Source: Candidatus Bathyarchaeia archaeon
Lineage (GTDB): Archaea; Thermoproteota; Bathyarchaeia; Bathyarchaeales; Bathycorpusculaceae
NCBI GenBank assembly: GCA_049512075.1
Contig: JBEKXL010000011.1
Span: forward strand, 9,312 to 73,311
Length of the DNA: 64,000 nt
Reading direction: 5' to 3'
Both the position numbers and the translations under genes were made by a program. Under the pieces are notes generated by a model. That model made no database searches and was not told the DNA's origin. It was given only the letters and a program-made list of their open reading frames with translations. This document shows positions 1-64,000 of the stretch, one piece after another (the first letter of the stretch is position 1; every line of letters starts with the position of its first letter).

Positions 1-400
1 CCGCGTAGTAGCTCCATGGGTCTTCAAGAAGCATCAGATCATCTCGTATCTTGTCCCACCTGTCCGTCATTTTTTCTATTCCGCCGACGAGAACCATACT
101 GTATCTTCCGGCTTGAATGGCGTTGCAGGCGTTTGACAAGGCTGAACTGAATGATCGTGTTACTTCCATGGGGACGTGAAGCTCCGTCAGTTCTGAAAGG
201 AAACCCTCTTCCAGTCCAAGCTTGTTCGTGATGGGGAGAAAATAGTCTGAAAGATAACAAGCTTCCAAGTCTTTGCGTTCCAAATCTGCTTCCATCGAAG
301 CCTTGAGCCAAGCTTCTTCAATCAGTTTCTCAGGCTCTTTCTCGTAGTGTTCCCCAAATCTTGTTCTTCCAACAGCAACTATCGCTGGGCGAGTTGGCAT
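1..400 (-). CDS. Thiolase-family protein, N-terminal part (runs off window; not in ORF track)
   Basis: Manual translation from ATG at 400: MPTRPAIVAVGRTRFGEHYEKEPEKLIEEAW...NAIQAGRYSMVLVGGIEKM. Has the typical thiolase N-terminus (GxTxFG) and the VLVGGxEKM motif. Confidence 0.8.
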   Translation of the reverse strand, partial: MPTRPAIVAVGRTRFGEHYEKEPEKLIEEAWLKASMEADLERKDLEACYLSDYFLPITNKLGLEEGFLSELTELHVPMEVTRSFSSALSNACNAIQAGRYSMVLVGGIEKMTDRWDKIRDDLMLLEDPWSYYA

Positions 401-706
401 TAGATTACACCTATCAATCAGCAAATATCCCTTTGGTATGCGACTTTTAAGGGTTTGCCATTTCAGTGTTCAGCACATGCAACGTCTAAGAAAAGGTGAC
501 AGTCAGAGAAGCATGAAGCGGTCGCGGACAGCCTCTCACATACGTCCAGCAGTGTCAGAGATGGTACTGCACCAAAGAACAGAAATACGTATAGAAATAC
601 GACTGATCGCAAGAAAGCGTGCGGTTCGGGAGAAACGCGTTGTCTTTCAGAGTCGTCCCCTATCTTTGGTAGTAACAACCGTGGTAATGTTGTGTGGTAA
701 CAAATC

Positions 707-803
707 ATGAAGAGACAGACGGGCGCGTGGATAGATGCTCAGGTCTGGAATGCCTACTGGGAACTTTGCGGCCGTGAAAAGCTGCGGCTATCTACGCGCG
801 CGC
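707..803 (+). pseudogene. Ribbon-helix-helix-like N-terminal fragment ending at a (CG)n tract
   Basis: MKRQTGAWIDAQVWNAYWELCGREKLRLS has a strand-helix pattern. A diverged copy lies at about 8835-8900. Confidence 0.45.
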
Positions 804-805
804 AA

Positions 806-1951
806 CTAGGCCGCTGTTTCTTCGTTAATGTTTATTCCGTGACTCTTCAGACCTTCTGAAAACAGTCTGAAAAGTTTGTTGTCCATGCCTATTTTTTCAG
901 GCGGAACCACGCCCTTTTCTTTCAGATGTTTGTTCAGAATTAATTGTGCAACTATTGAAGCCGGATAGGCTGTTGTTCTGGCCATAGCGGTTACGCCTCG
1001 TCTTTTGTCGCAGAAGTCCAACAAGTCGTAGACTTGCGTTGTTCTCTTCTTGTCTTTTGTGCCGCGAGTCTCAATTCTCAACGCGACGATGTCCCTTTGT
1101 CTCCTGTCCGACAGTCTTCGCTCAAGGATTTTGGCGGTGAGCTTTCTGGGTTGAATATGGACTCCTTCCACGTTGACTCTTGATTCGCTGAAGAACCCCA
1201 GGGTTCTGAGCAATTTCACTTTCTCAGCGTGTCCTGGATATCTGAGCGTCTTCTCCCACATGTCTTCGACGTGCTTCATCGTGTGCAACAAGGTTCTGAG
1301 ACCGTCGGTGTAAAAAGCCTCAAGCTTTCCGACGCCGGGAAATTCAACTTCTTGCACTCCGCTCAGGGCTTCAACTTCAACTGTTTGGCCTTTTCTGACT
1401 ATTTCCGCCTTTCTTGTGTACTCGTCGATGAGGCTCTCGGGAGACCATGTGATGACGTAGCCCAAGGGGGGAATGGGTTTTTCGGGAAGTCCGCCGACCA
1501 TTATGTGAACTGATTTAACGTTGTCAAGCGTTGAAACAGAATTTCCGACTAGTACGTTGCTGATTCCTGGGGCTAGTCCACAGTCTGGGACGAGGGTTGA
1601 ACCTGCATGTACGGCGGCCTCGTTGAGTCGCATAGGGTTTTCAGACATGTAGGAAACGTCAACTAAATCCTTGTGGGCATTGATGCATGTTTCCGCCAGG
1701 CGGTATCCGAGGTTGCCCGGCAGAAAGCCCATGGTTATATCGAACTCTTTCAGAGTATCCATTAGTTCATCACGTTTCGCAACGTCTGATTGGATCCATG
1801 AAACATTGCTCATGCCTATTTTTTTGGCAACAAGTTTCGCTCTTACTTCATTCATGTCGGCAACAACGACCTCAGTCGAACTCATACTGTTGGCCAAGTC
1901 TTCCGCCGCAACGGAGCCTATGTTTCCACAGCCCATTACCAATACTTTCAT
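806..1951 (-). CDS. Saccharopine dehydrogenase / lysine 6-dehydrogenase family oxidoreductase
   Basis: Rossmann motif MKVLVMGCGNIG, plus DCGLAPG, VGGLP, KTLRYPGH and MARTT. The start was moved to ATG 1951 because the ORF-track extension overlaps SUI1. Confidence 0.88.
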   Translation of the reverse strand: MKVLVMGCGNIGSVAAEDLANSMSSTEVVVADMNEVRAKLVAKKIGMSNVSWIQSDVAKRDELMDTLKEFDITMGFLPGNLGYRLAETCINAHKDLVDVSYMSENPMRLNEAAVHAGSTLVPDCGLAPGISNVLVGNSVSTLDNVKSVHIMVGGLPEKPIPPLGYVITWSPESLIDEYTRKAEIVRKGQTVEVEALSGVQEVEFPGVGKLEAFYTDGLRTLLHTMKHVEDMWEKTLRYPGHAEKVKLLRTLGFFSESRVNVEGVHIQPRKLTAKILERRLSDRRQRDIVALRIETRGTKDKKRTTQVYDLLDFCDKRRGVTAMARTTAYPASIVAQLILNKHLKEKGVVPPEKIGMDNKLFRLFSEGLKSHGININEETAA

Positions 1952-2134
1952 GTTCCTAGATTCAGAGAGGATTTTCATTAAAGGTTTTCCTAGGTTTAGC
2001 TGGCAAGACGGGCTGGGGACCCGTGGAACTAGGTGAATCTCATGCGGGAGAAATAATGCTACAGGTGGAGTCTGGTTACAGATAATCGATTTGAAAGTCT
2101 TATATACTCCAATGGTGATGTAGAATTGAGTATC

Positions 2135-2443
2135 ATGGCTGAGATCTGTCCAACATGCGGACTTCCCAAGGACATATGTGCTTGTGGCGAGATAGAAAAG
2201 GAGCAACAGCGGATTCGCATACGGCTTGAAACGCGGAAATTTGGCAAACCTACTACAATAGTCGACGGCATAGATGAGAAGAACACGGATCTGGCGGGGA
2301 TTGCTCAAAAACTGAAGGGGTTCTGTGCTTGCGGGGGAACGGCAAAAAACGGTCAGATAATGCTTCAGGGAGACCATCGTGAAAGAGTGCGCCAGTTTTT
2401 GGTGAAGCTTGGATACCCCGATGAGAACATAGAGCTTCAGTAG
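2135..2443 (+). CDS. Translation initiation factor aIF1 (SUI1 family)
   Basis: MAEICPTCGLPKDIC...RKFGKPTT...LKGFCACGGT...LQGDHR. Confidence 0.95.
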   Translation: MAEICPTCGLPKDICACGEIEKEQQRIRIRLETRKFGKPTTIVDGIDEKNTDLAGIAQKLKGFCACGGTAKNGQIMLQGDHRERVRQFLVKLGYPDENIELQ

Positions 2444-2469
2444 TTGCCCCCGTGGACGGGGGGCGTAGG

Positions 2470-2673
2470 ATGAAAATGCTGCAAGACATGCGTGAAGTAT
2501 TGAAAACGCTCAAACGGCGAAAACCGTCAAAGAAATACTGCCCGAAATGTGGAAGCCCTGATATTCGTTTGTCCAGCAGCTCGGGCTATTGGCTTACGCC
2601 TCTGAAGTACGTGTGTAAAAAATGTGGATACTCTGGTCCTGTCGTTATGGAACTTGAAAAAGAGGAAGGTTAG
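2470..2673 (+). CDS. Small zinc-ribbon protein
   Basis: CPKC...CKKC motif; directly follows aIF1. Confidence 0.7.
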   Translation: MKMLQDMREVLKTLKRRKPSKKYCPKCGSPDIRLSSSSGYWLTPLKYVCKKCGYSGPVVMELEKEEG

Positions 2674-2692
2674 CAGCGTCTGTTCTTTTTGG

Positions 2693-3631
2693 TCAATCAG
2701 GAAGCTCTAGTTTCAGTTGTTTCTTCAGGGTTTTGTAACGGTTTCTCACGGTAACTTCGGTAACGCCTGCTGCTTCAGCTATGTCTTTTTGTGTTTTCTT
2801 CTCGTTGTTCTGCAAGCAGGCGATGTACAACGCTGCAGCCGCGAGCCCCATGGGGTCTTTTCCGGCGGCTGCCCTTTTGCTTCTGGCTTCTCTCAGAATC
2901 TGTATGGCGAGTCCCTGCGTCTTGCCCGAAATTCCTGTTCTTTCAGCGATTTTTGAAACGTACGTGAGAGGGTCGGCAATCGGCATGTGTACTTCAAGTT
3001 CACGTAGCAGTAGCCTGTAGCAGCGTGCAACATCTTTTTTGTCGACCAAGCTTGCTTCGGCGATTTCGCGTAGGGTTCTGGGTGTTCCACTTCCACGGCA
3101 GGCTGCATAAAGCGCTGCGGCTGCGATGGCTGCGATAGATCTGCCCCGGACTAGGCCTTTGTCCAGGGCTTTGCGGTATATAACCGCGGCTTTTTCTTTG
3201 ATTGGTGGTGGAATGTAGACTTTGTCTGACAACCGGTCGAGTTCAGCCATTGCTTGGGCTAGGTTTCTGTCGATCGAAGAGTGAACCCTTGAGCGTATCT
3301 GCCATTTTCTCAGGCGCCACATCTGTAAACGTGTTGACAGTGGAAGTTTTCTTCCGAAGGCGTCACGGTCAACCTGGCTAATGGCCGTTGACAAGCCTTT
3401 ATCGTGAACGGAATAAGATGTTGGTACTCCAACGCGGCTTCTTGAGGCTTTCTCTTCTTGAGTGAAGGCGCGCCATTCTGGGCCTTTATCCATCATCTGC
3501 TCGTACACAACGAGTCCACAGTCGCCGCAAACGGTTTCGCCGGTGTCATAATCATGGACGAGGTTTGAACTGCTGCATTCTGGGCACTTGTCAACTAGAC
3601 GTTGGCGAACCCCGGCTTCTTTTTTGCTCAA
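2693..3631 (-). CDS. tfb: Transcription initiation factor IIB
   Basis: Zn ribbon CPEC/CGDC, GPEWRAF B-reader, two cyclin repeats (RGRSI..., GKDPMGLAAAALY, VTEVTVRNRYK). Confidence 0.98.
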   Translation of the reverse strand: MSKKEAGVRQRLVDKCPECSSSNLVHDYDTGETVCGDCGLVVYEQMMDKGPEWRAFTQEEKASRSRVGVPTSYSVHDKGLSTAISQVDRDAFGRKLPLSTRLQMWRLRKWQIRSRVHSSIDRNLAQAMAELDRLSDKVYIPPPIKEKAAVIYRKALDKGLVRGRSIAAIAAAALYAACRGSGTPRTLREIAEASLVDKKDVARCYRLLLRELEVHMPIADPLTYVSKIAERTGISGKTQGLAIQILREARSKRAAAGKDPMGLAAAALYIACLQNNEKKTQKDIAEAAGVTEVTVRNRYKTLKKQLKLELPD

Positions 3632-3878
3632 CTCTTTTCGCCTCGACTGATTTTTTCGTAGAACCGTCGTGATTCTTCATCATTTTTCAGAAAGCAGTAC
3701 GTTCGGTCCTGCGTAACTATGCACGTGCGATGTCTTAATATATAAGGTTTACGGTTCTCTTGTATTGATTGAAATGGCCTTCCTGCTCGTAACAAAGGCA
3801 GTTCGCAGGCCGGATTGAGCATTACATTGTTAGCAAATCTTGAATACCCACGTGTACTATTGATGTCATAGTGTAAAG

Positions 3879-5003
3879 TTGATTCATGTGATAACGCTCC
3901 CAGAGAAGCTGCGAAAAGTGTTGGAGAGAACTGTCAAAGAGCTGGCCGCCAAGGAGAATGTTTATGGTGTGGGGCTTTTCGGGAGTTGGAGCCGAGGCGA
4001 CGCTGAAACCTCAAGCGATGTTGACTTGTTCATACTTGACAGGGACGACTTTGCGTACGAGTTCGTTGAAAGGGTCGAGAGGGGCGGTTTTCTCATCGAT
4101 TTAAATCATGTTCCAAGACGGTGGATTCAAGGCCAGATTCCTCCAGAGATAGATCAGAAACTCTACGAAGCGCAGATACTCTACGACAGGGACTGGGCCT
4201 TGACCAACACGAAACTCTTGATGGCGAAGTCTTACAGTTCACCCGAGAGGGTTGATATTCGGACTGATGCTCACGTCGTGGAATCCGACATATACTTGAG
4301 CCGGGCGACGTCAGCCCTTTCAAGGCATGACTTCAGAAGCTCGCATCTCTTTGCCACGGTGGCCTTTGAGAACGCTCTGAAGGTTCTGGTTGAGATAGCT
4401 TTGCAGCCTTTTTCGAACAGTCGATTTATGGAAATAGCCAGAAGCGCCGAGGCAAAACTCGGAATGCACAATGTTTTTGACGAGTACGTCGAGATGACGG
4501 ACTTCGGCCGGGTTGACAAGATACAGGCCAGAGACAGGCTGAGACTCTTCAAAAATGTGTGGGACGATGTCAACGCTGCTACCAAAGAAAATCTTCAAAC
4601 ACTCCAATCCGTCCATTTCAAGGTTAGGACGCGGCTGAGCTATTATTTGAACCCCGGTTTTCTGCAAGGTGTCGTGAAGCGCGCAAGCGCCATGATTGAG
4701 GCAGAAAAAACTGTCGAAGTCGCGCATTATCTTAACGACATAGTTCTCGACTTTGTCGAAAACTATGCTTGGTTGAAATCTCTGATTGACAAGGTCAAGA
4801 TAGACTACACGACACTGATTCGTTCGTTAGAGGGTTTAGAGGGGGAAGACTCGGCAAACTACAGAAACATAACAACCATTCTAGGATTAGACAAGATCGA
4901 CAGAATCGTTGCAACAAAGCAAATTGACGAGACGCGGGAGGCAATGCTTAGGGTACGAAGAGATAGGAAACTTTTAATCAAAAATCACTTATTAAAGACT
5001 TAG
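3879..5003 (+). CDS. Nucleotidyltransferase (Pol-beta/MNT-like N-terminal domain) with helical C-terminal region
   Basis: GLFGSWSRGDAETSSDVDLFI matches the GS...DxD signature. Confidence 0.8.
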   Translation: MIHVITLPEKLRKVLERTVKELAAKENVYGVGLFGSWSRGDAETSSDVDLFILDRDDFAYEFVERVERGGFLIDLNHVPRRWIQGQIPPEIDQKLYEAQILYDRDWALTNTKLLMAKSYSSPERVDIRTDAHVVESDIYLSRATSALSRHDFRSSHLFATVAFENALKVLVEIALQPFSNSRFMEIARSAEAKLGMHNVFDEYVEMTDFGRVDKIQARDRLRLFKNVWDDVNAATKENLQTLQSVHFKVRTRLSYYLNPGFLQGVVKRASAMIEAEKTVEVAHYLNDIVLDFVENYAWLKSLIDKVKIDYTTLIRSLEGLEGEDSANYRNITTILGLDKIDRIVATKQIDETREAMLRVRRDRKLLIKNHLLKT

Positions 5004-5077
5004 TTCAAGAAGAACATGCCGCCAAGGCCGATGGTGAGGTCACCGGCGCAGTGTGCTTTGTGTAAGTGGCCCGGAGA

Positions 5078-5177
5078 AGCCCGGTGGAGGGAAGGACGCC
5101 TTTCCGCCGACTGTAGTGGACAAGCATAGCGGGCTTTGGACCCGCCGACGAGAGTTCGAATCTCTCCCGGGCTACCA
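5078..5177 (+). tRNA. tRNA-Gln(UUG) with a 24-nt intron (5088-5111) at position 10/11; CCA encoded
   Basis: Spliced sequence AGCCCGG TG GTGT AGTGGACAA GCAT A GCGGG CTTTGGA CCCGC CGAC GAGAG TTCGAAT CTCTC CCGGGCT ACCA folds as a full cloverleaf with the A1-U72 pair typical of archaeal tRNA-Gln. The intron forms a BHB motif. Confidence 0.92.
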
Positions 5178-5382
5178 AAATTATCCCATTTTGGCTGTTT
5201 TTTGTGTATGCATTGAGGTTTTGGTTTTTGACTTAAAGCATCAGCGTGTCAGTGTTCTGGCTCGAGGGATTCTTACCCCCATTGAACCTCTTCCTTTAGA
5301 ATTGACTGTTGAATTGTAAAATTGCAATGTTGCGTCTGGCGACCCCCCTTTTTTGTTTGCGCGCGCGAAAAGGAAAGAGTGG

Positions 5383-5901
5383 CTAGTAGTAGTATGTTAT
5401 CGTTATGGTTTCAGTTGCGTTACCGACCAAGTTTGTGTTTCCGACCCTGATTTCTATCGGGGGGAGGATAACTGGTGGAAAGGGCGTGATTGGGTAAGGG
5501 ATGTAACTATATGATACTGGAGAAACTGCTGTTCCACTTACGCCAACACCTATTTGATTATCGTAGTTGACACCATTGAAAATGTAGATGACCCGAACAT
5601 AGGTATTAGAGGTTGTTGATGATAGAACATTAACTGAAACATATCCTGCATACCTCGATACGAAAAACCAAGAGGTATAATTGCTTGCAGTTTGAGTTAC
5701 AGTCGTATTAACCCAAACTTCGGATTTGCCCAAGTTGGCAATATCGGTGAGGTCGTTCACTCTTGAATTTAATGAAGAAATCTGTAATATAGCTCCCAAT
5801 AGACCGACTACTAGAATGATACAGACTATTCCAAGTGCAATAGCAACATTCCTACTGACCATCTTCTTTGGTTTCGTTTCACTTGGTTTTGTTTCACTCA
5901 T
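5383..5901 (-). CDS. Membrane-anchored hypothetical protein (family ending ...TITxYY)
   Basis: N-terminal TM helix, short coiled coil, beta-rich domain. Paralogous to 12327-12869. Confidence 0.8.
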   Translation of the reverse strand: MSETKPSETKPKKMVSRNVAIALGIVCIILVVGLLGAILQISSLNSRVNDLTDIANLGKSEVWVNTTVTQTASNYTSWFFVSRYAGYVSVNVLSSTTSNTYVRVIYIFNGVNYDNQIGVGVSGTAVSPVSYSYIPYPITPFPPVILPPIEIRVGNTNLVGNATETITITYYY

Positions 5902-6026
5902 TTTTGAACCCCTAGTTTGTCTTGTGTTGTTATGCAGATTTAAGATTTCTGTCCTTTCAGCTTGACTAGAGCCTTTTGTACGGCATGAAAAAGACTAGAA
6001 AATGAGAGTGGGTTTAGTAGTAGTAT
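5902..6026. repeat. Conserved inter-gene spacer (terminator plus promoter/leader) of the ...TITxYY family, copy 1
   Basis: ctagtttgtctt...tttaagatttctgtc and gccttttgtac.gcatg...gagagtgggttt recur at about 7115-7250. They also occur, inverted and split, at about 12270-12326 and 12860-12925. Confidence 0.7.
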
Positions 6027-6076
6027 GTCATTGTTATCGTCTGAGTTGCTCCATTGTTTAGGTTCCCATTTCCGCA
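6014..6076 (-). pseudogene. C-terminal remnant of a third ...TITxYY family gene
   Basis: Translates CGNGNLNNGATQTITMTYYY*, compared with VGNTNLVGNATETITITYYY* of 5383-5901. Confidence 0.75.
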
Positions 6077-6160
6077 CCTTTCCAGATTAGCCATTTTTAA
6101 AAAAAAGAAAAAAGTGGAGTAGTTGAAAGACACCTGGGATTATGCTGTTGTTGTTTTGTC

Positions 6161-7021
6161 TTAACGCTTCCTTTTTCTGTAGACTATAACTGCTAGTAGT
6201 GTTGCCATCACGAACAATGGTAGAATAAGGAATGTTGGGAACTCTGGAATGCCACCTGGGTTGGTAATGGTACTGGCATCTAAGGTAACCGCGGTCTGTG
6301 CAAATGCTCTACCATTTAGCACTGCACCAGTGTTTAGCACTATAGCTGTTTGGCATAGAATAACTCCATTGAAGATGGATGTAGTTCCAAGTGTCACTTG
6401 ACCCGCAACTTGCCAGAAGATGTTCCTTACCACTGCTTCTCCGCTTAGGATAACATGTACACCAGAACTGACATCAAGGTTTTGGGCTATTTGGAATATC
6501 CACACGTCACTTGAGCTTCCTGAGAGGGTAACGTCAGTTGGTATTGTCACGCCAGTGCTCCATTTGTATAGGCCAGCAGAGAGAGTCATTCCGCCAATAT
6601 TTCCAGCTCCTAATTCAGTATGGTCTGGTAAACTTCTTCCAGCAGCATCGGTGTACGCTGTTTCCATATCGCTTATAGCTGTAGTCATGGTAGTTGGAGT
6701 TGGTGCTGCAAAGTCGGCAGCATATATCTTTCCTGTAACTAAAGATGATGTCGCAAATTGATTAGAGGAATCCATTATTAACCCAAATCCAGTAATGGCA
6801 GTAGAGTCGATTGGACTCACTCCAATATCCCCAACAATTGAAGTGGTTCCAGTACTGGATATGCCTGACTTTGCTAGAATAACGAAGTTTCCTGCTGAAC
6901 CAAGATTAACTGGCGATTGTCCTGAACCTTTGGCAAAGTTTAAAGCCATGCCTAACATAGCAAACAGAGTTAAGCACAACATTATTCTTATCAATGTCTT
7001 TTTCTTCATTCTAATCACCAC
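6161..7021 (-). CDS. Ice-binding-like (DUF3494) secreted protein with PEF-type C-terminal anchor
   Basis: Signal peptide; VNLGSAGNFVILAKSGIS, GDIGVSP, WIFQI, NIFWQVAG, GRAFAQTAVTLD; ends IPEFP-TM-RKRKR. Confidence 0.88.
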   Translation of the reverse strand: MVIRMKKKTLIRIMLCLTLFAMLGMALNFAKGSGQSPVNLGSAGNFVILAKSGISSTGTTSIVGDIGVSPIDSTAITGFGLIMDSSNQFATSSLVTGKIYAADFAAPTPTTMTTAISDMETAYTDAAGRSLPDHTELGAGNIGGMTLSAGLYKWSTGVTIPTDVTLSGSSSDVWIFQIAQNLDVSSGVHVILSGEAVVRNIFWQVAGQVTLGTTSIFNGVILCQTAIVLNTGAVLNGRAFAQTAVTLDASTITNPGGIPEFPTFLILPLFVMATLLAVIVYRKRKR

Positions 7022-7251
7022 CCTGTTTAGTTAATATTAAATACGTGGTAGATGGCTAGTCTACCACGCTAGAGCCCTTGCGTTTTAACCATTTGCACGT
7101 GTTCTGTCTTCACGTCTAGTTTGTCTTCTGTTGCTGTCCAAATTTAAGATTTCTGTCTTTCTAATCTATGTATACGCTCTGAGTTTGGCTAATGCCTTTT
7201 GTACTGCATGGCTTAAACCAGAAAAAGAGAGTGGGTTTTGGTAGTGGTATG

Positions 7252-7313
7252 GTTCTGCACTTTCGACATAATGTTGATAGCTAGTTAGACAAACGACTAG
7301 CCATTCCTTCCCC
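7252..7313 (+). repeat. About 60-bp direct repeat, copy 1
   Basis: The first 41 nt (gttctgcactttcgacataatgttgatagctagttagacaa) are identical to 7993-8033. Confidence 0.9.
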
Positions 7314-7429
7314 TCTTTTTTTGGTGATTGCATGACAGGATTCATCTTCTAGGCATCTATCAGTAATACCTAAGCCAAAAAGCTTAAAGCATGTGCTTCA
7401 CATAACGTATTTTCAAAAAGGAGGGAAAA

Positions 7430-7726
7430 ATGAGGATGAAAAGCAAAGAGTTTATGGACAAAGATGTCTATGCTGGGACCGAGAAAATAGGCACAGTCAA
7501 AGAACTCGGAATAGATCCAGGAAGTTGGGAAGTAACTCATCTTGAAGTCGAATTGACTAAGGATGCAGCTGAATCTGTGCTTGGTGCAAAGAAAGGTGGA
7601 GTGCGAAACATGTTGGCCACTTCAGCCCTAAAGAGCGGGGTTGCACGCTGGACAGACAAAGGGCTAAACTTAGAGGTCCCAAAAACAGAACTGCACGCGT
7701 ACCTAAAACCAGTAGTTGAACCTTAG
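7430..7726 (+). CDS. PRC-barrel domain protein
   Basis: MKSKEFMDKDVYAGTEKIGTVKELGIDPGSWEVTHLEV pattern. Confidence 0.8.
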   Translation: MRMKSKEFMDKDVYAGTEKIGTVKELGIDPGSWEVTHLEVELTKDAAESVLGAKKGGVRNMLATSALKSGVARWTDKGLNLEVPKTELHAYLKPVVEP

Positions 7727-7740
7727 TTGGGGATTTGGCT

Positions 7741-7911
7741 GTGGACTGGTTTTGGACGATTGTTGTCATACTCGTGATACTGTGGGCAGTGGGATTCTTT
7801 GCTTTCTATAGCATAGGTCCAATAATACATATACTGATTGTGATTGCCGTAATCATAGTAGTATATCGACTGCTGACTGGAAGACACATATTGTCTGGAG
7901 ACAAAAGATAG
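7741..7911 (+). CDS. Small membrane protein, lmo0937/DUF5670-like (not in ORF track)
   Basis: GTG start; MDWFWTIVVILVILWAVGFFAFYSIGPIIHILIVIAVIIVVYRLLTGRHILSGDKR*. Confidence 0.75.
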   Translation: MDWFWTIVVILVILWAVGFFAFYSIGPIIHILIVIAVIIVVYRLLTGRHILSGDKR

Positions 7912-7992
7912 CGTTCACAGACTGTAATTTATGCCAAAACCCATACCAAAACCCAAGAAGACTACGCTTTCTCTCTCCTGCTTTCTTTTTCT

Positions 7993-8054
7993 GTTCTGCA
8001 CTTTCGACATAATGTTGATAGCTAGTTAGACAATAACTAACCATTCCTTCCCCC
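7993..8054 (+). repeat. About 60-bp direct repeat, copy 2
   Basis: Matches 7252-7313; a 22/24 partial copy lies at 35145-35168. Confidence 0.9.
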
Positions 8055-8133
8055 CTTCTATAGGAAAACTTAAACACATAACACCGTTCTTTTTTTGGTT
8101 TAGTTTAGTATGGAGTGAAAAGGTGGTGATAGA

Positions 8134-8355
8134 ATGAAGAACGGAAAGAAATTAGTTATAGTAGCCTTAGTATTATTCCTATGCAGTTTTATCAGCGAAA
8201 TTCTTGCTGTATATCCTGTTCTCTGCAATACTCTTTTCAATGCTAATCTCCCTACTCTTCTTGACTCCACTTACGCTATGCTTCTCTCTGAAATAGGAAT
8301 AGTATTAGTTTTTGTGGCTCTAATTCTTGCCATAGTAGGAGTAGGTTTAAGCTAG
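8134..8355 (+). CDS. Small two-TM membrane protein
   Basis: Two hydrophobic helices; upstream GGTGGTGA SD-like sequence. Confidence 0.6.
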   Translation: MKNGKKLVIVALVLFLCSFISEILAVYPVLCNTLFNANLPTLLDSTYAMLLSEIGIVLVFVALILAIVGVGLS

Positions 8356-8642
8356 AAGTAAAGTTAGTATCTCTCTTTTTTTAGTCTCTTAGTTCTTTAG
8401 GCTTTGGTTTAGTCTAGGCTTTAGTATAGTCTTGGTGGGGGGGGGTCGTGGGTGGTCCTAGAGCCTCAGAGCCTCAAAGGACACTTAGACACAGTGAAAA
8501 CTTGGACACTACAGAAATCAATCTTCCCTCTTTTTCTACAGTTTAATTAATCTATATCATTTGGTGGACATAGAGTTAAACTTAGTATTGGATACAGAAT
8601 AAATCTATAAATGAATCACTACTATCTATATTCTCTCTAGGC

Positions 8643-8830
8643 TTAATGTCAGATGTAATGTGTATTGTTACAAACCATGAAGAAAAACGGGCGGAAAGGC
8701 TGTTCAGAGTGGACTCGGCCCTTTTGTTTGTAATGTCAGATGTAATTTTCATTGCAATAGTCAGGGATTGTAGGTAGGGTTGACTTTCTGCTGTTCAGTT
8801 GTAACGCCAGATGTAATGCTGTTGGTAACG
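8643..8830 (+). promoter_or_regulatory. Three copies of a 12-bp-period GTAAY triplet motif (putative operator)
   Basis: GTAAY-like boxes at 8643/8655/8667, 8730/8742/8754 and 8801/8813/8825. The same motif occurs at 672/684/697 and inverted at about 41270-41395. Confidence 0.55.
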
Positions 8831-8880
8831 AGTCGTGAGGAAACAGATGGAGTATGTATGATTGCTCAGGTCTGGGAGGC

Positions 8881-9933
8881 CTACTGGGATCTTGGCGGCC
8901 TTTGGCTGTCTTGTATATGTATTGGTCGTCGTGGTCTTAACAGTACGGAAGAAAGGGCGATCAGAGCGACTACTAAGGGCAGAAGGTTAGCGGGGAATTC
9001 TGGAATCGCGCCAATTGGAATGTTCAGGGTGAATTGGTTTTCAGAATCCGTTGCAAACTGACCGCTGTAGATTTTGTAGGTCTTAACATCTACTTTACTC
9101 TCTAACACGTTGAACGTCAGGATTCGCACAGTTGCCGCTCCTCTCTCGGAGTCTAAGTTCTGATAGTTGAAGAAGAGTTCATAGCGATTTCCTATTACTG
9201 TTCGGTTGGCGTTGCCGTTGCTGTAGTAGTGGCCGTTTAGAGTCATGAAAACGTTCGGGTGATTGTTCAAAACCGTGTTCTGAAGATGGAGGCTCCATTG
9301 ATGGTACCGGCAGTTCTCATCCAGATAGGCGTGAGTGGCCACGATGGCGTAGGAGTTGGGATGGCTGTCCAGGATGCTGTTGGCCCAGCTGAGGGCTGGG
9401 TCACTTGCTTCGTATTCGAGGTTGACGACTATGAAGTTCCAGTTGCCGAATTCGAAGTGTACTGCCGTGCTTCTGCCGTTTGAATCGTCTCCGAGCCAGT
9501 AGGGTCTTTGACTCATGGCTGAGGCGTTGAAGGCTTTGAAGTTCATGCCGTTCCATGAGGACTGGTCGTCGTGGTTTCCAGCGTCCCAACAGTAGGGTAT
9601 GCCGTTGTCCAGCAGTATTCCCATCGAATGGTTGGCGTTTTCCCACTGATTCAGATCTGAAGGAGTATTGACTATGTCGCCCGTGTGCACGACCATCTTG
9701 ATGTTGTAGGTGTCCTTGTTGCTTATTATCCAGTTGCACGTGTTGTCAAAATCGCTGGGATAAGTCTGCGAAAGGTATTGTGTGTCAGTGATCCAAATCA
9801 CTGAAAAAGTGGATTCAGGGGCTAATGCGAGAGGAACGAACTCGCATGAAATCAGAAGCGCAAACAAAAGTATGAAAACATTCCTCTTCTGAGTATCCAA
9901 ACCTGACCCGCCGATTCGCTGGCTAGGTCTCAT
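8881..9933 (-). CDS. Secreted calcineurin-like metallophosphoesterase with PEF-type anchor
   Basis: TDTQ, HTGDIV, GNHD, ATH and NGHY motifs; signal peptide; IPEFP-TM tail. Confidence 0.88.
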   Translation of the reverse strand: MRPSQRIGGSGLDTQKRNVFILLFALLISCEFVPLALAPESTFSVIWITDTQYLSQTYPSDFDNTCNWIISNKDTYNIKMVVHTGDIVNTPSDLNQWENANHSMGILLDNGIPYCWDAGNHDDQSSWNGMNFKAFNASAMSQRPYWLGDDSNGRSTAVHFEFGNWNFIVVNLEYEASDPALSWANSILDSHPNSYAIVATHAYLDENCRYHQWSLHLQNTVLNNHPNVFMTLNGHYYSNGNANRTVIGNRYELFFNYQNLDSERGAATVRILTFNVLESKVDVKTYKIYSGQFATDSENQFTLNIPIGAIPEFPANLLPLVVALIALSSVLLRPRRPIHIQDSQRPPRSQ

Positions 9934-10067
9934 ATATCATGTTTTGCCGATATTTGCCTTCTGGAGAAAAGCAGTTCGGCTATTGCGACATTGGCTGAGA
10001 ATTCGCAGACTGAAAACGAAAAATGAGAGACGGGAATCGTGGATGGAACAGAATTCTCTCGTTTATT

Positions 10068-11063
10068 TCAGAGGCCGATGCTGTTTATCACGCTGGCTGA
10101 GTTGCCATCGATTACCAAAGCTATTTTATTCCCCTTGTGTTCGTAGCGGGCGAACCATATTGGCGCGTAGAGCAGCTCCGAGTCTGCGACGTCTATGTCA
10201 GTGTGTAGCTGCTGAATCATATGGTACTGTGCGTGCGCCCTCTCGGATTGCAGCTGATCGACGAGCGTCTTAGCCTGATATTTGGCCGCCTCTTCTCCAA
10301 CGTCACCGTTCAGGATCTTTATACCCTTCGGGACCTTCGAAACGTCGAAAAGAGTCCTATCGTCGAGGTTGAACTGGTAATTTCTGGGCTGATGTTCAGT
10401 GAGAGCCTTGAGCGCTACTATGGGGAAATTGTAGTTGTTGTTCATCTGGTAGGTCTTCCTCGCGGCAGCTTGACTCGGACCCATCATGCCGCCCATCAGT
10501 GCTCCCGCAAGAAGTGGCCCTGCAAAACCACCCCCACCCCGTCTACCACCAAAGCCCGATCCTATCACACCGGCCAGTGCGGCGGTGGTGGCTATTTCTC
10601 CGGCTTGAACTGCCATGTCGCTAGCCACGACAGATGTCCTCGCCGATACGGAGACGATCCAGTAAGGGACAAAGCTCAGGTTCATCTCCTCAAGCGTTGA
10701 ACTCTCTTGAAGGTGTCTGTGCAGCAGTCCCCTGTCCATAAGGCTGTGTATTTCCGCGGCGACTTGATCTTTTTCAGCTAGCTTGAGTGGAAGCATGGTT
10801 TGCCTCTGCACACCCCTCCAGCCGTCGTTTCCTAGAGTTACTCCTGTTCCACAGTATTCACAGGTTATGATCATCTCGCCAAACTTCGGCGTGATCGGCG
10901 CGCCACAATGGGGACACTTCAGCGACTTTGCTTCCAACGGAGCCAGAATGGGCGCAGTCGAGGCTGGAGCCTGTTGTGGCTGAGCAGTAGTGAGGCTGGT
11001 TCCACACTTTATGCAGAAGGCAGCATCATCTGGAAGCTGAGTTCCGCACTTAGGACAGTACAA
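10068..11063 (-). CDS. Double zinc-ribbon protein with glycine-rich hydrophobic segment
   Basis: CPKC/CIKC, CPHC/CEYC, FVPYW, APIWF...IDGNS. Confidence 0.8.
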   Translation of the reverse strand: MYCPKCGTQLPDDAAFCIKCGTSLTTAQPQQAPASTAPILAPLEAKSLKCPHCGAPITPKFGEMIITCEYCGTGVTLGNDGWRGVQRQTMLPLKLAEKDQVAAEIHSLMDRGLLHRHLQESSTLEEMNLSFVPYWIVSVSARTSVVASDMAVQAGEIATTAALAGVIGSGFGGRRGGGGFAGPLLAGALMGGMMGPSQAAARKTYQMNNNYNFPIVALKALTEHQPRNYQFNLDDRTLFDVSKVPKGIKILNGDVGEEAAKYQAKTLVDQLQSERAHAQYHMIQQLHTDIDVADSELLYAPIWFARYEHKGNKIALVIDGNSASVINSIGL

Positions 11064-11544
11064 GGTTTTCTCGCCTCGTCGCAGCCGCTTGCCGATTATC
11101 TTCCGACAATTTGACCACTCAGAAACCTGCGTCTAACGTTTTTCCTATACATCCGCCTATAAATAACTGTTGCCATCTGCAGGACCGAACGACATCGGCT
11201 GGATCATAGCTGTGACAGCATACGGCAAGCTCGTCGTTTCTCTTCACGCGCTTATGGAGCTCCGCAGCATCAAAACAGGCGAGACTGCCACCCGAGAAGC
11301 GTCTCAGCAGGTTCATCCGAAAGGGCGCGTGCTTTCCGAAAAGCGCAGTACAGCTTGGTTGTAACCTAGGACGGAGGGCTCGTGCGCTATCTTTTTGATG
11401 CGCCACAATTCACTTCAATGATGCCAAAAACTGTTTGGGGTATAGTTATGGCAGGAGTAATGGCCTTGATTTTCATTTCTCTGTGGTTCTACAAACAGAA
11501 AAAGGCTATTATCTGAGGGGAATTACTAGTTATGCTAGGTAGCC

Positions 11545-12237
11545 ATGTCCAAAATCAGAAAGTTTGTCGGTTTGGGCATAGTTGTCGTCATAACAGGTGC
11601 TTTCTTCTGGTTTTCTCCGACAATACTTTCTTATTTTCAGAACTCTTCCAGTTCTTCCCACAATGCTTACACAAGTCTCACGCTTAGAGATGCAGACACA
11701 ATGGGAAGCAACGGAACAACTAAGCTTGACTTTGGAGACACAGAATACAATCTCTATTATAGTTCTTCCTCAGGTCTGCATGTCTCGACGTTCATTGATT
11801 CTGGTGAAAGCTATACGCCACACATTGGGGATGTGTACAAATATGCTGGAATTGAGATAGACGTGTCCAATGTCACATCAGACCATATTTCCAGTTACAT
11901 ATTGATCTTGGTTAAACCTACCGTTCAGAACTATATGGCTTCCTTGCATTACACAGAACTGAACATCACTGTGAATCATGATATAGCGGTAAACATCAGT
12001 GGTGGGCTAACAAACGAAATACACCTATACGATTTTTCCTACCAGATCAAGACTATAAGCCATGGGTGGGGTCAAACAGAAAGCACGAATTTGGAAATAC
12101 AAACTGACCAGAACACTACAGACATAAATGTTATCGTTAGCACTATTCCAGAAGCTGTTAAAGTCTTCAACATAGAAATTAGGACCTTCGCTTTGGAGTC
12201 ACACTACATGGTTATCTATGTCAAGCCCTTGTACTAG
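11545..12237 (+). CDS. Secreted or membrane-anchored hypothetical protein
   Basis: N-terminal TM, Ser-rich linker, two internally similar beta domains ending ILVKPT and IYVKPL. Confidence 0.7.
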   Translation: MSKIRKFVGLGIVVVITGAFFWFSPTILSYFQNSSSSSHNAYTSLTLRDADTMGSNGTTKLDFGDTEYNLYYSSSSGLHVSTFIDSGESYTPHIGDVYKYAGIEIDVSNVTSDHISSYILILVKPTVQNYMASLHYTELNITVNHDIAVNISGGLTNEIHLYDFSYQIKTISHGWGQTESTNLEIQTDQNTTDINVIVSTIPEAVKVFNIEIRTFALESHYMVIYVKPLY

Positions 12238-12326
12238 AAGGCTCCAACGAAACTCCGTCACTTTTCTTCAAGACAGAAATCAAATCCGTACAGCAACGCA
12301 ACAGAAGACAATCTAGGGGTTCAAAA

Positions 12327-12869
12327 ATGAGTGAACCAGAAGTCGATGAAAAGCAATATGTTGGAAAAAATGTTGTTATTGTATTAGGAACAATAAGCAT
12401 TGTTCTAATAGCCTGGCTTGGTGGAACAGTTGTTCTTATGTATATTCAAAACACAAATCTGCAAGGTCAAGTGAACAACCTGAACGACATGGTCAACCAT
12501 GAAAAATCTGAGATTTGGCTCAGTAACAAGACGTTCAGCATAAGTCCAAACGAAAATGTCTCTGAGTTGTTCTATACGCCCTATTCAGGTGACGTTGAGG
12601 TTGTGGGTTATATTAAGCCAGCGAATCCGAGTATTTGGGTCAGCCTGACATGGAGCGTGTATTACGGCTATCCACCTGGTGTTTATCTTTACGCAGTTAG
12701 CCCCACTCCCTTCATACACAATGCGAATTATTACTATTTTGATGAAGAATTTCCAGTCGTGTCGTTTGGACAAACGAACAAGTACACCCCAAACGTGCTA
12801 ATCAAAATCGGAAACAACTCAACCGATACTGTAACAACAGTAAACGTGACCATAACATTCTACTACTAG
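12327..12869 (+). CDS. Membrane-anchored hypothetical protein (...TITxYY family paralog)
   Basis: KNVVIVLGTISIVL...KSEIWL...IKIGN...VTITFYY; similar to 5383-5901. Confidence 0.8.
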   Translation: MSEPEVDEKQYVGKNVVIVLGTISIVLIAWLGGTVVLMYIQNTNLQGQVNNLNDMVNHEKSEIWLSNKTFSISPNENVSELFYTPYSGDVEVVGYIKPANPSIWVSLTWSVYYGYPPGVYLYAVSPTPFIHNANYYYFDEEFPVVSFGQTNKYTPNVLIKIGNNSTDTVTTVNVTITFYY

Positions 12870-12973
12870 AATCCCCTCTCTTTTTCCAGTTTAAGCCATG
12901 CCACGCGAGAGGCTCTAGCCAAGCTTAAGGAGATTATAGACGGTGAATGTAAATAGGTGCATATCGCGCGCGC

Positions 12974-13200
12974 CAAAACTAGACTGAAGATTCTTAAGGC
13001 TCTCATTGATTCTTATCGGACGCCCTCAGAGATCGCAAAAACCGTCGGCGTTAACTTCGTGAAAACAAACGAGTCCCTTAAAATCCTCGAATCGAGGGCA
13101 TCCTGACCACGCCAAGTTTGACAAACGAATCCGCTACTACAAGTGCAATGAAACGCCTAAAGCAAGAACTGTCAGAACCTAATTGAAGCTTTTCAAGAGA
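12974..13200 (+). pseudogene. Frameshifted, 5'-truncated winged-HTH (ArsR-like) regulator
   Basis: KTRLKILKALIDSYRTPSEIAKTVGVNFVKTNESLKILES / KFDKRIRYYKCNETPKARTVR in shifting frames. Begins immediately after (CG)n at 12965-12973. Confidence 0.65.
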
Positions 13201-13253
13201 GATTGCCCGAGATTGCCAGAATACCAGAAAACGAGAAGTCCGCTAAAAAAAGG

Positions 13254-14573
13254 TTAGGGGTAGTGTTGGTTGTAGTGTTTTGCCAAGATGGAAAGGTCTG
13301 ACAAGCTGACTTTGCCGTCGCCATTTATGTCTGCGTTGGGGTTCCACTTGGCGTCGCCTGGCTTGGTGTTGTAAGCCTTTGCGAGGATAGATAGATCAGA
13401 CAGGCCGACTTTAAAGTCGCCGTTGAGGTCGCCCGGAATGGTTACGGCGATTAAGCCGTACGTACAGTTGTTGTTTGACGTGCTTACTTCGCCCTCAACA
13501 GGGTCAGCTACTGACTTTATGGTGTAATTGCCCTCGGCAAATCCAGTGGTGTCCCACGAGCAGACCCCACTCCCAGAACCTACCACAAATATGACGTTTA
13601 GAAAGGTGCCGATGACACTTGTGTTGGCGTAGACAGTGACATTAAACACCTCAACCTTGCTCCCATTGTTCAGCAGCGTCGTGTTAATGTAGACCACAGT
13701 TCCTTCTCCAACCACGGTTTTCGATGGCGTCACACTCGTAACTGCAATGTCGGGAGGACTCCATGGAGACGTTAGAGGGTAATGATCAAAACCCGGTATC
13801 CCGCCATAATTTTCGCCGTAAACCATGTATTGTGTGTCGTTTATCCCGTCGTGTCCAGGTTGGTCTTGGTTTGGTCCCCACTTCGAATCAATTATAGTGC
13901 AGCCGTTCCAATAGTTTCCTCCAGAAGGATAGCCGTTGTCCCAGAACTCAACATCGGGTAGCATGTAGTCCACAATTGTGTTGTAGAAGTTGTTGTGGTA
14001 GAACCTGTTGTAAGTCAAGCCTTCCATGAAGAAGATCGCGCTATCGGAGATGTTGGTTATGTTGTTCTCAAGGATGGTGTTGTTATGGCATGATGCTGTT
14101 TCCAGCACGGGCTCGTTTGGATCAGTGTGATTCAGGTAGTCGAAATACAACCCGTGATACCAACTGGAGATTACGTTGTTTCTTATAGTGTTGAAGGAAG
14201 ATTGTTCGAACGTGATTCCAGCCGACATATACGAGTATGGGCCGAGGATTGTGAAATTTGCGATGGTTACATAGGATACGTTACTCAGGTAGAACCATCC
14301 TTCGACCACGGCTGTGTGTCTGTATTGACCCATAATCGTCAGATTGCTTTTGTTCACGGTTACGTTCTCAGGATAGTCTCCATCTCGAACGATTATTGTG
14401 TCATAGGGGTTAGCAGCGTTTACGGCCGCTTGTATCGTCGGGTAATTGTCAGGAACCGTGATCGTTGCAGGAGACGATTTTACGGGCCGAACGTTAAGTG
14501 CCAGAGTTAACGTGCCAAGCATAAGCAGCATCAGTAATATTCCAGAAACTGTTCTCATTTTTCCTTTCTCCAT
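13254..14573 (-). CDS. Secreted parallel beta-helix (NosD/pectin-lyase-like) + CARDB + dockerin-like protein
   Basis: TITVPDNYPTIQAAVNAA, YHNNF, WDNGYPSGGNYW; C-terminal GDLNGDFKVGLSDL...ADINGDGKVSLSDL duplicated EF-hand. Confidence 0.85.
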   Translation of the reverse strand: MEKGKMRTVSGILLMLLMLGTLTLALNVRPVKSSPATITVPDNYPTIQAAVNAANPYDTIIVRDGDYPENVTVNKSNLTIMGQYRHTAVVEGWFYLSNVSYVTIANFTILGPYSYMSAGITFEQSSFNTIRNNVISSWYHGLYFDYLNHTDPNEPVLETASCHNNTILENNITNISDSAIFFMEGLTYNRFYHNNFYNTIVDYMLPDVEFWDNGYPSGGNYWNGCTIIDSKWGPNQDQPGHDGINDTQYMVYGENYGGIPGFDHYPLTSPWSPPDIAVTSVTPSKTVVGEGTVVYINTTLLNNGSKVEVFNVTVYANTSVIGTFLNVIFVVGSGSGVCSWDTTGFAEGNYTIKSVADPVEGEVSTSNNNCTYGLIAVTIPGDLNGDFKVGLSDLSILAKAYNTKPGDAKWNPNADINGDGKVSLSDLSILAKHYNQHYP

Positions 14574-14804
14574 TCTTTTCTTTTAGCCACCGCCGGACTG
14601 AACTGTTCACGATTCCCATGAGCTGAGAAAAACTTGTTCTCCCTTCTCAGTCACAATGGACCCCGCTTGAGGTTAATACCGGCAATAGGCTTTCCAGAAG
14701 AATAATAACAATTGATGTACTAGATAAGACTTGTGAAACAATGCTCTTGCATATGCTAGACAGATCTCCATTTCCTGTACGATTCGATACAGCTCCGTGC
14801 GCGC

Positions 14805-15031
14805 TAACAAGACAGAAGAAAGATGAAAACGCGAAGAATAAACCGCTCATAAACTGCATCGTTGAAAATGGCGAGTTCAAAGACGGCTTCTTTGGAAACC
14901 TTACGCTTTGTAACGTTCCAGACAGCTCGCTCAGAGAGTTTATGCGAACAGTCGTTTGGCCTAAATATCCAGGCCGAATAAGCGAAGCACTTCAAGACTT
15001 GATGAGAAAGGAAGTTCAGAAACAGAAGTAA
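14805..15031 (+). pseudogene. Probable C-terminal gene fragment (RHH-like end) between two (GC)n tracts
   Basis: ...NLTLCNVPDSSLREFMRTVVWPKYPGRISEALQDLMRKEVQKQK; GC tracts at 14799 and 15047. Confidence 0.4.
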
Positions 15032-15111
15032 TTGGATGCGTTCTGAGCGCGCGCGTTTTCAAAAGTCTTAAATGGAGTTTCACGTTAAGTGAACCTGAGG
15101 TTGTTTATGAA

Positions 15112-15894
15112 TTGATCAGTGGAAAGCCGCAGACGGAACTTTCGGTTGAAAGAACCGTCAGCGAAACGTTCGACCTCTACTTCAAGAATTTTGCGACGCT
15201 TTTTATACCGATGCTCATTGCGTACTTGATATCGGGGGGAATAGGAGCCGCACTGGCACGTTTCTATACTTCGAGCATTCCTCCAGTGCCAACGACAGGA
15301 GTATTGGAAGACGTGACTAACTGGATTAGTAAGTACTTGTCAACGCTGATCGCAGTAGCGTTGGTGGCGGGACTGATAGGTTGGATAATAGACGTGATAG
15401 CATATGGCACAGTCATCAAATGTTCGTCAGAGCTAATTGAGAACAACAGAACAAGCTTGAAGGGCGCAGTGCGATTCACGGCTCGCAAGCTTCCGTCACT
15501 GTTGGCTGGGGCAATCTTGCTTGCCATAATGATTGGGGCAGGACTAATTGCTGTGATAATACCCGGAATAATACTGGGCTTAATGTTCTCACTGACGGTC
15601 TCAGCTATCATGATTGAGAACGTGGGCGCGATCGACGGATTGTCCAGAAGCAGAAAGCTGGTGAGTCACAGATGGCTCAAGACATTCGCCATACTTCTCA
15701 TAATGGGAATAATAGTGATCGTGGTCTCAGGGATTGCCAATCTAATCGCGAGTCCTTTTGGAGGCTACGGTTGGGTTTTGAGCAGCATAATAACAGCCTT
15801 CATAGCACCCATACTGCCAATAACTCTAACAGTCCACTACTACTCAATGCGCGCAAAAGAACAACCAGCAGCACCAACACAGGCTTTATCGTAA
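15112..15894 (+). CDS. Multi-pass membrane protein
   Basis: About 5-6 TM helices with the ENVGAIDGLSRSRKLV motif common in this class of membrane domain. Confidence 0.8.
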   Translation: MISGKPQTELSVERTVSETFDLYFKNFATLFIPMLIAYLISGGIGAALARFYTSSIPPVPTTGVLEDVTNWISKYLSTLIAVALVAGLIGWIIDVIAYGTVIKCSSELIENNRTSLKGAVRFTARKLPSLLAGAILLAIMIGAGLIAVIIPGIILGLMFSLTVSAIMIENVGAIDGLSRSRKLVSHRWLKTFAILLIMGIIVIVVSGIANLIASPFGGYGWVLSSIITAFIAPILPITLTVHYYSMRAKEQPAAPTQALS

Positions 15895-16068
15895 GACACT
15901 GGTGAGGCTACCTGACAGGCTAACCCATCACGCACGACCAACACTCATCAAGCCCCAGTCTTTTCAAACCCCAGCAGACTGAATCTCAGACGCTTTTTTT
16001 CTTGCACGGCGAAGAAAAGACCATTTCACAACATAGTGGCTGGCGCTTGTCCGCAATCCTGATTGTTG

Positions 16069-16578
16069 TTATTCTATTTCTTTGGTTTTGGGGAAGAGTT
16101 CCTTTATCTTCTTCCTGAATTTGTTTTCAAAGTCGAGGGCTTCCATCGTGTTGGTTATCTCATCCATGTCCTCGTCGGAGAAGCTTTTGGCGGGCTTTCC
16201 GGTTAGTTCGTCGAGTGCGAGCCCGCAGGAGTATATCATGGTGCCTTCTTCTGACGGCGAAATCACCACGTGCACGCCTGATCGTTGTGCAGCTTTGACG
16301 TACTGTTGTATGCTGAAGGGGGATAGCAGGGTTCTCAAGGTCAAGGGCACGAGCGCGCCTTCTCCGGCGAGCACTGTTGTACTTCCCTCTTTGGTTCTTT
16401 CGGTTTTCATCACCTTCAAACCCATTTCCTTGAAGGCTTTCTGGCAGGCCAAAGCCACGTCATCGACCTTGGCATCTGGAACAACAAGTTTCGTTTCCAG
16501 ACACACAGCTTCATGACTCATTTGAGAGAGCACCACACTCAATGGGCTCTCCCCCTTCTTATTACGTTTTCTAGACAT
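16069..16578 (-). CDS. Hypothetical protein
   Basis: 169-aa ORF with normal composition; start uncertain. Confidence 0.65.
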   Translation of the reverse strand: MSRKRNKKGESPLSVVLSQMSHEAVCLETKLVVPDAKVDDVALACQKAFKEMGLKVMKTERTKEGSTTVLAGEGALVPLTLRTLLSPFSIQQYVKAAQRSGVHVVISPSEEGTMIYSCGLALDELTGKPAKSFSDEDMDEITNTMEALDFENKFRKKIKELFPKTKEIE

Positions 16579-16661
16579 CGGCGCCTGACGCGATGGCTTT
16601 TTGGCATGTCCTTTCCGTTATGGTGATTGAAACGCGTGCTAACGTCTTACAGCCTTTCCCG

Positions 16662-17273
16662 TCATCCTTCAATCTTGTCATTCTTACCGATGTAATCCTT
16701 AGCTTTGTCTCCTAGTGTTCGCTTCAGCAGATCCAGTCTAGTGTTTAGGTATTCGTCTCTCAGAATGTCAAAGTAATAGCTGTCCCATTTGCGGCCGTTC
16801 ACGAAAACTGTCTGTCTTACGGCTCCGCCCTTCTTGAAGCCGCAGGCTTCCAAAGCGTTGTGAGCGCGACGATTGTACTCGACGCTCCACGCTTGGCACC
16901 GTTCAGCGTTAATCTGGTTAAACGCCATCTCCAGCAGCCCGACGGTTATCTCTCGTCCCAGACCTTTTCCCCAGAGTTCCTTCTTTCCAATGTAGGTTCC
17001 GATGTCCGCAGTCTTGACGTTGCCCCAGTCCTGCCTCTGCAGACGCGCGATGCCAATAGCCTCCTTAGAGTCAATGAGCTCAAGGATGAAATGCAGCTCC
17101 TTCTCGTCCTTCATCCAATCCTCATACTGCTTCTCCAGCTGAGCCAAACTAACAAAATTCAGAGGCCTACTCCGGGAATACATAATCAGCTCAGAATCAT
17201 TCTCCCATCCGTGCAACAACCCCAAATCCTCCCTCTCCAAAGCCCTAAACCTCACTCTTCCAAATTCGAACAC
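16662..17273 (-). CDS. GNAT N-acetyltransferase (RimJ/RimL-like)
   Basis: VRFRALEREDL, LWGKGLG, N..A..ALEACGFKKGG. Confidence 0.9.
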   Translation of the reverse strand: MFEFGRVRFRALEREDLGLLHGWENDSELIMYSRSRPLNFVSLAQLEKQYEDWMKDEKELHFILELIDSKEAIGIARLQRQDWGNVKTADIGTYIGKKELWGKGLGREITVGLLEMAFNQINAERCQAWSVEYNRRAHNALEACGFKKGGAVRQTVFVNGRKWDSYYFDILRDEYLNTRLDLLKRTLGDKAKDYIGKNDKIEG

Positions 17274-17527
17274 GCAACCTCACCGCCCAAAACCCCTAAA
17301 CAAACAACCATATAACCCTTAGCAACACAATACAAGAAAACAGCCAATTGAGCCTCGGCGTGCGCATTACGACTTGTTACCTTTTACCATTCTTTCAACA
17401 TTGCTCAAAAGTGCGTAGCGCGCGCTAATTTTTGCTCCTGATATATATCGGAACTCGAAATAATGTATTAAATATTACGACACCATATTGTGTGTCTAAC
17501 AATCTCTTGGACGACGGGGGAATCTGT

Positions 17528-18154
17528 TTGACCAGGAAAGGGTTGTATGTATGGTTCTTCAGTTCGATGACGTTCATGTCGTTACTCCATATGACCGATG
17601 CGATTTCCGTTGTGTTCTTCAATAGCCAACCGCATCTACTTCAACTATACCCATATATTGGACAACAACTCCAGTCGGCGCCTCCAACAATATATCTGTT
17701 GGCTAGCGCTCTTTCGACCCTTGTATTTTGGGGGTTAACCTGCACAGTAGCCTTCGACAGCCCAGTTGAACAGTTCTTGAAAAGAGTGCTCTCGGACGCG
17801 AAAAGTCAGTCCGCGGTTGAAGCGCAAACGGTTACGGAGAAGAGCGAGATACTTGATGCGATGTACGAGACATTAGAAGCAAGCCAACAGACTCTATCAC
17901 AAGTTGTGGACATAGTTCACAACGTGAGGACGGAAGTGAAAGGCATACAACCGTTATCGATGACCGTTGAGAACATTGAGGCCGAAATGGGCAAACTGAA
18001 GAAAGAAGTCAGAAGAATCGAAGAAAAAGGAAAACTCCCAATATTGTGCGCAACTTGTGGAAAACCAGTGTCACTGGAATTCAGACTATGCCCATTCTGC
18101 GGCGAGACTATCAAGCTGACAAGCGACATCGCAGCCGCCAAAGCCTACAGGTGA
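17528..18154 (+). CDS. Membrane protein with coiled coil and C-terminal zinc ribbon
   Basis: Two TM helices, heptad-rich region, CATC...CPFC. Start uncertain (ORF is open from 17432). Confidence 0.75.
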   Translation: MTRKGLYVWFFSSMTFMSLLHMTDAISVVFFNSQPHLLQLYPYIGQQLQSAPPTIYLLASALSTLVFWGLTCTVAFDSPVEQFLKRVLSDAKSQSAVEAQTVTEKSEILDAMYETLEASQQTLSQVVDIVHNVRTEVKGIQPLSMTVENIEAEMGKLKKEVRRIEEKGKLPILCATCGKPVSLEFRLCPFCGETIKLTSDIAAAKAYR

Positions 18155-18311
18155 TCGCAGGCAAAACCCTCAAGGAGGCAAAAAAGCCCGCTTGAGACCA
18201 TGGAAACGTCTTCCGCGCGCGCCATCATGCGAATGTTTTTCTGTGAACTTATGTTGGGCCTTGCGAGAAAGCGACGTTTCCTGAGGTTCAATGTTCTGTA
18301 GTCGTCTTTCT

Positions 18312-18395
18312 TCACTTTTGCTGTGCGTTTTCTACTTTTTTCGCGACGAGTTCGCCCACCAGCGCTGCATTCGCTTTGCCTCGGACTTCTTCCAT
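18312..18395 (-). pseudogene. Orphan C-terminal fragment resembling the GatE/GatB Yqey tail
   Basis: MEEVRGKANAALVGELVAKKVENAQQK*, preceded on the coding strand by GCGCGC (18397-18402). Confidence 0.6.
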
Positions 18396-19240
18396 AGCGC
18401 GCATGCGTGTTCCTAAATTGGTCTAAAATGGTTTTTATTCGTCTTTCTTAAGTCGAGGGCAGTTTGGGGTTCATATCTGTCCTTGATTCCTACGAGTACC
18501 TGTCTACTCTGAACACAGCAGAAACAACCAAAACGGAATTAAAACCATTTTTAACCATTTTCGGAACAGGCATGCGCGCTACAGGAAATAGTCCATGCTG
18601 TTTCAGGAAAAGATGCTCATTTCTTTGAGAAGAAGTCTTAAGTTTGAAAAGGTCACAGAACACGGAAAATTGATGTTGCGTCCATTGTCTTTTTGGAAAT
18701 AGGGAAAAAGCTGAATTGTTGCCTATTGTTACCACAAAATTGTTACCTTTTCCCATCATTTTCCGCTGTTTGCTGTAATGCGCGCGCTATCACAAGTTAG
18801 GCACCCCGAAGCAAGGGCTCTTCTGAAATGCTCACGAATCTCTCTAGATTGACCATGCAAAGCTCCCCGCACCCGTCGGAGTGAAAAAGCATGACGCAAG
18901 GTCAGTCTTGCCTTGTGAAGATGCACGGCTCGTTAGGTGTTGGGCACTCCAATGCGGGATGGTACAGACACTTTCTTTTATTGACTTGATCTTTGACATG
19001 ACTATTCAGAAACGATTTTTCACCGTATACTTTGGTCATGAATTGGCTCCACCAAAACTTTGCTTCAGTCCTGCCTCTTCCAAAGAGTGTTCGATGAACG
19101 GTTTATTGATTTCCCTTCGTTCTTTCCAAATGTCAAAGCTACACCCGTTAATGTTGAAAGCAGGCACGTGCGATGCGAACCGAAAGCTTTTATTGAAGTT
19201 TAAAACTTACTTTGCCCATACCGCTTGAAGATGATGCTTC

Positions 19241-20035
19241 ATGAGTTTGCAGAAAGGCAATTTCATACTGGTGGACTACGTCGCCAAAGTCAAGGAGACT
19301 GGTGAAGTCTTCGATACAACCCTTGAAGAAACAGCCAAGAAGGAACACATGTACAAGGAAGGCGACACCTACGAGCCCAAGCTGGTGGTCATCGGCGAGG
19401 GATGGGTCATCAAGGCTCTGGATGAAAACCTGACAACGATGGAAGTAGACAAGGCTGCTGTGGTAGAAATTCCGCCTGACAAAGCCTTTGGCCCCAGAGA
19501 CCCAGAAAAGGTCAAACGGGTCCCGCTTAGGCAGCTACTGGCCAAAGACATCACGCCAACGCTGGGAAAGCGCGTCGAATACGGCGGCAAAACGGCCACG
19601 GTCCGAGCCATAGGAGCTGGGCGAGTTCTCCTCGACTTCAACCCCCCACTCGCGGGAAAAACACTCGTCTACGACACGACCGTCAAGAAGAAACTCGAAA
19701 CAGTGAATGAGAAAATAGCCGCGCTAATTCACCGTCGAATACCCGCCGTCGAGCAAGGCAAGTTCCAATTCACCGTGAAGCCAAAAACCGTGAACATCGA
19801 GATGCCAGAAGAAGCCTTCTATCTGGAAGGAGTTCAGCTTGCAAAAAGAGGCATAGCCACGGACATTCACAGATTCCTCGAAGGAATAACAACAGTCAAG
19901 TTTGCTGAAACCTTCAAGGCTGAACCCAAAAAAACCGAGGCCAAGCCTGAAAAAGAGCCTGAAAAAGAGCCTGAAAAAGAGCCTGAAAAGGAACAGAAAA
20001 CAGAGCAGGCGGCCGAAGCCGAAGTCAAGACCTAG
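19241..20035 (+). CDS. Long-type FKBP peptidyl-prolyl isomerase
   Basis: GEVFDTT, IPPDKAFG, LDFNPPLAGKTL; (EPEK)n acidic tail. Confidence 0.93.
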   Translation: MSLQKGNFILVDYVAKVKETGEVFDTTLEETAKKEHMYKEGDTYEPKLVVIGEGWVIKALDENLTTMEVDKAAVVEIPPDKAFGPRDPEKVKRVPLRQLLAKDITPTLGKRVEYGGKTATVRAIGAGRVLLDFNPPLAGKTLVYDTTVKKKLETVNEKIAALIHRRIPAVEQGKFQFTVKPKTVNIEMPEEAFYLEGVQLAKRGIATDIHRFLEGITTVKFAETFKAEPKKTEAKPEKEPEKEPEKEPEKEQKTEQAAEAEVKT

Positions 20036-20079
20036 CTCTTCGCAAGCAATATGAAGGGAACGCGTGCAACTTCAGTTTT

Positions 20080-21147
20080 CTAGATGACCTCGGTCACTTT
20101 TGCCAAGTGTTCGTAGGACTCGCGTCTCAGATTCAGCTTGTTCAGAATCGTGTATCTCTCAGGTCTCATGGACGTAGCCATCTTCAAAGCTTTAATCACG
20201 TCTTCCTTCTCCACGCCGAGCCCCCGCGCGTTGGTAGGCGCCCCGAGCTTCTTCAAAGCGTCTCGTAAATGCTTCCAATTTCCCCCGTGCAGGTATGTCA
20301 TCATTATCGTCCCCACACCGCATCTCTCACCATGCATTCCGTGATTAGGCCTAATCACGTCAAGCGCATGGCTGAACAGGTGTTCCGAACCGCTGCAAGG
20401 GCGACTGCTCCCAGCTATGCTCATCGACACCCCACAGCTTATCAACGCCTCCAACAGGATCCGCAAGCCTTCCTCGTTCCCAGCCCTCATTAAACTCGCG
20501 TTCTGCATGACGTGCTTCGCACTCATCAAAGCCAGGCTTGCAGCATATCCTCCGAAATACTCGTTTTTGTCCTCATGCGCCAGCTTCCAGTCTTTCACCG
20601 CCGTGAACTTTGCGATGACGTCTTCACAACCGCTCACAGCGAAACGCCAAGGAGCCTGCATTATTATCTTCGTGTCCGCCACGATAGCCAACGGTGCCTG
20701 AGCCAGAACCGAGTACGGCTTCTCGTAACCTTTGATGGAAGACAGGGGACTCGCGATTCCGTCGTGAGAAGCCGTCGTGGGAACACTGATGAAGGGAATA
20801 CCCTGATTGGCAGAGCTGCACTTGGCAACGTCAATCTTGGTCCCGCCACCCACGGCAAACACGATCTGCGGCTTCAACGCCTCGATTCTCTGTTCAACAG
20901 CCTTCACGTCGCTCGCACTTGCACACTCAACGAGGAAAGTCTTAACAGTCATTCCTTCCTTTTTCTCGAGAAGCTCCTTCACCCTCTTGCCAGCGACGTT
21001 GAAAGTCTTCGAACCTGCAATGATGAGCGCAGACTCTGCAAAACCCAGACGTCGCGAGATCTCTCCTATGCGCTCTATCGCCCCGTGTCCAACGATGACC
21101 TCTCTCGGAAACTGCATTCGATGATGTTTAAGGGGCACAACAATCAC
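20080..21147 (-). CDS. egsA: NAD(P)-dependent glycerol-1-phosphate dehydrogenase
   Basis: VGGGTKIDVAK, PTTASHDGIASP, SSRPCSGSEHLFSHALD, HGE, RPERYTIL. Confidence 0.96.
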   Translation of the reverse strand: MIVVPLKHHRMQFPREVIVGHGAIERIGEISRRLGFAESALIIAGSKTFNVAGKRVKELLEKKEGMTVKTFLVECASASDVKAVEQRIEALKPQIVFAVGGGTKIDVAKCSSANQGIPFISVPTTASHDGIASPLSSIKGYEKPYSVLAQAPLAIVADTKIIMQAPWRFAVSGCEDVIAKFTAVKDWKLAHEDKNEYFGGYAASLALMSAKHVMQNASLMRAGNEEGLRILLEALISCGVSMSIAGSSRPCSGSEHLFSHALDVIRPNHGMHGERCGVGTIMMTYLHGGNWKHLRDALKKLGAPTNARGLGVEKEDVIKALKMATSMRPERYTILNKLNLRRESYEHLAKVTEVI

Positions 21148-21363
21148 GGCTTAATCGCGTATCAGCAACTGTTTTCATAGCGATTTGCATTTAAACCTTA
21201 AAAAGGCTTCTCATAGAAGCACAAGCCCCCAACTTTGTCCCAAACAGTGTCTAACAAAACCAGATGTTCTCAAACCGGCTCAAACCATCATCGGCCGGCC
21301 CAGACCCTCGACACGCAGAAAGCAAGTTTGAGAAGAGGTGAGAGATAAATACGTGGTTAAACA

Positions 21364-21894
21364 ATGTTCGAGACAGAGGGAAACAAGTTGCCGTCTTGTA
21401 GAAACTGTGGAAACGAGTTGTCCGAAGGAGCACTCTACTGTCCGAAATGCGGAACTCCAGTGCAGGCGGCACCGCAGCTCAGGCTGGCCTTCTGGGGGGA
21501 AAGGTTCTTGGCATGGTTGGTAGACGTTGTTGTTCTGGGCATCGTCATGGCACCGATAAGCCTTCTCACTTGGCTAGGGTGGTCTGGCTTCGCCATCGTA
21601 CCGCGCTTTCCGTTTTGGATTCCATTCGTCAACTTCGGACTCAGCAACGTCGTATATTTACTGTACTGGATGTTGATGGAGGGAATCTACGGGCGATCGT
21701 TGGGCAAAATGCTCATGAGACTAAAAGTCACGCGGTTGGACGGTGAACCAATCGACATGGCACAGGCAGCCTTAGAAAGCGTTGGAAAGGCTTTCTTGCT
21801 TCCGCTAGACCTTATTCTAGGATGGATTCTTCATCCAAGAAAGAGACAGAGAATATTCAACTTCCTGTCAGGAACTATCGTCGTGAGGGCCTGA
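21364..21894 (+). CDS. RDD family membrane protein with N-terminal zinc ribbon
   Basis: CRNC/CPKC; RFLAWLVD; GRSLGKMLMRLKV. Confidence 0.88.
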   Translation: MFETEGNKLPSCRNCGNELSEGALYCPKCGTPVQAAPQLRLAFWGERFLAWLVDVVVLGIVMAPISLLTWLGWSGFAIVPRFPFWIPFVNFGLSNVVYLLYWMLMEGIYGRSLGKMLMRLKVTRLDGEPIDMAQAALESVGKAFLLPLDLILGWILHPRKRQRIFNFLSGTIVVRA

Positions 21895-22132
21895 GAACGC
21901 GCGATGGAGTCTTGGCTCTGACTTGCAGGCTGAAAAGATGACAGGTTGCACGCAGAAAACCTGCTCATGCCTTGCAGGCGCTTCTCAAGCTCGGCGGTTT
22001 TTGTTACCGATGGTTTTTGTTGTTTCTGTGTTTTGTGAGCACAATGTTAATTAACACCTTGATCATGATTAGATGATGCTACTTCCTTGCGAAGTAATTT
22101 GTCCGCATTTAGGTTTTGGGAGAAGATTGAAA

Positions 22133-22774
22133 ATGGCAAGCAACAGTGATGTAATGAACAGGCTAGCGTTGAGAGGAACCACAACAATCGGCGCAGTCTG
22201 CAAGGACGGCGTAATATTGGCGTCAGACACGCGGGTAACCATGGGTTTCTACGTGGCCCACAAACACGGGAAAAAAGTGTATCAGATAGACGACCACTTG
22301 GCCATGACTATTGCTGGAAGCGTCGCCGATGCTCAAAAGGCTGTCGACATACTCACAGCTAACGCGCACCTTTACCGCGTGAACTTGGGAAGGCCTTTGC
22401 CCGTGAACTCTGCCGCTAGGTTCTTGTCAAACCTGCTGTTTTCAGCCAGATACGTGCCCCTCTTGGCCCAGGTTCTCGTGGGCGGCGTGGATGACACCGG
22501 GCCGCACGTGTTCTCGATAGATCCCTTCGGCAGTCTGACGGAGGAAAAATATGTTTCCACGGGTTCAGGATCTCCGGTGGCTTATGGCATACTGGAGGAC
22601 AAGTTCCGGGAGGACGCGACCGTGAAGGAAATGTTGCCCGTAATCGCGAAGGCCGTTAATGCTTCCATGAAGCGCGACGCGGCGAGCGGAGACAGTTTCA
22701 ACGTCGCCGTGATAGATGAGAAGGGCTACAGGGATTTGACTGACAAGGAGAAGAAACAGCTTCTAGCCGATTGA
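22133..22774 (+). CDS. psmB: Proteasome beta subunit
   Basis: Propeptide followed by G-TTTIG (catalytic Thr), ASDTR, GSGS and RDAASG. Confidence 0.96.
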   Translation: MASNSDVMNRLALRGTTTIGAVCKDGVILASDTRVTMGFYVAHKHGKKVYQIDDHLAMTIAGSVADAQKAVDILTANAHLYRVNLGRPLPVNSAARFLSNLLFSARYVPLLAQVLVGGVDDTGPHVFSIDPFGSLTEEKYVSTGSGSPVAYGILEDKFREDATVKEMLPVIAKAVNASMKRDAASGDSFNVAVIDEKGYRDLTDKEKKQLLAD

Positions 22775-22787
22775 GGAAGTTAAAAGG

Positions 22788-24704
22788 GTGCAGGACTCGG
22801 GTAGGGAAAAGATAGAAATCAGTCAGTACATTCTGGGGCATGTTCCGAAAGAGGCTGAAGTGACGAGGATAGAGTATGAAGGCTCAACGCTTGCTGTTTA
22901 TACCAAGCGGCCTGAGGTGCTCGTTGAGCAGAGCAGTGTCATCGCCAACATAGTTAATGTGATAAGGAAACGGATAGTCATCCGCTCTGATCCTTCTGTG
23001 AGGCTCCAGGAGGCTGAGGCTGAAAGAATCGCGAAGGACATAATCTCGCCTGAGGCAGAGGTTACGGACATAAACTTTGACCCCAGCTTGGGCGAGATAA
23101 TAATCGACGCCAAGAAGCCTGGGCTTGTGATAGGGAAGAACGGGACGGTTCTGCAGGAGATAATCAGGCGGACTAAGTGGCGGCCCCACGTGTTGAGAAG
23201 CCCACCTTTAAAGTCTAAAATCATTACTCACATGCGTCACTATCTACACTCTGAGAGCAAGGAGAGAGAGCGGATTCTGCGAACCGTCGGGGAAAGGATT
23301 TTCAGGCCTAAGGCTTTTGAGGTTGGAGACGTCAGGATCACGGCGCTTGGCGGTTTTCAGGAGGTTGGAAGGTCCGCGATGCTTGTCCAGACCCGCGAAA
23401 GCAGTGTGCTACTGGACTGTGGCATAAACCCAGGTTCGACAAGACCGTTTGAGGCTTTTCCGAGACTTGACAACCCCGCGTTTGAGATGGAGTCCTTGGA
23501 CGCGGTTGTCGTTAGCCATGCTCACCTGGACCACTGTGGGCTTATACCGTTTTTGTACAAGTATGGTTATGACGGTCCGATTTACTGTACGGCGCCCACT
23601 TCAAACCTGATGACGTTGCTTCAGCTAGACTATTTGGACGTAGCGGGCAAGCAGGGTGTGACACCTTACTATGATCAGAAAGACGTGCGTGAATCTGTGT
23701 TGCACACGATGCCCCTGCGTTTTGGCGTCGTCACGGACATCGCTCCAGATGTCAGGTTAACCCTGCACAACGCTGGTCACATCTTGGGTTCTGCCATGGT
23801 TCACCTGCACGTGGGCGAGGGCCTACACAACATCGTTTACACGGGTGATTACAAGTTTTCTCGGACGATGCTTCTGGAGGGGGCGACTACCGAGTTTCCG
23901 AGGGTTGAGACGGTGATTACCGAGAGCACGTACGGCGGTCCGGATGACATTATGCCTTCCCGGATTGAAGCTGAGGAGAGGTTGGCGGCTATCGTGAACC
24001 AGACTTTGGAGCGCAAGGGCAAGGTTTTGATTCCGGTGCCGGCTGTGGGCAGGGCGCAGGAGATCATGTTAGTCCTCGACGATTACATGCGGCGCGGAGT
24101 CATGAAGGAGGCTCCAGTTTTCATCGAGGGAATGATTTCCGAGGCAACGGCGATTCACACGGCTTACCCAGAGTACTTGGGCAGAGAGGTTCGCAACAGC
24201 ATACTTCACGACGGTGTTAACCCTTTTCAGTCGGATTACTTCACGATTGTGGAGCATCCGAGCGTAAGGCAGGAGATAATCGAGGGCGAGCCGTGTATAA
24301 TAATGGCCACATCCGGAATGCTTGAGGGCGGACCTGTAATAGAATACTTCAAAAGCTTGGCGGACAACCCTGACAACTCGATAGTTTTTGTGAGCTATCA
24401 GATTGAGGGCACGATGGGGAGAAGAGTGCAGAAGGGCTTGAACGAAGTGGCCGTGATGACTCCGGAGGGCAAGATGGACGTTGCCAAGGTCAGACTGCGC
24501 ACGGAGTCGATTGAAGGCTTCTCAGGGCACAGCGACAGAAGGCAAATATTCAATTACGTGACACACTTGCAGCCGAAGCCTGAGAGGGTGGTCGTGTGTC
24601 ATGGTGAGAGAGCCAAGTGCTTGAGCATGGCTAATTTCATCGAGAGAAGATGTGAAGTTCAGACCCTTGTTCCTGCGGTTATGGAGACCTTCAGGCTGCT
24701 GTAG
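22788..24704 (+). CDS. fttA: Beta-CASP ribonuclease aCPSF1 (FttA) with N-terminal KH domains
   Basis: KKPGLVIGKNG, HAHLDH, AGHILGS, ESTYG, FSGHSD; conserved psmB-aCPSF1 synteny. Confidence 0.96.
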   Translation: MQDSGREKIEISQYILGHVPKEAEVTRIEYEGSTLAVYTKRPEVLVEQSSVIANIVNVIRKRIVIRSDPSVRLQEAEAERIAKDIISPEAEVTDINFDPSLGEIIIDAKKPGLVIGKNGTVLQEIIRRTKWRPHVLRSPPLKSKIITHMRHYLHSESKERERILRTVGERIFRPKAFEVGDVRITALGGFQEVGRSAMLVQTRESSVLLDCGINPGSTRPFEAFPRLDNPAFEMESLDAVVVSHAHLDHCGLIPFLYKYGYDGPIYCTAPTSNLMTLLQLDYLDVAGKQGVTPYYDQKDVRESVLHTMPLRFGVVTDIAPDVRLTLHNAGHILGSAMVHLHVGEGLHNIVYTGDYKFSRTMLLEGATTEFPRVETVITESTYGGPDDIMPSRIEAEERLAAIVNQTLERKGKVLIPVPAVGRAQEIMLVLDDYMRRGVMKEAPVFIEGMISEATAIHTAYPEYLGREVRNSILHDGVNPFQSDYFTIVEHPSVRQEIIEGEPCIIMATSGMLEGGPVIEYFKSLADNPDNSIVFVSYQIEGTMGRRVQKGLNEVAVMTPEGKMDVAKVRLRTESIEGFSGHSDRRQIFNYVTHLQPKPERVVVCHGERAKCLSMANFIERRCEVQTLVPAVMETFRLL

Positions 24705-25050
24705 GTATGGGCTCGTTGGAGACAGATGCTTTTTCTCGCCAGATCTTCACGTTTGGAGGGCAGATTACTACACGTTCCTCGCCCAGCCTTGCGATGTCTC
24801 CTCCGACGGATTCGGCGAACTCGCTTAACTCGTTGACGGCGCGTTTAACGTCGTCGATGCTCTTGTTCGCGAGGGGGGTTATCCTCAGAATGAGAATGTT
24901 TCCGGACTTCACCTCGGCCTTCACCGAGTCGATGTCCGACAGTTCACGGAGGGGCATGGCTTTCAAGTAGGCTTTGCCAGAACCGTCCTTGGCGTCAGCT
25001 TCCTTCTCGTCCTTTTTGGACTTTCGGAGCAATCCACCCAATCCTGGCAA
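24691..25050 (-). CDS. sepF: Cell division protein SepF
   Basis: VKSGNILILRI...GGDIARLGEERVVICPPNVKI. Confidence 0.85.
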   Translation of the reverse strand: MPGLGGLLRKSKKDEKEADAKDGSGKAYLKAMPLRELSDIDSVKAEVKSGNILILRITPLANKSIDDVKRAVNELSEFAESVGGDIARLGEERVVICPPNVKIWREKASVSNEPIPTAA

Positions 25051-25488
25051 ACTTCTCCTCTCTTAAGCTTTATTCGGGGTTCAAGAGTTTAAGCATTTCC
25101 CAAGACTAACGTGTGAAATGTTATGCGAATTGACTATTAAAGTGTTCTAGAATTCCGCGTTTGCACATATAAATGTTGCACGTTTCCAACCAACGATGAG
25201 GAAAGGGAATTGTGTACCGTATGCATAGTTCATTGTCGTCCGTTTTGACAAATGGAAAGCCTATGTTTGTCGTAGAGAGTTCAGGGTTTTGAGCCCAGAT
25301 TCGTGATTTTTCGATGTTAAAACGGTCAAGTACGTGTCCTATGTCGAGGGAACAGAGTTGCTGGGATCCCCTTGGAGCGGAGGATGTTAAGATCAACTAT
25401 GTTTGGCGGGGGTTCGACAACACAGTTAGTAGCAAGAATGAGCTTTCGCGGGAATGATTCTGCCATGGTTCGTCACGCGCGTTATTGT

Positions 25489-25998
25489 TCAGGTTGCCGT
25501 GGTGAGTTGTTTCAGTTGGTTCCAAGTTCTGTCTCCGACGTAGTGTATGTTTTTGATGACGATGCCTTGTTTGATGTTTTTTGCCTGTTCTATGTCGTAA
25601 AGTGTTTCTCCGAGCGCGATTGGCTTTCCGTGTTTCTCGTCTATTGCGATGACGAGGTCGCCTTTTTGGAATTCGCCGCTGAACCCTCTTATTCCGGGTG
25701 CCATTATGTTTGCTCCTTTGCATACGTAGGGGACTGCCCCCATGTCGACGGTGACTCTGGGAGCATGGTCGATGAATTCCTTGAACGTCAGTGTCGGGTA
25801 GAGGTCTTCTTCGGTTTGGGCCAGGGCTGGTTTTCCGTTTATGAGGAAGAGTTCGATGGATTCTGTTTTGATTACTTCAACGTTGGCTTTGTCCTTCAGG
25901 ATTTGTCCTAAGTCGATTCTGAGTCTTCTTGAAGCTTTGTCCAGAAGCTCCTTAGATTCTCTTGCTTTCAAGAAGTATCGTCTGTGTTTTTCAGACAT
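25489..25998 (-). CDS. PUA-domain RNA-binding protein (DUF1947/Tma20-like)
   Basis: PTL...VTVDMGAVPYVCKGANIMAPGI...IHYVGD. Confidence 0.92.
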   Translation of the reverse strand: MSEKHRRYFLKARESKELLDKASRRLRIDLGQILKDKANVEVIKTESIELFLINGKPALAQTEEDLYPTLTFKEFIDHAPRVTVDMGAVPYVCKGANIMAPGIRGFSGEFQKGDLVIAIDEKHGKPIALGETLYDIEQAKNIKQGIVIKNIHYVGDRTWNQLKQLTTAT

Positions 25999-26077
25999 TC
26001 TGCTTCTCTCTTAGATAAGGTTTAAATGTATAGGTTTAGGTATAAAAGGCATGACATCATGGGTTTGAGGGTTCAAA

Positions 26078-26305
26078 ATGAGCGAAATGACGACTGAGAT
26101 ACTTGAGCAGAACTTGGGAAAAATCGTGCTCGTAAGACTGAAAGGCGGAAAAAACCTACGTGGAAAACTCAAAGGGTTCGATCAACATTTGAACCTTGTT
26201 CTGGAAGAGACGGAAGATACCACGACCTCTGAGAACATTAGGAAACTGGGGCAGATAATCGTCCGAGGAGACAACGTGGTTCTCATTTCACCGCCGCCAA
26301 GGTGA
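26078..26305 (+). CDS. Sm-like archaeal protein (SmAP/LSm)
   Basis: VLVRLKGG...[10 protein letters not shown]...[11 protein letters not shown]; adjacent to L37e. Confidence 0.95.
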
Positions 26306-26499
26306 CACCGTTGGGAAAGGGAACACCCTCCTTCGGCAAACGCCAAGGCAAAACGGTTCACATAAAATGCAGGCGATGCGGAAGAAGATCGTACAACGTG
26401 ACCAAAATGCGATGCGCAGCCTGCGGCTACGGAGCAACACCAATTCTCAAAACCTATTCTTGGAGAACCAAAACCATCAACAGAGAAAGAACGCGTTAA
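26302..26499 (+). CDS. rpl37e: 50S ribosomal protein L37e
   Basis: [10 protein letters not shown]...[12 protein letters not shown]...CAACGYG. Confidence 0.95.
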
Positions 26500-26666
26500 T
26501 GCGTTGCCAAGGCTGTAATGATGATTCTTAAGTAGCACTTTCGAACGGTGCTTTCCAGGGACGCGTTAAGAACCTTTCAATCAATTTCTTGAGAAGAAAA
26601 CGTTAAAAAAGTGAAGCAATGATACAATAGCTATTCATAGGTCGCAGGGATTAAGAAGAAAAGAAA

Positions 26667-29600
26667 ATGAAGAAAAGAATAGCTGTTACATGCTTGCTGG
26701 CTCTGTTCATTTTCGCTGCCTTAATGTACTTTGCAACTGTAGTACCTTTTTCCACATATAATAACCTGGTGCATGCCCAAGGTCCGTGGACCTTAACCGT
26801 TAATTCTGCTCATGATAGTCCGACAGGCGGTGGGACGTACAATGATAATGATCCTGCTACTTCTAGTGTTTCTAGTCCTGTTGTTGAGGGTGGGCATTCT
26901 TACACTTGTACTGGGTGGTCTGGCACTGGTGATTTTGCGTCTGGTGGATCTGGTACTACTGCTGGCCCCTTTGCGATGACTCAGGGTTCGAGTATTACTT
27001 GGAATTGGGAGCTTACCCCGTGGACCTTAACCGTTAATTCTGCTCATGATAGTCCGAGTCCGAGTGTTGGGCCTCACACGTACAATGATGGTGACCCTGT
27101 TACTTGCAGTGTTACGAGTCCTGTCACTGAGGGCAGTACTGTTTGGACTTGTACTGGTTGGACGGGTACTGGTTCTGTTCCGTCGACTGGTTCTGGTTCC
27201 TCAACGGGCAGTTTCACAATAACTCAAGACTCAACCATTACTTGGAGTTGGCAGGGTGCGCCTGTTCAGTGGACGTTGACTGTTTCTTCTGCTAATGATA
27301 GTCCGAGTCCGAGTGTTGGGCCTCACACGTACAATGATGGTGATTCGGTTACCTGTACTGTTTCTAGTCCTGTTGTTGAGGGTGGGCATTCTTACACTTG
27401 TACTGGGTGGTCTGGCACTGGTGATTTTGCGTCTGGTGGATCTGGTACTACTGCTGGCCCCTTTGCGATGACTCAGGGTTCGAGTATTACTTGGAATTGG
27501 GAGCTTACCCCGTGGACCTTAACCGTTAATTCTGCTCATGATAGTCCGAGTCCGAGTGTTGGGCCTCACACGTACAATGATGGTGACCCTGTTACTTGCA
27601 GTGTTACCAGCCCAGTGACTGAGGGCAGTTCAATTTGGACGTGCACCGGCTGGTCGGGTTATGGTTCTGTTGCATCAAGCGGTACTGGCACTTCGGTATC
27701 GTTTAGTATAGCTCAGAACTCAGGTATAACTTGGACTTGGCAGGTTTTCAATCATACGTTGACTGTTTCTTCGCCTCATGATAGTCCAAACCCAAGCAAC
27801 GGTCCGCACACGTACAGTGATGGTTCTTTGGTTACTTGTAGTGTTACGAGTCCTGTGACTGAAGGCAGTATTGTCTGGACTTGTACTGGTTGGACGGGTA
27901 CTGGTTCTGTTCCGTCGACTGGTTCTGGTTCTTCAACGAGTTTCACTATGGCTCAGGATTCATCTGTCACTTGGAATTGGCATGGTGCACTTGTTCAGCG
28001 TACGTTGACGGTTTATTCTGCTCATGGAAGTCCGACTCCTAGTGTTGGCAGTCACCTTTATGACGATGGTTCTTCTGTTACATGCAGTGTTTCCAGCCCT
28101 GTGACTGAAGGCAGTACTGTTTGGACGTGCATTGGCTGGAATGGTACTGGTTCTGTTCCACCAAGCGGCAGTAGTACCACAGTATCGTTTACTATAACTC
28201 AGGATTCAAGCATAACTTGGAACTGGCAAGGGGGTGCTGCTCAGCATACGTTGACTGTTTCTTCTGCTCATGACAGTCCCAATCCAGGCAATGGTCCGCA
28301 TGTGTACAGTGATGGTTCCTATGTTACCTGCAACGTCACGAGTCCTGTGACTGAGGGCAGTATTGTTTGGACTTGTACTGGTTGGACGGGTTCTGGTTCT
28401 GTTCCGTCTAGTGGTTCTGGTTCTTCTGTGTCTTTTGCGATAGGTCAGGATTCGTCTATTACTTGGAATTGGCAGGGTTCACTTGTTCAGCATTCGTTGA
28501 CTGTTTCTTCACTTCATGATAGTCCAAACCCAAGCAACGGTCCGCACACGTACAGTGATGGTTCTTCAGTTACTTGTAGTGTTACGAGTCCTGTGACTGA
28601 GAGTGGTACTGTTTGGACTTGTACTGGTTGGACGGGTTCTGGTTCTGTTCCGTCTAGTGGTTCTGGTTCTTCTGTGTCTTTTGCGATAGGTCAGGATTCG
28701 TCTATTACTTGGAATTGGCATGGCAACGCTCCTCAGCACAATCTGACCGTTACATCCGTCCATGGAACTCCCAGCCCGGCTGTTGGCAAACACCCCTATG
28801 ACCAAGGTGACAATGTTACTTGCAGCGTCACTAGCCCCGTGACTGAAAACAGTGTTACGTATTTTTGTACGGGTTGGTCTGGTTCTGGTTCTGTCCCACC
28901 TACAGGCTCCGGCACTTCTGTGACCTTTACGATACTTCAGGATTCATCTATAACATGGAATTGGAAGGTCGAATGGAAGTTGACTGTTGCATCTGCTCAC
29001 GGTAGTCCGAGTCCGGCTGTTGGCGATCACTTCTACAATGACAAGGCTTCGGTTACCTGCAATGTTTCCAGTCCCGTGATCGAGGCAGGTCTTTCCTACA
29101 CTTGCACCGGCTTGTTGGGCACAGGTTCCGTTCCGTCTAACGGCAGCGGTATATCTGTGACGTTCTCGATAACTCAAAACTCGACCATAACTTGGAACTG
29201 GGTTGTGACTCCATCTGTTCACTGGAACTTGACCGTTGTTTCTGCTCACGGAAATCCTGACCCGGCTGTTGGTGATCATCTGTACAATGATGGGGCTTCA
29301 GTTCCTTGCAATGTTACCAGTCCTGTGGTTGAGGCTGGCGTGTCTTACACTTGCATCGGTTGGACGGGTTCTGGTTTTGTTCCATCCAGTGGTAGCGACA
29401 CTTCTGTGACGTTTACGATAACAGAGAACTCGAGCATAACTTGGAACTGGGCTGTTTCTTCGAATGTTCGGAACTTGGCTGTCACATCAGCTCACGGCAG
29501 TCCGAGTCCGAGTGTCGGCGATCATCCATACACCGACGGCAGTCCGCTTACTTGTAGTGTTACGAGTCCAGTTACTGAGGCAGGTCAGGTTTGGAATTGT

Positions 29601-30401
29601 ACCGGCTGGGTTGGCACCGGCTCCGTCCCGTCTAGTGGCAGTGGCACTTCTACGAATTTCACAATAACTGAGAACTCGACTATAACTTGGAACTGGATTG
29701 TGACTGCAACTGTTCAGTGGACGTTGACTGTTTTATCCGCCCACGGCAGTCCAAATCCGGCTCTTGGCGATCACCTATACAATGATAGTTCCTCCGTTAT
29801 TTGCAGCGTTTCTAGCCCTGTGGTCGAGGCAGGTGTTTCCTACACCTGCACGGGCTGGACGGGCACAGGGTCTGTCCCGTCTAGTGGCAGTGGCACTTCT
29901 ACGAATTTCACAATAACTGAGAACTCGACCATAACTTGGAACTGGCAAGTTCAGGCAGCGCCGACCATCGAAAGTTGTGACAATACAGGTGTGCAGAAAA
30001 ATGTTTTCACCTCGGACGAAACGGTCTATGTCAACGGAGCGGGCTATCCGAAAAATCAGACATTCAACATTTACGTCGTTAATGAGACAACATGGGTTGA
30101 CGGCATGGCCCTCCCTGAAAGAGTTCCAGGCACCGCGACTTCAGTGTCCTCAGACTCTTCAGGAAACATCAACACGACCATAGTATGGAACGAGCCTTTG
30201 ACGTCCGGAAACTACGATATTTTAATCGACGTCAATGGCAACGGCAAGTATGATGCCCAAGTTGACGCTTCTTACAGCATCCAGATAGTGACCGCAGCAG
30301 AATCCTTTCTGATCCCCGAATATGTCTTCGGAACCATCCTAGGCTTGGTAGGTTGCTTCGCAGCCCTAGGCGCGTTCCGAATATACAAACGCAAACGCTG
30401 A
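26667..30401 (+). CDS. Large surface protein with 13 tandem ~82-aa Cys/Trp-containing beta repeats and PEF-like anchor
   Basis: Signal peptide; repeat unit LTVxSAHxSP...C.V.SPV...CTGW.G.GSVP...ITWNW; ends IPEYVF-TM-KRKR. Confidence 0.9.
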   Translation: MKKRIAVTCLLALFIFAALMYFATVVPFSTYNNLVHAQGPWTLTVNSAHDSPTGGGTYNDNDPATSSVSSPVVEGGHSYTCTGWSGTGDFASGGSGTTAGPFAMTQGSSITWNWELTPWTLTVNSAHDSPSPSVGPHTYNDGDPVTCSVTSPVTEGSTVWTCTGWTGTGSVPSTGSGSSTGSFTITQDSTITWSWQGAPVQWTLTVSSANDSPSPSVGPHTYNDGDSVTCTVSSPVVEGGHSYTCTGWSGTGDFASGGSGTTAGPFAMTQGSSITWNWELTPWTLTVNSAHDSPSPSVGPHTYNDGDPVTCSVTSPVTEGSSIWTCTGWSGYGSVASSGTGTSVSFSIAQNSGITWTWQVFNHTLTVSSPHDSPNPSNGPHTYSDGSLVTCSVTSPVTEGSIVWTCTGWTGTGSVPSTGSGSSTSFTMAQDSSVTWNWHGALVQRTLTVYSAHGSPTPSVGSHLYDDGSSVTCSVSSPVTEGSTVWTCIGWNGTGSVPPSGSSTTVSFTITQDSSITWNWQGGAAQHTLTVSSAHDSPNPGNGPHVYSDGSYVTCNVTSPVTEGSIVWTCTGWTGSGSVPSSGSGSSVSFAIGQDSSITWNWQGSLVQHSLTVSSLHDSPNPSNGPHTYSDGSSVTCSVTSPVTESGTVWTCTGWTGSGSVPSSGSGSSVSFAIGQDSSITWNWHGNAPQHNLTVTSVHGTPSPAVGKHPYDQGDNVTCSVTSPVTENSVTYFCTGWSGSGSVPPTGSGTSVTFTILQDSSITWNWKVEWKLTVASAHGSPSPAVGDHFYNDKASVTCNVSSPVIEAGLSYTCTGLLGTGSVPSNGSGISVTFSITQNSTITWNWVVTPSVHWNLTVVSAHGNPDPAVGDHLYNDGASVPCNVTSPVVEAGVSYTCIGWTGSGFVPSSGSDTSVTFTITENSSITWNWAVSSNVRNLAVTSAHGSPSPSVGDHPYTDGSPLTCSVTSPVTEAGQVWNCTGWVGTGSVPSSGSGTSTNFTITENSTITWNWIVTATVQWTLTVLSAHGSPNPALGDHLYNDSSSVICSVSSPVVEAGVSYTCTGWTGTGSVPSSGSGTSTNFTITENSTITWNWQVQAAPTIESCDNTGVQKNVFTSDETVYVNGAGYPKNQTFNIYVVNETTWVDGMALPERVPGTATSVSSDSSGNINTTIVWNEPLTSGNYDILIDVNGNGKYDAQVDASYSIQIVTAAESFLIPEYVFGTILGLVGCFAALGAFRIYKRKR

Positions 30402-30576
30402 TGAGGCAACCCCTCTTTTGAAACGACTCAGTTTCATTTCAATGAATAATTATGGTACATGACGTTTGGAGGTCGTAGGCGCGCGCTTCTTCGTAGGGAT
30501 ATCTCTATATGGCTCATTGAAGTTCTATCAACGGCAGAAAGGTTTTCAAATGTTCTAAAGGGAGCGAATCCAACAG

Positions 30577-31584
30577 ATGTCGGTTCAGAGGAAAGTTGTG
30601 GAAGCTCTGATGAAACCTGAAGCTTATGAAGAACAACCGGGTAAAATTGAAATGACCCAGACCCACATATCCTTCGTCTTTCTAACTAGTAAATTTGTGT
30701 ATAAAGTGAAGAAGGCTGTGGATCTCGGATTTCTGGACTTCACGACCCTCGAAAAGCGGCAGTTCTTCTGCAAAAAAGAGCTAGAGCTCAACAAACGACT
30801 GTGCAGAGGTATGTACCTTGAGGTTGTTCCCATCAACAGATCAAACATGATCAAGATTAAGGGCGAAGGAGAAACTGTCGAATATGCTGTGAAGATGAAG
30901 AGAATGCCTCAGGAAAAGATGATGAACAAGCTACTCGAAGAGAATAAAGTGGATAATGAGCTTGTTGACAGAATAGCGAAGATTATCGCTGGATTCCATT
31001 CAAAGGCGGAAACGAACAAGAGGATAAGCGAGTTCGGCTCCTTAGTAATAATCGAAACCAATTGGAAAGAGAATTTCGAACAGACTTGGAGGTTTGTGGG
31101 CAGAACGATATCACTGAAGGATTTCAAGTTAGTTCGTGAAAGAGTCGATGATTTCATTAAGAGGACTGCGTCCTTTTTTCAGAAAAGGGCTGAGGAGGGC
31201 CGAATCAGAGATTGCCACGGGGACATCCATTCGGGCAACATCTTTGTAGCAGACAGAATTTACATTTTCGATGCGATAGAATTCAACGAAAGATTTAGGT
31301 ATTCTGATGTTGCCTCGGACATCGCCTTCTTAGCCATGGACTTAGATTTCAAAGGACGAACCGACCTGTCGAACTTCCTCGTCAAGAGATATGTCAAATA
31401 TTCTGGAGACCGAGAGTTGACAAAGATTCTTCCTTTCTACAAATGCTACCGAGCTTACGTGCGAGGAAAAGTTGCCAATTTCAAACTTGAAGACCCAGAT
31501 GTAAGTGGCGAGGAAAAGAAGGTAATGATGAAAGAAGCAAAAACATACTTTAAACTAGCCTCCACCTATGCGAAGACTTTTTAG
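30577..31584 (+). CDS. APH/kinase-like protein (N-terminal half of the bacterial APH-like + AAA_33 fusion family)
   Basis: THISFVFL, YKVKKAVDLGFLDF, CHGDIH, FDAIEFNERFR, YRAYVRGKV. Confidence 0.88.
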   Translation: MSVQRKVVEALMKPEAYEEQPGKIEMTQTHISFVFLTSKFVYKVKKAVDLGFLDFTTLEKRQFFCKKELELNKRLCRGMYLEVVPINRSNMIKIKGEGETVEYAVKMKRMPQEKMMNKLLEENKVDNELVDRIAKIIAGFHSKAETNKRISEFGSLVIIETNWKENFEQTWRFVGRTISLKDFKLVRERVDDFIKRTASFFQKRAEEGRIRDCHGDIHSGNIFVADRIYIFDAIEFNERFRYSDVASDIAFLAMDLDFKGRTDLSNFLVKRYVKYSGDRELTKILPFYKCYRAYVRGKVANFKLEDPDVSGEEKKVMMKEAKTYFKLASTYAKTF

Positions 31585-31789
31585 TCACCTGAAGAAATGC
31601 GTGCGCGAGAGCAAGCTGTTGGACTACCCCCTATACTGCCTCCACACAAGCGCGCGCTGGATGATGCATTGATGGAGCGAGACGATGGCGATCGTGCCTG
31701 TTGTGAAAAACGCCGATGTTGGCCTCGCTGTTCAAGCGCGCGCAGTCTGAAAGCGACCTGGATTGCAGGAATGGGCGCACGGAAGAAGT

Positions 31790-32662
31790 TCACTTAAAGC
31801 TGAATTGCTCAGCTACGTATTCGGGGATTTTCACCGTTCCCATGAGTATTGGCTTTTGATGGCAATCGCTTCCTCCAGTCATGATTAGTCCATGTTTTTT
31901 TGCAAACTTTACATAATGATTCGTTGTTAGAGCGTCATTTCTAGAGTGCCAACACTCTACGCCATCAATGTATCCTAGAAACGACTCTTCTACTATCTCT
32001 GTCTGTTTGCGCAGAGATTTAGTCAGGGTCACAAGTGAGGTTCCGTGAGGATCGTTAGGATGAGCCAAAACTGTTATTCCTCCAGCATTCCTCAGCAGTC
32101 TCGAAGCCTCTTCAACGTAAAGAGGATATTTTGGAACATCACATTTCACAAGATACTTATCAAAGGCTTCTTGTTTGGTTCCAACAATTCTCTTTCTCAC
32201 CAAATAGTCTGCTATGTGAGGCCGCCCAAGTACTCCGTCAACCGAATCTTGAATCTCCCTCAAATCATTCTTCGTTAACTTTTCAATTCCTTCTTTTTCA
32301 AATTCTGCATTAATATTGTCCAAGATCTTTGCAGCCCTATCCTCACGGTATTGAGCGGTTTCTCGAAGTTTGTTCCTTAACTCCTTATTCTTTACGTCAA
32401 ATTGATAACCTAGGAAATCCAGCGATATTGACTTGCCTTCGTTATAACTGCGGTGCGAGAAGGTTACATTCAATTCAACTCCAGCAACGTAATGGATACC
32501 ATTTTTCTTTGTCAAAGCTATGGCTTTCTCTTGACAGCTGATCGAGTCATGATCTGTAATCGACATTAACCCAATGTCTCTGATTCTAGCTTCCTTAACA
32601 AGTTCTTCAATAGTCAAGTTTCCATCAGAGCTCTTCGAATGAATATGCAAATCTATTACCAT
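31790..32662 (-). CDS. PHP-domain phosphoesterase
   Basis: DLHIHS..SDG, ITDHD, GRPHIA, LAHP, GGSDCH. Confidence 0.92.
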   Translation of the reverse strand: MVIDLHIHSKSSDGNLTIEELVKEARIRDIGLMSITDHDSISCQEKAIALTKKNGIHYVAGVELNVTFSHRSYNEGKSISLDFLGYQFDVKNKELRNKLRETAQYREDRAAKILDNINAEFEKEGIEKLTKNDLREIQDSVDGVLGRPHIADYLVRKRIVGTKQEAFDKYLVKCDVPKYPLYVEEASRLLRNAGGITVLAHPNDPHGTSLVTLTKSLRKQTEIVEESFLGYIDGVECWHSRNDALTTNHYVKFAKKHGLIMTGGSDCHQKPILMGTVKIPEYVAEQFSFK

Positions 32663-32676
32663 AAAACGGGGGCCAG

Positions 32677-33279
32677 CTACCTTCTATCTATCCCGATTAT
32701 GTACCAGTCCTCGGGACGGTCATACTCAGTGTCGACTGTTAAGTGTAATATTTGGAGTTCCGGAAATCTCTCTTTCAGATCATCCAAGTCAATCGCCTCA
32801 AACCTCTTTTTGTTGTTAAGATAGGCTTCCCTAGTTAGAGCGTTTGACTGGTAGTTCTCTTTGGTTCTTCTCAAAATCCTCGCAATTGAAACTTCTTCAG
32901 AGCAGTGAGTCTGAAATATGACAAAAGTCATCTTGTATTTTGCAGCAATCGCAGCAGCACGTCTTCGTAGTTCTTGCGTTACAAAAGTCGCATCCAATAT
33001 TACGCCTCTATCCTTCCGTACGAGATCTTCTGCTCGGCGAAACGTCTCATCATAGACAAGCTCTCGTTTGCCCATATTTGACGCAACTTTTTCGTCGAAA
33101 ATGTCCTCATTCTTGAGAACCTCCAGTCGAATCAAATCGGTTCGAAGGATTGGATATCCCTTGATTTTTGAGATCTCCTCTGAGGACTCTGTTTTCCAGG
33201 TTCCTGGAAGTCCACATGTAATCAGCAGAGTTGTGGGCTCTAACTCAGCCTTAACAAACTCGGCAAAAGGTTCTCTCAA
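32677..33279 (-). CDS. AAA_33-type P-loop kinase
   Basis: CGLPGTWKT, LRTDLIR, VILDATF. Confidence 0.85.
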   Translation of the reverse strand: MREPFAEFVKAELEPTTLLITCGLPGTWKTESSEEISKIKGYPILRTDLIRLEVLKNEDIFDEKVASNMGKRELVYDETFRRAEDLVRKDRGVILDATFVTQELRRRAAAIAAKYKMTFVIFQTHCSEEVSIARILRRTKENYQSNALTREAYLNNKKRFEAIDLDDLKERFPELQILHLTVDTEYDRPEDWYIIGIDRR

Positions 33280-33584
33280 CCTGACATACTCTCACAAGTA
33301 GATTTAGCAGGGCAAAATTAAACCTTTGCGGCAAGAAATGGTGGTGACCTGTATGAACCCCGCGCGCGCTTTCGCCATCAGGTCTTTCGTGAGTAGCCAG
33401 GTCAGAACGCGCTTCGGATTTCGGCTGAGTGTTTTGGTTGACTATAGTTTTTCCAACTAAAGCGTATACTCGATTTCGATAACATCTATCTATAGTAGAT
33501 TATGGTATCCTTCCTGTTCCATTAATGTCCATAGATGTATCCTGAATCGGGTATACAGTCTTCAGCCGTCCTTCAGAAGGCCTA

Positions 33585-33825
33585 TGGTTGTCCTTTTCCC
33601 CGTCCGTCGTGGTTGTCGTGGTTCGTGGTCGTCGTCGTGGTCGTCCGTCGTCCGTGTTTATTTTTTTTGGTTTTCGTCGTCCGTCCTTTGGTTGGTTGGA
33701 TAAAACTTTATCCTTTCTCTCTCTAACTTTCTAACTCACTAACTAACTCTCTATACCTACCTCTCTCTGTAAGACACAGATAGACAAACAAACACAGACA
33801 GACAAACAGACAGACAAACAAACAG
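33585..33825. repeat. Low-complexity block of successive A-poor, G-free and T-free tracts
   Basis: (CGT/GGT)n, then (CT/AACT)n, then (ACAG/ACAA)n, directly visible. Confidence 0.9.
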
Positions 33826-33847
33826 TTTTGGTTTTGCGGAAAAGTTA
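33823..33847 (+). promoter_or_regulatory. Repeated leader/promoter (BRE-TATA-like) of the GNAT genes, copy 1
   Basis: cagttttggttttgcggaaaagttat is repeated at 34535-34561. Confidence 0.7.
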
Positions 33848-33887
33848 TTAACTGAGACAAAAATGACTGTCGTTATGGTGAATTGAG

Positions 33888-34469
33888 TTGCTTGAAGGCA
33901 AACCCATGAAGAATGTGGAAAGGAAATCACTTATCGGTGAAAGGGTCTTTCTCAGACCTTTCAGCAAAGATGACCTGCCTCACATTCAGAAGTGGTCCAA
34001 TGACGCTGAACTTAGAAGACTGATAGGCGAAGTTGCGCCGATGAGTCGAGCGGACACAGAAAAATGGTATAGAGAACTGCTGGCTGATGAGGATCGGGTT
34101 TGGTTTGCGATTGTTCTTAAGAAGGGTGACCGAGTGATAGGAGAGGCTGGATTGTTGAGAATGTTCAGACCTTGGCGAAGTACGGACATGACCATAATAA
34201 TCGGGGAGAAAGATGAATGGGGAAAAGGATACGGAACTGAGGTGGGTCATCTACTCCTTCACTATGCTTTTGGACAACTGGGGTTTCACAGAATTTCGAT
34301 AGGCGTGGTCGGTTTCAACAAGAGGGCACTGAGATTTTGGGAAAGTCTAGGCTTCAAGAAGGAAGGCGTCGAGAGAGATGCGCATTACTATGACAACGAA
34401 TACAGCGACGGCATCATGATGAGCATTCTTGAGAACGAATTCAGAAAAAGCACAGAAGATACGAGATGA
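33888..34469 (+). CDS. GNAT N-acetyltransferase (RimJ/RimL-like)
   Basis: GERVFLRP, EWGKGYGTE, N.RALRFWESLGFKKEG. Confidence 0.92.
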   Translation: MLEGKPMKNVERKSLIGERVFLRPFSKDDLPHIQKWSNDAELRRLIGEVAPMSRADTEKWYRELLADEDRVWFAIVLKKGDRVIGEAGLLRMFRPWRSTDMTIIIGEKDEWGKGYGTEVGHLLLHYAFGQLGFHRISIGVVGFNKRALRFWESLGFKKEGVERDAHYYDNEYSDGIMMSILENEFRKSTEDTR

Positions 34470-34599
34470 CCAGATTTGACGCAAGCAAATTGATTAATAT
34501 CGAATAGAGGATTCGTTTATCAGTCCTTTTGAGCCAGTTTTTGGTTTTGCGGAAAAGTTATAGCCACACCGAATCAGACTGCTAGGTTGGTGAATCGGC

Positions 34600-35124
34600 T
34601 TGCTTGAAGGCAAGAATGTGAACCTTAGAATAGTGGAGAAGGAAGACCTACCGTTGCTACACGAATGGGACAACAATCCCGATTTTAGGGGAGAGTTGGA
34701 ACAACTCAGAGAAGAGACGAAAACCGATTTGGAGAAACTTTACGACAATCTAACGGATTCTCAGTGGTTCTTTATAGAGAAGAAGGACGGAACAAAGATT
34801 GGAAACATAGCTCACCTTTTGTCGGCAGGAGAGGTAGAGGTCGGATACTTTGTCGTGCCTAATGAACGAAAAAAAGGCTATGCTAGTGAAGCCATCATGA
34901 TAATGGTTGACTACCTGTTTCTCTCAAAAGACTTAGAGAGAATCCAAGCAAAAGCTGACCCAGAAAACATTGCATCTTGCAAAGCTCTTGAGAAAGCAGG
35001 ATTCAAGAGAGAAGGAATCCTAAGAAAAACCTTCTTCTGCAGAGGAAAATGGAAAGATGACTGCATGTTCAGCATTCTCAGAGAAGAATGGAAAGAACCA
35101 AAAATACTAACAAAAACCGCTTGA
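34600..35124 (+). CDS. GNAT N-acetyltransferase (RimJ/RimL-like)
   Basis: GKNVNLRIVEKEDL, RKKGYASEA, NIASCKALEKAGFKREG. Confidence 0.92.
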   Translation: MLEGKNVNLRIVEKEDLPLLHEWDNNPDFRGELEQLREETKTDLEKLYDNLTDSQWFFIEKKDGTKIGNIAHLLSAGEVEVGYFVVPNERKKGYASEAIMIMVDYLFLSKDLERIQAKADPENIASCKALEKAGFKREGILRKTFFCRGKWKDDCMFSILREEWKEPKILTKTA

Positions 35125-35303
35125 AGCACGGATTAGCTAGAGTCTTTCTGTTCTACGCTTTCGACATATTCTTTATGAGCCAGTTTGACCACGATGTTTA
35201 TTGGAGATATCTATGTCAGTCGGGAATACGGGAGAAGACCTTATGATTAGTTGGCTATTTGGCAAACTTGATATACCACACAAAACAAATGGAGTGTGGT
35301 TGA

Positions 35304-36449
35304 ATGGAATTGAGTGTTCAAGAGTTTCTGGATTCAGTTTCGAATCCAAACACGAAAAAAGAGTACAGGCATGGACTGAACAAGTTCTGTCAATGGTTCG
35401 GAAAGACAGCAGAGGAAATCCTTGAGCTGAGAAAAGACGACCTGACCCAAAGGGCAGGCGAAAACCTGATTGAATACCGGAACAGAGCTGCAAGATTTGA
35501 GAAGGAAATAGAAAAGTTTCATGGTTATCTCTTGACACAGAAATGCAGCATCAATACGGCAAGGACACAGACCTTAGGAATAAGGCAGCTTTTCCGATTC
35601 TACGAAATGCCCATAAGGTTCAGAGCAGGCAGCAAAGTGTCCAAGACCGTTAAGACTACCAAGAACTTCCCACTGACAATCGAGCACGTAAGAGCTATGT
35701 TCCAAGTTGGAGACCTGCGAGAACGACTGGTCTTAAGCGTAGCTACAGATCTGGGACTAAGAATAAGCGACTTCATACAGTTCAAGAAAGCTGATATACC
35801 ACCACTAAGCCAAGAACCGCCGATTGCGTTTGACACTATGACCGGCAAAGAAGATGTCGTAGCTCATGGGTTCCTAAGCAAAGAAACTGTTGATCTGTTG
35901 AAGGTCTATTTGCCCACGTTGGAGAAAAAGAATGGAAACCCTTACCTGTTCCCCTCAAATGGCGAAAGCCACATTTCAGATGAATGGCTAAACCGACTAC
36001 TGCAAAGGCTGGCTGAGAAGGCCAAGATCGACGTGAAGGGCAAGAGCTTATCATTTCATTGTTTCAGAAAGATGCTTCTCTCCGCAGCTATAGATTCGGG
36101 AATAGGATTGACGGCGGGAAAGAAGCTCTGCGGAAAAGCCATAGCCCAGTCTGACGACACGTATTTGACGACTGTTAATCTCAGACAGAAGTTTATCCAG
36201 TTAAAGAAGTTCCTGACCATAGGTGAGCAGCCAAGAGTGGAAGCTGAAAAAGTCGAATCCCTAAAGAGCGCCATAAACAAGCTTCAAGAAGAACTGACGC
36301 AGCAGAAACTGATAACCGACACCATCTCTGAAGGAAACATCACAATCAAAAACGAGAACACGGATTTGAAGGGGAGAATCATAAAGACAGAACAGAGGCT
36401 TGCAGAGTTGGAAAAGCTGACCAGGCAAGCGTTAGAACAAACAAGCTAA
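35304..36449 (+). CDS. Tyrosine recombinase/integrase with C-terminal coiled coil
   Basis: LGLRISD (Arg), YLFPS, FHCFRK (HxxR), LCGK (Lys in place of His-II), DDTY (Tyr). Confidence 0.9.
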   Translation: MELSVQEFLDSVSNPNTKKEYRHGLNKFCQWFGKTAEEILELRKDDLTQRAGENLIEYRNRAARFEKEIEKFHGYLLTQKCSINTARTQTLGIRQLFRFYEMPIRFRAGSKVSKTVKTTKNFPLTIEHVRAMFQVGDLRERLVLSVATDLGLRISDFIQFKKADIPPLSQEPPIAFDTMTGKEDVVAHGFLSKETVDLLKVYLPTLEKKNGNPYLFPSNGESHISDEWLNRLLQRLAEKAKIDVKGKSLSFHCFRKMLLSAAIDSGIGLTAGKKLCGKAIAQSDDTYLTTVNLRQKFIQLKKFLTIGEQPRVEAEKVESLKSAINKLQEELTQQKLITDTISEGNITIKNENTDLKGRIIKTEQRLAELEKLTRQALEQTS

Positions 36450-36579
36450 AGCCTAACTTCCTCTTTTTTTCCTCGTCTCTCTCTGGAATATTTCAAACAC
36501 AGGTATGCTTAACATATGCGCGCGCTCAAAATCATATATAATAGTTGCAGGTTAGCTAGCAATTAGCAGGTGAGTTGTC

Positions 36580-37011
36580 ATGTCAGAAAAAGATCTTAAG
36601 GCGCTTACGCGTCGGATGTATGAGGAGTGGAACAAGGGGAAGGCGGCCACCATAGCCGACATAGACGAGACATATGCCTCTAACTACGTCTTTCACAGTA
36701 GCATGGGCAGTGATATACGCGGCCTCAAAGACTTCAAACAATTTATGAGCGCGTATTATGACGCGTTTGCTGACATTTGTTGGACCTTGGGTGACGTGGT
36801 TGTCGAAGGGGACAAGGTAGCCGTACGCTGGATAATGACTGGCACACACAAAGGTGAATTGATGGGTATCCCCCCTACCAATAAGAAGGTGACGATGTGG
36901 GGGATCGAGATCGACCGCGTTGCTGGCGGCAAGTTGGTTGAAGGCTGGGCAAGGTTTGACACTATGGGCTTGATGCAGCAACTTGGAGCTATACCTACGC
37001 CCAAGAAGTGA
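36580..37011 (+). CDS. SnoaL-like ester cyclase family protein
   Basis: VVEGDKVAVRW..TGTHKGELMGIPPTNKKV...GLMQQLG. Confidence 0.92.
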   Translation: MSEKDLKALTRRMYEEWNKGKAATIADIDETYASNYVFHSSMGSDIRGLKDFKQFMSAYYDAFADICWTLGDVVVEGDKVAVRWIMTGTHKGELMGIPPTNKKVTMWGIEIDRVAGGKLVEGWARFDTMGLMQQLGAIPTPKK

Positions 37012-37314
37012 ACATAACCTCAACAAATCCTTTTCATCTTTCCCCTCTTTTTCTGTTCGTTGTTCCTAGGCGCGCTCTCTAGTTTGTCTAAATGGTTATA
37101 GCGCGCGCGCTAAGGCTTTTAGGGCTAATCGTCATGCTGTTTAGTTTGAAGTTCTAGGCCTTGTTACAAATTGATGTAAGGCTTAGCGCACGCTAAAATG
37201 ACACGTGGATGCGCGCGCACACGCACTAAAAGCAATTAAAAAATTCAAAATGATGCTAATCCTGATAAAAGCATGAGGAGCATTGAAGAAGCAAGCAATT
37301 ATTCCGCGCGCTAA

Positions 37315-37455
37315 GAAGAACTGACACAGCAGAAGACGATTACAGAAACAATCTCCGAGAAGAATATCGATTTGAACCAGAGAATAGGTGAGACTGAACA
37401 CAAGCTTGCAGAGCTGGAGAAGCTTATCAGAAAGACCTTGAACGAAACGAGTTGA
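37315..37455 (+). pseudogene. Diverged copy of the integrase C-terminal tail
   Basis: EELTQQKTITETISEKNIDLNQRIGETEHKLAELEKLIRKTLNETS*, compared with EELTQQKLITDTISE...DLKGRIIKTEQRLAELEKLTRQALEQTS*. Starts just after CGCGCGC at 37305-37311. Confidence 0.85.
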
Positions 37456-37645
37456 AAGCTGCGAGCGAGGGACCTTTGTCACGGTTTATGCCAGGATCTA
37501 TGCTCACATATTGAAAAACGATGAATATCCACATGTAGATACCAGAGTGTATCTATGCGCGGGCTACCGGGGTTCGGCTAACGTTTCAACCGATCCATAA
37601 ACTGCCTGAGAAACTGCGCTTGAATTTGACTGAAAGCGCGCGCGC

Positions 37646-37967
37646 CCCGGCGGCCATAAGAAACCTTCGCTACAAGAAACAGCTAGCAATCAGAGCACAC
37701 GACGAAACCAAAGCTCTGTTTCTACAAAGAAACGAGTTAACCAACTTGGTGAAGAACCTTCAGGGACAGAAAAGAGTCCTAGGTTACCAGGTGGACTATC
37801 TTAAGACTGAGAAGGAAAGGCTTGAAGCAGCCATCGCGACAGATAAGACTTGTCTGGAGCAAACTCTGGCTCAAGCATTGATAAACCTAAAGATACAGAG
37901 GCCAGACTTGTTCACTTTGTCCGGTCCAGAGCAAATAGCCATGCTGTTAAAAGTAATTTTGAAATGA
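37646..37967 (+). pseudogene. Coiled-coil protein C-terminal fragment bracketed by (GC)n tracts
   Basis: Heptad-rich ORF with no good start; GC tracts at 37636-37645 and 37972-37979. Confidence 0.5.
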
Positions 37968-38162
37968 GCGAGCGCGCGCTGAATCACTAGTTGGAGCATC
38001 CATTTTGCTTATGCATTTTCTTTTTTAAAAAAGCGCGTGCTAGGCTCTGAGATGGATGACTGAAGAGAAGAAGAGGAGCTTAGTCGCCCCAGAGCAGGAG
38101 AGCTGGGTTGATCCTCAATTTTTAAAATAGAAAAAAGGTTTGGTTGGTTTTGATACCGTTTT

Positions 38163-40727
38163 CTATTTCAACTTGATTGCTATGGAGTACGTGGTTCCGT
38201 CGTCCAATGTTACTATTATCTTGTGGGATCCTGCGGATAGGCCTTTGGTGCTGAGGTTGAAGATGTATTGGTTGCTGGCCGGATCATACCTGAAGCTGTT
38301 GAGATTGTTAGACTCCCCAGAAGATGCCCCCGGATTCGATGCCGAGTCGACCCATATGTGAGCCACGGCAGTTGATACGAAGTTACCACCGTTGTCCGTG
38401 AGCTGGAACATTGCTGGAACTACGCTGCCAGCCTTATAGATGCCACCACTCTTGAGTGGAAGAGCGAAACCACTGAACACGTAGACCACACTATACGTGA
38501 CGGTCTTTGTGGCGATGTTGCCCGCTTTATCGGTGGCTGTTATGGTGAAGCTCTTAGAACCAACCGTGCCAGTATCGATGTAGCTTCCACTCGGCACAGG
38601 ACCGCCCCAACCTGCTAAGCCGGAAACAGCGTCGCTACAACCATAATCCGCAGCCACGAGCTGCTTCAGGATATATGTTGCCCCATTCGCTGGAGTGGTT
38701 GCCGTGATCGCTGGAGGAGTCTTGTCTATCATGATTGGTTGAGTCTTGGTCGATTCAACGTTGCCAGCGTTGTCTGTGGAATTATAGTAAACCGTCGTCG
38801 TGCCCTCTCCACCTATCGTGAAGGGACTTGAGTAGGTAATCCAAGTTGGGCCGTCTAAGCTATATGAGGTCCCAGCTACGCCTGAACCGCCAACATTATC
38901 GTTCGCTGATAGAGTTACCGCTACGTCAGAGACGTACCAGCCGTTGTTACCAAGATCTCCAGATAAAAACGCACTTGTTACAGGCGGTGAATTGTCCATA
39001 ACGTATATCACCGCGGCCGTGAAGGCGGACGACACGATCCACGAAGTCACGGACGTGGAGTAGAATCGTTCTCCATTCGCATTTACTGGGTTTGTTATGG
39101 TCACCTTGGAACCAGCGTCGCACCACCCGATGAAGGGGTTTCCGTCGCAAATCGCGGGGTAAGTCCCAGTCTGTTTCGATATGGCGTTTTCCACCCAGGA
39201 TACTGTCGCATTTGCGGGGTAGGGAAGCCCTGTGGTGGTGATAGTAACGTTGAACTGGTGGAAATAGTTGACCGTGTAGGTTAGGGGTTCGGCTACAGAC
39301 CATACATGTGTATCGATGGTGTAGTATCGTTCCGTGCCGCTGTTTTGAACATCATTCTCTATGTAGAGTTGTGTGCCGTGGTCACATTCGTCTGACCATG
39401 TTCCGCCTGAAATACTGCCAGTCATGCCAACGCCGTTCTTTGTATAGTGTACAATGTTTGATGCACTGTCTAGTCCAGGCGTGTTTATGGTCATCATGTG
39501 CTCTCCGCTCAGGCTGAGCGTTGGGTCTCCAAGTATAGTCAAGCCGTAATACATGCCTCGGTCCTGCTCGCCCCACGCACTAAACCAGTGTCGGAAAGCG
39601 TCGCCGAGGGCAAAGCTTTGGCCCAAATCACCGTAGAACAAGTCTTCACCCCGCTCCATGCCGCCTGGCTTAGTACTGCCAACGGCTGCGAGTCCATACG
39701 TCGGTGTGAATATGTACCATCCACCCACATAATCTTGTTGAGTGAAGTCTGCTGCTTGGCAGACAAAGAGATTGTAGAAGAAAACATGAGGATCTGTATT
39801 GCGAACATCAGGGTTACCCATGACCGCAACGTGCTGGGGGGCTGGGTAACCTTCGTATACGGAGCTAGATGGGTGGGAAGGATCTGGAATCAGGAACCCA
39901 TGTCCGGCACTATTACCATGGCACAAAACATCTACGAAACTCCATCCCTCACCAAGTCGGTTTAAATAATCAGATTTGCATGTGGTAGCGTTGTTTTCAA
40001 CCAGTGTGACAGCATCCGCATAGACATAGGCTTTAGCAACGTTGTCTTTGATATGCAACTCAGCGGAATCAATAAGTGTCCAGGGGTCGTCAACGTATAC
40101 CAGGGCCCTCTGGGGAAGGGCTAGGCTTCCAATCCTGTATGCATGGTCTTTGTCAAAGTAGTTCTCAATAAGCGAAACCTCATTGTCCACCATCGTGTCT
40201 GCCTTGAGACGTCCAACCCATATGTCAGGCGCGGTGTTTCCTGTATGCTGATCATACAAGCCATTATGGTTTGAATCTGTCCAGGTGCCGTCTAAATCCA
40301 TGTAGAAAAGGTCTATTGGAAACTGTTCATAGGCATTATTATCATCAGGGTTGTTCATCTCGTACATTGCAGCCGGTATATTGCCGACCAGTAGGCAACC
40401 AGCCAGATCATTCCCCGCCTTCTGCAGGGCACTCCGTTCCGAGCTTAACCAGGCTCTAATATCCTCTGGGGTTCCACCATCAAATTCGTAGACCGCGCAG
40501 CCGAACCCCGTGGCCTCCAAATCTTCCTTATATCGTGCTAAACGAACAGCTATGACGCCTTGTTCCCATAGCGACGAGTTGACCAAAACATAGACGTAGC
40601 GCGAGTTGTGAGACGAGCCTATGACTGGTACAATGTTAGCGCGCGCGCTAATGCTTTTTGGAGCAAGCATTGAAAACATTGGTAAACACAGAATGCTTAT
40701 GATTATCACTGCGAATATCTTTTTCAC
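38163..40727 (-). CDS. Secreted C25 (gingipain-like) cysteine peptidase + Ig-like domains + PxKF-like C-terminal domain
   Basis: GTG start MKKIFAVIII signal peptide; DLFYMDLDG, PDIWVGRL, CHG, LFVC, LGDPTL; GNNGWY.SDV.V.L Ig domain; VVPAMFQL. Confidence 0.85.
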   Translation of the reverse strand: MKKIFAVIIISILCLPMFSMLAPKSISARANIVPVIGSSHNSRYVYVLVNSSLWEQGVIAVRLARYKEDLEATGFGCAVYEFDGGTPEDIRAWLSSERSALQKAGNDLAGCLLVGNIPAAMYEMNNPDDNNAYEQFPIDLFYMDLDGTWTDSNHNGLYDQHTGNTAPDIWVGRLKADTMVDNEVSLIENYFDKDHAYRIGSLALPQRALVYVDDPWTLIDSAELHIKDNVAKAYVYADAVTLVENNATTCKSDYLNRLGEGWSFVDVLCHGNSAGHGFLIPDPSHPSSSVYEGYPAPQHVAVMGNPDVRNTDPHVFFYNLFVCQAADFTQQDYVGGWYIFTPTYGLAAVGSTKPGGMERGEDLFYGDLGQSFALGDAFRHWFSAWGEQDRGMYYGLTILGDPTLSLSGEHMMTINTPGLDSASNIVHYTKNGVGMTGSISGGTWSDECDHGTQLYIENDVQNSGTERYYTIDTHVWSVAEPLTYTVNYFHQFNVTITTTGLPYPANATVSWVENAISKQTGTYPAICDGNPFIGWCDAGSKVTITNPVNANGERFYSTSVTSWIVSSAFTAAVIYVMDNSPPVTSAFLSGDLGNNGWYVSDVAVTLSANDNVGGSGVAGTSYSLDGPTWITYSSPFTIGGEGTTTVYYNSTDNAGNVESTKTQPIMIDKTPPAITATTPANGATYILKQLVAADYGCSDAVSGLAGWGGPVPSGSYIDTGTVGSKSFTITATDKAGNIATKTVTYSVVYVFSGFALPLKSGGIYKAGSVVPAMFQLTDNGGNFVSTAVAHIWVDSASNPGASSGESNNLNSFRYDPASNQYIFNLSTKGLSAGSHKIIVTLDDGTTYSIAIKLK

Positions 40728-41428
40728 TTCTTCTTTCTCCTTTTTTGTCCAATGTTGTTTAGACAAATACGGCCTATAAGACTTATGAAACCATCTTCTA
40801 TGCCACTCTTTCCCCCGCCGATTAAACGACATCAGTATCGCGGCGCGCGCTATTCACTGATCTCCATCGCTTCATCTTGAGCTTCCTGGTCAAATCCCAG
40901 ACAGGCGCGCAAATTTTTCTCGGGACAAGCGCGTTGATCTCCCATTCTTCATAAGGCTTATATTCATAATTGCCTATCTCTAACTTGGTATATCAACTAA
41001 ACCGAAAAGCTAACTATTTGTTAGGACTTCGGGAGATATCTCCACTCGTTTTCAATAGGTTAAGCTAACAATTCTAGGAATCCATGTTTGTTTTCGTTCC
41101 TCAAATAATGTGCAGCGCGCGCCATAAGCTTCGTTTACGCTTTGGGTTTGGCGCGCGCATGCGAAGGCAAATGAAACCTGAACACATGCGTCGAAGACGA
41201 CTGCTTAGTAGGCCTGCCAGACCCTGCCATTCAGGCTTTGTACCACTGGCAACACTACCCATAGTCCCTAGTTTGTTACAATGCAGCATTACGATTGGCG
41301 TTACAAATAAACGGAACCGGTTGACTTTGAAAGAATAGTTCAGCCTGTTTTCAACATGGATTGTCACAATTCAACATTACAACGGAAGTTACAACTGAAA
41401 AGAGGGGTCGACCTCACACGCGGTTCAT

Positions 41429-42958
41429 TCATTTTTTCAGTTCCTCTTTTTTGACTGAGTTATTCTCTGCGTCTGTTTCTTCAGAGAGTCCAAGATGGCT
41501 TCTCCATACTTGTATCGGCTCGTCCTGGACATTGTCTACTTCGGCTTCTATTATGCCCGTTCTTTCTGCATGGGAGAGCCTTCGTAACATTTCCTGATAC
41601 GCAATCGGTTCGCCCGTCTTACTTTCATATGCGGCAGTAATCGTGTCCAGCGTGGGCCTAGTCACCCTTTCCGTTTCCCGGACCGTATCGATGACTTGTC
41701 TATTTCCCATTGACAGCTTTTGATAGAATTCTGCATCTGCTCTCCTCTGTTCTCTCGTTTCAAGGACGTACAGAACCATGACGACCGGAAACAAGGCACA
41801 AATTGTCACCGCAAGATACAAACTGCGCTGAGAAAGGAAAACGGCTGCTCCCCACCAATTTGCAATCGGCTCCGTGAGCAGAACTAGGGCAGCGATTATT
41901 GCTCCTACTTTTACTAGGTCGGTGTTGTGAAACTCAGCAGGGCCAGGTCTGAGAATCCTTCCGCATGAAAAGCACAAGTTCCGGTCGGCTTTGGGATCTC
42001 CGCTGCATTTTGGGCACTCTTGCGATGATCTAGAGAATATCTGGGTGTGTAAGACTTTTTCTGAGAAGGCGAGTACTAGGAACGATCCTAGGAATATCAG
42101 GATCCATCCGCCCAGCAGGAGAAAAAGCTCCATTGCAATGTCTCTGCCGAAGTTGTAGCCTATCAGCAGAATCGTGGCTATCCTCGTTATGCTCAGCACG
42201 TAAATGATTGAAAATCCGACGGGAAATAGTAGAAGTTTCTTCCACAGCTTGTCTCGGATGGTGTAACTGATGAAAATCGCAAACACTAGAAATCCGAGCA
42301 GGCTGTAGAGGCCTGAGCTAGATATGCCGACGGTGAAGCCCAAGGCCTCTCCGCCCGACCTTGTCACTTGGATTACCGGGTTGCCAAGCTGGCTCGTTAG
42401 AGTCGAAGGTATGCCTACAGCCCGAATGAAGGCATAAGAGGCTTCTGAGCTTGCCGATGAAAAAGCTGGGCCGATGTTGCTGAGTATTCCTGACGGCGGC
42501 GTCAAGAGTATGAGGAAAGCCAGGGGAAACGCTAATTCTTTGAGTGTTTGAGTGTTGAAAAGGACAAGGGTTAAGCCTGCGGCGAAGATTGGCAGGGTCA
42601 GCACGTGATATTCCATGTTTGAACCGTACCAATAGAGCAGTATGGCGATTGAAGCGAGAAGCACTCCGACGATAGTCGCCAGGTATCTTATGACCCTTGG
42701 TTGAGCCTGACTCTCAAGCGGCATCACTGTCCTCAACATTTTCCTTTTTCGATAGATCAGGTAGGCGAAGAGAAAGGGTATGGCCAGCATGTAGCTTGTT
42801 GACTCGTTCTGCACAGCGTTAACTGCCACTGTTGCCAAGTCTTGGTGAAAGACAAGAAGAACGGCTACGATGAATGTAGCGATTTTCAAACCAAGAATCA
42901 AACGGTTCTTGTCGGGACCTCGCGTATCCATCGTATATGTCTGCGTGAGCAACTTCAA
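41429..42958 (-). CDS. Exosortase/archaeosortase-like membrane protein with degenerate active site, zinc ribbon and wHTH-like tail
   Basis: AIPFLFAYLIY, ELAFPLAFL..L.P, FTVGISSSGLYSL, SITRIATI; CPKC/CFSC. Confidence 0.78.
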   Translation of the reverse strand: MKLLTQTYTMDTRGPDKNRLILGLKIATFIVAVLLVFHQDLATVAVNAVQNESTSYMLAIPFLFAYLIYRKRKMLRTVMPLESQAQPRVIRYLATIVGVLLASIAILLYWYGSNMEYHVLTLPIFAAGLTLVLFNTQTLKELAFPLAFLILLTPPSGILSNIGPAFSSASSEASYAFIRAVGIPSTLTSQLGNPVIQVTRSGGEALGFTVGISSSGLYSLLGFLVFAIFISYTIRDKLWKKLLLFPVGFSIIYVLSITRIATILLIGYNFGRDIAMELFLLLGGWILIFLGSFLVLAFSEKVLHTQIFSRSSQECPKCSGDPKADRNLCFSCGRILRPGPAEFHNTDLVKVGAIIAALVLLTEPIANWWGAAVFLSQRSLYLAVTICALFPVVMVLYVLETREQRRADAEFYQKLSMGNRQVIDTVRETERVTRPTLDTITAAYESKTGEPIAYQEMLRRLSHAERTGIIEAEVDNVQDEPIQVWRSHLGLSEETDAENNSVKKEELKK

Positions 42959-43148
42959 TCAATTTGACCTGTAAATTGAGCACTTAAATAGTTTTGGGAG
43001 CACGCAAAATATACGAACACTGCGAAATGAGAGACGTAAAACAGTCAGTCGTTTTACGTGGTACTAATTGGTGTATTTCCATCTAGCCCAGCACGCGCAC
43101 ATGTGCCTTCTGGAAACATGTCCTTGTCGTGCGTTGTCCGAAATGTTG

Positions 43149-43754
43149 TTATGGATGGTAGTAGCCCTTGTCGACTTTGACGAAGATTAGGGGGCCCTTG
43201 CTTTGGGTCAGTTCTCGCGCCTTTCTCAAGGTGTCGTTTACAACGTTCACTATTTGTTCTTCATCGCTTTCGTAATCTTTGTTTTCTTCTCCCAGCTCCA
43301 TTTTGAGGAGGTTCTCTGCTAGGATTGATGTGCCGCATATCTCCGCGTTTTTGACGAGGGTGGATATTATGATGTCTTCGATTTCCTGGCGATGTGAGAG
43401 TCTTCTCCAGGCTGTTTCGCCGTTGTTGAGAACTCTTGCTGCGTGGTTCCATCTCTTGGAGTTCTCATTGCCGATGAGCAGTTTGACTCGTTCCTTCCAC
43501 TTGTTAAGCCAGATTCCCGTCCAGATTGCCAAAAACTCGTCCAGTTCGCTCGGCGTCTCGTTGAAGAGCTTCTCAAGCCGCTCCACGACGTCACACTCGT
43601 TTGCCTCTTTCCCCACGAGATCCCAGTGGACCTTGAGATAATTCGTCAAATCCTGACATGCAATCTGAAGCACCTTGCGGTCAGATCCCAAAACATCCAG
43701 CATCGGGTTCTTGTCCTTCAGCTTATCTGACAGCAATATCTCAATGAAGTTCAT
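43149..43754 (-). CDS. Hypothetical helical protein
   Basis: 201-aa ORF with GGAG SD-like sequence and upstream TATA-like box. Confidence 0.75.
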   Translation of the reverse strand: MNFIEILLSDKLKDKNPMLDVLGSDRKVLQIACQDLTNYLKVHWDLVGKEANECDVVERLEKLFNETPSELDEFLAIWTGIWLNKWKERVKLLIGNENSKRWNHAARVLNNGETAWRRLSHRQEIEDIIISTLVKNAEICGTSILAENLLKMELGEENKDYESDEEQIVNVVNDTLRKARELTQSKGPLIFVKVDKGYYHP

Positions 43755-43900
43755 GGGTACTCCCGTCTCGAAGCCTTCTCCAACCTAACCTAGACATTCG
43801 CGCTTTTAATAAGCTTTATTCGTAGATGCTTCTAGAACATTACTCAGTAGTTTTCAGCTGTATTACCGTTCTAGAAATATTCTGAACCCCATGTGACCGG

Positions 43901-44569
43901 CTATTCCAGAAACTCCGGAAGCTCACTAACGTCCTGCAAAATCAGGTCAGGCTTCTCCCTCTCCAACTCTTCACGAGTAAAGATTCCCGTCAGAACCGCA
44001 ATCGTGTGGGCTCCAGCACTCTTTCCCGCTCTCACGTCGATGACAGAGTCGCCCACCACCGCACAATCACTCATCCTCACACCCAAATGCTCCGCACACT
44101 TGATGAGCGCCTCAGGAGACGGCTTCGGCTTCAACGTGTCCTGCGACGTTACTATCTTCCGGAAGTATTTTGCCAACCCAAACTTCGCCAACTCCCTCCT
44201 TACTTCGACCTCGGGAACGTTGCGCCGGGTCGTCACCGCCAACAATGCCCTAGACGAGAGCCTCTCAAGGGTGGCCGTAACGTTCGAGAATGGGCGGGTC
44301 TTCTCGGCGGTGGCTCGATAGTACGCCCGAAGGTAGATTTCCTTGAACCTCTTCACGCCAGCCCCCATGATCAGGTCCTCTATGGGCAGGTTCTCCTCAA
44401 GCCTCCTAGGAATCTCCGTCACACTCCTTGCGTCAACCTTCCCCTGTCCTGCCGAAGCGAAGGCCATCTCAGCTGCCTCACGGTACGCACCTCTCGAGTC
44501 CACCAACGTGCCGTCCAAGTCGAAGATTATCGCCTTCACCCTTAACTTCGGCTTCAACATCGACACCAT
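43901..44569 (-). CDS. HAD-superfamily phosphatase (phosphoglycolate phosphatase-like)
   Basis: IIFDLDGTL, KPSPE, VGDSVIDV.AG. Confidence 0.92.
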   Translation of the reverse strand: MVSMLKPKLRVKAIIFDLDGTLVDSRGAYREAAEMAFASAGQGKVDARSVTEIPRRLEENLPIEDLIMGAGVKRFKEIYLRAYYRATAEKTRPFSNVTATLERLSSRALLAVTTRRNVPEVEVRRELAKFGLAKYFRKIVTSQDTLKPKPSPEALIKCAEHLGVRMSDCAVVGDSVIDVRAGKSAGAHTIAVLTGIFTREELEREKPDLILQDVSELPEFLE

Positions 44570-45025
44570 CCTCAGCGAGATTGGCTTCGCCGTTGCTGCT
44601 TGTCTTACCAAGCTTCTAATAACCTTTGGGCTGGAAGTACGCCTCGGCAACCCCCTCCTTCTGTTTTCTGAAAAGAACCAATTCTCTTCCGGGCCCAGGT
44701 CCAAGACGGCCCAGAAACAGGTAGTCGAACCCTCGCGCGCTCGAAACCTTTTTTATGTTAAAAACTTTGGATGGTTCGCTTGGCAGATTGCGCAAGCCAA
44801 GACTTAAGTATTACGGTTGGCACAACCCAGATTTAGGGCACAAGTTCAACACATGTTTTCTTCTCCCTTCTCCCGGAAAACGTGGATGAAAACTTTCGCC
44901 CACCTTTCGCTATTATCCAAGAGGTGGCACGAGGCAAGCGCGCTAAGCGGGTAAACCATTGGAACCTTCTCACTTCAATAGTTCCTGCATGTCCTTGTGG
45001 TTGTAGTTTTGACGTGATTGCAGAG

Positions 45026-46342
45026 TCATGTGTGTTGCCCGTAATGCTTTGCAAGTATGACGAGGTCTGATAGGCCGACTGTGCCGCTGTCGTCCATGTC
45101 TGCGTTGGGGTTCCAGTTCGCACTGTTAGGTTTGGACCCGTAGGCGTGCGCGAAAATAGCCAGGTCTGAGAGGCTGACTTTGAAGTCGCCGTTGAGGTCG
45201 CCCGGAATTGATACGGTAACCAAGCCGTCTGTGCAGTTGTTGTTCGTCGTGTTTGTTTCGTCCGAAACCGGCAGGGCGTATGCGCTTATGGTGTAGTTGC
45301 TGTAGACAACACCGGTGGTGTTCCAGGAGAGGGTGATGTTCGTGGAGTTTCCAGCTGACAGGGTGGCGTTTAGTGAAGTGATGGGAGCTGTGTTGGCGTA
45401 AAGTGTGACGTTGAACGTTTCTGGGTAGCTGCCCAGGTCTGCTGCTATAACGATCGTGTCTAGGCTGTAGCCTTGGCCAACAAGAGTTTTGGAAGGCGTA
45501 ACACTTGTGAGGGCTACGTCATGGATATTCACCGGAGCCGCATAAGCCACGCTGAAACTTGAAGGCCCATTCGGATACGCACTATCCAGCAAGCCGGAAG
45601 GCTTTGCACTTCCCCCGTTGGGATCATCTAAGGCAATCGCATCATAGGTTCCTGGTCCTTGACCGTCTATGGCATATGTTGTACCAGTGTTGTCTGTGAA
45701 CTGGGCACTGCTAAAGTTGACTGTGCCAAAGTTTGCGAGCGGCAACACTTCCGCTGATAATGATGGCGCTTCAACCACCCACTCGGCAGATTGACGTTGC
45801 GCGACCGCGCTGTAAGCCCTTGAATACGATTGTCTCGTTGTCAAATCGGTAATCGACAGAGCGAACAGGCTACCGCCTTCGTATGCGACCGACGCTGTGA
45901 AAGCGTCTCCGTTATTCACCGTGAGCCCGGTTATTATTCGCGATGGCCTTGGATAGAATTCGACCCAAGCATAGTTTTCCTGTATACCGTTCACACAGTC
46001 TTGCTCTGTACCTATCTGCTCCACGGTCCCGTCTGAGAAGCCATCTATTCCCACCCATGTTGCATCGTACGTGTTTTGGGAGGAATTAAGAGTGAGAGTT
46101 GGAATCACCCAGTTGCCCGTAACGCTATTCACGAACCCGTTTGCTGGGGAGGATATGCTCGACACTGCAGCATACCCGCTCCAGTTTGTACTAATACCTG
46201 CTCGTGTCTTGATGTTTGGGCGGGAAGACGGAGAGTTGTTAGCCAGCATGATTGTAAAAAACGGGTTCATTAGGATGAAAGCCACTAGTACTAATCCTGC
46301 TCTGTTAAGCCAACCGCAAAAAATCTGCACGCGCCTGGGCAT
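45026..46342 (-). CDS. Secreted glutamic peptidase (G1/A4 family) + CARDB + dockerin-like domain
   Basis: STNWSGYA, WVGIDG, EQIGT (Gln), AEWVVEAP (Glu); C-terminal GDLNGDFKVSLSDL...ADMDDSGTVGLSDL. Confidence 0.87.
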   Translation of the reverse strand: MPRRVQIFCGWLNRAGLVLVAFILMNPFFTIMLANNSPSSRPNIKTRAGISTNWSGYAAVSSISSPANGFVNSVTGNWVIPTLTLNSSQNTYDATWVGIDGFSDGTVEQIGTEQDCVNGIQENYAWVEFYPRPSRIITGLTVNNGDAFTASVAYEGGSLFALSITDLTTRQSYSRAYSAVAQRQSAEWVVEAPSLSAEVLPLANFGTVNFSSAQFTDNTGTTYAIDGQGPGTYDAIALDDPNGGSAKPSGLLDSAYPNGPSSFSVAYAAPVNIHDVALTSVTPSKTLVGQGYSLDTIVIAADLGSYPETFNVTLYANTAPITSLNATLSAGNSTNITLSWNTTGVVYSNYTISAYALPVSDETNTTNNNCTDGLVTVSIPGDLNGDFKVSLSDLAIFAHAYGSKPNSANWNPNADMDDSGTVGLSDLVILAKHYGQHT

Positions 46343-46555
46343 TGTTGTTGTCCTTCCGCACGCTATGTGAGGAGTTTCATTTCCGTTTCTTATAAACGCA
46401 ACGAAATGTGCGTGTATCACGACTCGACACTGTGGTTGAGGAGAACATGTGTTCGCGCTTACTGCTCGTTTCGATAGGTTTTTATTTGCGGCCAGTTGTC
46501 TAAGGTAGATACCTAATAAATCTGTCTGGAGCAGAAACATCAGGAGTGATGGGCG

Positions 46556-46864
46556 ATGGTTAGGAAAGCGCGAATACGCTTGACAAGTACGGACTACTCG
46601 AAATTGGAGGAAGTCTGTGAGGAACTGAAAGGTATCGCCCAGAAAACAGGGGTTAAGATCAACGGTCCAGTTCCATTACCCACGAAACGGTTGAAAGTTC
46701 CGGTGCTGAAGTCACCGTGCGGGGAAGGAACCGCAACCTGGGACAGGTGGGAGATGCGCATTCATAAACGCCTGATTGACATCGACGCTGAAGAACGTGT
46801 TATGCGGCGTATCATGCGCATCCGCGTTCCAGAAGAAGTTCACGTGACAATAGAATTAATGTAG
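46556..46864 (+). CDS. rpsJ: 30S ribosomal protein S10
   Basis: KARIRL...GPVPLPTK...[24 protein letters not shown]. Confidence 0.97.
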
Positions 46865-47023
46865 CCTCTCAGTGTCCGAGAGTGTGAGGCTGTGCTTCAG
46901 GAGAGCTCTGAGGCGCAAGATACTTCAGGCTCGACCCCTCCTTTCTAACGCACGTCGGTTGTAATGTTTCTCTGTGTGTGACAGATGTTGGAGAAGAAGA
47001 CGGGCGTGTGGGGGGTTGGACGT

Positions 47024-47290
47024 TCAAATCAGAGTTTTGAGTTTTTCCCTGTCCCAATTGAACAGGGGGCAGGCCTCGCATTTTTCCAGAAACTCTTGAC
47101 CCTTTTTCGTTGTTTTCAAATTGCGCTTTTCACCAATTTCCAGCAGTCCTCTCTCCACGAGTTCGTTGAGATACAGCTTGGCCTGCAAGTACGACAGGCC
47201 AACGTCTCTCATTATTTCGGTCTTCATCCTTCCAGAAGCAGCCCTATTCAATATCTCCATAGCGATCTCATGTCTATCTCTGTTAACCAT
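47024..47290 (-). CDS. Winged-helix DNA-binding protein
   Basis: NRDRHEIAMEIL...KTEIMRDVGLSY...YLNEL...TTKKGQEFL. Confidence 0.85.
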   Translation of the reverse strand: MVNRDRHEIAMEILNRAASGRMKTEIMRDVGLSYLQAKLYLNELVERGLLEIGEKRNLKTTKKGQEFLEKCEACPLFNWDREKLKTLI

Positions 47291-47375
47291 TTCATACCAA
47301 CTGAAAACCGACGCTCTCTAATTACTGTCACTCTGCACAGAATATTTATGCCTTTCCTACAGCATGCTTGCACAT

Positions 47376-48173
47376 TCAGCCTAGGAATATGACCCAGAAA
47401 CCCACCGTGAGAACTGCGCTGACAGCGAAAGCCAGGGCCCAGACCTTCTTGTTCCACGTGAAAACCTTCAATCCATCAAATATTCCGAACGGAATGAGGT
47501 TAAAAACCGCTATCCATGCATTGAACCAGGCAATGACTCCGAAAACCAAAGTGTAGCCGGGCAAAGCTGCCACAGCAGCTGAGAAAATTGTTGCCAACAC
47601 AATATTCGTGGCGGGTCCCGCTACGGCTGTTTTCCCCATAGTCGTCTGATCAGCACCAGCCACCATGACCGCGCCAGGAGATATGAACTTGAAAGGCAGC
47701 GCTATGGAAATCGCAGTTATAATTGCCCCACTGGCTGTGAGTCTAAACTCCGCCCACAGCCCATGCTTCTGTGCGACTATTTTGTGGGCCATCTCGTGCA
47801 TGAGAAAAGAGGCCGTGAACCCTACTGCAGACAAGGCCAGCAAAAGGTAGCCTCCGTTTGCGACTCTTGCGAAATCTAATGATATTCCCACGCCGACAAC
47901 GAGAACGGTGGCCAAAGCTAGGTGTCCGAGCTCCTTGATGCTGAAGTGGAATCCTCTCTGCGTTGACCTGACCGGCACGTAGGTATACTTATACTCGATG
48001 GGCTTCTGCCACTGGGCCATCACCGGATGCGTTTCGTCTTTGGGCACTCGTGCCTGTGCTATTCGTGGGCATTCGTGGTTTTCTGGTAGCCGGTGTTCGG
48101 AACAGAAGTAGCCTCCGCAGTACTGGCATTTGAAAGGCAGGTATGTTTCTCTTCTGCATTTTTGGCATATCAT
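47376..48173 (-). CDS. AN1-type zinc finger fused to M50 (site-2) intramembrane metalloprotease
   Basis: C..C...LPFKC.YC...FC.EHRLPENHEC; HEMAH; AGPATN; NLIP...DG. Confidence 0.9.
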   Translation of the reverse strand: MICQKCRRETYLPFKCQYCGGYFCSEHRLPENHECPRIAQARVPKDETHPVMAQWQKPIEYKYTYVPVRSTQRGFHFSIKELGHLALATVLVVGVGISLDFARVANGGYLLLALSAVGFTASFLMHEMAHKIVAQKHGLWAEFRLTASGAIITAISIALPFKFISPGAVMVAGADQTTMGKTAVAGPATNIVLATIFSAAVAALPGYTLVFGVIAWFNAWIAVFNLIPFGIFDGLKVFTWNKKVWALAFAVSAVLTVGFWVIFLG

Positions 48174-48377
48174 CGCTTGATATTCACTCGTCTCCGATTC
48201 TCTGAAGAATGAGCGAGGTTTATGTGTTTCTATCTCGATGAGAACTGTATTCCTTTCCGTTTTTCGTTCTTCCATGAATTGAACTCGCCAGCTTGCTGTG
48301 GGCGTGGGGAAGGAGTCAAAAGCGAAGAGTAAAATCTCGCAACTTATTTAGCACGTTCAACTGGTAGGCTTTGAGGA

Positions 48378-49592
48378 GTGAGGAGTCTGAAGCCCTTCAG
48401 CTTTGTTCACGCTGCGGATTTGCACTTGGGCTACTCACAGTACGGCTTGGAAGTTCGCCGCGAAGACTTTGACAGAGCGTTCCAAGAACTTGTCGACAAA
48501 ACCCTTGAACTGAAACCGGACTTCATGATCATTGCAGGAGATCTGTTCCATCAGGCACGACCGTCCAACATCACGCTGGAAAACAGCATCAGAAGCTTCA
48601 ATCGCCTGCGAGAGGCTGGAATTCCGGTTCTGACGGTCGACGGTTCACACGATTCGGCCCCTAACTCGATAACAGGGACGATCATGAATCCGTTGGACAG
48701 CGCCGGCTTGATTTATTATCTGCCCAGACATGAGGGAGCATGTTGGCGAAAGGCCGATTGTTGTTATGTTTATGGCGTCCCCAATTACAGGAACAGGCAC
48801 AGGACTGAGGAGGCCCTTCCGGTCTTCATGGAAGAGAACAGGCCGAGCCCATATCCGTCATTGTTCAACATCTTCGTTTTCCACATGGCCCTGGATCTTC
48901 CGAACGTCAAGCCTCCTTACATCGAGGCTGAAGCCGCACCTGAACTCATTCCCGAGGGCTTCGACTACTATGCTGCGGGACACGTGCACACACCTTACAT
49001 GGAAAAATTCAAGACTGGTCTTCTGGTTTACAGCGGATGCACTGAGACAACGGACTACGTTGAAGCAAAAAACAAGAAAGGCATCTACCACGTCAAAGTG
49101 AACGAAAAAGGAGCAGTTTCCCCAGAGTTCATAGAGTTTGAATCCTCGCGCGAGTTTGTAATTTTGGAGCAGGACTTCACAGGCATCGTTCCATCAAAAA
49201 TCACGGAGCAGTCTATTCAAATAGTCAAGTCGGCTGACAAGGAGGGCGTGGTCATGATTCCAGTTCTAAAAGGCATACTGCCCGCCGGAGCGACTCGCAC
49301 AGAAGTGGATATCGCACGGATCAGAGCGGCCGGGGAGAAGGCTTTGTTGGTGCATCCTGTCATGTTATTACGTGAAAGTGAAGTTTCAGAAGAGATTGTT
49401 CGTTCAATCTTCGAGAGTGAAATCAAAGATTTGAAAACGAAGGCTTTCGAATATTTTTTGCAGATCTTTTCTGAACGTCACAGCAAGGAAGAGGCTGAAA
49501 AGATAGCCCGCATTGCATCCAGTTTGATAGAACCACTGACTAAGAAGCAGGAAGAAAAAGTGAAACAGGCCATGGAGGAGCTTCTGCAATGA
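48378..49592 (+). CDS. mre11: DNA double-strand break repair nuclease Mre11
   Basis: ADLHLG, AGDLF, DGSHD, AAGHVH, YSG; overlaps the rad50 start. Confidence 0.9.
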   Translation: MRSLKPFSFVHAADLHLGYSQYGLEVRREDFDRAFQELVDKTLELKPDFMIIAGDLFHQARPSNITLENSIRSFNRLREAGIPVLTVDGSHDSAPNSITGTIMNPLDSAGLIYYLPRHEGACWRKADCCYVYGVPNYRNRHRTEEALPVFMEENRPSPYPSLFNIFVFHMALDLPNVKPPYIEAEAAPELIPEGFDYYAAGHVHTPYMEKFKTGLLVYSGCTETTDYVEAKNKKGIYHVKVNEKGAVSPEFIEFESSREFVILEQDFTGIVPSKITEQSIQIVKSADKEGVVMIPVLKGILPAGATRTEVDIARIRAAGEKALLVHPVMLLRESEVSEEIVRSIFESEIKDLKTKAFEYFLQIFSERHSKEEAEKIARIASSLIEPLTKKQEEKVKQAMEELLQ

Positions 49593-51676
49593 GAATTGAG
49601 ATTGTGCAACTTGAAAACATCCGTTCACACGTGAAGTCAACAGTACCCTTTGCACGAGGCTTCAACTGCTTAGTAGGCGGTCTGGGATGTGGCAAATCCA
49701 GCATCCTGTACTCGATTGATTTCGCATTATTCGGAGATCCGATTGGCAGAGGCTTTGACTACTTGTTGCGGGAGGATGCAACCAGTGGAAGTGTCATCGT
49801 TCAGTTCATTCAGGACGGAAAGAGTTACAGGATCATCCGGGGCTTGAAAAGACATGGCAAGGGCATAAGTCAGGACTTTGACGAGCTGAAACTCTTTATG
49901 GGCGAAGACCTGATTTCAAGCACGAAAAATGATGCCGTTGCTGAACAACTCAAGGCAGTAACGGGCTTGGACAAGGACCTGTTCCGTGAGATAGTTTGGG
50001 TCAGGCAGGAACACTTGAAAGAATTCTTGAATTTGCAACCGAGGGAAAGACAAAGGCGGCTAGATGAGTTGTTTGGACTGTCAGATTATGAAATAGCATG
50101 GAGCAATCTTGCAGGTTATGTGCGGGAATATGACGGGGAAAGACAGGCTTATGAAAGGGATCCGGACGTTGCTGGGATGGGAAAACTCGGCGAAGAGTAC
50201 GATAGAACAGCAGGTGAGTTTTCACTCGTTGAGATTGAACTGCAGGATATTTCGAAGAAGTTGGTCTCTGCCAAGAAGATTCTGGAAGAGGCGAACTCTA
50301 GACTTAGAGATCTGGAAGAGGTGAGAGCGCAGAATGAAGAGCTTAGACGGAAAGAGGCGAAAATGCACGCCAACTTGACGAACCTGCAAGAAGCAGCGGC
50401 CTCCTTGGCCGAGGACGTGGAAAGAAAAAGAAATTTCGTTGAAGGCCTCCGGCAAAGATTAAATGGCATGGAAAAGCAGATGGAGTCTTTCAATTCTGAA
50501 ATCAAAGAGCTTGGAATTTCGGATGATCAGCCGATTGATGTGCTGAGAAGGCAGGTTGCAGCATTTGATGATCAAATCTCAAACCTGAAAGGTGAGCAAG
50601 AGGCAACTCTTAGAAACATGCAAGTGGACGAGAAGCGACTTTCCTCGCTTTTTTCGGAGAATCGATGTCCACTCTGCATGCAAACGCTGGGTGAAGACTA
50701 CAAAAAGGGTCTAACGGAACGAATCATGGAGGAGAATGAAGGGCGAAAAAGAAGAGTGAACCAGCTTCATCATTCGATAGAAGAGCTGCAGCAATTGAAG
50801 ACCAAGGCGACCAATGCTTCTTCAAATATGCAAATGCTTGCTCCTAGGATTGAAGAGTTGAGATTGCGACTAAAAGAAGAGGTTGAAGCGTTGGCAGGAA
50901 TCTTGGGTGAACTCGAAGAAAAACGAAGGTTGGAAAACGAACTGCGTGTTCAGGTCGATATTGTTCGTCAGGAGCTTAGCAGATTCGACGTTTCTACCTT
51001 GGAAGCTGCAAAGACGCGAAGGGAACAAGCCTTCAGACAGTATTACCTCTTTGAATCCGAGTTGCGTGCCAAGGAAAACCGCAAGAAGGACTTGACTAAA
51101 CACGTCGATGAAATAAAGGAGCGAATCGACAATGGTCAGCGGAAAATTGAGCGTATGAGAAAGATAGAAAAAGTCGTAGAGGTCATAGAGGGCATACGCA
51201 ATGCTTACCGAAGCATTCAGCCTAAGCTTCGAACCGAATTTGTAAAAGTCTTGAGAAGCTTTGTCCAGCAGGTTCTTGACAGCCTAGCTGGCGGAGAAGG
51301 CCCGTTTTTGAATCTGTCGATTGATGAAACCTACACGCCATACGTGATAAGCGAAGGCAACGTTGAACGAGAAGTTTCGAATCTGTCTGGTGGGGAACGA
51401 ACACTACTCGCCTTCGCATACCGTCTCGGCCTAGGCCAGTTGATCATGCAGTCCCGAACAGGTCACGGGCTGACACTGCTTCTGCTTGACGAGCCAACTG
51501 AAAGTCTTGGAGCGGAAGACGGTTCGGTGTACCGCTTGGCTGAAGCAATTTCGAGGTTCAAAGCGATAGAGCAGACAATCGCAGTCACACATAGCGATGC
51601 GTTTGCAGAAAAGGCTGAACACGTAATCAGGCTCGAAAAAGAGATGGGTCAAAGCAAGATTTCGGTTGAAAAATGA
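49589..51676 (+). CDS. rad50: Rad50 SMC-like ATPase
   Basis: Walker A GLGCGKSS, Q-loop VRQ, zinc hook CPLC, LSGGE, LLDEPT, VTH. Confidence 0.92.
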   Translation: MRIEIVQLENIRSHVKSTVPFARGFNCLVGGLGCGKSSILYSIDFALFGDPIGRGFDYLLREDATSGSVIVQFIQDGKSYRIIRGLKRHGKGISQDFDELKLFMGEDLISSTKNDAVAEQLKAVTGLDKDLFREIVWVRQEHLKEFLNLQPRERQRRLDELFGLSDYEIAWSNLAGYVREYDGERQAYERDPDVAGMGKLGEEYDRTAGEFSLVEIELQDISKKLVSAKKILEEANSRLRDLEEVRAQNEELRRKEAKMHANLTNLQEAAASLAEDVERKRNFVEGLRQRLNGMEKQMESFNSEIKELGISDDQPIDVLRRQVAAFDDQISNLKGEQEATLRNMQVDEKRLSSLFSENRCPLCMQTLGEDYKKGLTERIMEENEGRKRRVNQLHHSIEELQQLKTKATNASSNMQMLAPRIEELRLRLKEEVEALAGILGELEEKRRLENELRVQVDIVRQELSRFDVSTLEAAKTRREQAFRQYYLFESELRAKENRKKDLTKHVDEIKERIDNGQRKIERMRKIEKVVEVIEGIRNAYRSIQPKLRTEFVKVLRSFVQQVLDSLAGGEGPFLNLSIDETYTPYVISEGNVEREVSNLSGGERTLLAFAYRLGLGQLIMQSRTGHGLTLLLLDEPTESLGAEDGSVYRLAEAISRFKAIEQTIAVTHSDAFAEKAEHVIRLEKEMGQSKISVEK

Positions 51677-51728
51677 AAAGGCTGTTTGCATGCGGAGCCG
51701 TACAAGAAAGACTTCTCTGGCAGCGCGC

Positions 51729-51863
51729 GCTTTGCTTGAGCCCATAGGGGCGACGATACTGGACGTGTTTCTGTTCCGAGAAGTGCCTGCACCGATATTT
51801 TTATCGGGGGCAATTACAGTTTCTACGGGCATTCTTTTCATCGGCAGAAACCAGAATCAATAG
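51729..51863 (+). pseudogene. Orphan C-terminal fragment of a DMT/EamA-type transporter
   Basis: ALLEPIGATILDVFLFREVPAPIFLSGAITVSTGILF..., beginning at the GCGCGCGC tract 51723-51730. Confidence 0.65.
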
Positions 51864-51981
51864 ATTTTCGACTTGACTGCAGATAAAGGGCGCAACCTAG
51901 TTTCCACGATGGGTCCATTGAGTTGAGAATGATTTCTGATGGAGAAACGGTTCAATCTTCAATCTTTCAACGACTGCAGGT

Positions 51982-52266
51982 CTACTCTTCTTCTTCAGCT
52001 ATTTTCTTTTCTTTAACAACCAGAGTGTTGTCTTTCCCGCCTATTACCCGGTAGTAGTCTTTTAGCTCGTTTCTGTGCAGGAACTTTCGCAACAGTACTC
52101 GCAGATAGGTCCTTGAGACAGCTTCTTCTCCTTCACCCTTGATTGTGATGTCGTTGGTTCCTGTTTCAGCTTTTGTATTGGTCTTTCCCTCCAGAAACGT
52201 CGTTAGCTCCTTCACAACATCGTTTCCTTCTCTTTTCAGATCCGAAATATCAATTTTCGTTTCCAT
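51982..52266 (-). CDS. rpl22e: Ribosomal protein eL22-like
   Basis: VSRTYLRVLLRKFLHRNELKDYYRVI resembles eukaryotic L22e (SKRYLKYLTKKYLKKxxLRDWLRVV); acidic tail. Confidence 0.75.
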   Translation of the reverse strand: METKIDISDLKREGNDVVKELTTFLEGKTNTKAETGTNDITIKGEGEEAVSRTYLRVLLRKFLHRNELKDYYRVIGGKDNTLVVKEKKIAEEEE

Positions 52267-52272
52267 GTTGCA

Positions 52273-52953
52273 TCACTTCAGCGCGCGCGTTTCTCTAACC
52301 ATTATGACTCTCACCTGATCGCAGGCATCCTCACATGAGTCTGCAACCATTTCCAAAGCCTCAAAGAGTTGGCTTGCCAATATTGCCACTCCAGCCCTCG
52401 GGAGGTCTTCTGTTCCGAGCAAAGCTCTGGCCTTTTCGTGCATGTCATCAACCTTTTCCTCTTCCCGTTCTACCGCGTCAGCGGCTTGAAGGGCTTCTTC
52501 GGGTTTTGTCATCATTTTGTTCACGCATTTCTGGAGAGAGACAGTACATTCCTTTACGCTCTTAACCATTTCTATGAATGCATCTTTGATTGCATCCGGC
52601 ACATGCTCCATTGGTATTGCGCCCAGTACGCGCGTGGACTCTCTGCTCCAGTCTGCGACCATGTCTACTCTTTTCACCAGCTCCATCAAGTCTTCTCTGT
52701 CCGTTGGTGAAAGTTCTCCTGTGGAAATTTCATCCATGACCTTTCTTCGCAGGGAATCCGCTTCTTTTTCGCCGCTTGTCACTCTTCCTATGCAAGTTTG
52801 CATTTCCTTCATATCTCTCTTTACCGCTGCTTTTATCGCGTTTTCAAGGTCTTCCACTATTCCGCTTGTCAAAGCTAGATGCCGCTGAATATTCGCCAAA
52901 GCTTTGGTCTCTTTCCGCTTTTCGAACCATTTTATCAATTCACTCAACGGCAA
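52273..52953 (-). CDS. DUF47/PhoU-like protein
   Basis: EKEADSLRRK...DREDL...DMVAD; EEKVDD...EMVADSCEDACD. Confidence 0.88.
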   Translation of the reverse strand: MPLSELIKWFEKRKETKALANIQRHLALTSGIVEDLENAIKAAVKRDMKEMQTCIGRVTSGEKEADSLRRKVMDEISTGELSPTDREDLMELVKRVDMVADWSRESTRVLGAIPMEHVPDAIKDAFIEMVKSVKECTVSLQKCVNKMMTKPEEALQAADAVEREEEKVDDMHEKARALLGTEDLPRAGVAILASQLFEALEMVADSCEDACDQVRVIMVRETRALK

Positions 52954-54043
52954 TTTCCTCCTTCAACCCTGCCGCAGGATATTCGAACACGTGAGCTTTC
53001 TCCGAAGCAAAGCTCACTGTTACCTTATCCTCGACATGAAGCCATTCTCCTGTCATGGAAGGTTTCACAATAACAATTAGATCCTGGTTTTTAAGCCTAA
53101 TCTCGTAGCGTATGTTTGTTCCCTCAAAGGTTACCCTTTCAACCGTTCCTGCGATTGAGTTTTTGTCCTTTCCTATTCCTTGCTTAACGAGGAAGGTTTC
53201 TGGCCTTATGGCTAGCACTACTCTCTCACCCTTTCTTGCTTTGTCTTTTGTCACTTCAATTTGAATCTCACCGCGAAGCTCTATTGTCATTTTCTTGTCA
53301 TCTTCGTTTGCAACATATCCTTCCAGAAAGTTTGATTCTCCTATAAAGTTGGCCACAAAGACGTTGTCTGGAGCCATGTAAAGCTCGCATGGAGTGCCAA
53401 CTTGTCTGATACTTCCTTTTTTCATGACGGCTATCCTGTCAGATATTGCCATTGCTTCAGCCTGATCATGGGTCACGTGAATGGCCGTCAGTCCCAAATC
53501 CTTGGTCATCCTTCTTATTTCGTACCTCAAATCATTCCGCACTTTTGCGTCCAGCTGTCCAAGAGGCTCGTCCAGAAGCAACAGTTTGGCTCCCGCAGCT
53601 AGAGCTCGCGCTACGGCTATCCTCTGCATCATTCCTCCGCTCAGTTCATTCGGAAAAGCGTCTAAGCGTTCGTTCAGTCTGACCATTTCAAGCACCTCAT
53701 GCCCAATCGTCCCAGCTTTCTTCATGTCGAAGCCCTTCACTTTTGGGCCGTAGGTTACGTTGTTCCAAGCATTCATGTGCGGAAACAATGCGAATGTTTG
53801 AAAGACAAAGCCTATGTCTCTGTCTTCTGGCGGAACGTCGTTGACGAGTCTGTCTCCGATGTATATTTTTCCTTGGTCCGGCTTAATTAGTCCTGCAATA
53901 AGCCGTAAGAGGGTTGTTTTTCCACATCCGCTCGGTCCGAGCAGAGCGAAGTATTCTTTGTCATGAACGTGAAGGCTCACATTGTCCACTGCTACGAGTT
54001 TCCCAAACTTCTTGGTTACGTTTTCTATTCGAACGTCCGGCAT
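52940..54043 (-). CDS. ABC transporter ATP-binding subunit (PotA/FbpC-like, TOBE domain)
   Basis: GPSGCGKTT, LSGG, LLLDEP, VTHDQAEA. Confidence 0.95.
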   Translation of the reverse strand: MPDVRIENVTKKFGKLVAVDNVSLHVHDKEYFALLGPSGCGKTTLLRLIAGLIKPDQGKIYIGDRLVNDVPPEDRDIGFVFQTFALFPHMNAWNNVTYGPKVKGFDMKKAGTIGHEVLEMVRLNERLDAFPNELSGGMMQRIAVARALAAGAKLLLLDEPLGQLDAKVRNDLRYEIRRMTKDLGLTAIHVTHDQAEAMAISDRIAVMKKGSIRQVGTPCELYMAPDNVFVANFIGESNFLEGYVANEDDKKMTIELRGEIQIEVTKDKARKGERVVLAIRPETFLVKQGIGKDKNSIAGTVERVTFEGTNIRYEIRLKNQDLIVIVKPSMTGEWLHVEDKVTVSFASEKAHVFEYPAAGLKEEIAVE

Positions 54044-54118
54044 GGACCAGCTCGCCTCCGAGTTGGATTCACAGTTACTTGAACGAAGTCATAGGCTGAG
54101 GGTTGTTTATTAAACATG

Positions 54119-55801
54119 TCAGTATCTTCCTTTCCCCTTCACAATGAGTCTCGATGCTAGGAGAATGATGAATGAGAGAAGTATCAAGTAACCGCTTCCT
54201 AGTCCTATCTGCAAGGGTGTGGCAGCCTGCTGCAAGAGCGGAGGCCTTATCCAGTTCACGAGCACCACTGGTACAGTTTTGAGCGTCGACGATACCGCCA
54301 ACGTCGCACCAGTTTCGCTTATGCTTCTTGTGAAGACGAGTATAGCGCCTGAAAATATGGAGTACTTAGTCAAGGGCAAAACGATGGTCCTGAAAACTCC
54401 TAACGGTTTGGCTCCGAGTGTCCTTGAGGCTTCTTCCATGTCTATGCTAATTCTTTCCACGGCTGCCGACATGGACCTCACGAAGTATGGATATGTGATT
54501 GCAAGGTGAGCAAAGATTAGCAGCAGAAGATCTGGTATAGAAGTGAAGATTTGTTTCCAAAAAATCCCAAGCGAGAAGCCCAACGCTATCGAGGGGACAA
54601 CAAGAGGAATGTTAACGAGAACGTCCAAAATTCCTGATTGTAACCGACCGAACTTCCTCCTCGCAATCGCGATGGCCATGGGCAATCCAATAATTATGTT
54701 AAGCACCGTGACTGTTGCAGCAAGAGCATAGGAAAGGACTAGCCCATGCCAATAGTCCGCCCAGATGCCTTTGCCTAGCAGGGACTCGCTCAACGTGTTC
54801 GTAAATATTGCTTGGAACGCTGGAAGCGCAACAAAAAGCGATGGTGCTAGGACAATAACCAAAAAGACCGCGAGTGTGACCGTGTTTCTTGAGGATTCCG
54901 CTTTCGAATAGCTCAGTTTCCTTTCGAAAGACGGCCAAATTCGCTTAACAGGCAACTTCAATCTGGGGCCTAGGGTGCGAACTATTATGAAAATTGAAAC
55001 GGAAACTGCGATTAAGATGAAACTTGCGAAAACGGTGGCCCCGTAATACGTGGGATCTGTGGGTCCGTAGGCGTTCTTTATTTTCTGCAGGAAGATTGCA
55101 CCGTTTTCGAAAGCTCCTGCGAAGGCTCCTGCGACGATGAACGTCGCACCTGTTTCTGAGACTGATCTTGAAAAGGCAAGAATGAAAGCGGCTATCAATG
55201 ATGGTTTTATTATTGGAAACGTAACAGTTCTTGACGCAGTAAATGGCGGGGCGCCTAGTGTTCTGGAGGCATTCTCGAACTCTCGTTTGTAGTCGAGCAA
55301 TGCTCCGACCACGACTCTGACGACAACCGGAAAGGAAAAAGCGAAATGAAGGAGTATTACAAGGAGCCACCCCTCTGAAATGAGCGTTCCGGTGAACAGT
55401 GCCGATATTCCTGTAGGTCCGTTCCAGAAGAGCAGAAGTGAGTAGCCAAGCACGGCGGTCGGGACGATAAACGGGATGTCAGACAGCGTGTCAAGGATGC
55501 TCAGCCATCTTGATCTCCTGCGTGCTATGAGCCATGCCATGGGAATTCCAGCGATAAGATCAATGGCTGCCACGAACAGTGCTATCGTGAAACTGTTTGT
55601 AATCGCAGTCAGGGCGCGATTCTTGAGCGATGCATCGTTAAGAACGACCTGGATTGCTTCGCTGTTGATGGCTATTCCGAGTATGGGAGGGAGCAGAATC
55701 AGCGCAAAGAAGATGATTATCGCGATCAGGTACACTGCGTACTTCATGTTTCTTTTCGACGACGCTGCGTCTAGGACCTCGATGATTTTCTTTTTGGGCA
55801 A
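54119..55801 (-). CDS. ABC transporter permease, two fused domains (FbpB/CysTW-like)
   Basis: Two EAA loops (FENASRTLGA, MEEASRTLGA); about 12 TM helices. Confidence 0.92.
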   Translation of the reverse strand: MPKKKIIEVLDAASSKRNMKYAVYLIAIIIFFALILLPPILGIAINSEAIQVVLNDASLKNRALTAITNSFTIALFVAAIDLIAGIPMAWLIARRRSRWLSILDTLSDIPFIVPTAVLGYSLLLFWNGPTGISALFTGTLISEGWLLVILLHFAFSFPVVVRVVVGALLDYKREFENASRTLGAPPFTASRTVTFPIIKPSLIAAFILAFSRSVSETGATFIVAGAFAGAFENGAIFLQKIKNAYGPTDPTYYGATVFASFILIAVSVSIFIIVRTLGPRLKLPVKRIWPSFERKLSYSKAESSRNTVTLAVFLVIVLAPSLFVALPAFQAIFTNTLSESLLGKGIWADYWHGLVLSYALAATVTVLNIIIGLPMAIAIARRKFGRLQSGILDVLVNIPLVVPSIALGFSLGIFWKQIFTSIPDLLLLIFAHLAITYPYFVRSMSAAVERISIDMEEASRTLGAKPLGVFRTIVLPLTKYSIFSGAILVFTRSISETGATLAVSSTLKTVPVVLVNWIRPPLLQQAATPLQIGLGSGYLILLSFIILLASRLIVKGKGRY

Positions 55802-56034
55802 GTTTTCCCTTTTCCCAACTCTAGCTTACGTTGGTACATAGTAGTGTTCCTTTCTCCACTTGTGCTTTCTGTTCATAAGTTTTCTGTACAAGATTGTGTC
55901 AGTTCGCCCGTCGAGTCACATCACCGCTTTTGCTCTGTTGACTCTCGTTCTCATCATCCTGGCTGAACTAAGGGATATGACAAAACTTAAGCCTTTTGTG
56001 CAGCAAATTGTCAAGCTCGGAGTTGAAGGAACGT

Positions 56035-56568
56035 ATGGATGTTGTTGAGGCGATTAAAGGTAGGAGAAGCGTCAGGGCCTTTGAGAGCGGGAAGGATGTG
56101 TCGGAGAAAACTGTTGAAGATCTGATAGATGCGGCTCGGTGGGCTCCTTCAGCTGGAAACATCCAACCGTGGGAGTTCATAATCGTCAGTAGACCAGAAA
56201 TCAAAAAAAGACTTGCTGAAGCCGCATTCAATCAATCATTTATAGAGGAAGCTCCAGTTGTGATTGTTGTCTGTGCCGATGAAAATCGTTCTTCCGAAGG
56301 TTATGGTCAAAGGGGCAGAACACTGTACTGTTTACAGGACACGGCTGCCGCGATACAGAACATTCACTTAACTGCTCACTCACTCGGCTTGGGAACGTGT
56401 TGGGTAGGCGCGTTCAAGGAGGAAGAGGCGAGCGAAATCCTGAAGATTCCGCAGGGAATACGACCCGTGGCGTTGATTCCAGTGGGATATCCCTCGAAGT
56501 TTCCTTCTCCACGAGGCAAGCGAACTGCAGACCAAATGGTCCATTACGAAGTCTTTCATGCAAGGTGA
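56035..56568 (+). CDS. Nitroreductase family protein
   Basis: RRSVR, WAPSAGNIQPWEF, GLGTCWVG, PVGYP. Confidence 0.93.
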   Translation: MDVVEAIKGRRSVRAFESGKDVSEKTVEDLIDAARWAPSAGNIQPWEFIIVSRPEIKKRLAEAAFNQSFIEEAPVVIVVCADENRSSEGYGQRGRTLYCLQDTAAAIQNIHLTAHSLGLGTCWVGAFKEEEASEILKIPQGIRPVALIPVGYPSKFPSPRGKRTADQMVHYEVFHAR

Positions 56569-56673
56569 AACGCAAGTTTCTTGAAGCACCACGTACAACA
56601 CTGAGACTTGCATGGGTTTTGGTGTGAGATTTTAATAGGCCCTCGAATCCATCTAACCTCTGAGGCTTACGAG

Positions 56674-58431
56674 TTGAAGTACAGCGTGATTGCAGATGCT
56701 TATGAAAAGATCGAAGCCACCAGTAAGAGACTTGAAATGACAGACCTGCTAGTTGATCTCCTCAGGAACACGCCGAAAGAACTCATAGGCAAAGTCGCCT
56801 ACTTGACTCAAGGCCGAATACATCCTGATTTCGTAAGCATTGAAATTGGTGTGGCTGAAAAATCGGCGATAAAGGCTCTTGTGAGAGCTTCTGGAAGGAA
56901 AGAAACTGACATTGAAGACGATATCAAACGGACTGGAGATATTGGTGAGACGGCTCAGAAGTTTCTTGGCAGCAAGAGACAGGTGACATTCTTTCAAGAA
57001 CCGTTAACAGTTCAGAAGGTCTATGAGACACTTGACAAAATGGCTGGGACTTCGGGTTCCGGGGCTGTGGATTTGAAGCTTTCACTTTTGGCTGGGCTTT
57101 TGGCCGCGGCCACTCCGAAAGAAGCAAAGTACGTTATGAGAACTGCTACGGGCAACCTGCGTTTGGGTATAGCTGACATGACGGTTCTGGACGCGTTGGC
57201 TATAGCTTACGGGGGAGGGAAGGACACGCGTGAACTTGTCGAGCGGGCTTACAACATCTGTTCGGACCTTGGACGAGTGGCTGAAACCATTGCTCGACAG
57301 GGAATTGAGGGGATCAAGGGGTTCCGTGTGTCAATTGGTGAGCCTATTCGGCCGATGTTGGCAGAAAGGCTTTCCTCTCCTGAAGAGATTCTCGAAAAAT
57401 TGGGTGGAAAGTGCATAGCCGAATACAAGTATGACGGTGAACGTCTTCAGGCGCATAAAAAGGGCGAGAGAGTGACGCTCTATTCTAGGCGTTTGGAGAA
57501 CATTTCAAGTCAATACCCCGATGCTGTTGAACTCTTCAAGAAGCAGGTTAAGGCAAGAGAGGCCATTCTTGAGTGTGAGTGCGTGGCTGTTGACCCTGAC
57601 ACGGGTGAGATGCGTCCATTTCAAGAGCTTATGCATCGCAGGCGCAAATACGGAATTGAGAAAGCTATAGAAGATTATCCTGTTTCGCTCTTTTTCTTCG
57701 AGTTACTCTACGTTGATGGAAAGGATTTGACGTTCGAGGCTTACCCAGCTCGAAGGAAAGTGCTTGAGAAGGTGATTGAAAAGAGTGATCGGACCAGAAT
57801 AACCAACTACGTAATTGCGAAGGATGCGGGTGAGCTTGAAAAGTTCTTCCAGGAAGCCATAGAGAATGGCTGTGAAGGTCTGGTCTGTAAGGCAGTTGGC
57901 AAGGATTCGGTGTATCAGGCCGGGGCACGGGGTTGGCTTTGGATAAAGTACAAGCGGGACTACAAGAGTGAAATGACCGATACGGTTGATCTGATTGTGG
58001 TTGGAGCTTTTCATGGGAGAGGGAAACGGGCTGGCGCCTACGGTGCTCTCCTGCTAGCGGCCTATAATTCTCAGAACGACACTTTCGAAACAGTTACCAA
58101 GTGTGGAACAGGGTTTACTGATGAGGATCTCGCGAAGCTTCCAAAAATGCTTGAAAAACATGTTGTCCAGCGGAAGCATCCGAGAGTCAATTCGATGCTT
58201 GAGGCTGATGTCTGGTTTGAACCTCGAGTGGTTATTGAGATATTGGGGGCAGAGATAACCTTGAGCCCCATCCACACGTGCGCTATGGATTCTATTCGAA
58301 AAGGAAGCGGACTTGCCATTCGATTTCCACGTTTCACTGGAAACTACAGAGTTGATAAGGCAGCTGAGGATGCAACAACTGCAAATGAGGTTGTGGAAAT
58401 GTACCACAAGCAGTTGAAGAAGATCAGCTAA
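56674..58431 (+). CDS. lig: ATP-dependent DNA ligase
   Basis: PMLAE, EYKYDGER, EGLVCK, WIKYKRDY, RFPRF; probable TTG start at 56674. Confidence 0.97.
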   Translation: MKYSVIADAYEKIEATSKRLEMTDLLVDLLRNTPKELIGKVAYLTQGRIHPDFVSIEIGVAEKSAIKALVRASGRKETDIEDDIKRTGDIGETAQKFLGSKRQVTFFQEPLTVQKVYETLDKMAGTSGSGAVDLKLSLLAGLLAAATPKEAKYVMRTATGNLRLGIADMTVLDALAIAYGGGKDTRELVERAYNICSDLGRVAETIARQGIEGIKGFRVSIGEPIRPMLAERLSSPEEILEKLGGKCIAEYKYDGERLQAHKKGERVTLYSRRLENISSQYPDAVELFKKQVKAREAILECECVAVDPDTGEMRPFQELMHRRRKYGIEKAIEDYPVSLFFFELLYVDGKDLTFEAYPARRKVLEKVIEKSDRTRITNYVIAKDAGELEKFFQEAIENGCEGLVCKAVGKDSVYQAGARGWLWIKYKRDYKSEMTDTVDLIVVGAFHGRGKRAGAYGALLLAAYNSQNDTFETVTKCGTGFTDEDLAKLPKMLEKHVVQRKHPRVNSMLEADVWFEPRVVIEILGAEITLSPIHTCAMDSIRKGSGLAIRFPRFTGNYRVDKAAEDATTANEVVEMYHKQLKKIS

Positions 58432-58739
58432 AGATCGGTTCCAGCTAGGGAGCGAGTTCGTTTGATTCGGGATGGTGCAGATTCATTTGATGGTTGATTT
58501 GAAAATGGGGTCCTTGTGTTTGATTGCTCAATTCGTGATTTTTCTGAGGCTCAAACGGTGATAGATGTTATCATACAATAGCGCAAGTGCGAATTTTTGT
58601 GCCTGTACTTGGTGGCTTTTGAGAAAATCGGTGAAAATAAGGTTTCAGGAGGTTGTGGGCGCGGGGGCAGATTTTGTTCATGATAGATTGGTTAGGGAAG
58701 GAGGAGAAAAGGGAGAGAGAAGTTATGCGCCGTGCGCTA

Positions 58740-59459
58740 GTTGCCCTTGGAAGACACAGTACCGAGCAACCTTTAAACAAATAGGCTTGGACTCTTCGGC
58801 ATCTGGCATGATTGTGGTCGGCAACAGCACTGGCAAATCATTCTCTCAATTGCCCTATTCGTTCTGGGTTGATTGCGGGGCCAATATAGTCTATTCATAT
58901 TACAATGTCAGTAGTTCCACCGTGGGAAAAAGGTTCATGCCCGTCAATGTAACCGGTCCCTTACCACCCAAGATTGTGGTTGCTCCCATCTGCGTGACAG
59001 GAAATTACAAGACGCAGTATCTGTTAACGGTTGCTACCAACCCCTCAGATTTGAGTCCTCAACCCACCCGAAGTCTACCAGGCGAACCACAGACCACTAG
59101 CAGCTGGTGGTACGATGCTAACACAACTGTTCTCTTGATTGCACAACAAGTTGACAATTACACGTTCAGCAACTGGGATAATTGATGGCATATCCCAAGG
59201 CGACGCCGTCAATCCCATTTCTGTTCTTATGAATGTTGCAAACACTGCCACGGCTAACTACCAGATTAATTCACCCCCTCAGCCTCCTCCACCGCCGCCA
59301 CCTCCTCCAACAACTGTGGGAGGATTCTCTTACTCATTAGCCAGAAAAGGCTCAGCATCTTCCTTGGAAGTCGCTGCACCACTCCTTATGCTGCTTGGAA
59401 TCGTTCTGTTAGTGACTCGACGCAAATCAAAGAGGCTTCGCCCGCCGGAGGCATTGTAG
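58740..59459 (+). pseudogene. 5'-truncated, frameshifted surface protein with Pro linker, VGG motif and TM anchor
   Basis: WKTQY...GNYKTQYLLTV...WYDANTTV...FSNW, then a frameshift near 59175 to IIDG...ATANY..PPPPPPP..VGG..TM-RRKSKR. Confidence 0.7.
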
Positions 59460-59673
59460 CGAGTGCTAACCAGACGTGGCACGTTTGAAGCGAATGAAAA
59501 AACTTAGACACCAAGAGTCCAAATATCTAGACATTCAAGTCAGCGCGCGCTGTAAACGCTTTACGGAGTGAGCGATAGACGCGCAGCTAATCTGGCCTAG
59601 AATATTGTTACGCAACCTTTAAATCAATTACTTGTTCTTTTAGAAAGTAAGGAGAAAAGGAGCATTGTAAATT

Positions 59674-62412
59674 ATGCTGCGAATAAAATCAGTAATAATG
59701 TTGGCTTTGTTATCTTTAGTGGTTCTCAGCCCAATGTTTATGCTTTCAGCCAGAGCACAGCCAGGAGACAAGCCCACTATCGCTGTCGTGCCAGCAACCA
59801 TTAAGAATTCAGCGTTGACCCCAGGTTCCACATTCGACGTCAACGTCAGCCTGTACAATGCAACGCCAAGCAACGTTCCGCCCGGAATCTTGGGCGTCCA
59901 ATTCGAACTGTCTTGGGACACCGGTTTGATTCAGCCGGTGTCTTTCATAAACAAACTCGGAGCGTCTGACGGAGTCTTGGTGGGATCAATCGTGTACGGC
60001 CAGACCGCCGGTTTCTACGACGGCTCGAACACTCTGATAAGCTCTCCGCCCTATACTAACGCGACAAACTACTTTGTTGCTGCGGCATCCAGTACCGGTC
60101 CATGGTGGGGCAACGGAACCATGGCAACCATCACCTTTAGAGTCCTCGGCGTCGGAAAAACGGGTCTAAATTTGACCGACACAGATATCACTGACTGGGA
60201 CACTAACGAGGTTAGCTACTACACTCTAAGCGGCTCGTTCGACAACACCGTAGCGCCACCACCGCTTTCGGCATCGATAAGTCCAATGTCAACATCTATA
60301 ATGCTTGGCCAGAATGTGAACTTCACTTCGACAGTCAGCGGTGGAGTGCAGCCTTATAGCTACCAATGGTATGCGAACGGAACGAGTGTCCTGGGCGCAA
60401 ACTCTGGCATTTGGGATTTCCTGCCGGCAGCAAGTGGGTCATATTTCATCCACCTCGGTGTTATCGACAATGTTGGAAACACCACTGCCTCTGGTGACGC
60501 TCATGTCACAGTGACACAACCGGCATCTCTCATTGCGTCCATCAGTTCGTCATCAACGACTGCATATGTGGGCCAGATTATGAACCTTGGTTCAACTGTT
60601 GGCGGTGGAGTACCGCCGTACATGTATCAATGGCTCCTAAACGGGAGTCTCATAACGGGCGCTACTTTAGCAAACTATACGTTCTCGCCGACTTCCAGTG
60701 GATCCTACGTGTTTTCCATGAACGTAACAGACTCTTATGGAAGCACTGCACTGTCAAACACGGTTACGATAACGGTTATGCCGCCGTTGACAGCTCCAGC
60801 AATATACATCGACCCGTCACAGATCTTGAACCTTTCCTTGGGGCCGGGCTCATCGTTTTCCATCAACATCACTGTAGCTAACGTCACGAACTTGGGCGGG
60901 TGCATCTTCAACCTAACCTATAACCCGCAAGTGCTGACGTGGATTGGCTTCAACTTTGTCCAAACGCAGGGGCAGTATCCGACGGCAGTGTTTACGGGCA
61001 ACACGATAACAGGATATGCTTGGATAAGCCTTTACTATATGTCTCCGATAACGGTACAGTCGGCACCGCTAACCGTGATGGTCTTCTACGTTAACTCATA
61101 TGGAATTACTCCGCTAAATCTGACAAACACCGAGCTGCTGGATCAATACGGAAACCCCGTAGTGCATAACACCTTCAGCGGAATATTCGGCAACATAATC
61201 AGAGACGTAGCAGTCACAAACGTGGTTCCAGCAGCCAGCTGGGTCTATCAGAATTGGACAGATGCGATAAACGTCACAGTCGCCAACCTTGGAAGCGTAA
61301 CAGAAAACTTCACTGCCAGTGCATGGTACAACAGCTCTCTAATAGGATCGGCGAACGTGTACAATTTAGCTCCGAACGCTAATGCAACGATCTCTTTCAT
61401 CTGGAACACTTCAGGAGTGACCGAGGGCAACTACACCATAACCGGCACAGCATCATACGTGCCGTACGAAACTTACTTCAACACCACAAACAACGTCTAC
61501 GTCGATGGCACAGTCCAAGTCTTAACCACGATACACGACGTTGCCATAACCTACGTCCAGCCGACGATACCATGGGTGTACGCCGGCCAAATAGTGCCGG
61601 TGAACGTCACCGCTGCCAACCTTGGAGACGCGAGCGAAAGCTTCAATGTCACAGCGTACTACAATAGCAACGCAATCAGCACTATTCCGGTCATAAACCT
61701 TCCAAGCGGCACAAGCATCTTCTTGACATTCTACTGGGACACTACGGGAATATCAGCGGAGGGCAGCTACACACTATCCGCATTTGCGTCTTACGTTCCA
61801 TTTGAATACAACACCACAAACAACTATCTGACAGGCGGACAAGAGCTAATATTAACGCAAATAAGAGACGTTGCAATAACGAGCGTGCAGCCTTATCCGC
61901 AAATGTTAAGTCCGATATATAATGTGACTATGGTGGAGGTTTATCCCAACAGAATAGTCACGGTCAACGTGACCGCTGCCAACCTTGGAAACATGACTGA
62001 AACGTTCACTGTAACCGCTTGGATAGACGGAAACATTACTCTGGGCACTCAGACAGTTTCAAACCTTCCACCGCAGAACATGACAATATTGACTTTCTAC
62101 TGGAATCCGACAGGTCAAACGCCCAGTTCCACAGTATTGCACACGGTGTCAGCAAACGCCAGCTTCGTGCCATACGAATACAACACCACGAACAACTACA
62201 TGGCCAGCTCGATTCAAATAATGATTAAGCTGCTTGGGGACATAAACGGAGACGGCAAGGTGAGTCTGAGCGACCTTAGCGCCCTGACAAAGGCTTACAA
62301 AACCACGCCGGGAATGACCAACTGGAATCCAGAAGCAGACATCAACGGCGACGGCATAGTTAACCTACCGGACCTTGTGTCAGTCGCGAAGTACTATGGC
62401 GTGTCATATTAG
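59674..62412 (+). CDS. Secreted scaffold-like protein: cohesin-like, 2 PKD/Ig, cohesin-like, 3 CARDB, dockerin-like
   Basis: PGSTFDVNVSL...FELSWD...GTMATITF; PGSSFSINITVANVTNL...LTYNPQVL; three DVAxT..V.N.G...E.F repeats; GDINGDGKV...ADINGDGIV. Confidence 0.82.
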   Translation: MLRIKSVIMLALLSLVVLSPMFMLSARAQPGDKPTIAVVPATIKNSALTPGSTFDVNVSLYNATPSNVPPGILGVQFELSWDTGLIQPVSFINKLGASDGVLVGSIVYGQTAGFYDGSNTLISSPPYTNATNYFVAAASSTGPWWGNGTMATITFRVLGVGKTGLNLTDTDITDWDTNEVSYYTLSGSFDNTVAPPPLSASISPMSTSIMLGQNVNFTSTVSGGVQPYSYQWYANGTSVLGANSGIWDFLPAASGSYFIHLGVIDNVGNTTASGDAHVTVTQPASLIASISSSSTTAYVGQIMNLGSTVGGGVPPYMYQWLLNGSLITGATLANYTFSPTSSGSYVFSMNVTDSYGSTALSNTVTITVMPPLTAPAIYIDPSQILNLSLGPGSSFSINITVANVTNLGGCIFNLTYNPQVLTWIGFNFVQTQGQYPTAVFTGNTITGYAWISLYYMSPITVQSAPLTVMVFYVNSYGITPLNLTNTELLDQYGNPVVHNTFSGIFGNIIRDVAVTNVVPAASWVYQNWTDAINVTVANLGSVTENFTASAWYNSSLIGSANVYNLAPNANATISFIWNTSGVTEGNYTITGTASYVPYETYFNTTNNVYVDGTVQVLTTIHDVAITYVQPTIPWVYAGQIVPVNVTAANLGDASESFNVTAYYNSNAISTIPVINLPSGTSIFLTFYWDTTGISAEGSYTLSAFASYVPFEYNTTNNYLTGGQELILTQIRDVAITSVQPYPQMLSPIYNVTMVEVYPNRIVTVNVTAANLGNMTETFTVTAWIDGNITLGTQTVSNLPPQNMTILTFYWNPTGQTPSSTVLHTVSANASFVPYEYNTTNNYMASSIQIMIKLLGDINGDGKVSLSDLSALTKAYKTTPGMTNWNPEADINGDGIVNLPDLVSVAKYYGVSY

Positions 62413-63022
62413 GACAAAGCCGCAAAGCTCACAATTTTCCCTTTTTTGCAAACAAAGTTGCTAGACGTCTTTTCGTTCGCACAACCGATAGATTAACATT
62501 GTTTGTGCCATCAGATAAGCTCTTGTTCTTTTCAAGGCGCCACTGGCGTCTTCTTTGCCCGTAGTACTTTCTGTCTTCCTACACGGTTTTGCTCGATTCT
62601 TTGCGCCGAATGCTCCGCGTCTTCCTGAGTACGTGCATGTTCCTCTTTTTCCTGAGAATGTTCAGTGCTGCGCAAGCTTGGACAAACGTCTGATTGGGTT
62701 TAAGCCTGGGGCACCAACCTATGCGCAGATTGCCAAAAAGAACAGTCCGTGAAAGACGGAGGAAAAGACGCGCTCTAGGGTAGGCTCTCGTCCTAGACAT
62801 GTCTATTGGCATTATGACGGGTCTGAGCCAGTCACTGAAGCCTCAGCTCAGATGTTTTGAGGCACGGTGGAAAGGCTGCGAAGGTCAATCAGCCTTTCTT
62901 TCAGTCTGCAGTTCCTCAGGGCATTGTGACATTTGGATGTAGAGGACTATTCCAGAAGCCTTTTAATTAACTGCATGATCTACAATCTGATGGTTGATAG
63001 ACGAGAAGGGAGAAGAAGAAAG

Positions 63023-64000
63023 ATGAAATCAATTAGAGCTATTACTCTTGCTCTTGCTCTTTCGATGCTCATCACACCGATACTAGTCTTGCGTCCAGTG
63101 AGCCTAGTGCAGGCGCAGCCAACCCCTGGCGCACCAGTGTACTTCAGTGTTGAACCAGTTGCCATTTCACCATTAACGGACCTCAACAGCAGCCTCAACG
63201 GTTTGGAAACGCCCGCGACTCCGTCCCCTGTGGGCCAGAATTTCACGGTGGAAATACACTTGAGAGGCGGAACCGCAGATAACGTTCCAAATGGCTGCGC
63301 AGGCGTTGAGGTTCATTTCGACTTCAGCAACATCCTGAACTATTGTAAACCCGTTGGATTTAGTAACCTGCTGACTCAGCCAGGCGGCGTACTAAACGCA
63401 CCGGTTATTTATGCCATTGTCGGCGGCTTTTATAAGGCAGACGGATCTACGTATGTTGCGAGCCCACCTTACACTGGTGCCATGCAATACAGGGTAGCGG
63501 GAAGCACGACAGGGACGCCGTGGAACGCTGCGGACGGTTTGGTAGCAACCATAACCTTCGAAATAATAAAGCAGCCATTGGGCAGTAGTGGCGAGAAAAC
63601 AGTGAACCTCGAGCTAGCGAATTCCTTCACAGATTTGACCGATGGTTTTGCTGCCGAAGTGACTATCGACAATGTTCAGGGAACTTTGACGATCGACGCG
63701 ACGTCACCCCCACCAGGCCAGTACGCTTTGACTGTGAATGTTGTTGGGAGCGGTTCTGTGGCTGAGAATCCTTCCCTTGCCACTTATCCGAGCGGTACTA
63801 GCGTTACTTTGACTGCTACTCCGGCTTCTAGTTGGCTGTTCCAGGGTTGGAGCGGCGACCTGACGGGTTCACAGAATCCGGTGAACATCACTATGAACGC
63901 GAATAAGACTGTTACCGCCACGTTCGTCGTTACGTCGGGGCAACAGTACGCTTTGACTGTGAATGTTGTTGGGAGCGGTTCTGTGGCTGAGAATCCTTCC
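63023..64000 (+). CDS. Secreted protein with cohesin-like domain and InlB-B-like repeats (runs off window; not in ORF track)
   Basis: MKSIRAITLALALS...VGQNFTVEIHL...GLVATITFEI...QYALTVNVVGSGSV...FQGWSGDL; identical nucleotide repeat at 63719 and 63944 (period 225). Confidence 0.82.
   Translation, partial: MKSIRAITLALALSMLITPILVLRPVSLVQAQPTPGAPVYFSVEPVAISPLTDLNSSLNGLETPATPSPVGQNFTVEIHLRGGTADNVPNGCAGVEVHFDFSNILNYCKPVGFSNLLTQPGGVLNAPVIYAIVGGFYKADGSTYVASPPYTGAMQYRVAGSTTGTPWNAADGLVATITFEIIKQPLGSSGEKTVNLELANSFTDLTDGFAAEVTIDNVQGTLTIDATSPPPGQYALTVNVVGSGSVAENPSLATYPSGTSVTLTATPASSWLFQGWSGDLTGSQNPVNITMNANKTVTATFVVTSGQQYALTVNVVGSGSVAENPS

Follow-up and report, generated by a model that had tools for sequence, protein, structure and literature searches.

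GCGCGCGC at points of insertion, loss and exchange of DNA in a peat-soil archaeon suggests an undescribed way to cut and join DNA

In a peat-soil archaeon of the Bathyarchaeia, hundreds of copies of the palindrome GCGCGCGC are present and often mark the exact points of DNA insertion, loss or exchange; this suggests an undescribed way to cut and join DNA. These alternating G/C tracts are re-used sites, beyond passive scars. We favour, with a probability of about 0.5, the view that they are copies of one self-contained 8-bp palindrome that serves as a cut-and-join site for DNA in this lineage. An earlier note on this DNA had read the tracts as junction scars; they do lie at breakpoints, but the association is partial and none of the four mechanisms listed there is established. 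Nor are they scars alone, since an IS5-like element and MITEs sit in tract centres and other modules are inserted at tracts.

Tracts in the window and across the genome

A tract in the window (the whole 64,000-nucleotide stretch analysed, 47.7% G+C) was defined as a maximal alternating G/C run of at least 8 nt. The run scan returned exactly the 23 coordinates listed in the earlier note, beside 19 runs of 6-7 nt. GCGCGCGC itself has 26 overlapping matches, compared with 0.63 expected (sd 0.82, maximum 3) from 100 dinucleotide-preserving shuffles; the earlier estimate of about one by chance in 64 kb was therefore right. By our gene calls, which are home-made and crude for window and genome alike and underlie every intergenic/coding split given here, 20 of the 23 tracts are intergenic. 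Two tracts (40639 and 52281) had been placed in intact coding sequences and do lie in frames, but a third, at 37636, lies in a doubtful 115-aa frame. Clustering around the integrase is real but only modest (genome-wide index of dispersion 2.0, 10-kb bins). The objection that these junctions are assembly chimeras does not hold, as all nine tracts of at least 8 nt at 36.5-41.2 kb are spanned by contigs of other runs: seven by X5 contigs and the other two by X7 contigs, from runs not flagged as possible sources. The tracts and associated features are as follows.

795..803: tract CGCGCGCGC, 2 nt past the stop of minus-strand gene 806-2377
5359..5367: tract GCGCGCGCG, intergenic, 15 nt past the stop of minus-strand gene 5383-5901
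12965..12973: tract CGCGCGCGC, adjoining a start-less ArsR-type HTH frame at ~12975-13106 (plus strand; HTH_5, E 4.9e-6)
14799..14804: 6-mer GCGCGC, where the homology that small gene 14741-15031 shares with its paralogue copies stops on the left
15047..15055: tract GCGCGCGCG, where the same homology stops on the right
17360..17417: short repeated module, part of a ~58-nt insertion (GTGCGC on the left, the 17418 tract on the right) that is missing from relative G003
17418..17425: tract GCGCGCGC, right edge of the ~58-nt insertion; the G003 site reads AAGCGCTG
18214..18222: tract CGCGCGCGC, 60 nt past the stop of 17432-18154
18396..18579: MITE1, 184 bp, a derivative of an IS5-like element; terminal inverted repeats ATGCNTGTTCCTAAAT...; arrangement TAGCGCGC/MITE/GCGCGCTA
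18585..18779: repeated module with its right end at a tract
18780..18787: tract GCGCGCGC, right edge of that module
30479..30486: tract, 78 nt past the stop of 26667-30401
31650..31657: tract, convergent intergenic region
31736..31743: tract, same convergent intergenic region
33361..33369: tract, divergent intergenic region
36518..36525: tract, 69 nt past the stop of tyrosine-recombinase gene 35304-36449
37101..37110: tract (GC)5, from the run scan; spanned by contigs of other runs
37211..37218: tract, from the run scan; spanned by contigs of other runs
37305..37311: 7-mer CGCGCGC, 4 nt ahead of the integrase-tail fragment
37315..37452, plus strand: orphan integrase-tail fragment, 60% identity to aa 329-381 (of 381) of integrase 35304-36449
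37636..37645: tract (GC)5, within the doubtful 115-aa frame
37972..37979: tract, 5 nt past the end of the doubtful 115-aa frame
40639..40648: tract (GC)5, in the 889-aa frame 38163-40832 (minus strand), close to its N-terminus
40843..40850: tract, 11 nt upstream of the start of the 889-aa frame
41115..41122: tract, from the run scan; spanned by contigs of other runs
41151..41158: tract; a diverged copy of a dockerin-gene-tail module begins ~30 nt downstream
51723..51730: tract, adjoining a weak EamA C-terminal tail at ~51729-51863 (plus strand; E 0.0055, under the Pfam cut-off)
52281..52289: tract, within the final codons of frame 52273-52953 (minus strand)
59543..59550: tract, intergenic, ahead of cohesin/dockerin gene 59674-62412

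Six gene scraps had been described as starting or stopping at tracts, and three of them are supported. The integrase tail is a paralogue of the window integrase and begins just after the 7-mer, the wHTH scrap is an ArsR-type HTH that starts right after its tract, and the EamA tail does match from its tract onward, although below Pfam's threshold. For the GatE-like tail and the coiled-coil scrap, a Pfam search gave no significant family match, and the sole paralogue fragment near the supposed RHH fragment ending at 795 (523-708, minus strand) ends 87 nt from that tract.

Genome-wide, GCGCGCGC is the commonest 8-mer, with 646 copies compared with 30-45 expected under Markov models of orders 1-3. 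Alternating G/C runs of 6, 7, 8, 9, 10, 11, 12 and 13 nt number 669, 195, 284, 186, 105, 3, 2 and 1, giving a bump at 8-10 nt and a sharp stop at 11; no comparable bump was found in the genome for (AT)n, (AC)n or (AG)n. This histogram already disfavours the idea of a slippage-prone microsatellite or Z-DNA-type fragile site that involves no dedicated machinery. The sequence is indeed alternating purine-pyrimidine, and 4 of 22 tracts shared with a close relative differ in length by 2 nt, as slippage would predict. However, the lengths are not geometrically distributed, 8 bp is short for Z-DNA, and most relatives of like G+C carry 0-7 copies, such that we give this explanation next to no credence.

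Tracts are concentrated between genes. Among 581 tracts in the genome, 113 lie within gene calls and 468 outside them or across a gene end; by the same home-made calls, 19.4% of the genome is intergenic and tract density is ~20 times higher outside genes than within. Convergent, divergent and tandem spacers have much the same density, ~1 per kb, and no fixed spacing of tracts from gene starts or stops was found genome-wide. The tracts yield the consensus (T)A-GCGCGCGC-T(A), with A at -1 and T at +1 each in 58% of tracts, which bears out the remark that many read A(GC)nT. Beyond +/-2 nt we detected neither flank conservation nor a longer repeat unit anywhere in the genome. TA is present on both sides of 29 tracts (26.8 expected), indicating that left and right flanks are independent, and no direct or inverted repeats of k = 1-8 flank the tracts, indicating no target duplication.

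Tracts as boundaries and as sites of insertion

Repeated DNA rarely continues through a tract. Repeat HSPs run more than 10 nt across a tract in 10 of 3531 instances (4 of the 342 tracts with hits), compared with 251 of 2469 (59 of 230 sites) at random intergenic positions. Both associations foreseen in the earlier note were found: of 197 ends of synteny blocks shared with a relative at 95% identity, 44 are no more than 15 nt from a tract (8.1 +/- 2.6 expected), and of 278 truncated paralogue-fragment ends, 28 are no more than 5 nt away (7.5 +/- 2.3 expected from 200 random shifts inside the same intergenic region, maximum 14), with 78% and ~90% of these ends, respectively, lying off tracts. 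Copies of one module begin at reference positions 35, 40, 49, 79, 81, 85 and 91, each right after a tract, and one MITE copy is cut 24 nt short of its end with a tract at the cut. The missing remainder of tract-truncated copies was absent within 6 kb in 71 of 72 cases. In the window, the module at 18585..18779 has a copy on contig C35 whose right end likewise lies at a tract and whose left part is cut away precisely at a tract; the contig C14 copy of the 14741-15031 homology continues past the right edge seen in the window without a tract.

Such boundaries could mean that the tract is the crossover core of a site-specific recombinase, with circles excised between two tracts and inserted again at other tracts. 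In support of this, the genome holds 15 tyrosine-recombinase paralogues or fragments, modules are found in both orientations, and in three indels (events f, g and h) a segment enclosed by two tracts in one genome corresponds to a solo tract in the other. A typical recombinase overlap region is also 8 bp in size. Yet nothing is conserved outside +/-2 nt, and there are therefore no recombinase binding arms; tracts abut arbitrarily truncated copies of one module, several integrase genes are themselves interrupted by tracts, and one tract lies at a deletion junction in a former gene where the ancestor had no site (see below). Recombination at a pseudo-site would be expected to yield only half of a tract. 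Given the unconserved flanks and the joins to arbitrarily truncated sequence, a tyrosine-recombinase core, as put forward in the earlier note, is quite unlikely.

Tracts also house an IS5-like insertion sequence and its MITEs, which occupy the tract centre. All 8 full-length MITE1 copies are flanked on both sides by GCGCGC, mostly with TA outside, a GC run of at least 6 nt lies within the 16 nt upstream of 37 of 47 IS-end core motifs, and several IS5-like subfamilies and MITEs carry (GC)3-4 outermost on each side. With TA(GC)4TA as the target, a 4-bp GCGC duplication would give the observed arrangement TAGCGCGC/element/GCGCGCTA; we infer the duplication from the arrangement itself, since no clean empty site for a MITE or IS was found. 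At two sites, the relative G002 has an IS end beside a 6-mer where the window's genome (G000) has a solo 8-mer or 10-mer.

These elements might themselves have produced the tracts, if insertion duplicates GCGC and excision with flank joining then leaves GCGC+GCGC, or slippage between the GC-rich ends leaves a solo tract. The fixed 8 bp would equal two 4-bp duplications, close transposase homologues (>70% identity) are confined to the tract-rich genus and G021, and MITE end counts roughly parallel tract counts in G000, G002, G004 and G021. That co-occurrence may, however, reflect plain shared descent. Moreover, G018 and G003 have 227 and 253 copies of GCGCGCGC but 0 and 4 MITE ends, and the G000 transposase was not found in G018 or G030, which nonetheless carry tracts. 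Solo tracts (~500) far outnumber element ends (59) and are flanked by no TA or other duplication; GCGC is absent from the tract-less alleles of clean indels and from the breakpoints of the polarised deletion described below. A footprint origin is thus improbable.

Gains and losses between close genomes

Closely related genomes differ by whole segments that one has and the other lacks at a tract. G002 is ~95% identical to G000 (665 kb fetched, 335 kb aligned). The aligned blocks contain 22 tracts, of which 6 are unchanged, 8 carry substitutions, 4 differ in length and 4 are clean 8-12-nt indels; some of the differences are multi-base substitutions toward or away from a perfect tract. By our reading of the junctions, an intact tract falls exactly on a breakpoint in 13 of 30 simple indels and a decayed look-alike in 4 more; 12 have no tract, including ordinary insertions with their own target duplications. 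A single event is polarised by an outgroup: a 776-bp segment that is unbroken in G002 and the outgroup G004, neither of which has a tract at the breakpoints, is lost in G000, and the new tract CGCGCGCGTA stands in its place inside a former gene. At two of the clean tract indels the outgroups failed to align, and insertion and precise loss therefore look alike there. Since 7 of 10 long alleles examined hold an internal tract or a 7-of-8 look-alike, some short alleles may be an old tract kept in place with both flanks lost, rather than a new tract.

Another way to arrive at such junctions is end joining, in which short tails of alternating G and C are added to broken ends, whether self-templated or untemplated, and, being self-complementary, anneal to leave a (GC)4-5 scar. 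Consistent with this, tracts lie at deletion junctions where the long allele has no microhomology, often with 1-4 extra bases alongside (events a, b, j, k and l), clean 8-12-nt indels are seen, and the two junctions of a tract are independent. G000 also encodes Ku, putatively between a LigD-type polymerase and a ligase-phosphoesterase by our reading of the neighbouring proteins. However, a near-fixed 8-bp product that stops sharply at 11 nt is odd for untemplated synthesis, and the targeting of tracts by IS elements and other modules is left unexplained. The distribution of Ku does not match either; by Pfam, it is found only in G000, G002, G004, G010, G020 and G040, the last three of which are tract-poor (1-7 copies of GCGCGCGC), and it was not found in tract-rich G021 (98% complete), G003 and G018. 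PolX was not found in G000, and none of 41 genomes yielded a reverse transcriptase. The genes for end joining, one of the mechanisms in the earlier note, therefore exist but do not track the trait, and we consider filler synthesis unlikely.

Under the cut-and-join reading that we prefer, the element would be GCGCGCGC, sometimes (GC)5, usually preceded by (T)A and followed by T(A). Each edge would act like a transposon end, a fixed sequence joined to arbitrary DNA, with left and right junctions forming independently and without target duplication; it would follow that tracts multiply through deposition at new junctions. Deposited tracts would then become preferred sites for more insertions and for flanking deletions. 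We regard as the most likely maker a palindrome-recognising activity, either transposase-like or of the nuclease-plus-ligase type; the IS5-like transposases would use the site, not make it.

Distribution and comparison with known systems

The trait is patchy over the Bathyarchaeia. As raw counts, without normalisation for G+C or size, GCGCGCGC has 168-646 copies in all five genomes of the genus and 0-7 in most of the family. The same 8-10-nt bump and TA flanks are seen in samples of G018 and G030. In some genomes of the class, GCGCGCGC and its reversed control CGCGCGCG are equally frequent. No gene was found whose distribution follows that of the tracts; the cytosine-5 methylase, Ku, PolX, reverse transcriptase and Y1 transposase families all fail to do so.

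In being the commonest 8-mer, palindromic and lineage-specific, the tract resembles HIP1. It could accordingly be a functional, highly iterated palindrome kept by selection or by methylation-linked biased repair, its link to rearrangement being secondary, for example as a hotspot for homologous exchange. One-mismatch variants of GCGCGCGC are mostly intergenic too (925 of 1534, where intergenic DNA makes up 19.4% of the genome), and the multi-base substitutions toward or away from a perfect tract would suit such a motif. Against this, the cytosine-5 methylase (PF00145) was not found in G000 or in three of its four genus relatives, and N6/N4 methylases, being present in 38 of 41 genomes, do not discriminate. 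Only 6 of 22 tracts are unchanged at 95% identity, 4 are whole-tract indels, and the new tract at the 776-bp deletion junction is unreachable by point changes, all of which leaves a HIP1-like function an unlikely account of the tracts. For the recombinase explanation, the counterpart would be integron cassettes, through circle excision and re-integration. The tract differs from a genome-wide motif in being ~20 times denser outside genes.

Abundance, form and position of the tracts

An eight-base GC palindrome, GCGCGCGC, ranks first among all 8-mers of the genome that carries the window (G000; 2.73 Mb in 86 contigs, 47.5% G+C), with 646 copies where Markov models of orders 1-3 predict 30-45 and a model of order 4 predicts 157. 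It lies at the core of the tracts, by which we mean alternating G/C runs of at least 8 nt, and is contained in 547 of the 581 tracts of G000. The 23 starts listed by the earlier note are exactly the runs of this length found in the window (47.7% G+C), which holds 19 more G/C runs of 6-7 nt, and the claim that such runs far exceed chance is borne out: the window contains 26 overlapping matches to the palindrome, against 0.63 expected (sd 0.82, maximum 3) in 100 dinucleotide-preserving shuffles. Assembly joints are excluded at 36.5-41.2 kb, since all nine tracts there are bridged by contigs (seven from sequencing run X5, two from X7), taken from runs not flagged as a possible source of the window DNA.

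The length distribution of G/C runs in G000 (8834 runs of 4 nt, 2105 of 5, 669 of 6, 195 of 7, 284 of 8, 186 of 9, 105 of 10, three of 11, two of 12 and one of 13) has a bump at 8-10 nt and stops sharply thereafter, whereas (AT)n, (AC)n, (GT)n, (AG)n and (CT)n merely decay. The tracts are therefore not a slippage dinucleotide microsatellite, for which run lengths would fall off geometrically into a long tail. Counts of 9-mers and of C(GC)4G agree with an 8-bp unit that a chance neighbouring base makes longer; (GC)5 is a minor second form (90 cases). Upstream of the tracts, A occupies position -1 in 58% and T position -2 in 36%; downstream, T occupies +1 in 58% and A occupies +2 in 35%. Past +/-2 nt the flanks are random, which rules out a longer hidden repeat around the tract. 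The left and right flanks are independent (TA on both sides in 29 cases, 26.8 expected), and no excess of direct or inverted repeats flanks the G000 tracts at k = 1-8, direct repeats being at chance level (55 vs 54.9 at k = 2; 0 vs 2.7 at k = 4). We conclude that there is neither a longer palindrome nor a duplication of TA or any other target; the tract itself lacks the target-site duplication that surrounds copies of MITEs and DNA transposons.

To place the tracts relative to genes we used home-made gene calls (codon-usage scoring, then open frames of at least 100 aa as fill-in), which gave 2711 genes covering 80.6% of G000. By these calls, 113 tracts fall in genes, 459 between genes and nine straddle a gene end, the palindrome is about 20 times denser outside genes than inside, and 20 of the 23 window tracts are intergenic. 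Density is similar in convergent (1.11 per kb), divergent (0.76) and tandem (0.98) spacers, and no preferred distance to gene starts or stops was found in G000; together, these results argue against a promoter or terminator element, and we rejected that reading. The tracts are moderately clustered (index of dispersion 2.0 in 10-kb bins), and their spacings are irregular (median 1705 nt), without CRISPR-like repeat-spacer periodicity. Ordinary genes of the window, at 22788-24704, 41429-42958 and 48378-51676, include those for the FttA termination factor, an exosortase-family protein and a Rad50/SbcC-type ATPase (49589-51676, with its upstream neighbour).

The palindrome is patchily distributed. 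All five genomes of the genus carry 168-646 copies and most of the family 0-7, the exceptions outside the genus being G021 (439), G018 (227), G023 (51) and, in another family, G030 (53). At least 100 copies occur in 29 of 301 Bathyarchaeia genomes, scattered over several families, by raw counts uncorrected for G+C and genome size; tract-rich examples are G089 (601), G098 (373), G250 (346) and G114 (325). Because the reversed word is equally frequent in some genomes, not all high counts need be the same phenomenon. In 60-kb samples of G018 (41% G+C) and G030 (43% G+C), the 8-10-nt bump and the TA flanks appear as in G000.

Tracts at breakpoints, homology edges and fragment ends

The earlier note proposed that the tracts are recombination or repair scars at the breakpoints of orphan gene fragments. 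The link to the ends of fragments and of synteny blocks is real, and it holds for a minority of ends. In the comparison with G002, a relative about 95% identical to G000 where the two align (665 kb compared; 335 kb aligned at >=88% identity in blocks of at least 800 nt), 44 of 197 block ends have a G000 tract no more than 15 nt away, where intergenic points placed at random give 8.1 +/- 2.6; the remaining ends have none so near. Similarly, among 231 intergenic fragments with a G000 paralogue, 28 of the 278 ends truncated by at least 15 aa fall within 5 nt of a tract (here >=7 nt), against 7.5 +/- 2.3 when ends are placed at random within the same spacer (200 trials, maximum 14), so that only about one end in ten is involved. 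Three of the six gene scraps named in the note hold up, namely the integrase tail at 37315-37452, the ArsR-type HTH after 12973 and, weakly, the EamA tail after 51730; the other three are without support.

Tracts turn over quickly between the two genomes. Inside aligned blocks, six of 22 tracts are unchanged, eight are substituted, four show a small length change and four are clean indels of 8-12 nt (e.g. AGCGCGCGCG or CGCGCGCG) in collinear surroundings; at two sites of clean indels, the outgroups G001, G003 and G004 did not align. The two genomes also differ by 61 collinear gaps, 30 of which are simple indels (one allele <=20 nt, the other >=40 nt). By reading of the junctions, 13 of these have an intact tract exactly at the breakpoint, four have a decayed look-alike, one has a tract 6 nt away and 12 have none, the last group including insertions that carry at their ends a short copy of the flank, such as 'ataaata' or 'agcttaatt'. 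Two patterns recur among the indels, which we lettered a to l: either one genome has tract-segment-tract where the other has a solo tract (events f, g and h), or a segment without end tracts is matched by a tract alone of 7-10 nt (events a, b, d, j, k and l), in some cases accompanied by 1-9 further bases.

Event a can be polarised. In G002 and the more distant outgroup G004, 776 bp of a helicase-like gene run uninterrupted, while G000 has CGCGCGCGTA in their place, and GCGC is absent from the breakpoints of both long alleles; event a is therefore a derived deletion, and its tract was previously absent. For event b, a segment of similar length is present in G004. In event c, what is a copy of GCGCGCGC in G000 is split at its middle by 575 bp in G002, and G001 has part of that segment at another place, which speaks for insertion into the tract; the flanks of the event are not adjacent in the outgroups. 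For event d, three outgroups gave no match. Among ten long alleles inspected, seven contain a tract or a 7-of-8 look-alike internally, so that in some cases the short allele may be an older tract that has lost the DNA on either side. The helicase-like gene itself (G002 C2:53483-56159; G000 C13:24736), with a motif IIDEAHNL read by eye, was apparently already frame-shifted, and appears split over three frames in G002.

Within G000, tracts are edges of homology. We searched the genome with 400 nt on each side of the 565 tracts located 400 nt or more from any contig end and found repeated DNA near 342 of them, yet only 10 of 3531 non-self HSPs, at four tracts, extend past the tract by over 10 nt; for 565 intergenic sites chosen at random, 251 of 2469 HSPs do so (59 of the 230 sites with matches). 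For example, homology between the small gene at 14741-15031 in the window and its copies is confined to the stretch from a 6-mer at 14799 to the tract at 15047, and the copy on contig C12 starts mid-gene, immediately 3' of GCGCGCTA. Copies of a dockerin module (the 3' end of a dockerin-type gene plus downstream DNA) begin at reference positions 35, 40, 49, 79, 81, 85 and 91, each right after a tract, and several also stop early at one. A truncated MITE copy likewise ends 24 nt short, with an 8-mer at the cut. At 72 tract sides where another copy continues tract-free, the missing part was found within 6 kb in one case (an 18-nt match); the truncated copies are therefore not simple nested insertions.

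These observations bear on the possibility that the tract is the core of a site-specific recombination system. A core of this kind has conserved recombinase-binding arms around the crossover. Unlike an integron attC site or a tyrosine-recombinase core, the tract has nothing conserved past +/-2 nt, and so no binding arms, and unlike integron cassettes with constant ends, copies of one module have variable truncation points.

Fifteen tyrosine-recombinase paralogues or fragments occur in 2.7 Mb, two of them in the window (35304-36449 and the integrase tail), and several fragments are cut by or adjoin tracts. At C1:335900-338800, by-eye reading suggests a decayed integrated element beside a putative tRNA gene, with ten tracts of at least 7 nt within 2.2 kb downstream of an integrase fragment; no tRNA genes were found in the window. 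The cohesin/dockerin/CARDB/PKD surface proteins form a large family of 60 members (13254-14573 and 59674-62412 in the window), and their gene 3' ends with downstream DNA are among the commonest tract-bounded modules. Eight 188-aa paralogues (e.g. C1:104874-105440) with two internal repeats, read by eye as a putative TATA-box-binding protein, lie in a repeat of about 600 bp that is also present in G002. A low-complexity stretch (GTCGTC..., CTAACT... and CAGACAAA... runs) occupies 33580-33830 of the window, upstream of 33888. Contigs of sequencing runs X1, X5 and X7 contain joints from 33710 to 41066/41071 that skip the integrase island of about 7.36 kb; we regard these as unreliable because their sides are only 21-23 letters long and lie in low-complexity DNA.

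Mobile elements in the tracts and the search for an enzyme

Two kinds of element sit in tracts.

MITE1: window 18396-18579; 184 bp; terminal inverted repeats; 8 full copies and 59 end matches in G000
IS5-like elements: G000 C32:7469-8577 (1109 bp), C39, C15 and C77; G002 C1:34476-35552; about 1.06-1.1 kb

MITE1 is also present in G001-G004 and G021. It qualifies as a MITE by its terminal inverted repeats, its multiple copies and the existence of a longer transposase-encoding element with the same ends, the 1077-bp element of G002, which has a frame-shifted DDE transposase gene. From sequence, we read the transposase of the longer elements as IS5-family; in the C32 element of G000 its gene spans 7493-8359. 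MITE derivatives number at least two (184 bp and 162 bp), and all of them, like the IS5-like elements, adjoin (GC)3-4. The end outline, (GC)3-4, a few bases and then TTGTYCC-AAAT, is common to several IS subfamilies, and 37 of 47 IS-end cores have a G/C run of at least 6 nt within 16 nt upstream. All eight full copies of MITE1 read (T)AGCGCGC/MITE/GCGCGCT(A), an arrangement that would match insertion at the centre of TA(GC)4TA with a 4-bp GCGC duplication; the duplication is inferred only, as no clean filled/empty pair was found. The 665 kb of G002 contain no clean empty sites for MITEs or IS, and in two messy pairs an IS end beside a 6-mer in G002 corresponds to a solo 8-mer or 10-mer in G000.

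That so many element ends abut G/C runs could mean that the tracts are footprints left by insertion sequences. However, tract-rich G018 has 227 copies of GCGCGCGC and no MITE ends, G003 has 253 copies and four MITE ends, and the G000 IS5-like transposase was not found in G018 or G030. The IS5-like elements and MITEs therefore cannot be the source of the tracts, and account for their use rather than their origin. The IS5-like transposase tracks the genus (g1) and G021 only, a shared distribution that may reflect kinship.

We also recorded the presence of candidate families in G000 and 40 relatives, with MAG incompleteness limiting all negatives.

Candidate enzyme families in G000 and 40 relatives (41 genomes)
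Cytosine-5 methylase (PF00145): not found in G000; full matches only in tract-poor genomes
Ku: G000, G002, G004, G010, G020 and G040 only (6 of 41 genomes, 3 of them tract-poor)
PolX (PolX thumb): not found in G000
Reverse transcriptase (RVT_1): 0 of 41 genomes
Y1 transposase (Y1_Tnp): G000, G001, G002, G014 and G020 only
N6/N4 methylases (N6_N4_Mtase): 38 of 41 genomes; non-discriminating

The distributions of PF00145, Ku, PolX thumb, RVT_1 and Y1_Tnp do not follow the tracts across the 41 genomes, and each was set aside as the responsible enzyme; Y1 transposase, for instance, was not found in tract-rich G003, G004, G018 and G021. The Ku result also bears on the idea that the tracts are filler added during end joining. 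G000 itself encodes Ku, but Ku was not found in tract-rich G021, G003 and G018, which are MAGs and possibly incomplete; subject to that incompleteness, Ku/LigD end-joining genes are not present wherever the scars occur. Outside the window, an apparent end-joining operon surrounds the Ku gene (Pfam match) at G000 C16:5124-8191, its neighbours being, by eye, a putative LigD-type polymerase (280 aa) and a putative ligase-phosphoesterase fusion (467 aa).

A cut-and-join reading and its relation to known systems

Altogether, the tract is a fixed short sequence joined on each side, independently, to arbitrary DNA such as truncated genes and truncated mobile elements; it turns over as a whole unit and serves as a landing site for further insertions. 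These three properties lead us to propose, with a probability of about one half, that the tract is a minimal palindromic cut-and-join element of some enzyme. By analogy, its chemistry would most resemble that of a transposon end or a cut-and-ligate site rather than a recombinase core or a regulatory motif. A bolder version, which we consider unlikely, is that GCGCGCGC is itself mobile, an 8-bp 'nano-element' or linker that a dedicated enzyme would excise at its edges and paste into DNA ends, or synthesise there, and that would owe its patchy spread to horizontal transfer. The palindrome would then be left at every junction that the enzyme makes, and each copy so left would offer a further place to cut, to insert and to delete flanking DNA; if true, a genome-rearranging system of a new class would be at work.

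In sediments and peat, Bathyarchaeia number among the most abundant uncultured archaea. In the close genomes compared here, a large part of the breakpoints of insertions, deletions and replacements carries one 8-bp word, which insertion sequences and MITEs use as a landing site. The word occurs in some lineages and is missing from their sisters. If a dedicated enzyme lies behind the cut-and-join element, it would cut and join DNA in a new way, at a site that is very short and simple, and would be relevant to mobile-element evolution and possibly as a tool. In these MAGs, the tracts can serve as markers of accessory or decaying DNA, pseudogene fragments and mobile-element edges, and they carry a warning for annotation and binning, in that open frames starting or stopping at a tract are suspect.

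A literature search at the level of titles and abstracts found no earlier description of this GC-tract feature. Among the nearest known kinds is HIP1 (GCGATCGC), a highly iterated palindrome of cyanobacteria (PMC5861425, PMC4390886, PMC13756078), described as exceeding one motif per gene in some genomes (PMC5861425) and as having a core tied to two orphan DNA methyltransferases that recognise it (PMC4390886). Both words are lineage-specific palindromic octamers, the most over-represented in their genomes, with an unsettled function that is discussed with recombination; GCGCGCGC, at 646 copies against 30-45, is likewise the commonest palindromic octamer and far above Markov expectation. A selected motif of the HIP1 type could explain the abundance, but the tracts are mostly outside genes (only 113 of 581 inside calls that cover 80.6% of G000). 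As for methyltransferases, PF00145 was not found in G000, and N6/N4 methylases of any specificity occur in 38 of 41 genomes. In contrast to HIP1 as described, copies of GCGCGCGC turn over fast, as whole-unit indels and at breakpoints.

REPs of bacteria are imperfect hairpins of 20-40 nt with a conserved tetranucleotide, and require a single-copy Y1 (RAYT) transposase. Like REPs and REPINs, the tracts are short intergenic palindromes present in hundreds of copies and are insertion targets for some insertion sequences. Unlike them, the tract unit is 8-10 nt with no conserved flank, 8 bp cannot fold alone, and there is no consistent co-occurrence with Y1 (RAYT). The GC clusters and similar small, GC-rich palindromic mobile elements of fungal and algal organelles are at least 30-50 nt long, lie in very AT-rich DNA and in some cases have AT/TA target duplications. 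They share with the tracts a scattered, non-coding, GC-rich palindromic character, an unknown mechanism of mobility, and a link to insertion/deletion differences and recombination junctions; the tracts differ in being 8-10 bp long, in an archaeal chromosome of 47.5% G+C, and in having no duplication. Lastly, IS5-family insertion sequences have a palindromic 4-bp target, and MITEs can derive from such elements. The tracts are also present in genomes where the IS5-like transposase was not found. MITE1 and the elements of about 1.06-1.1 kb, which derive from or encode a DDE transposase that appears to be of the IS5 kind, sit as GCGCGC/element/GCGCGC.
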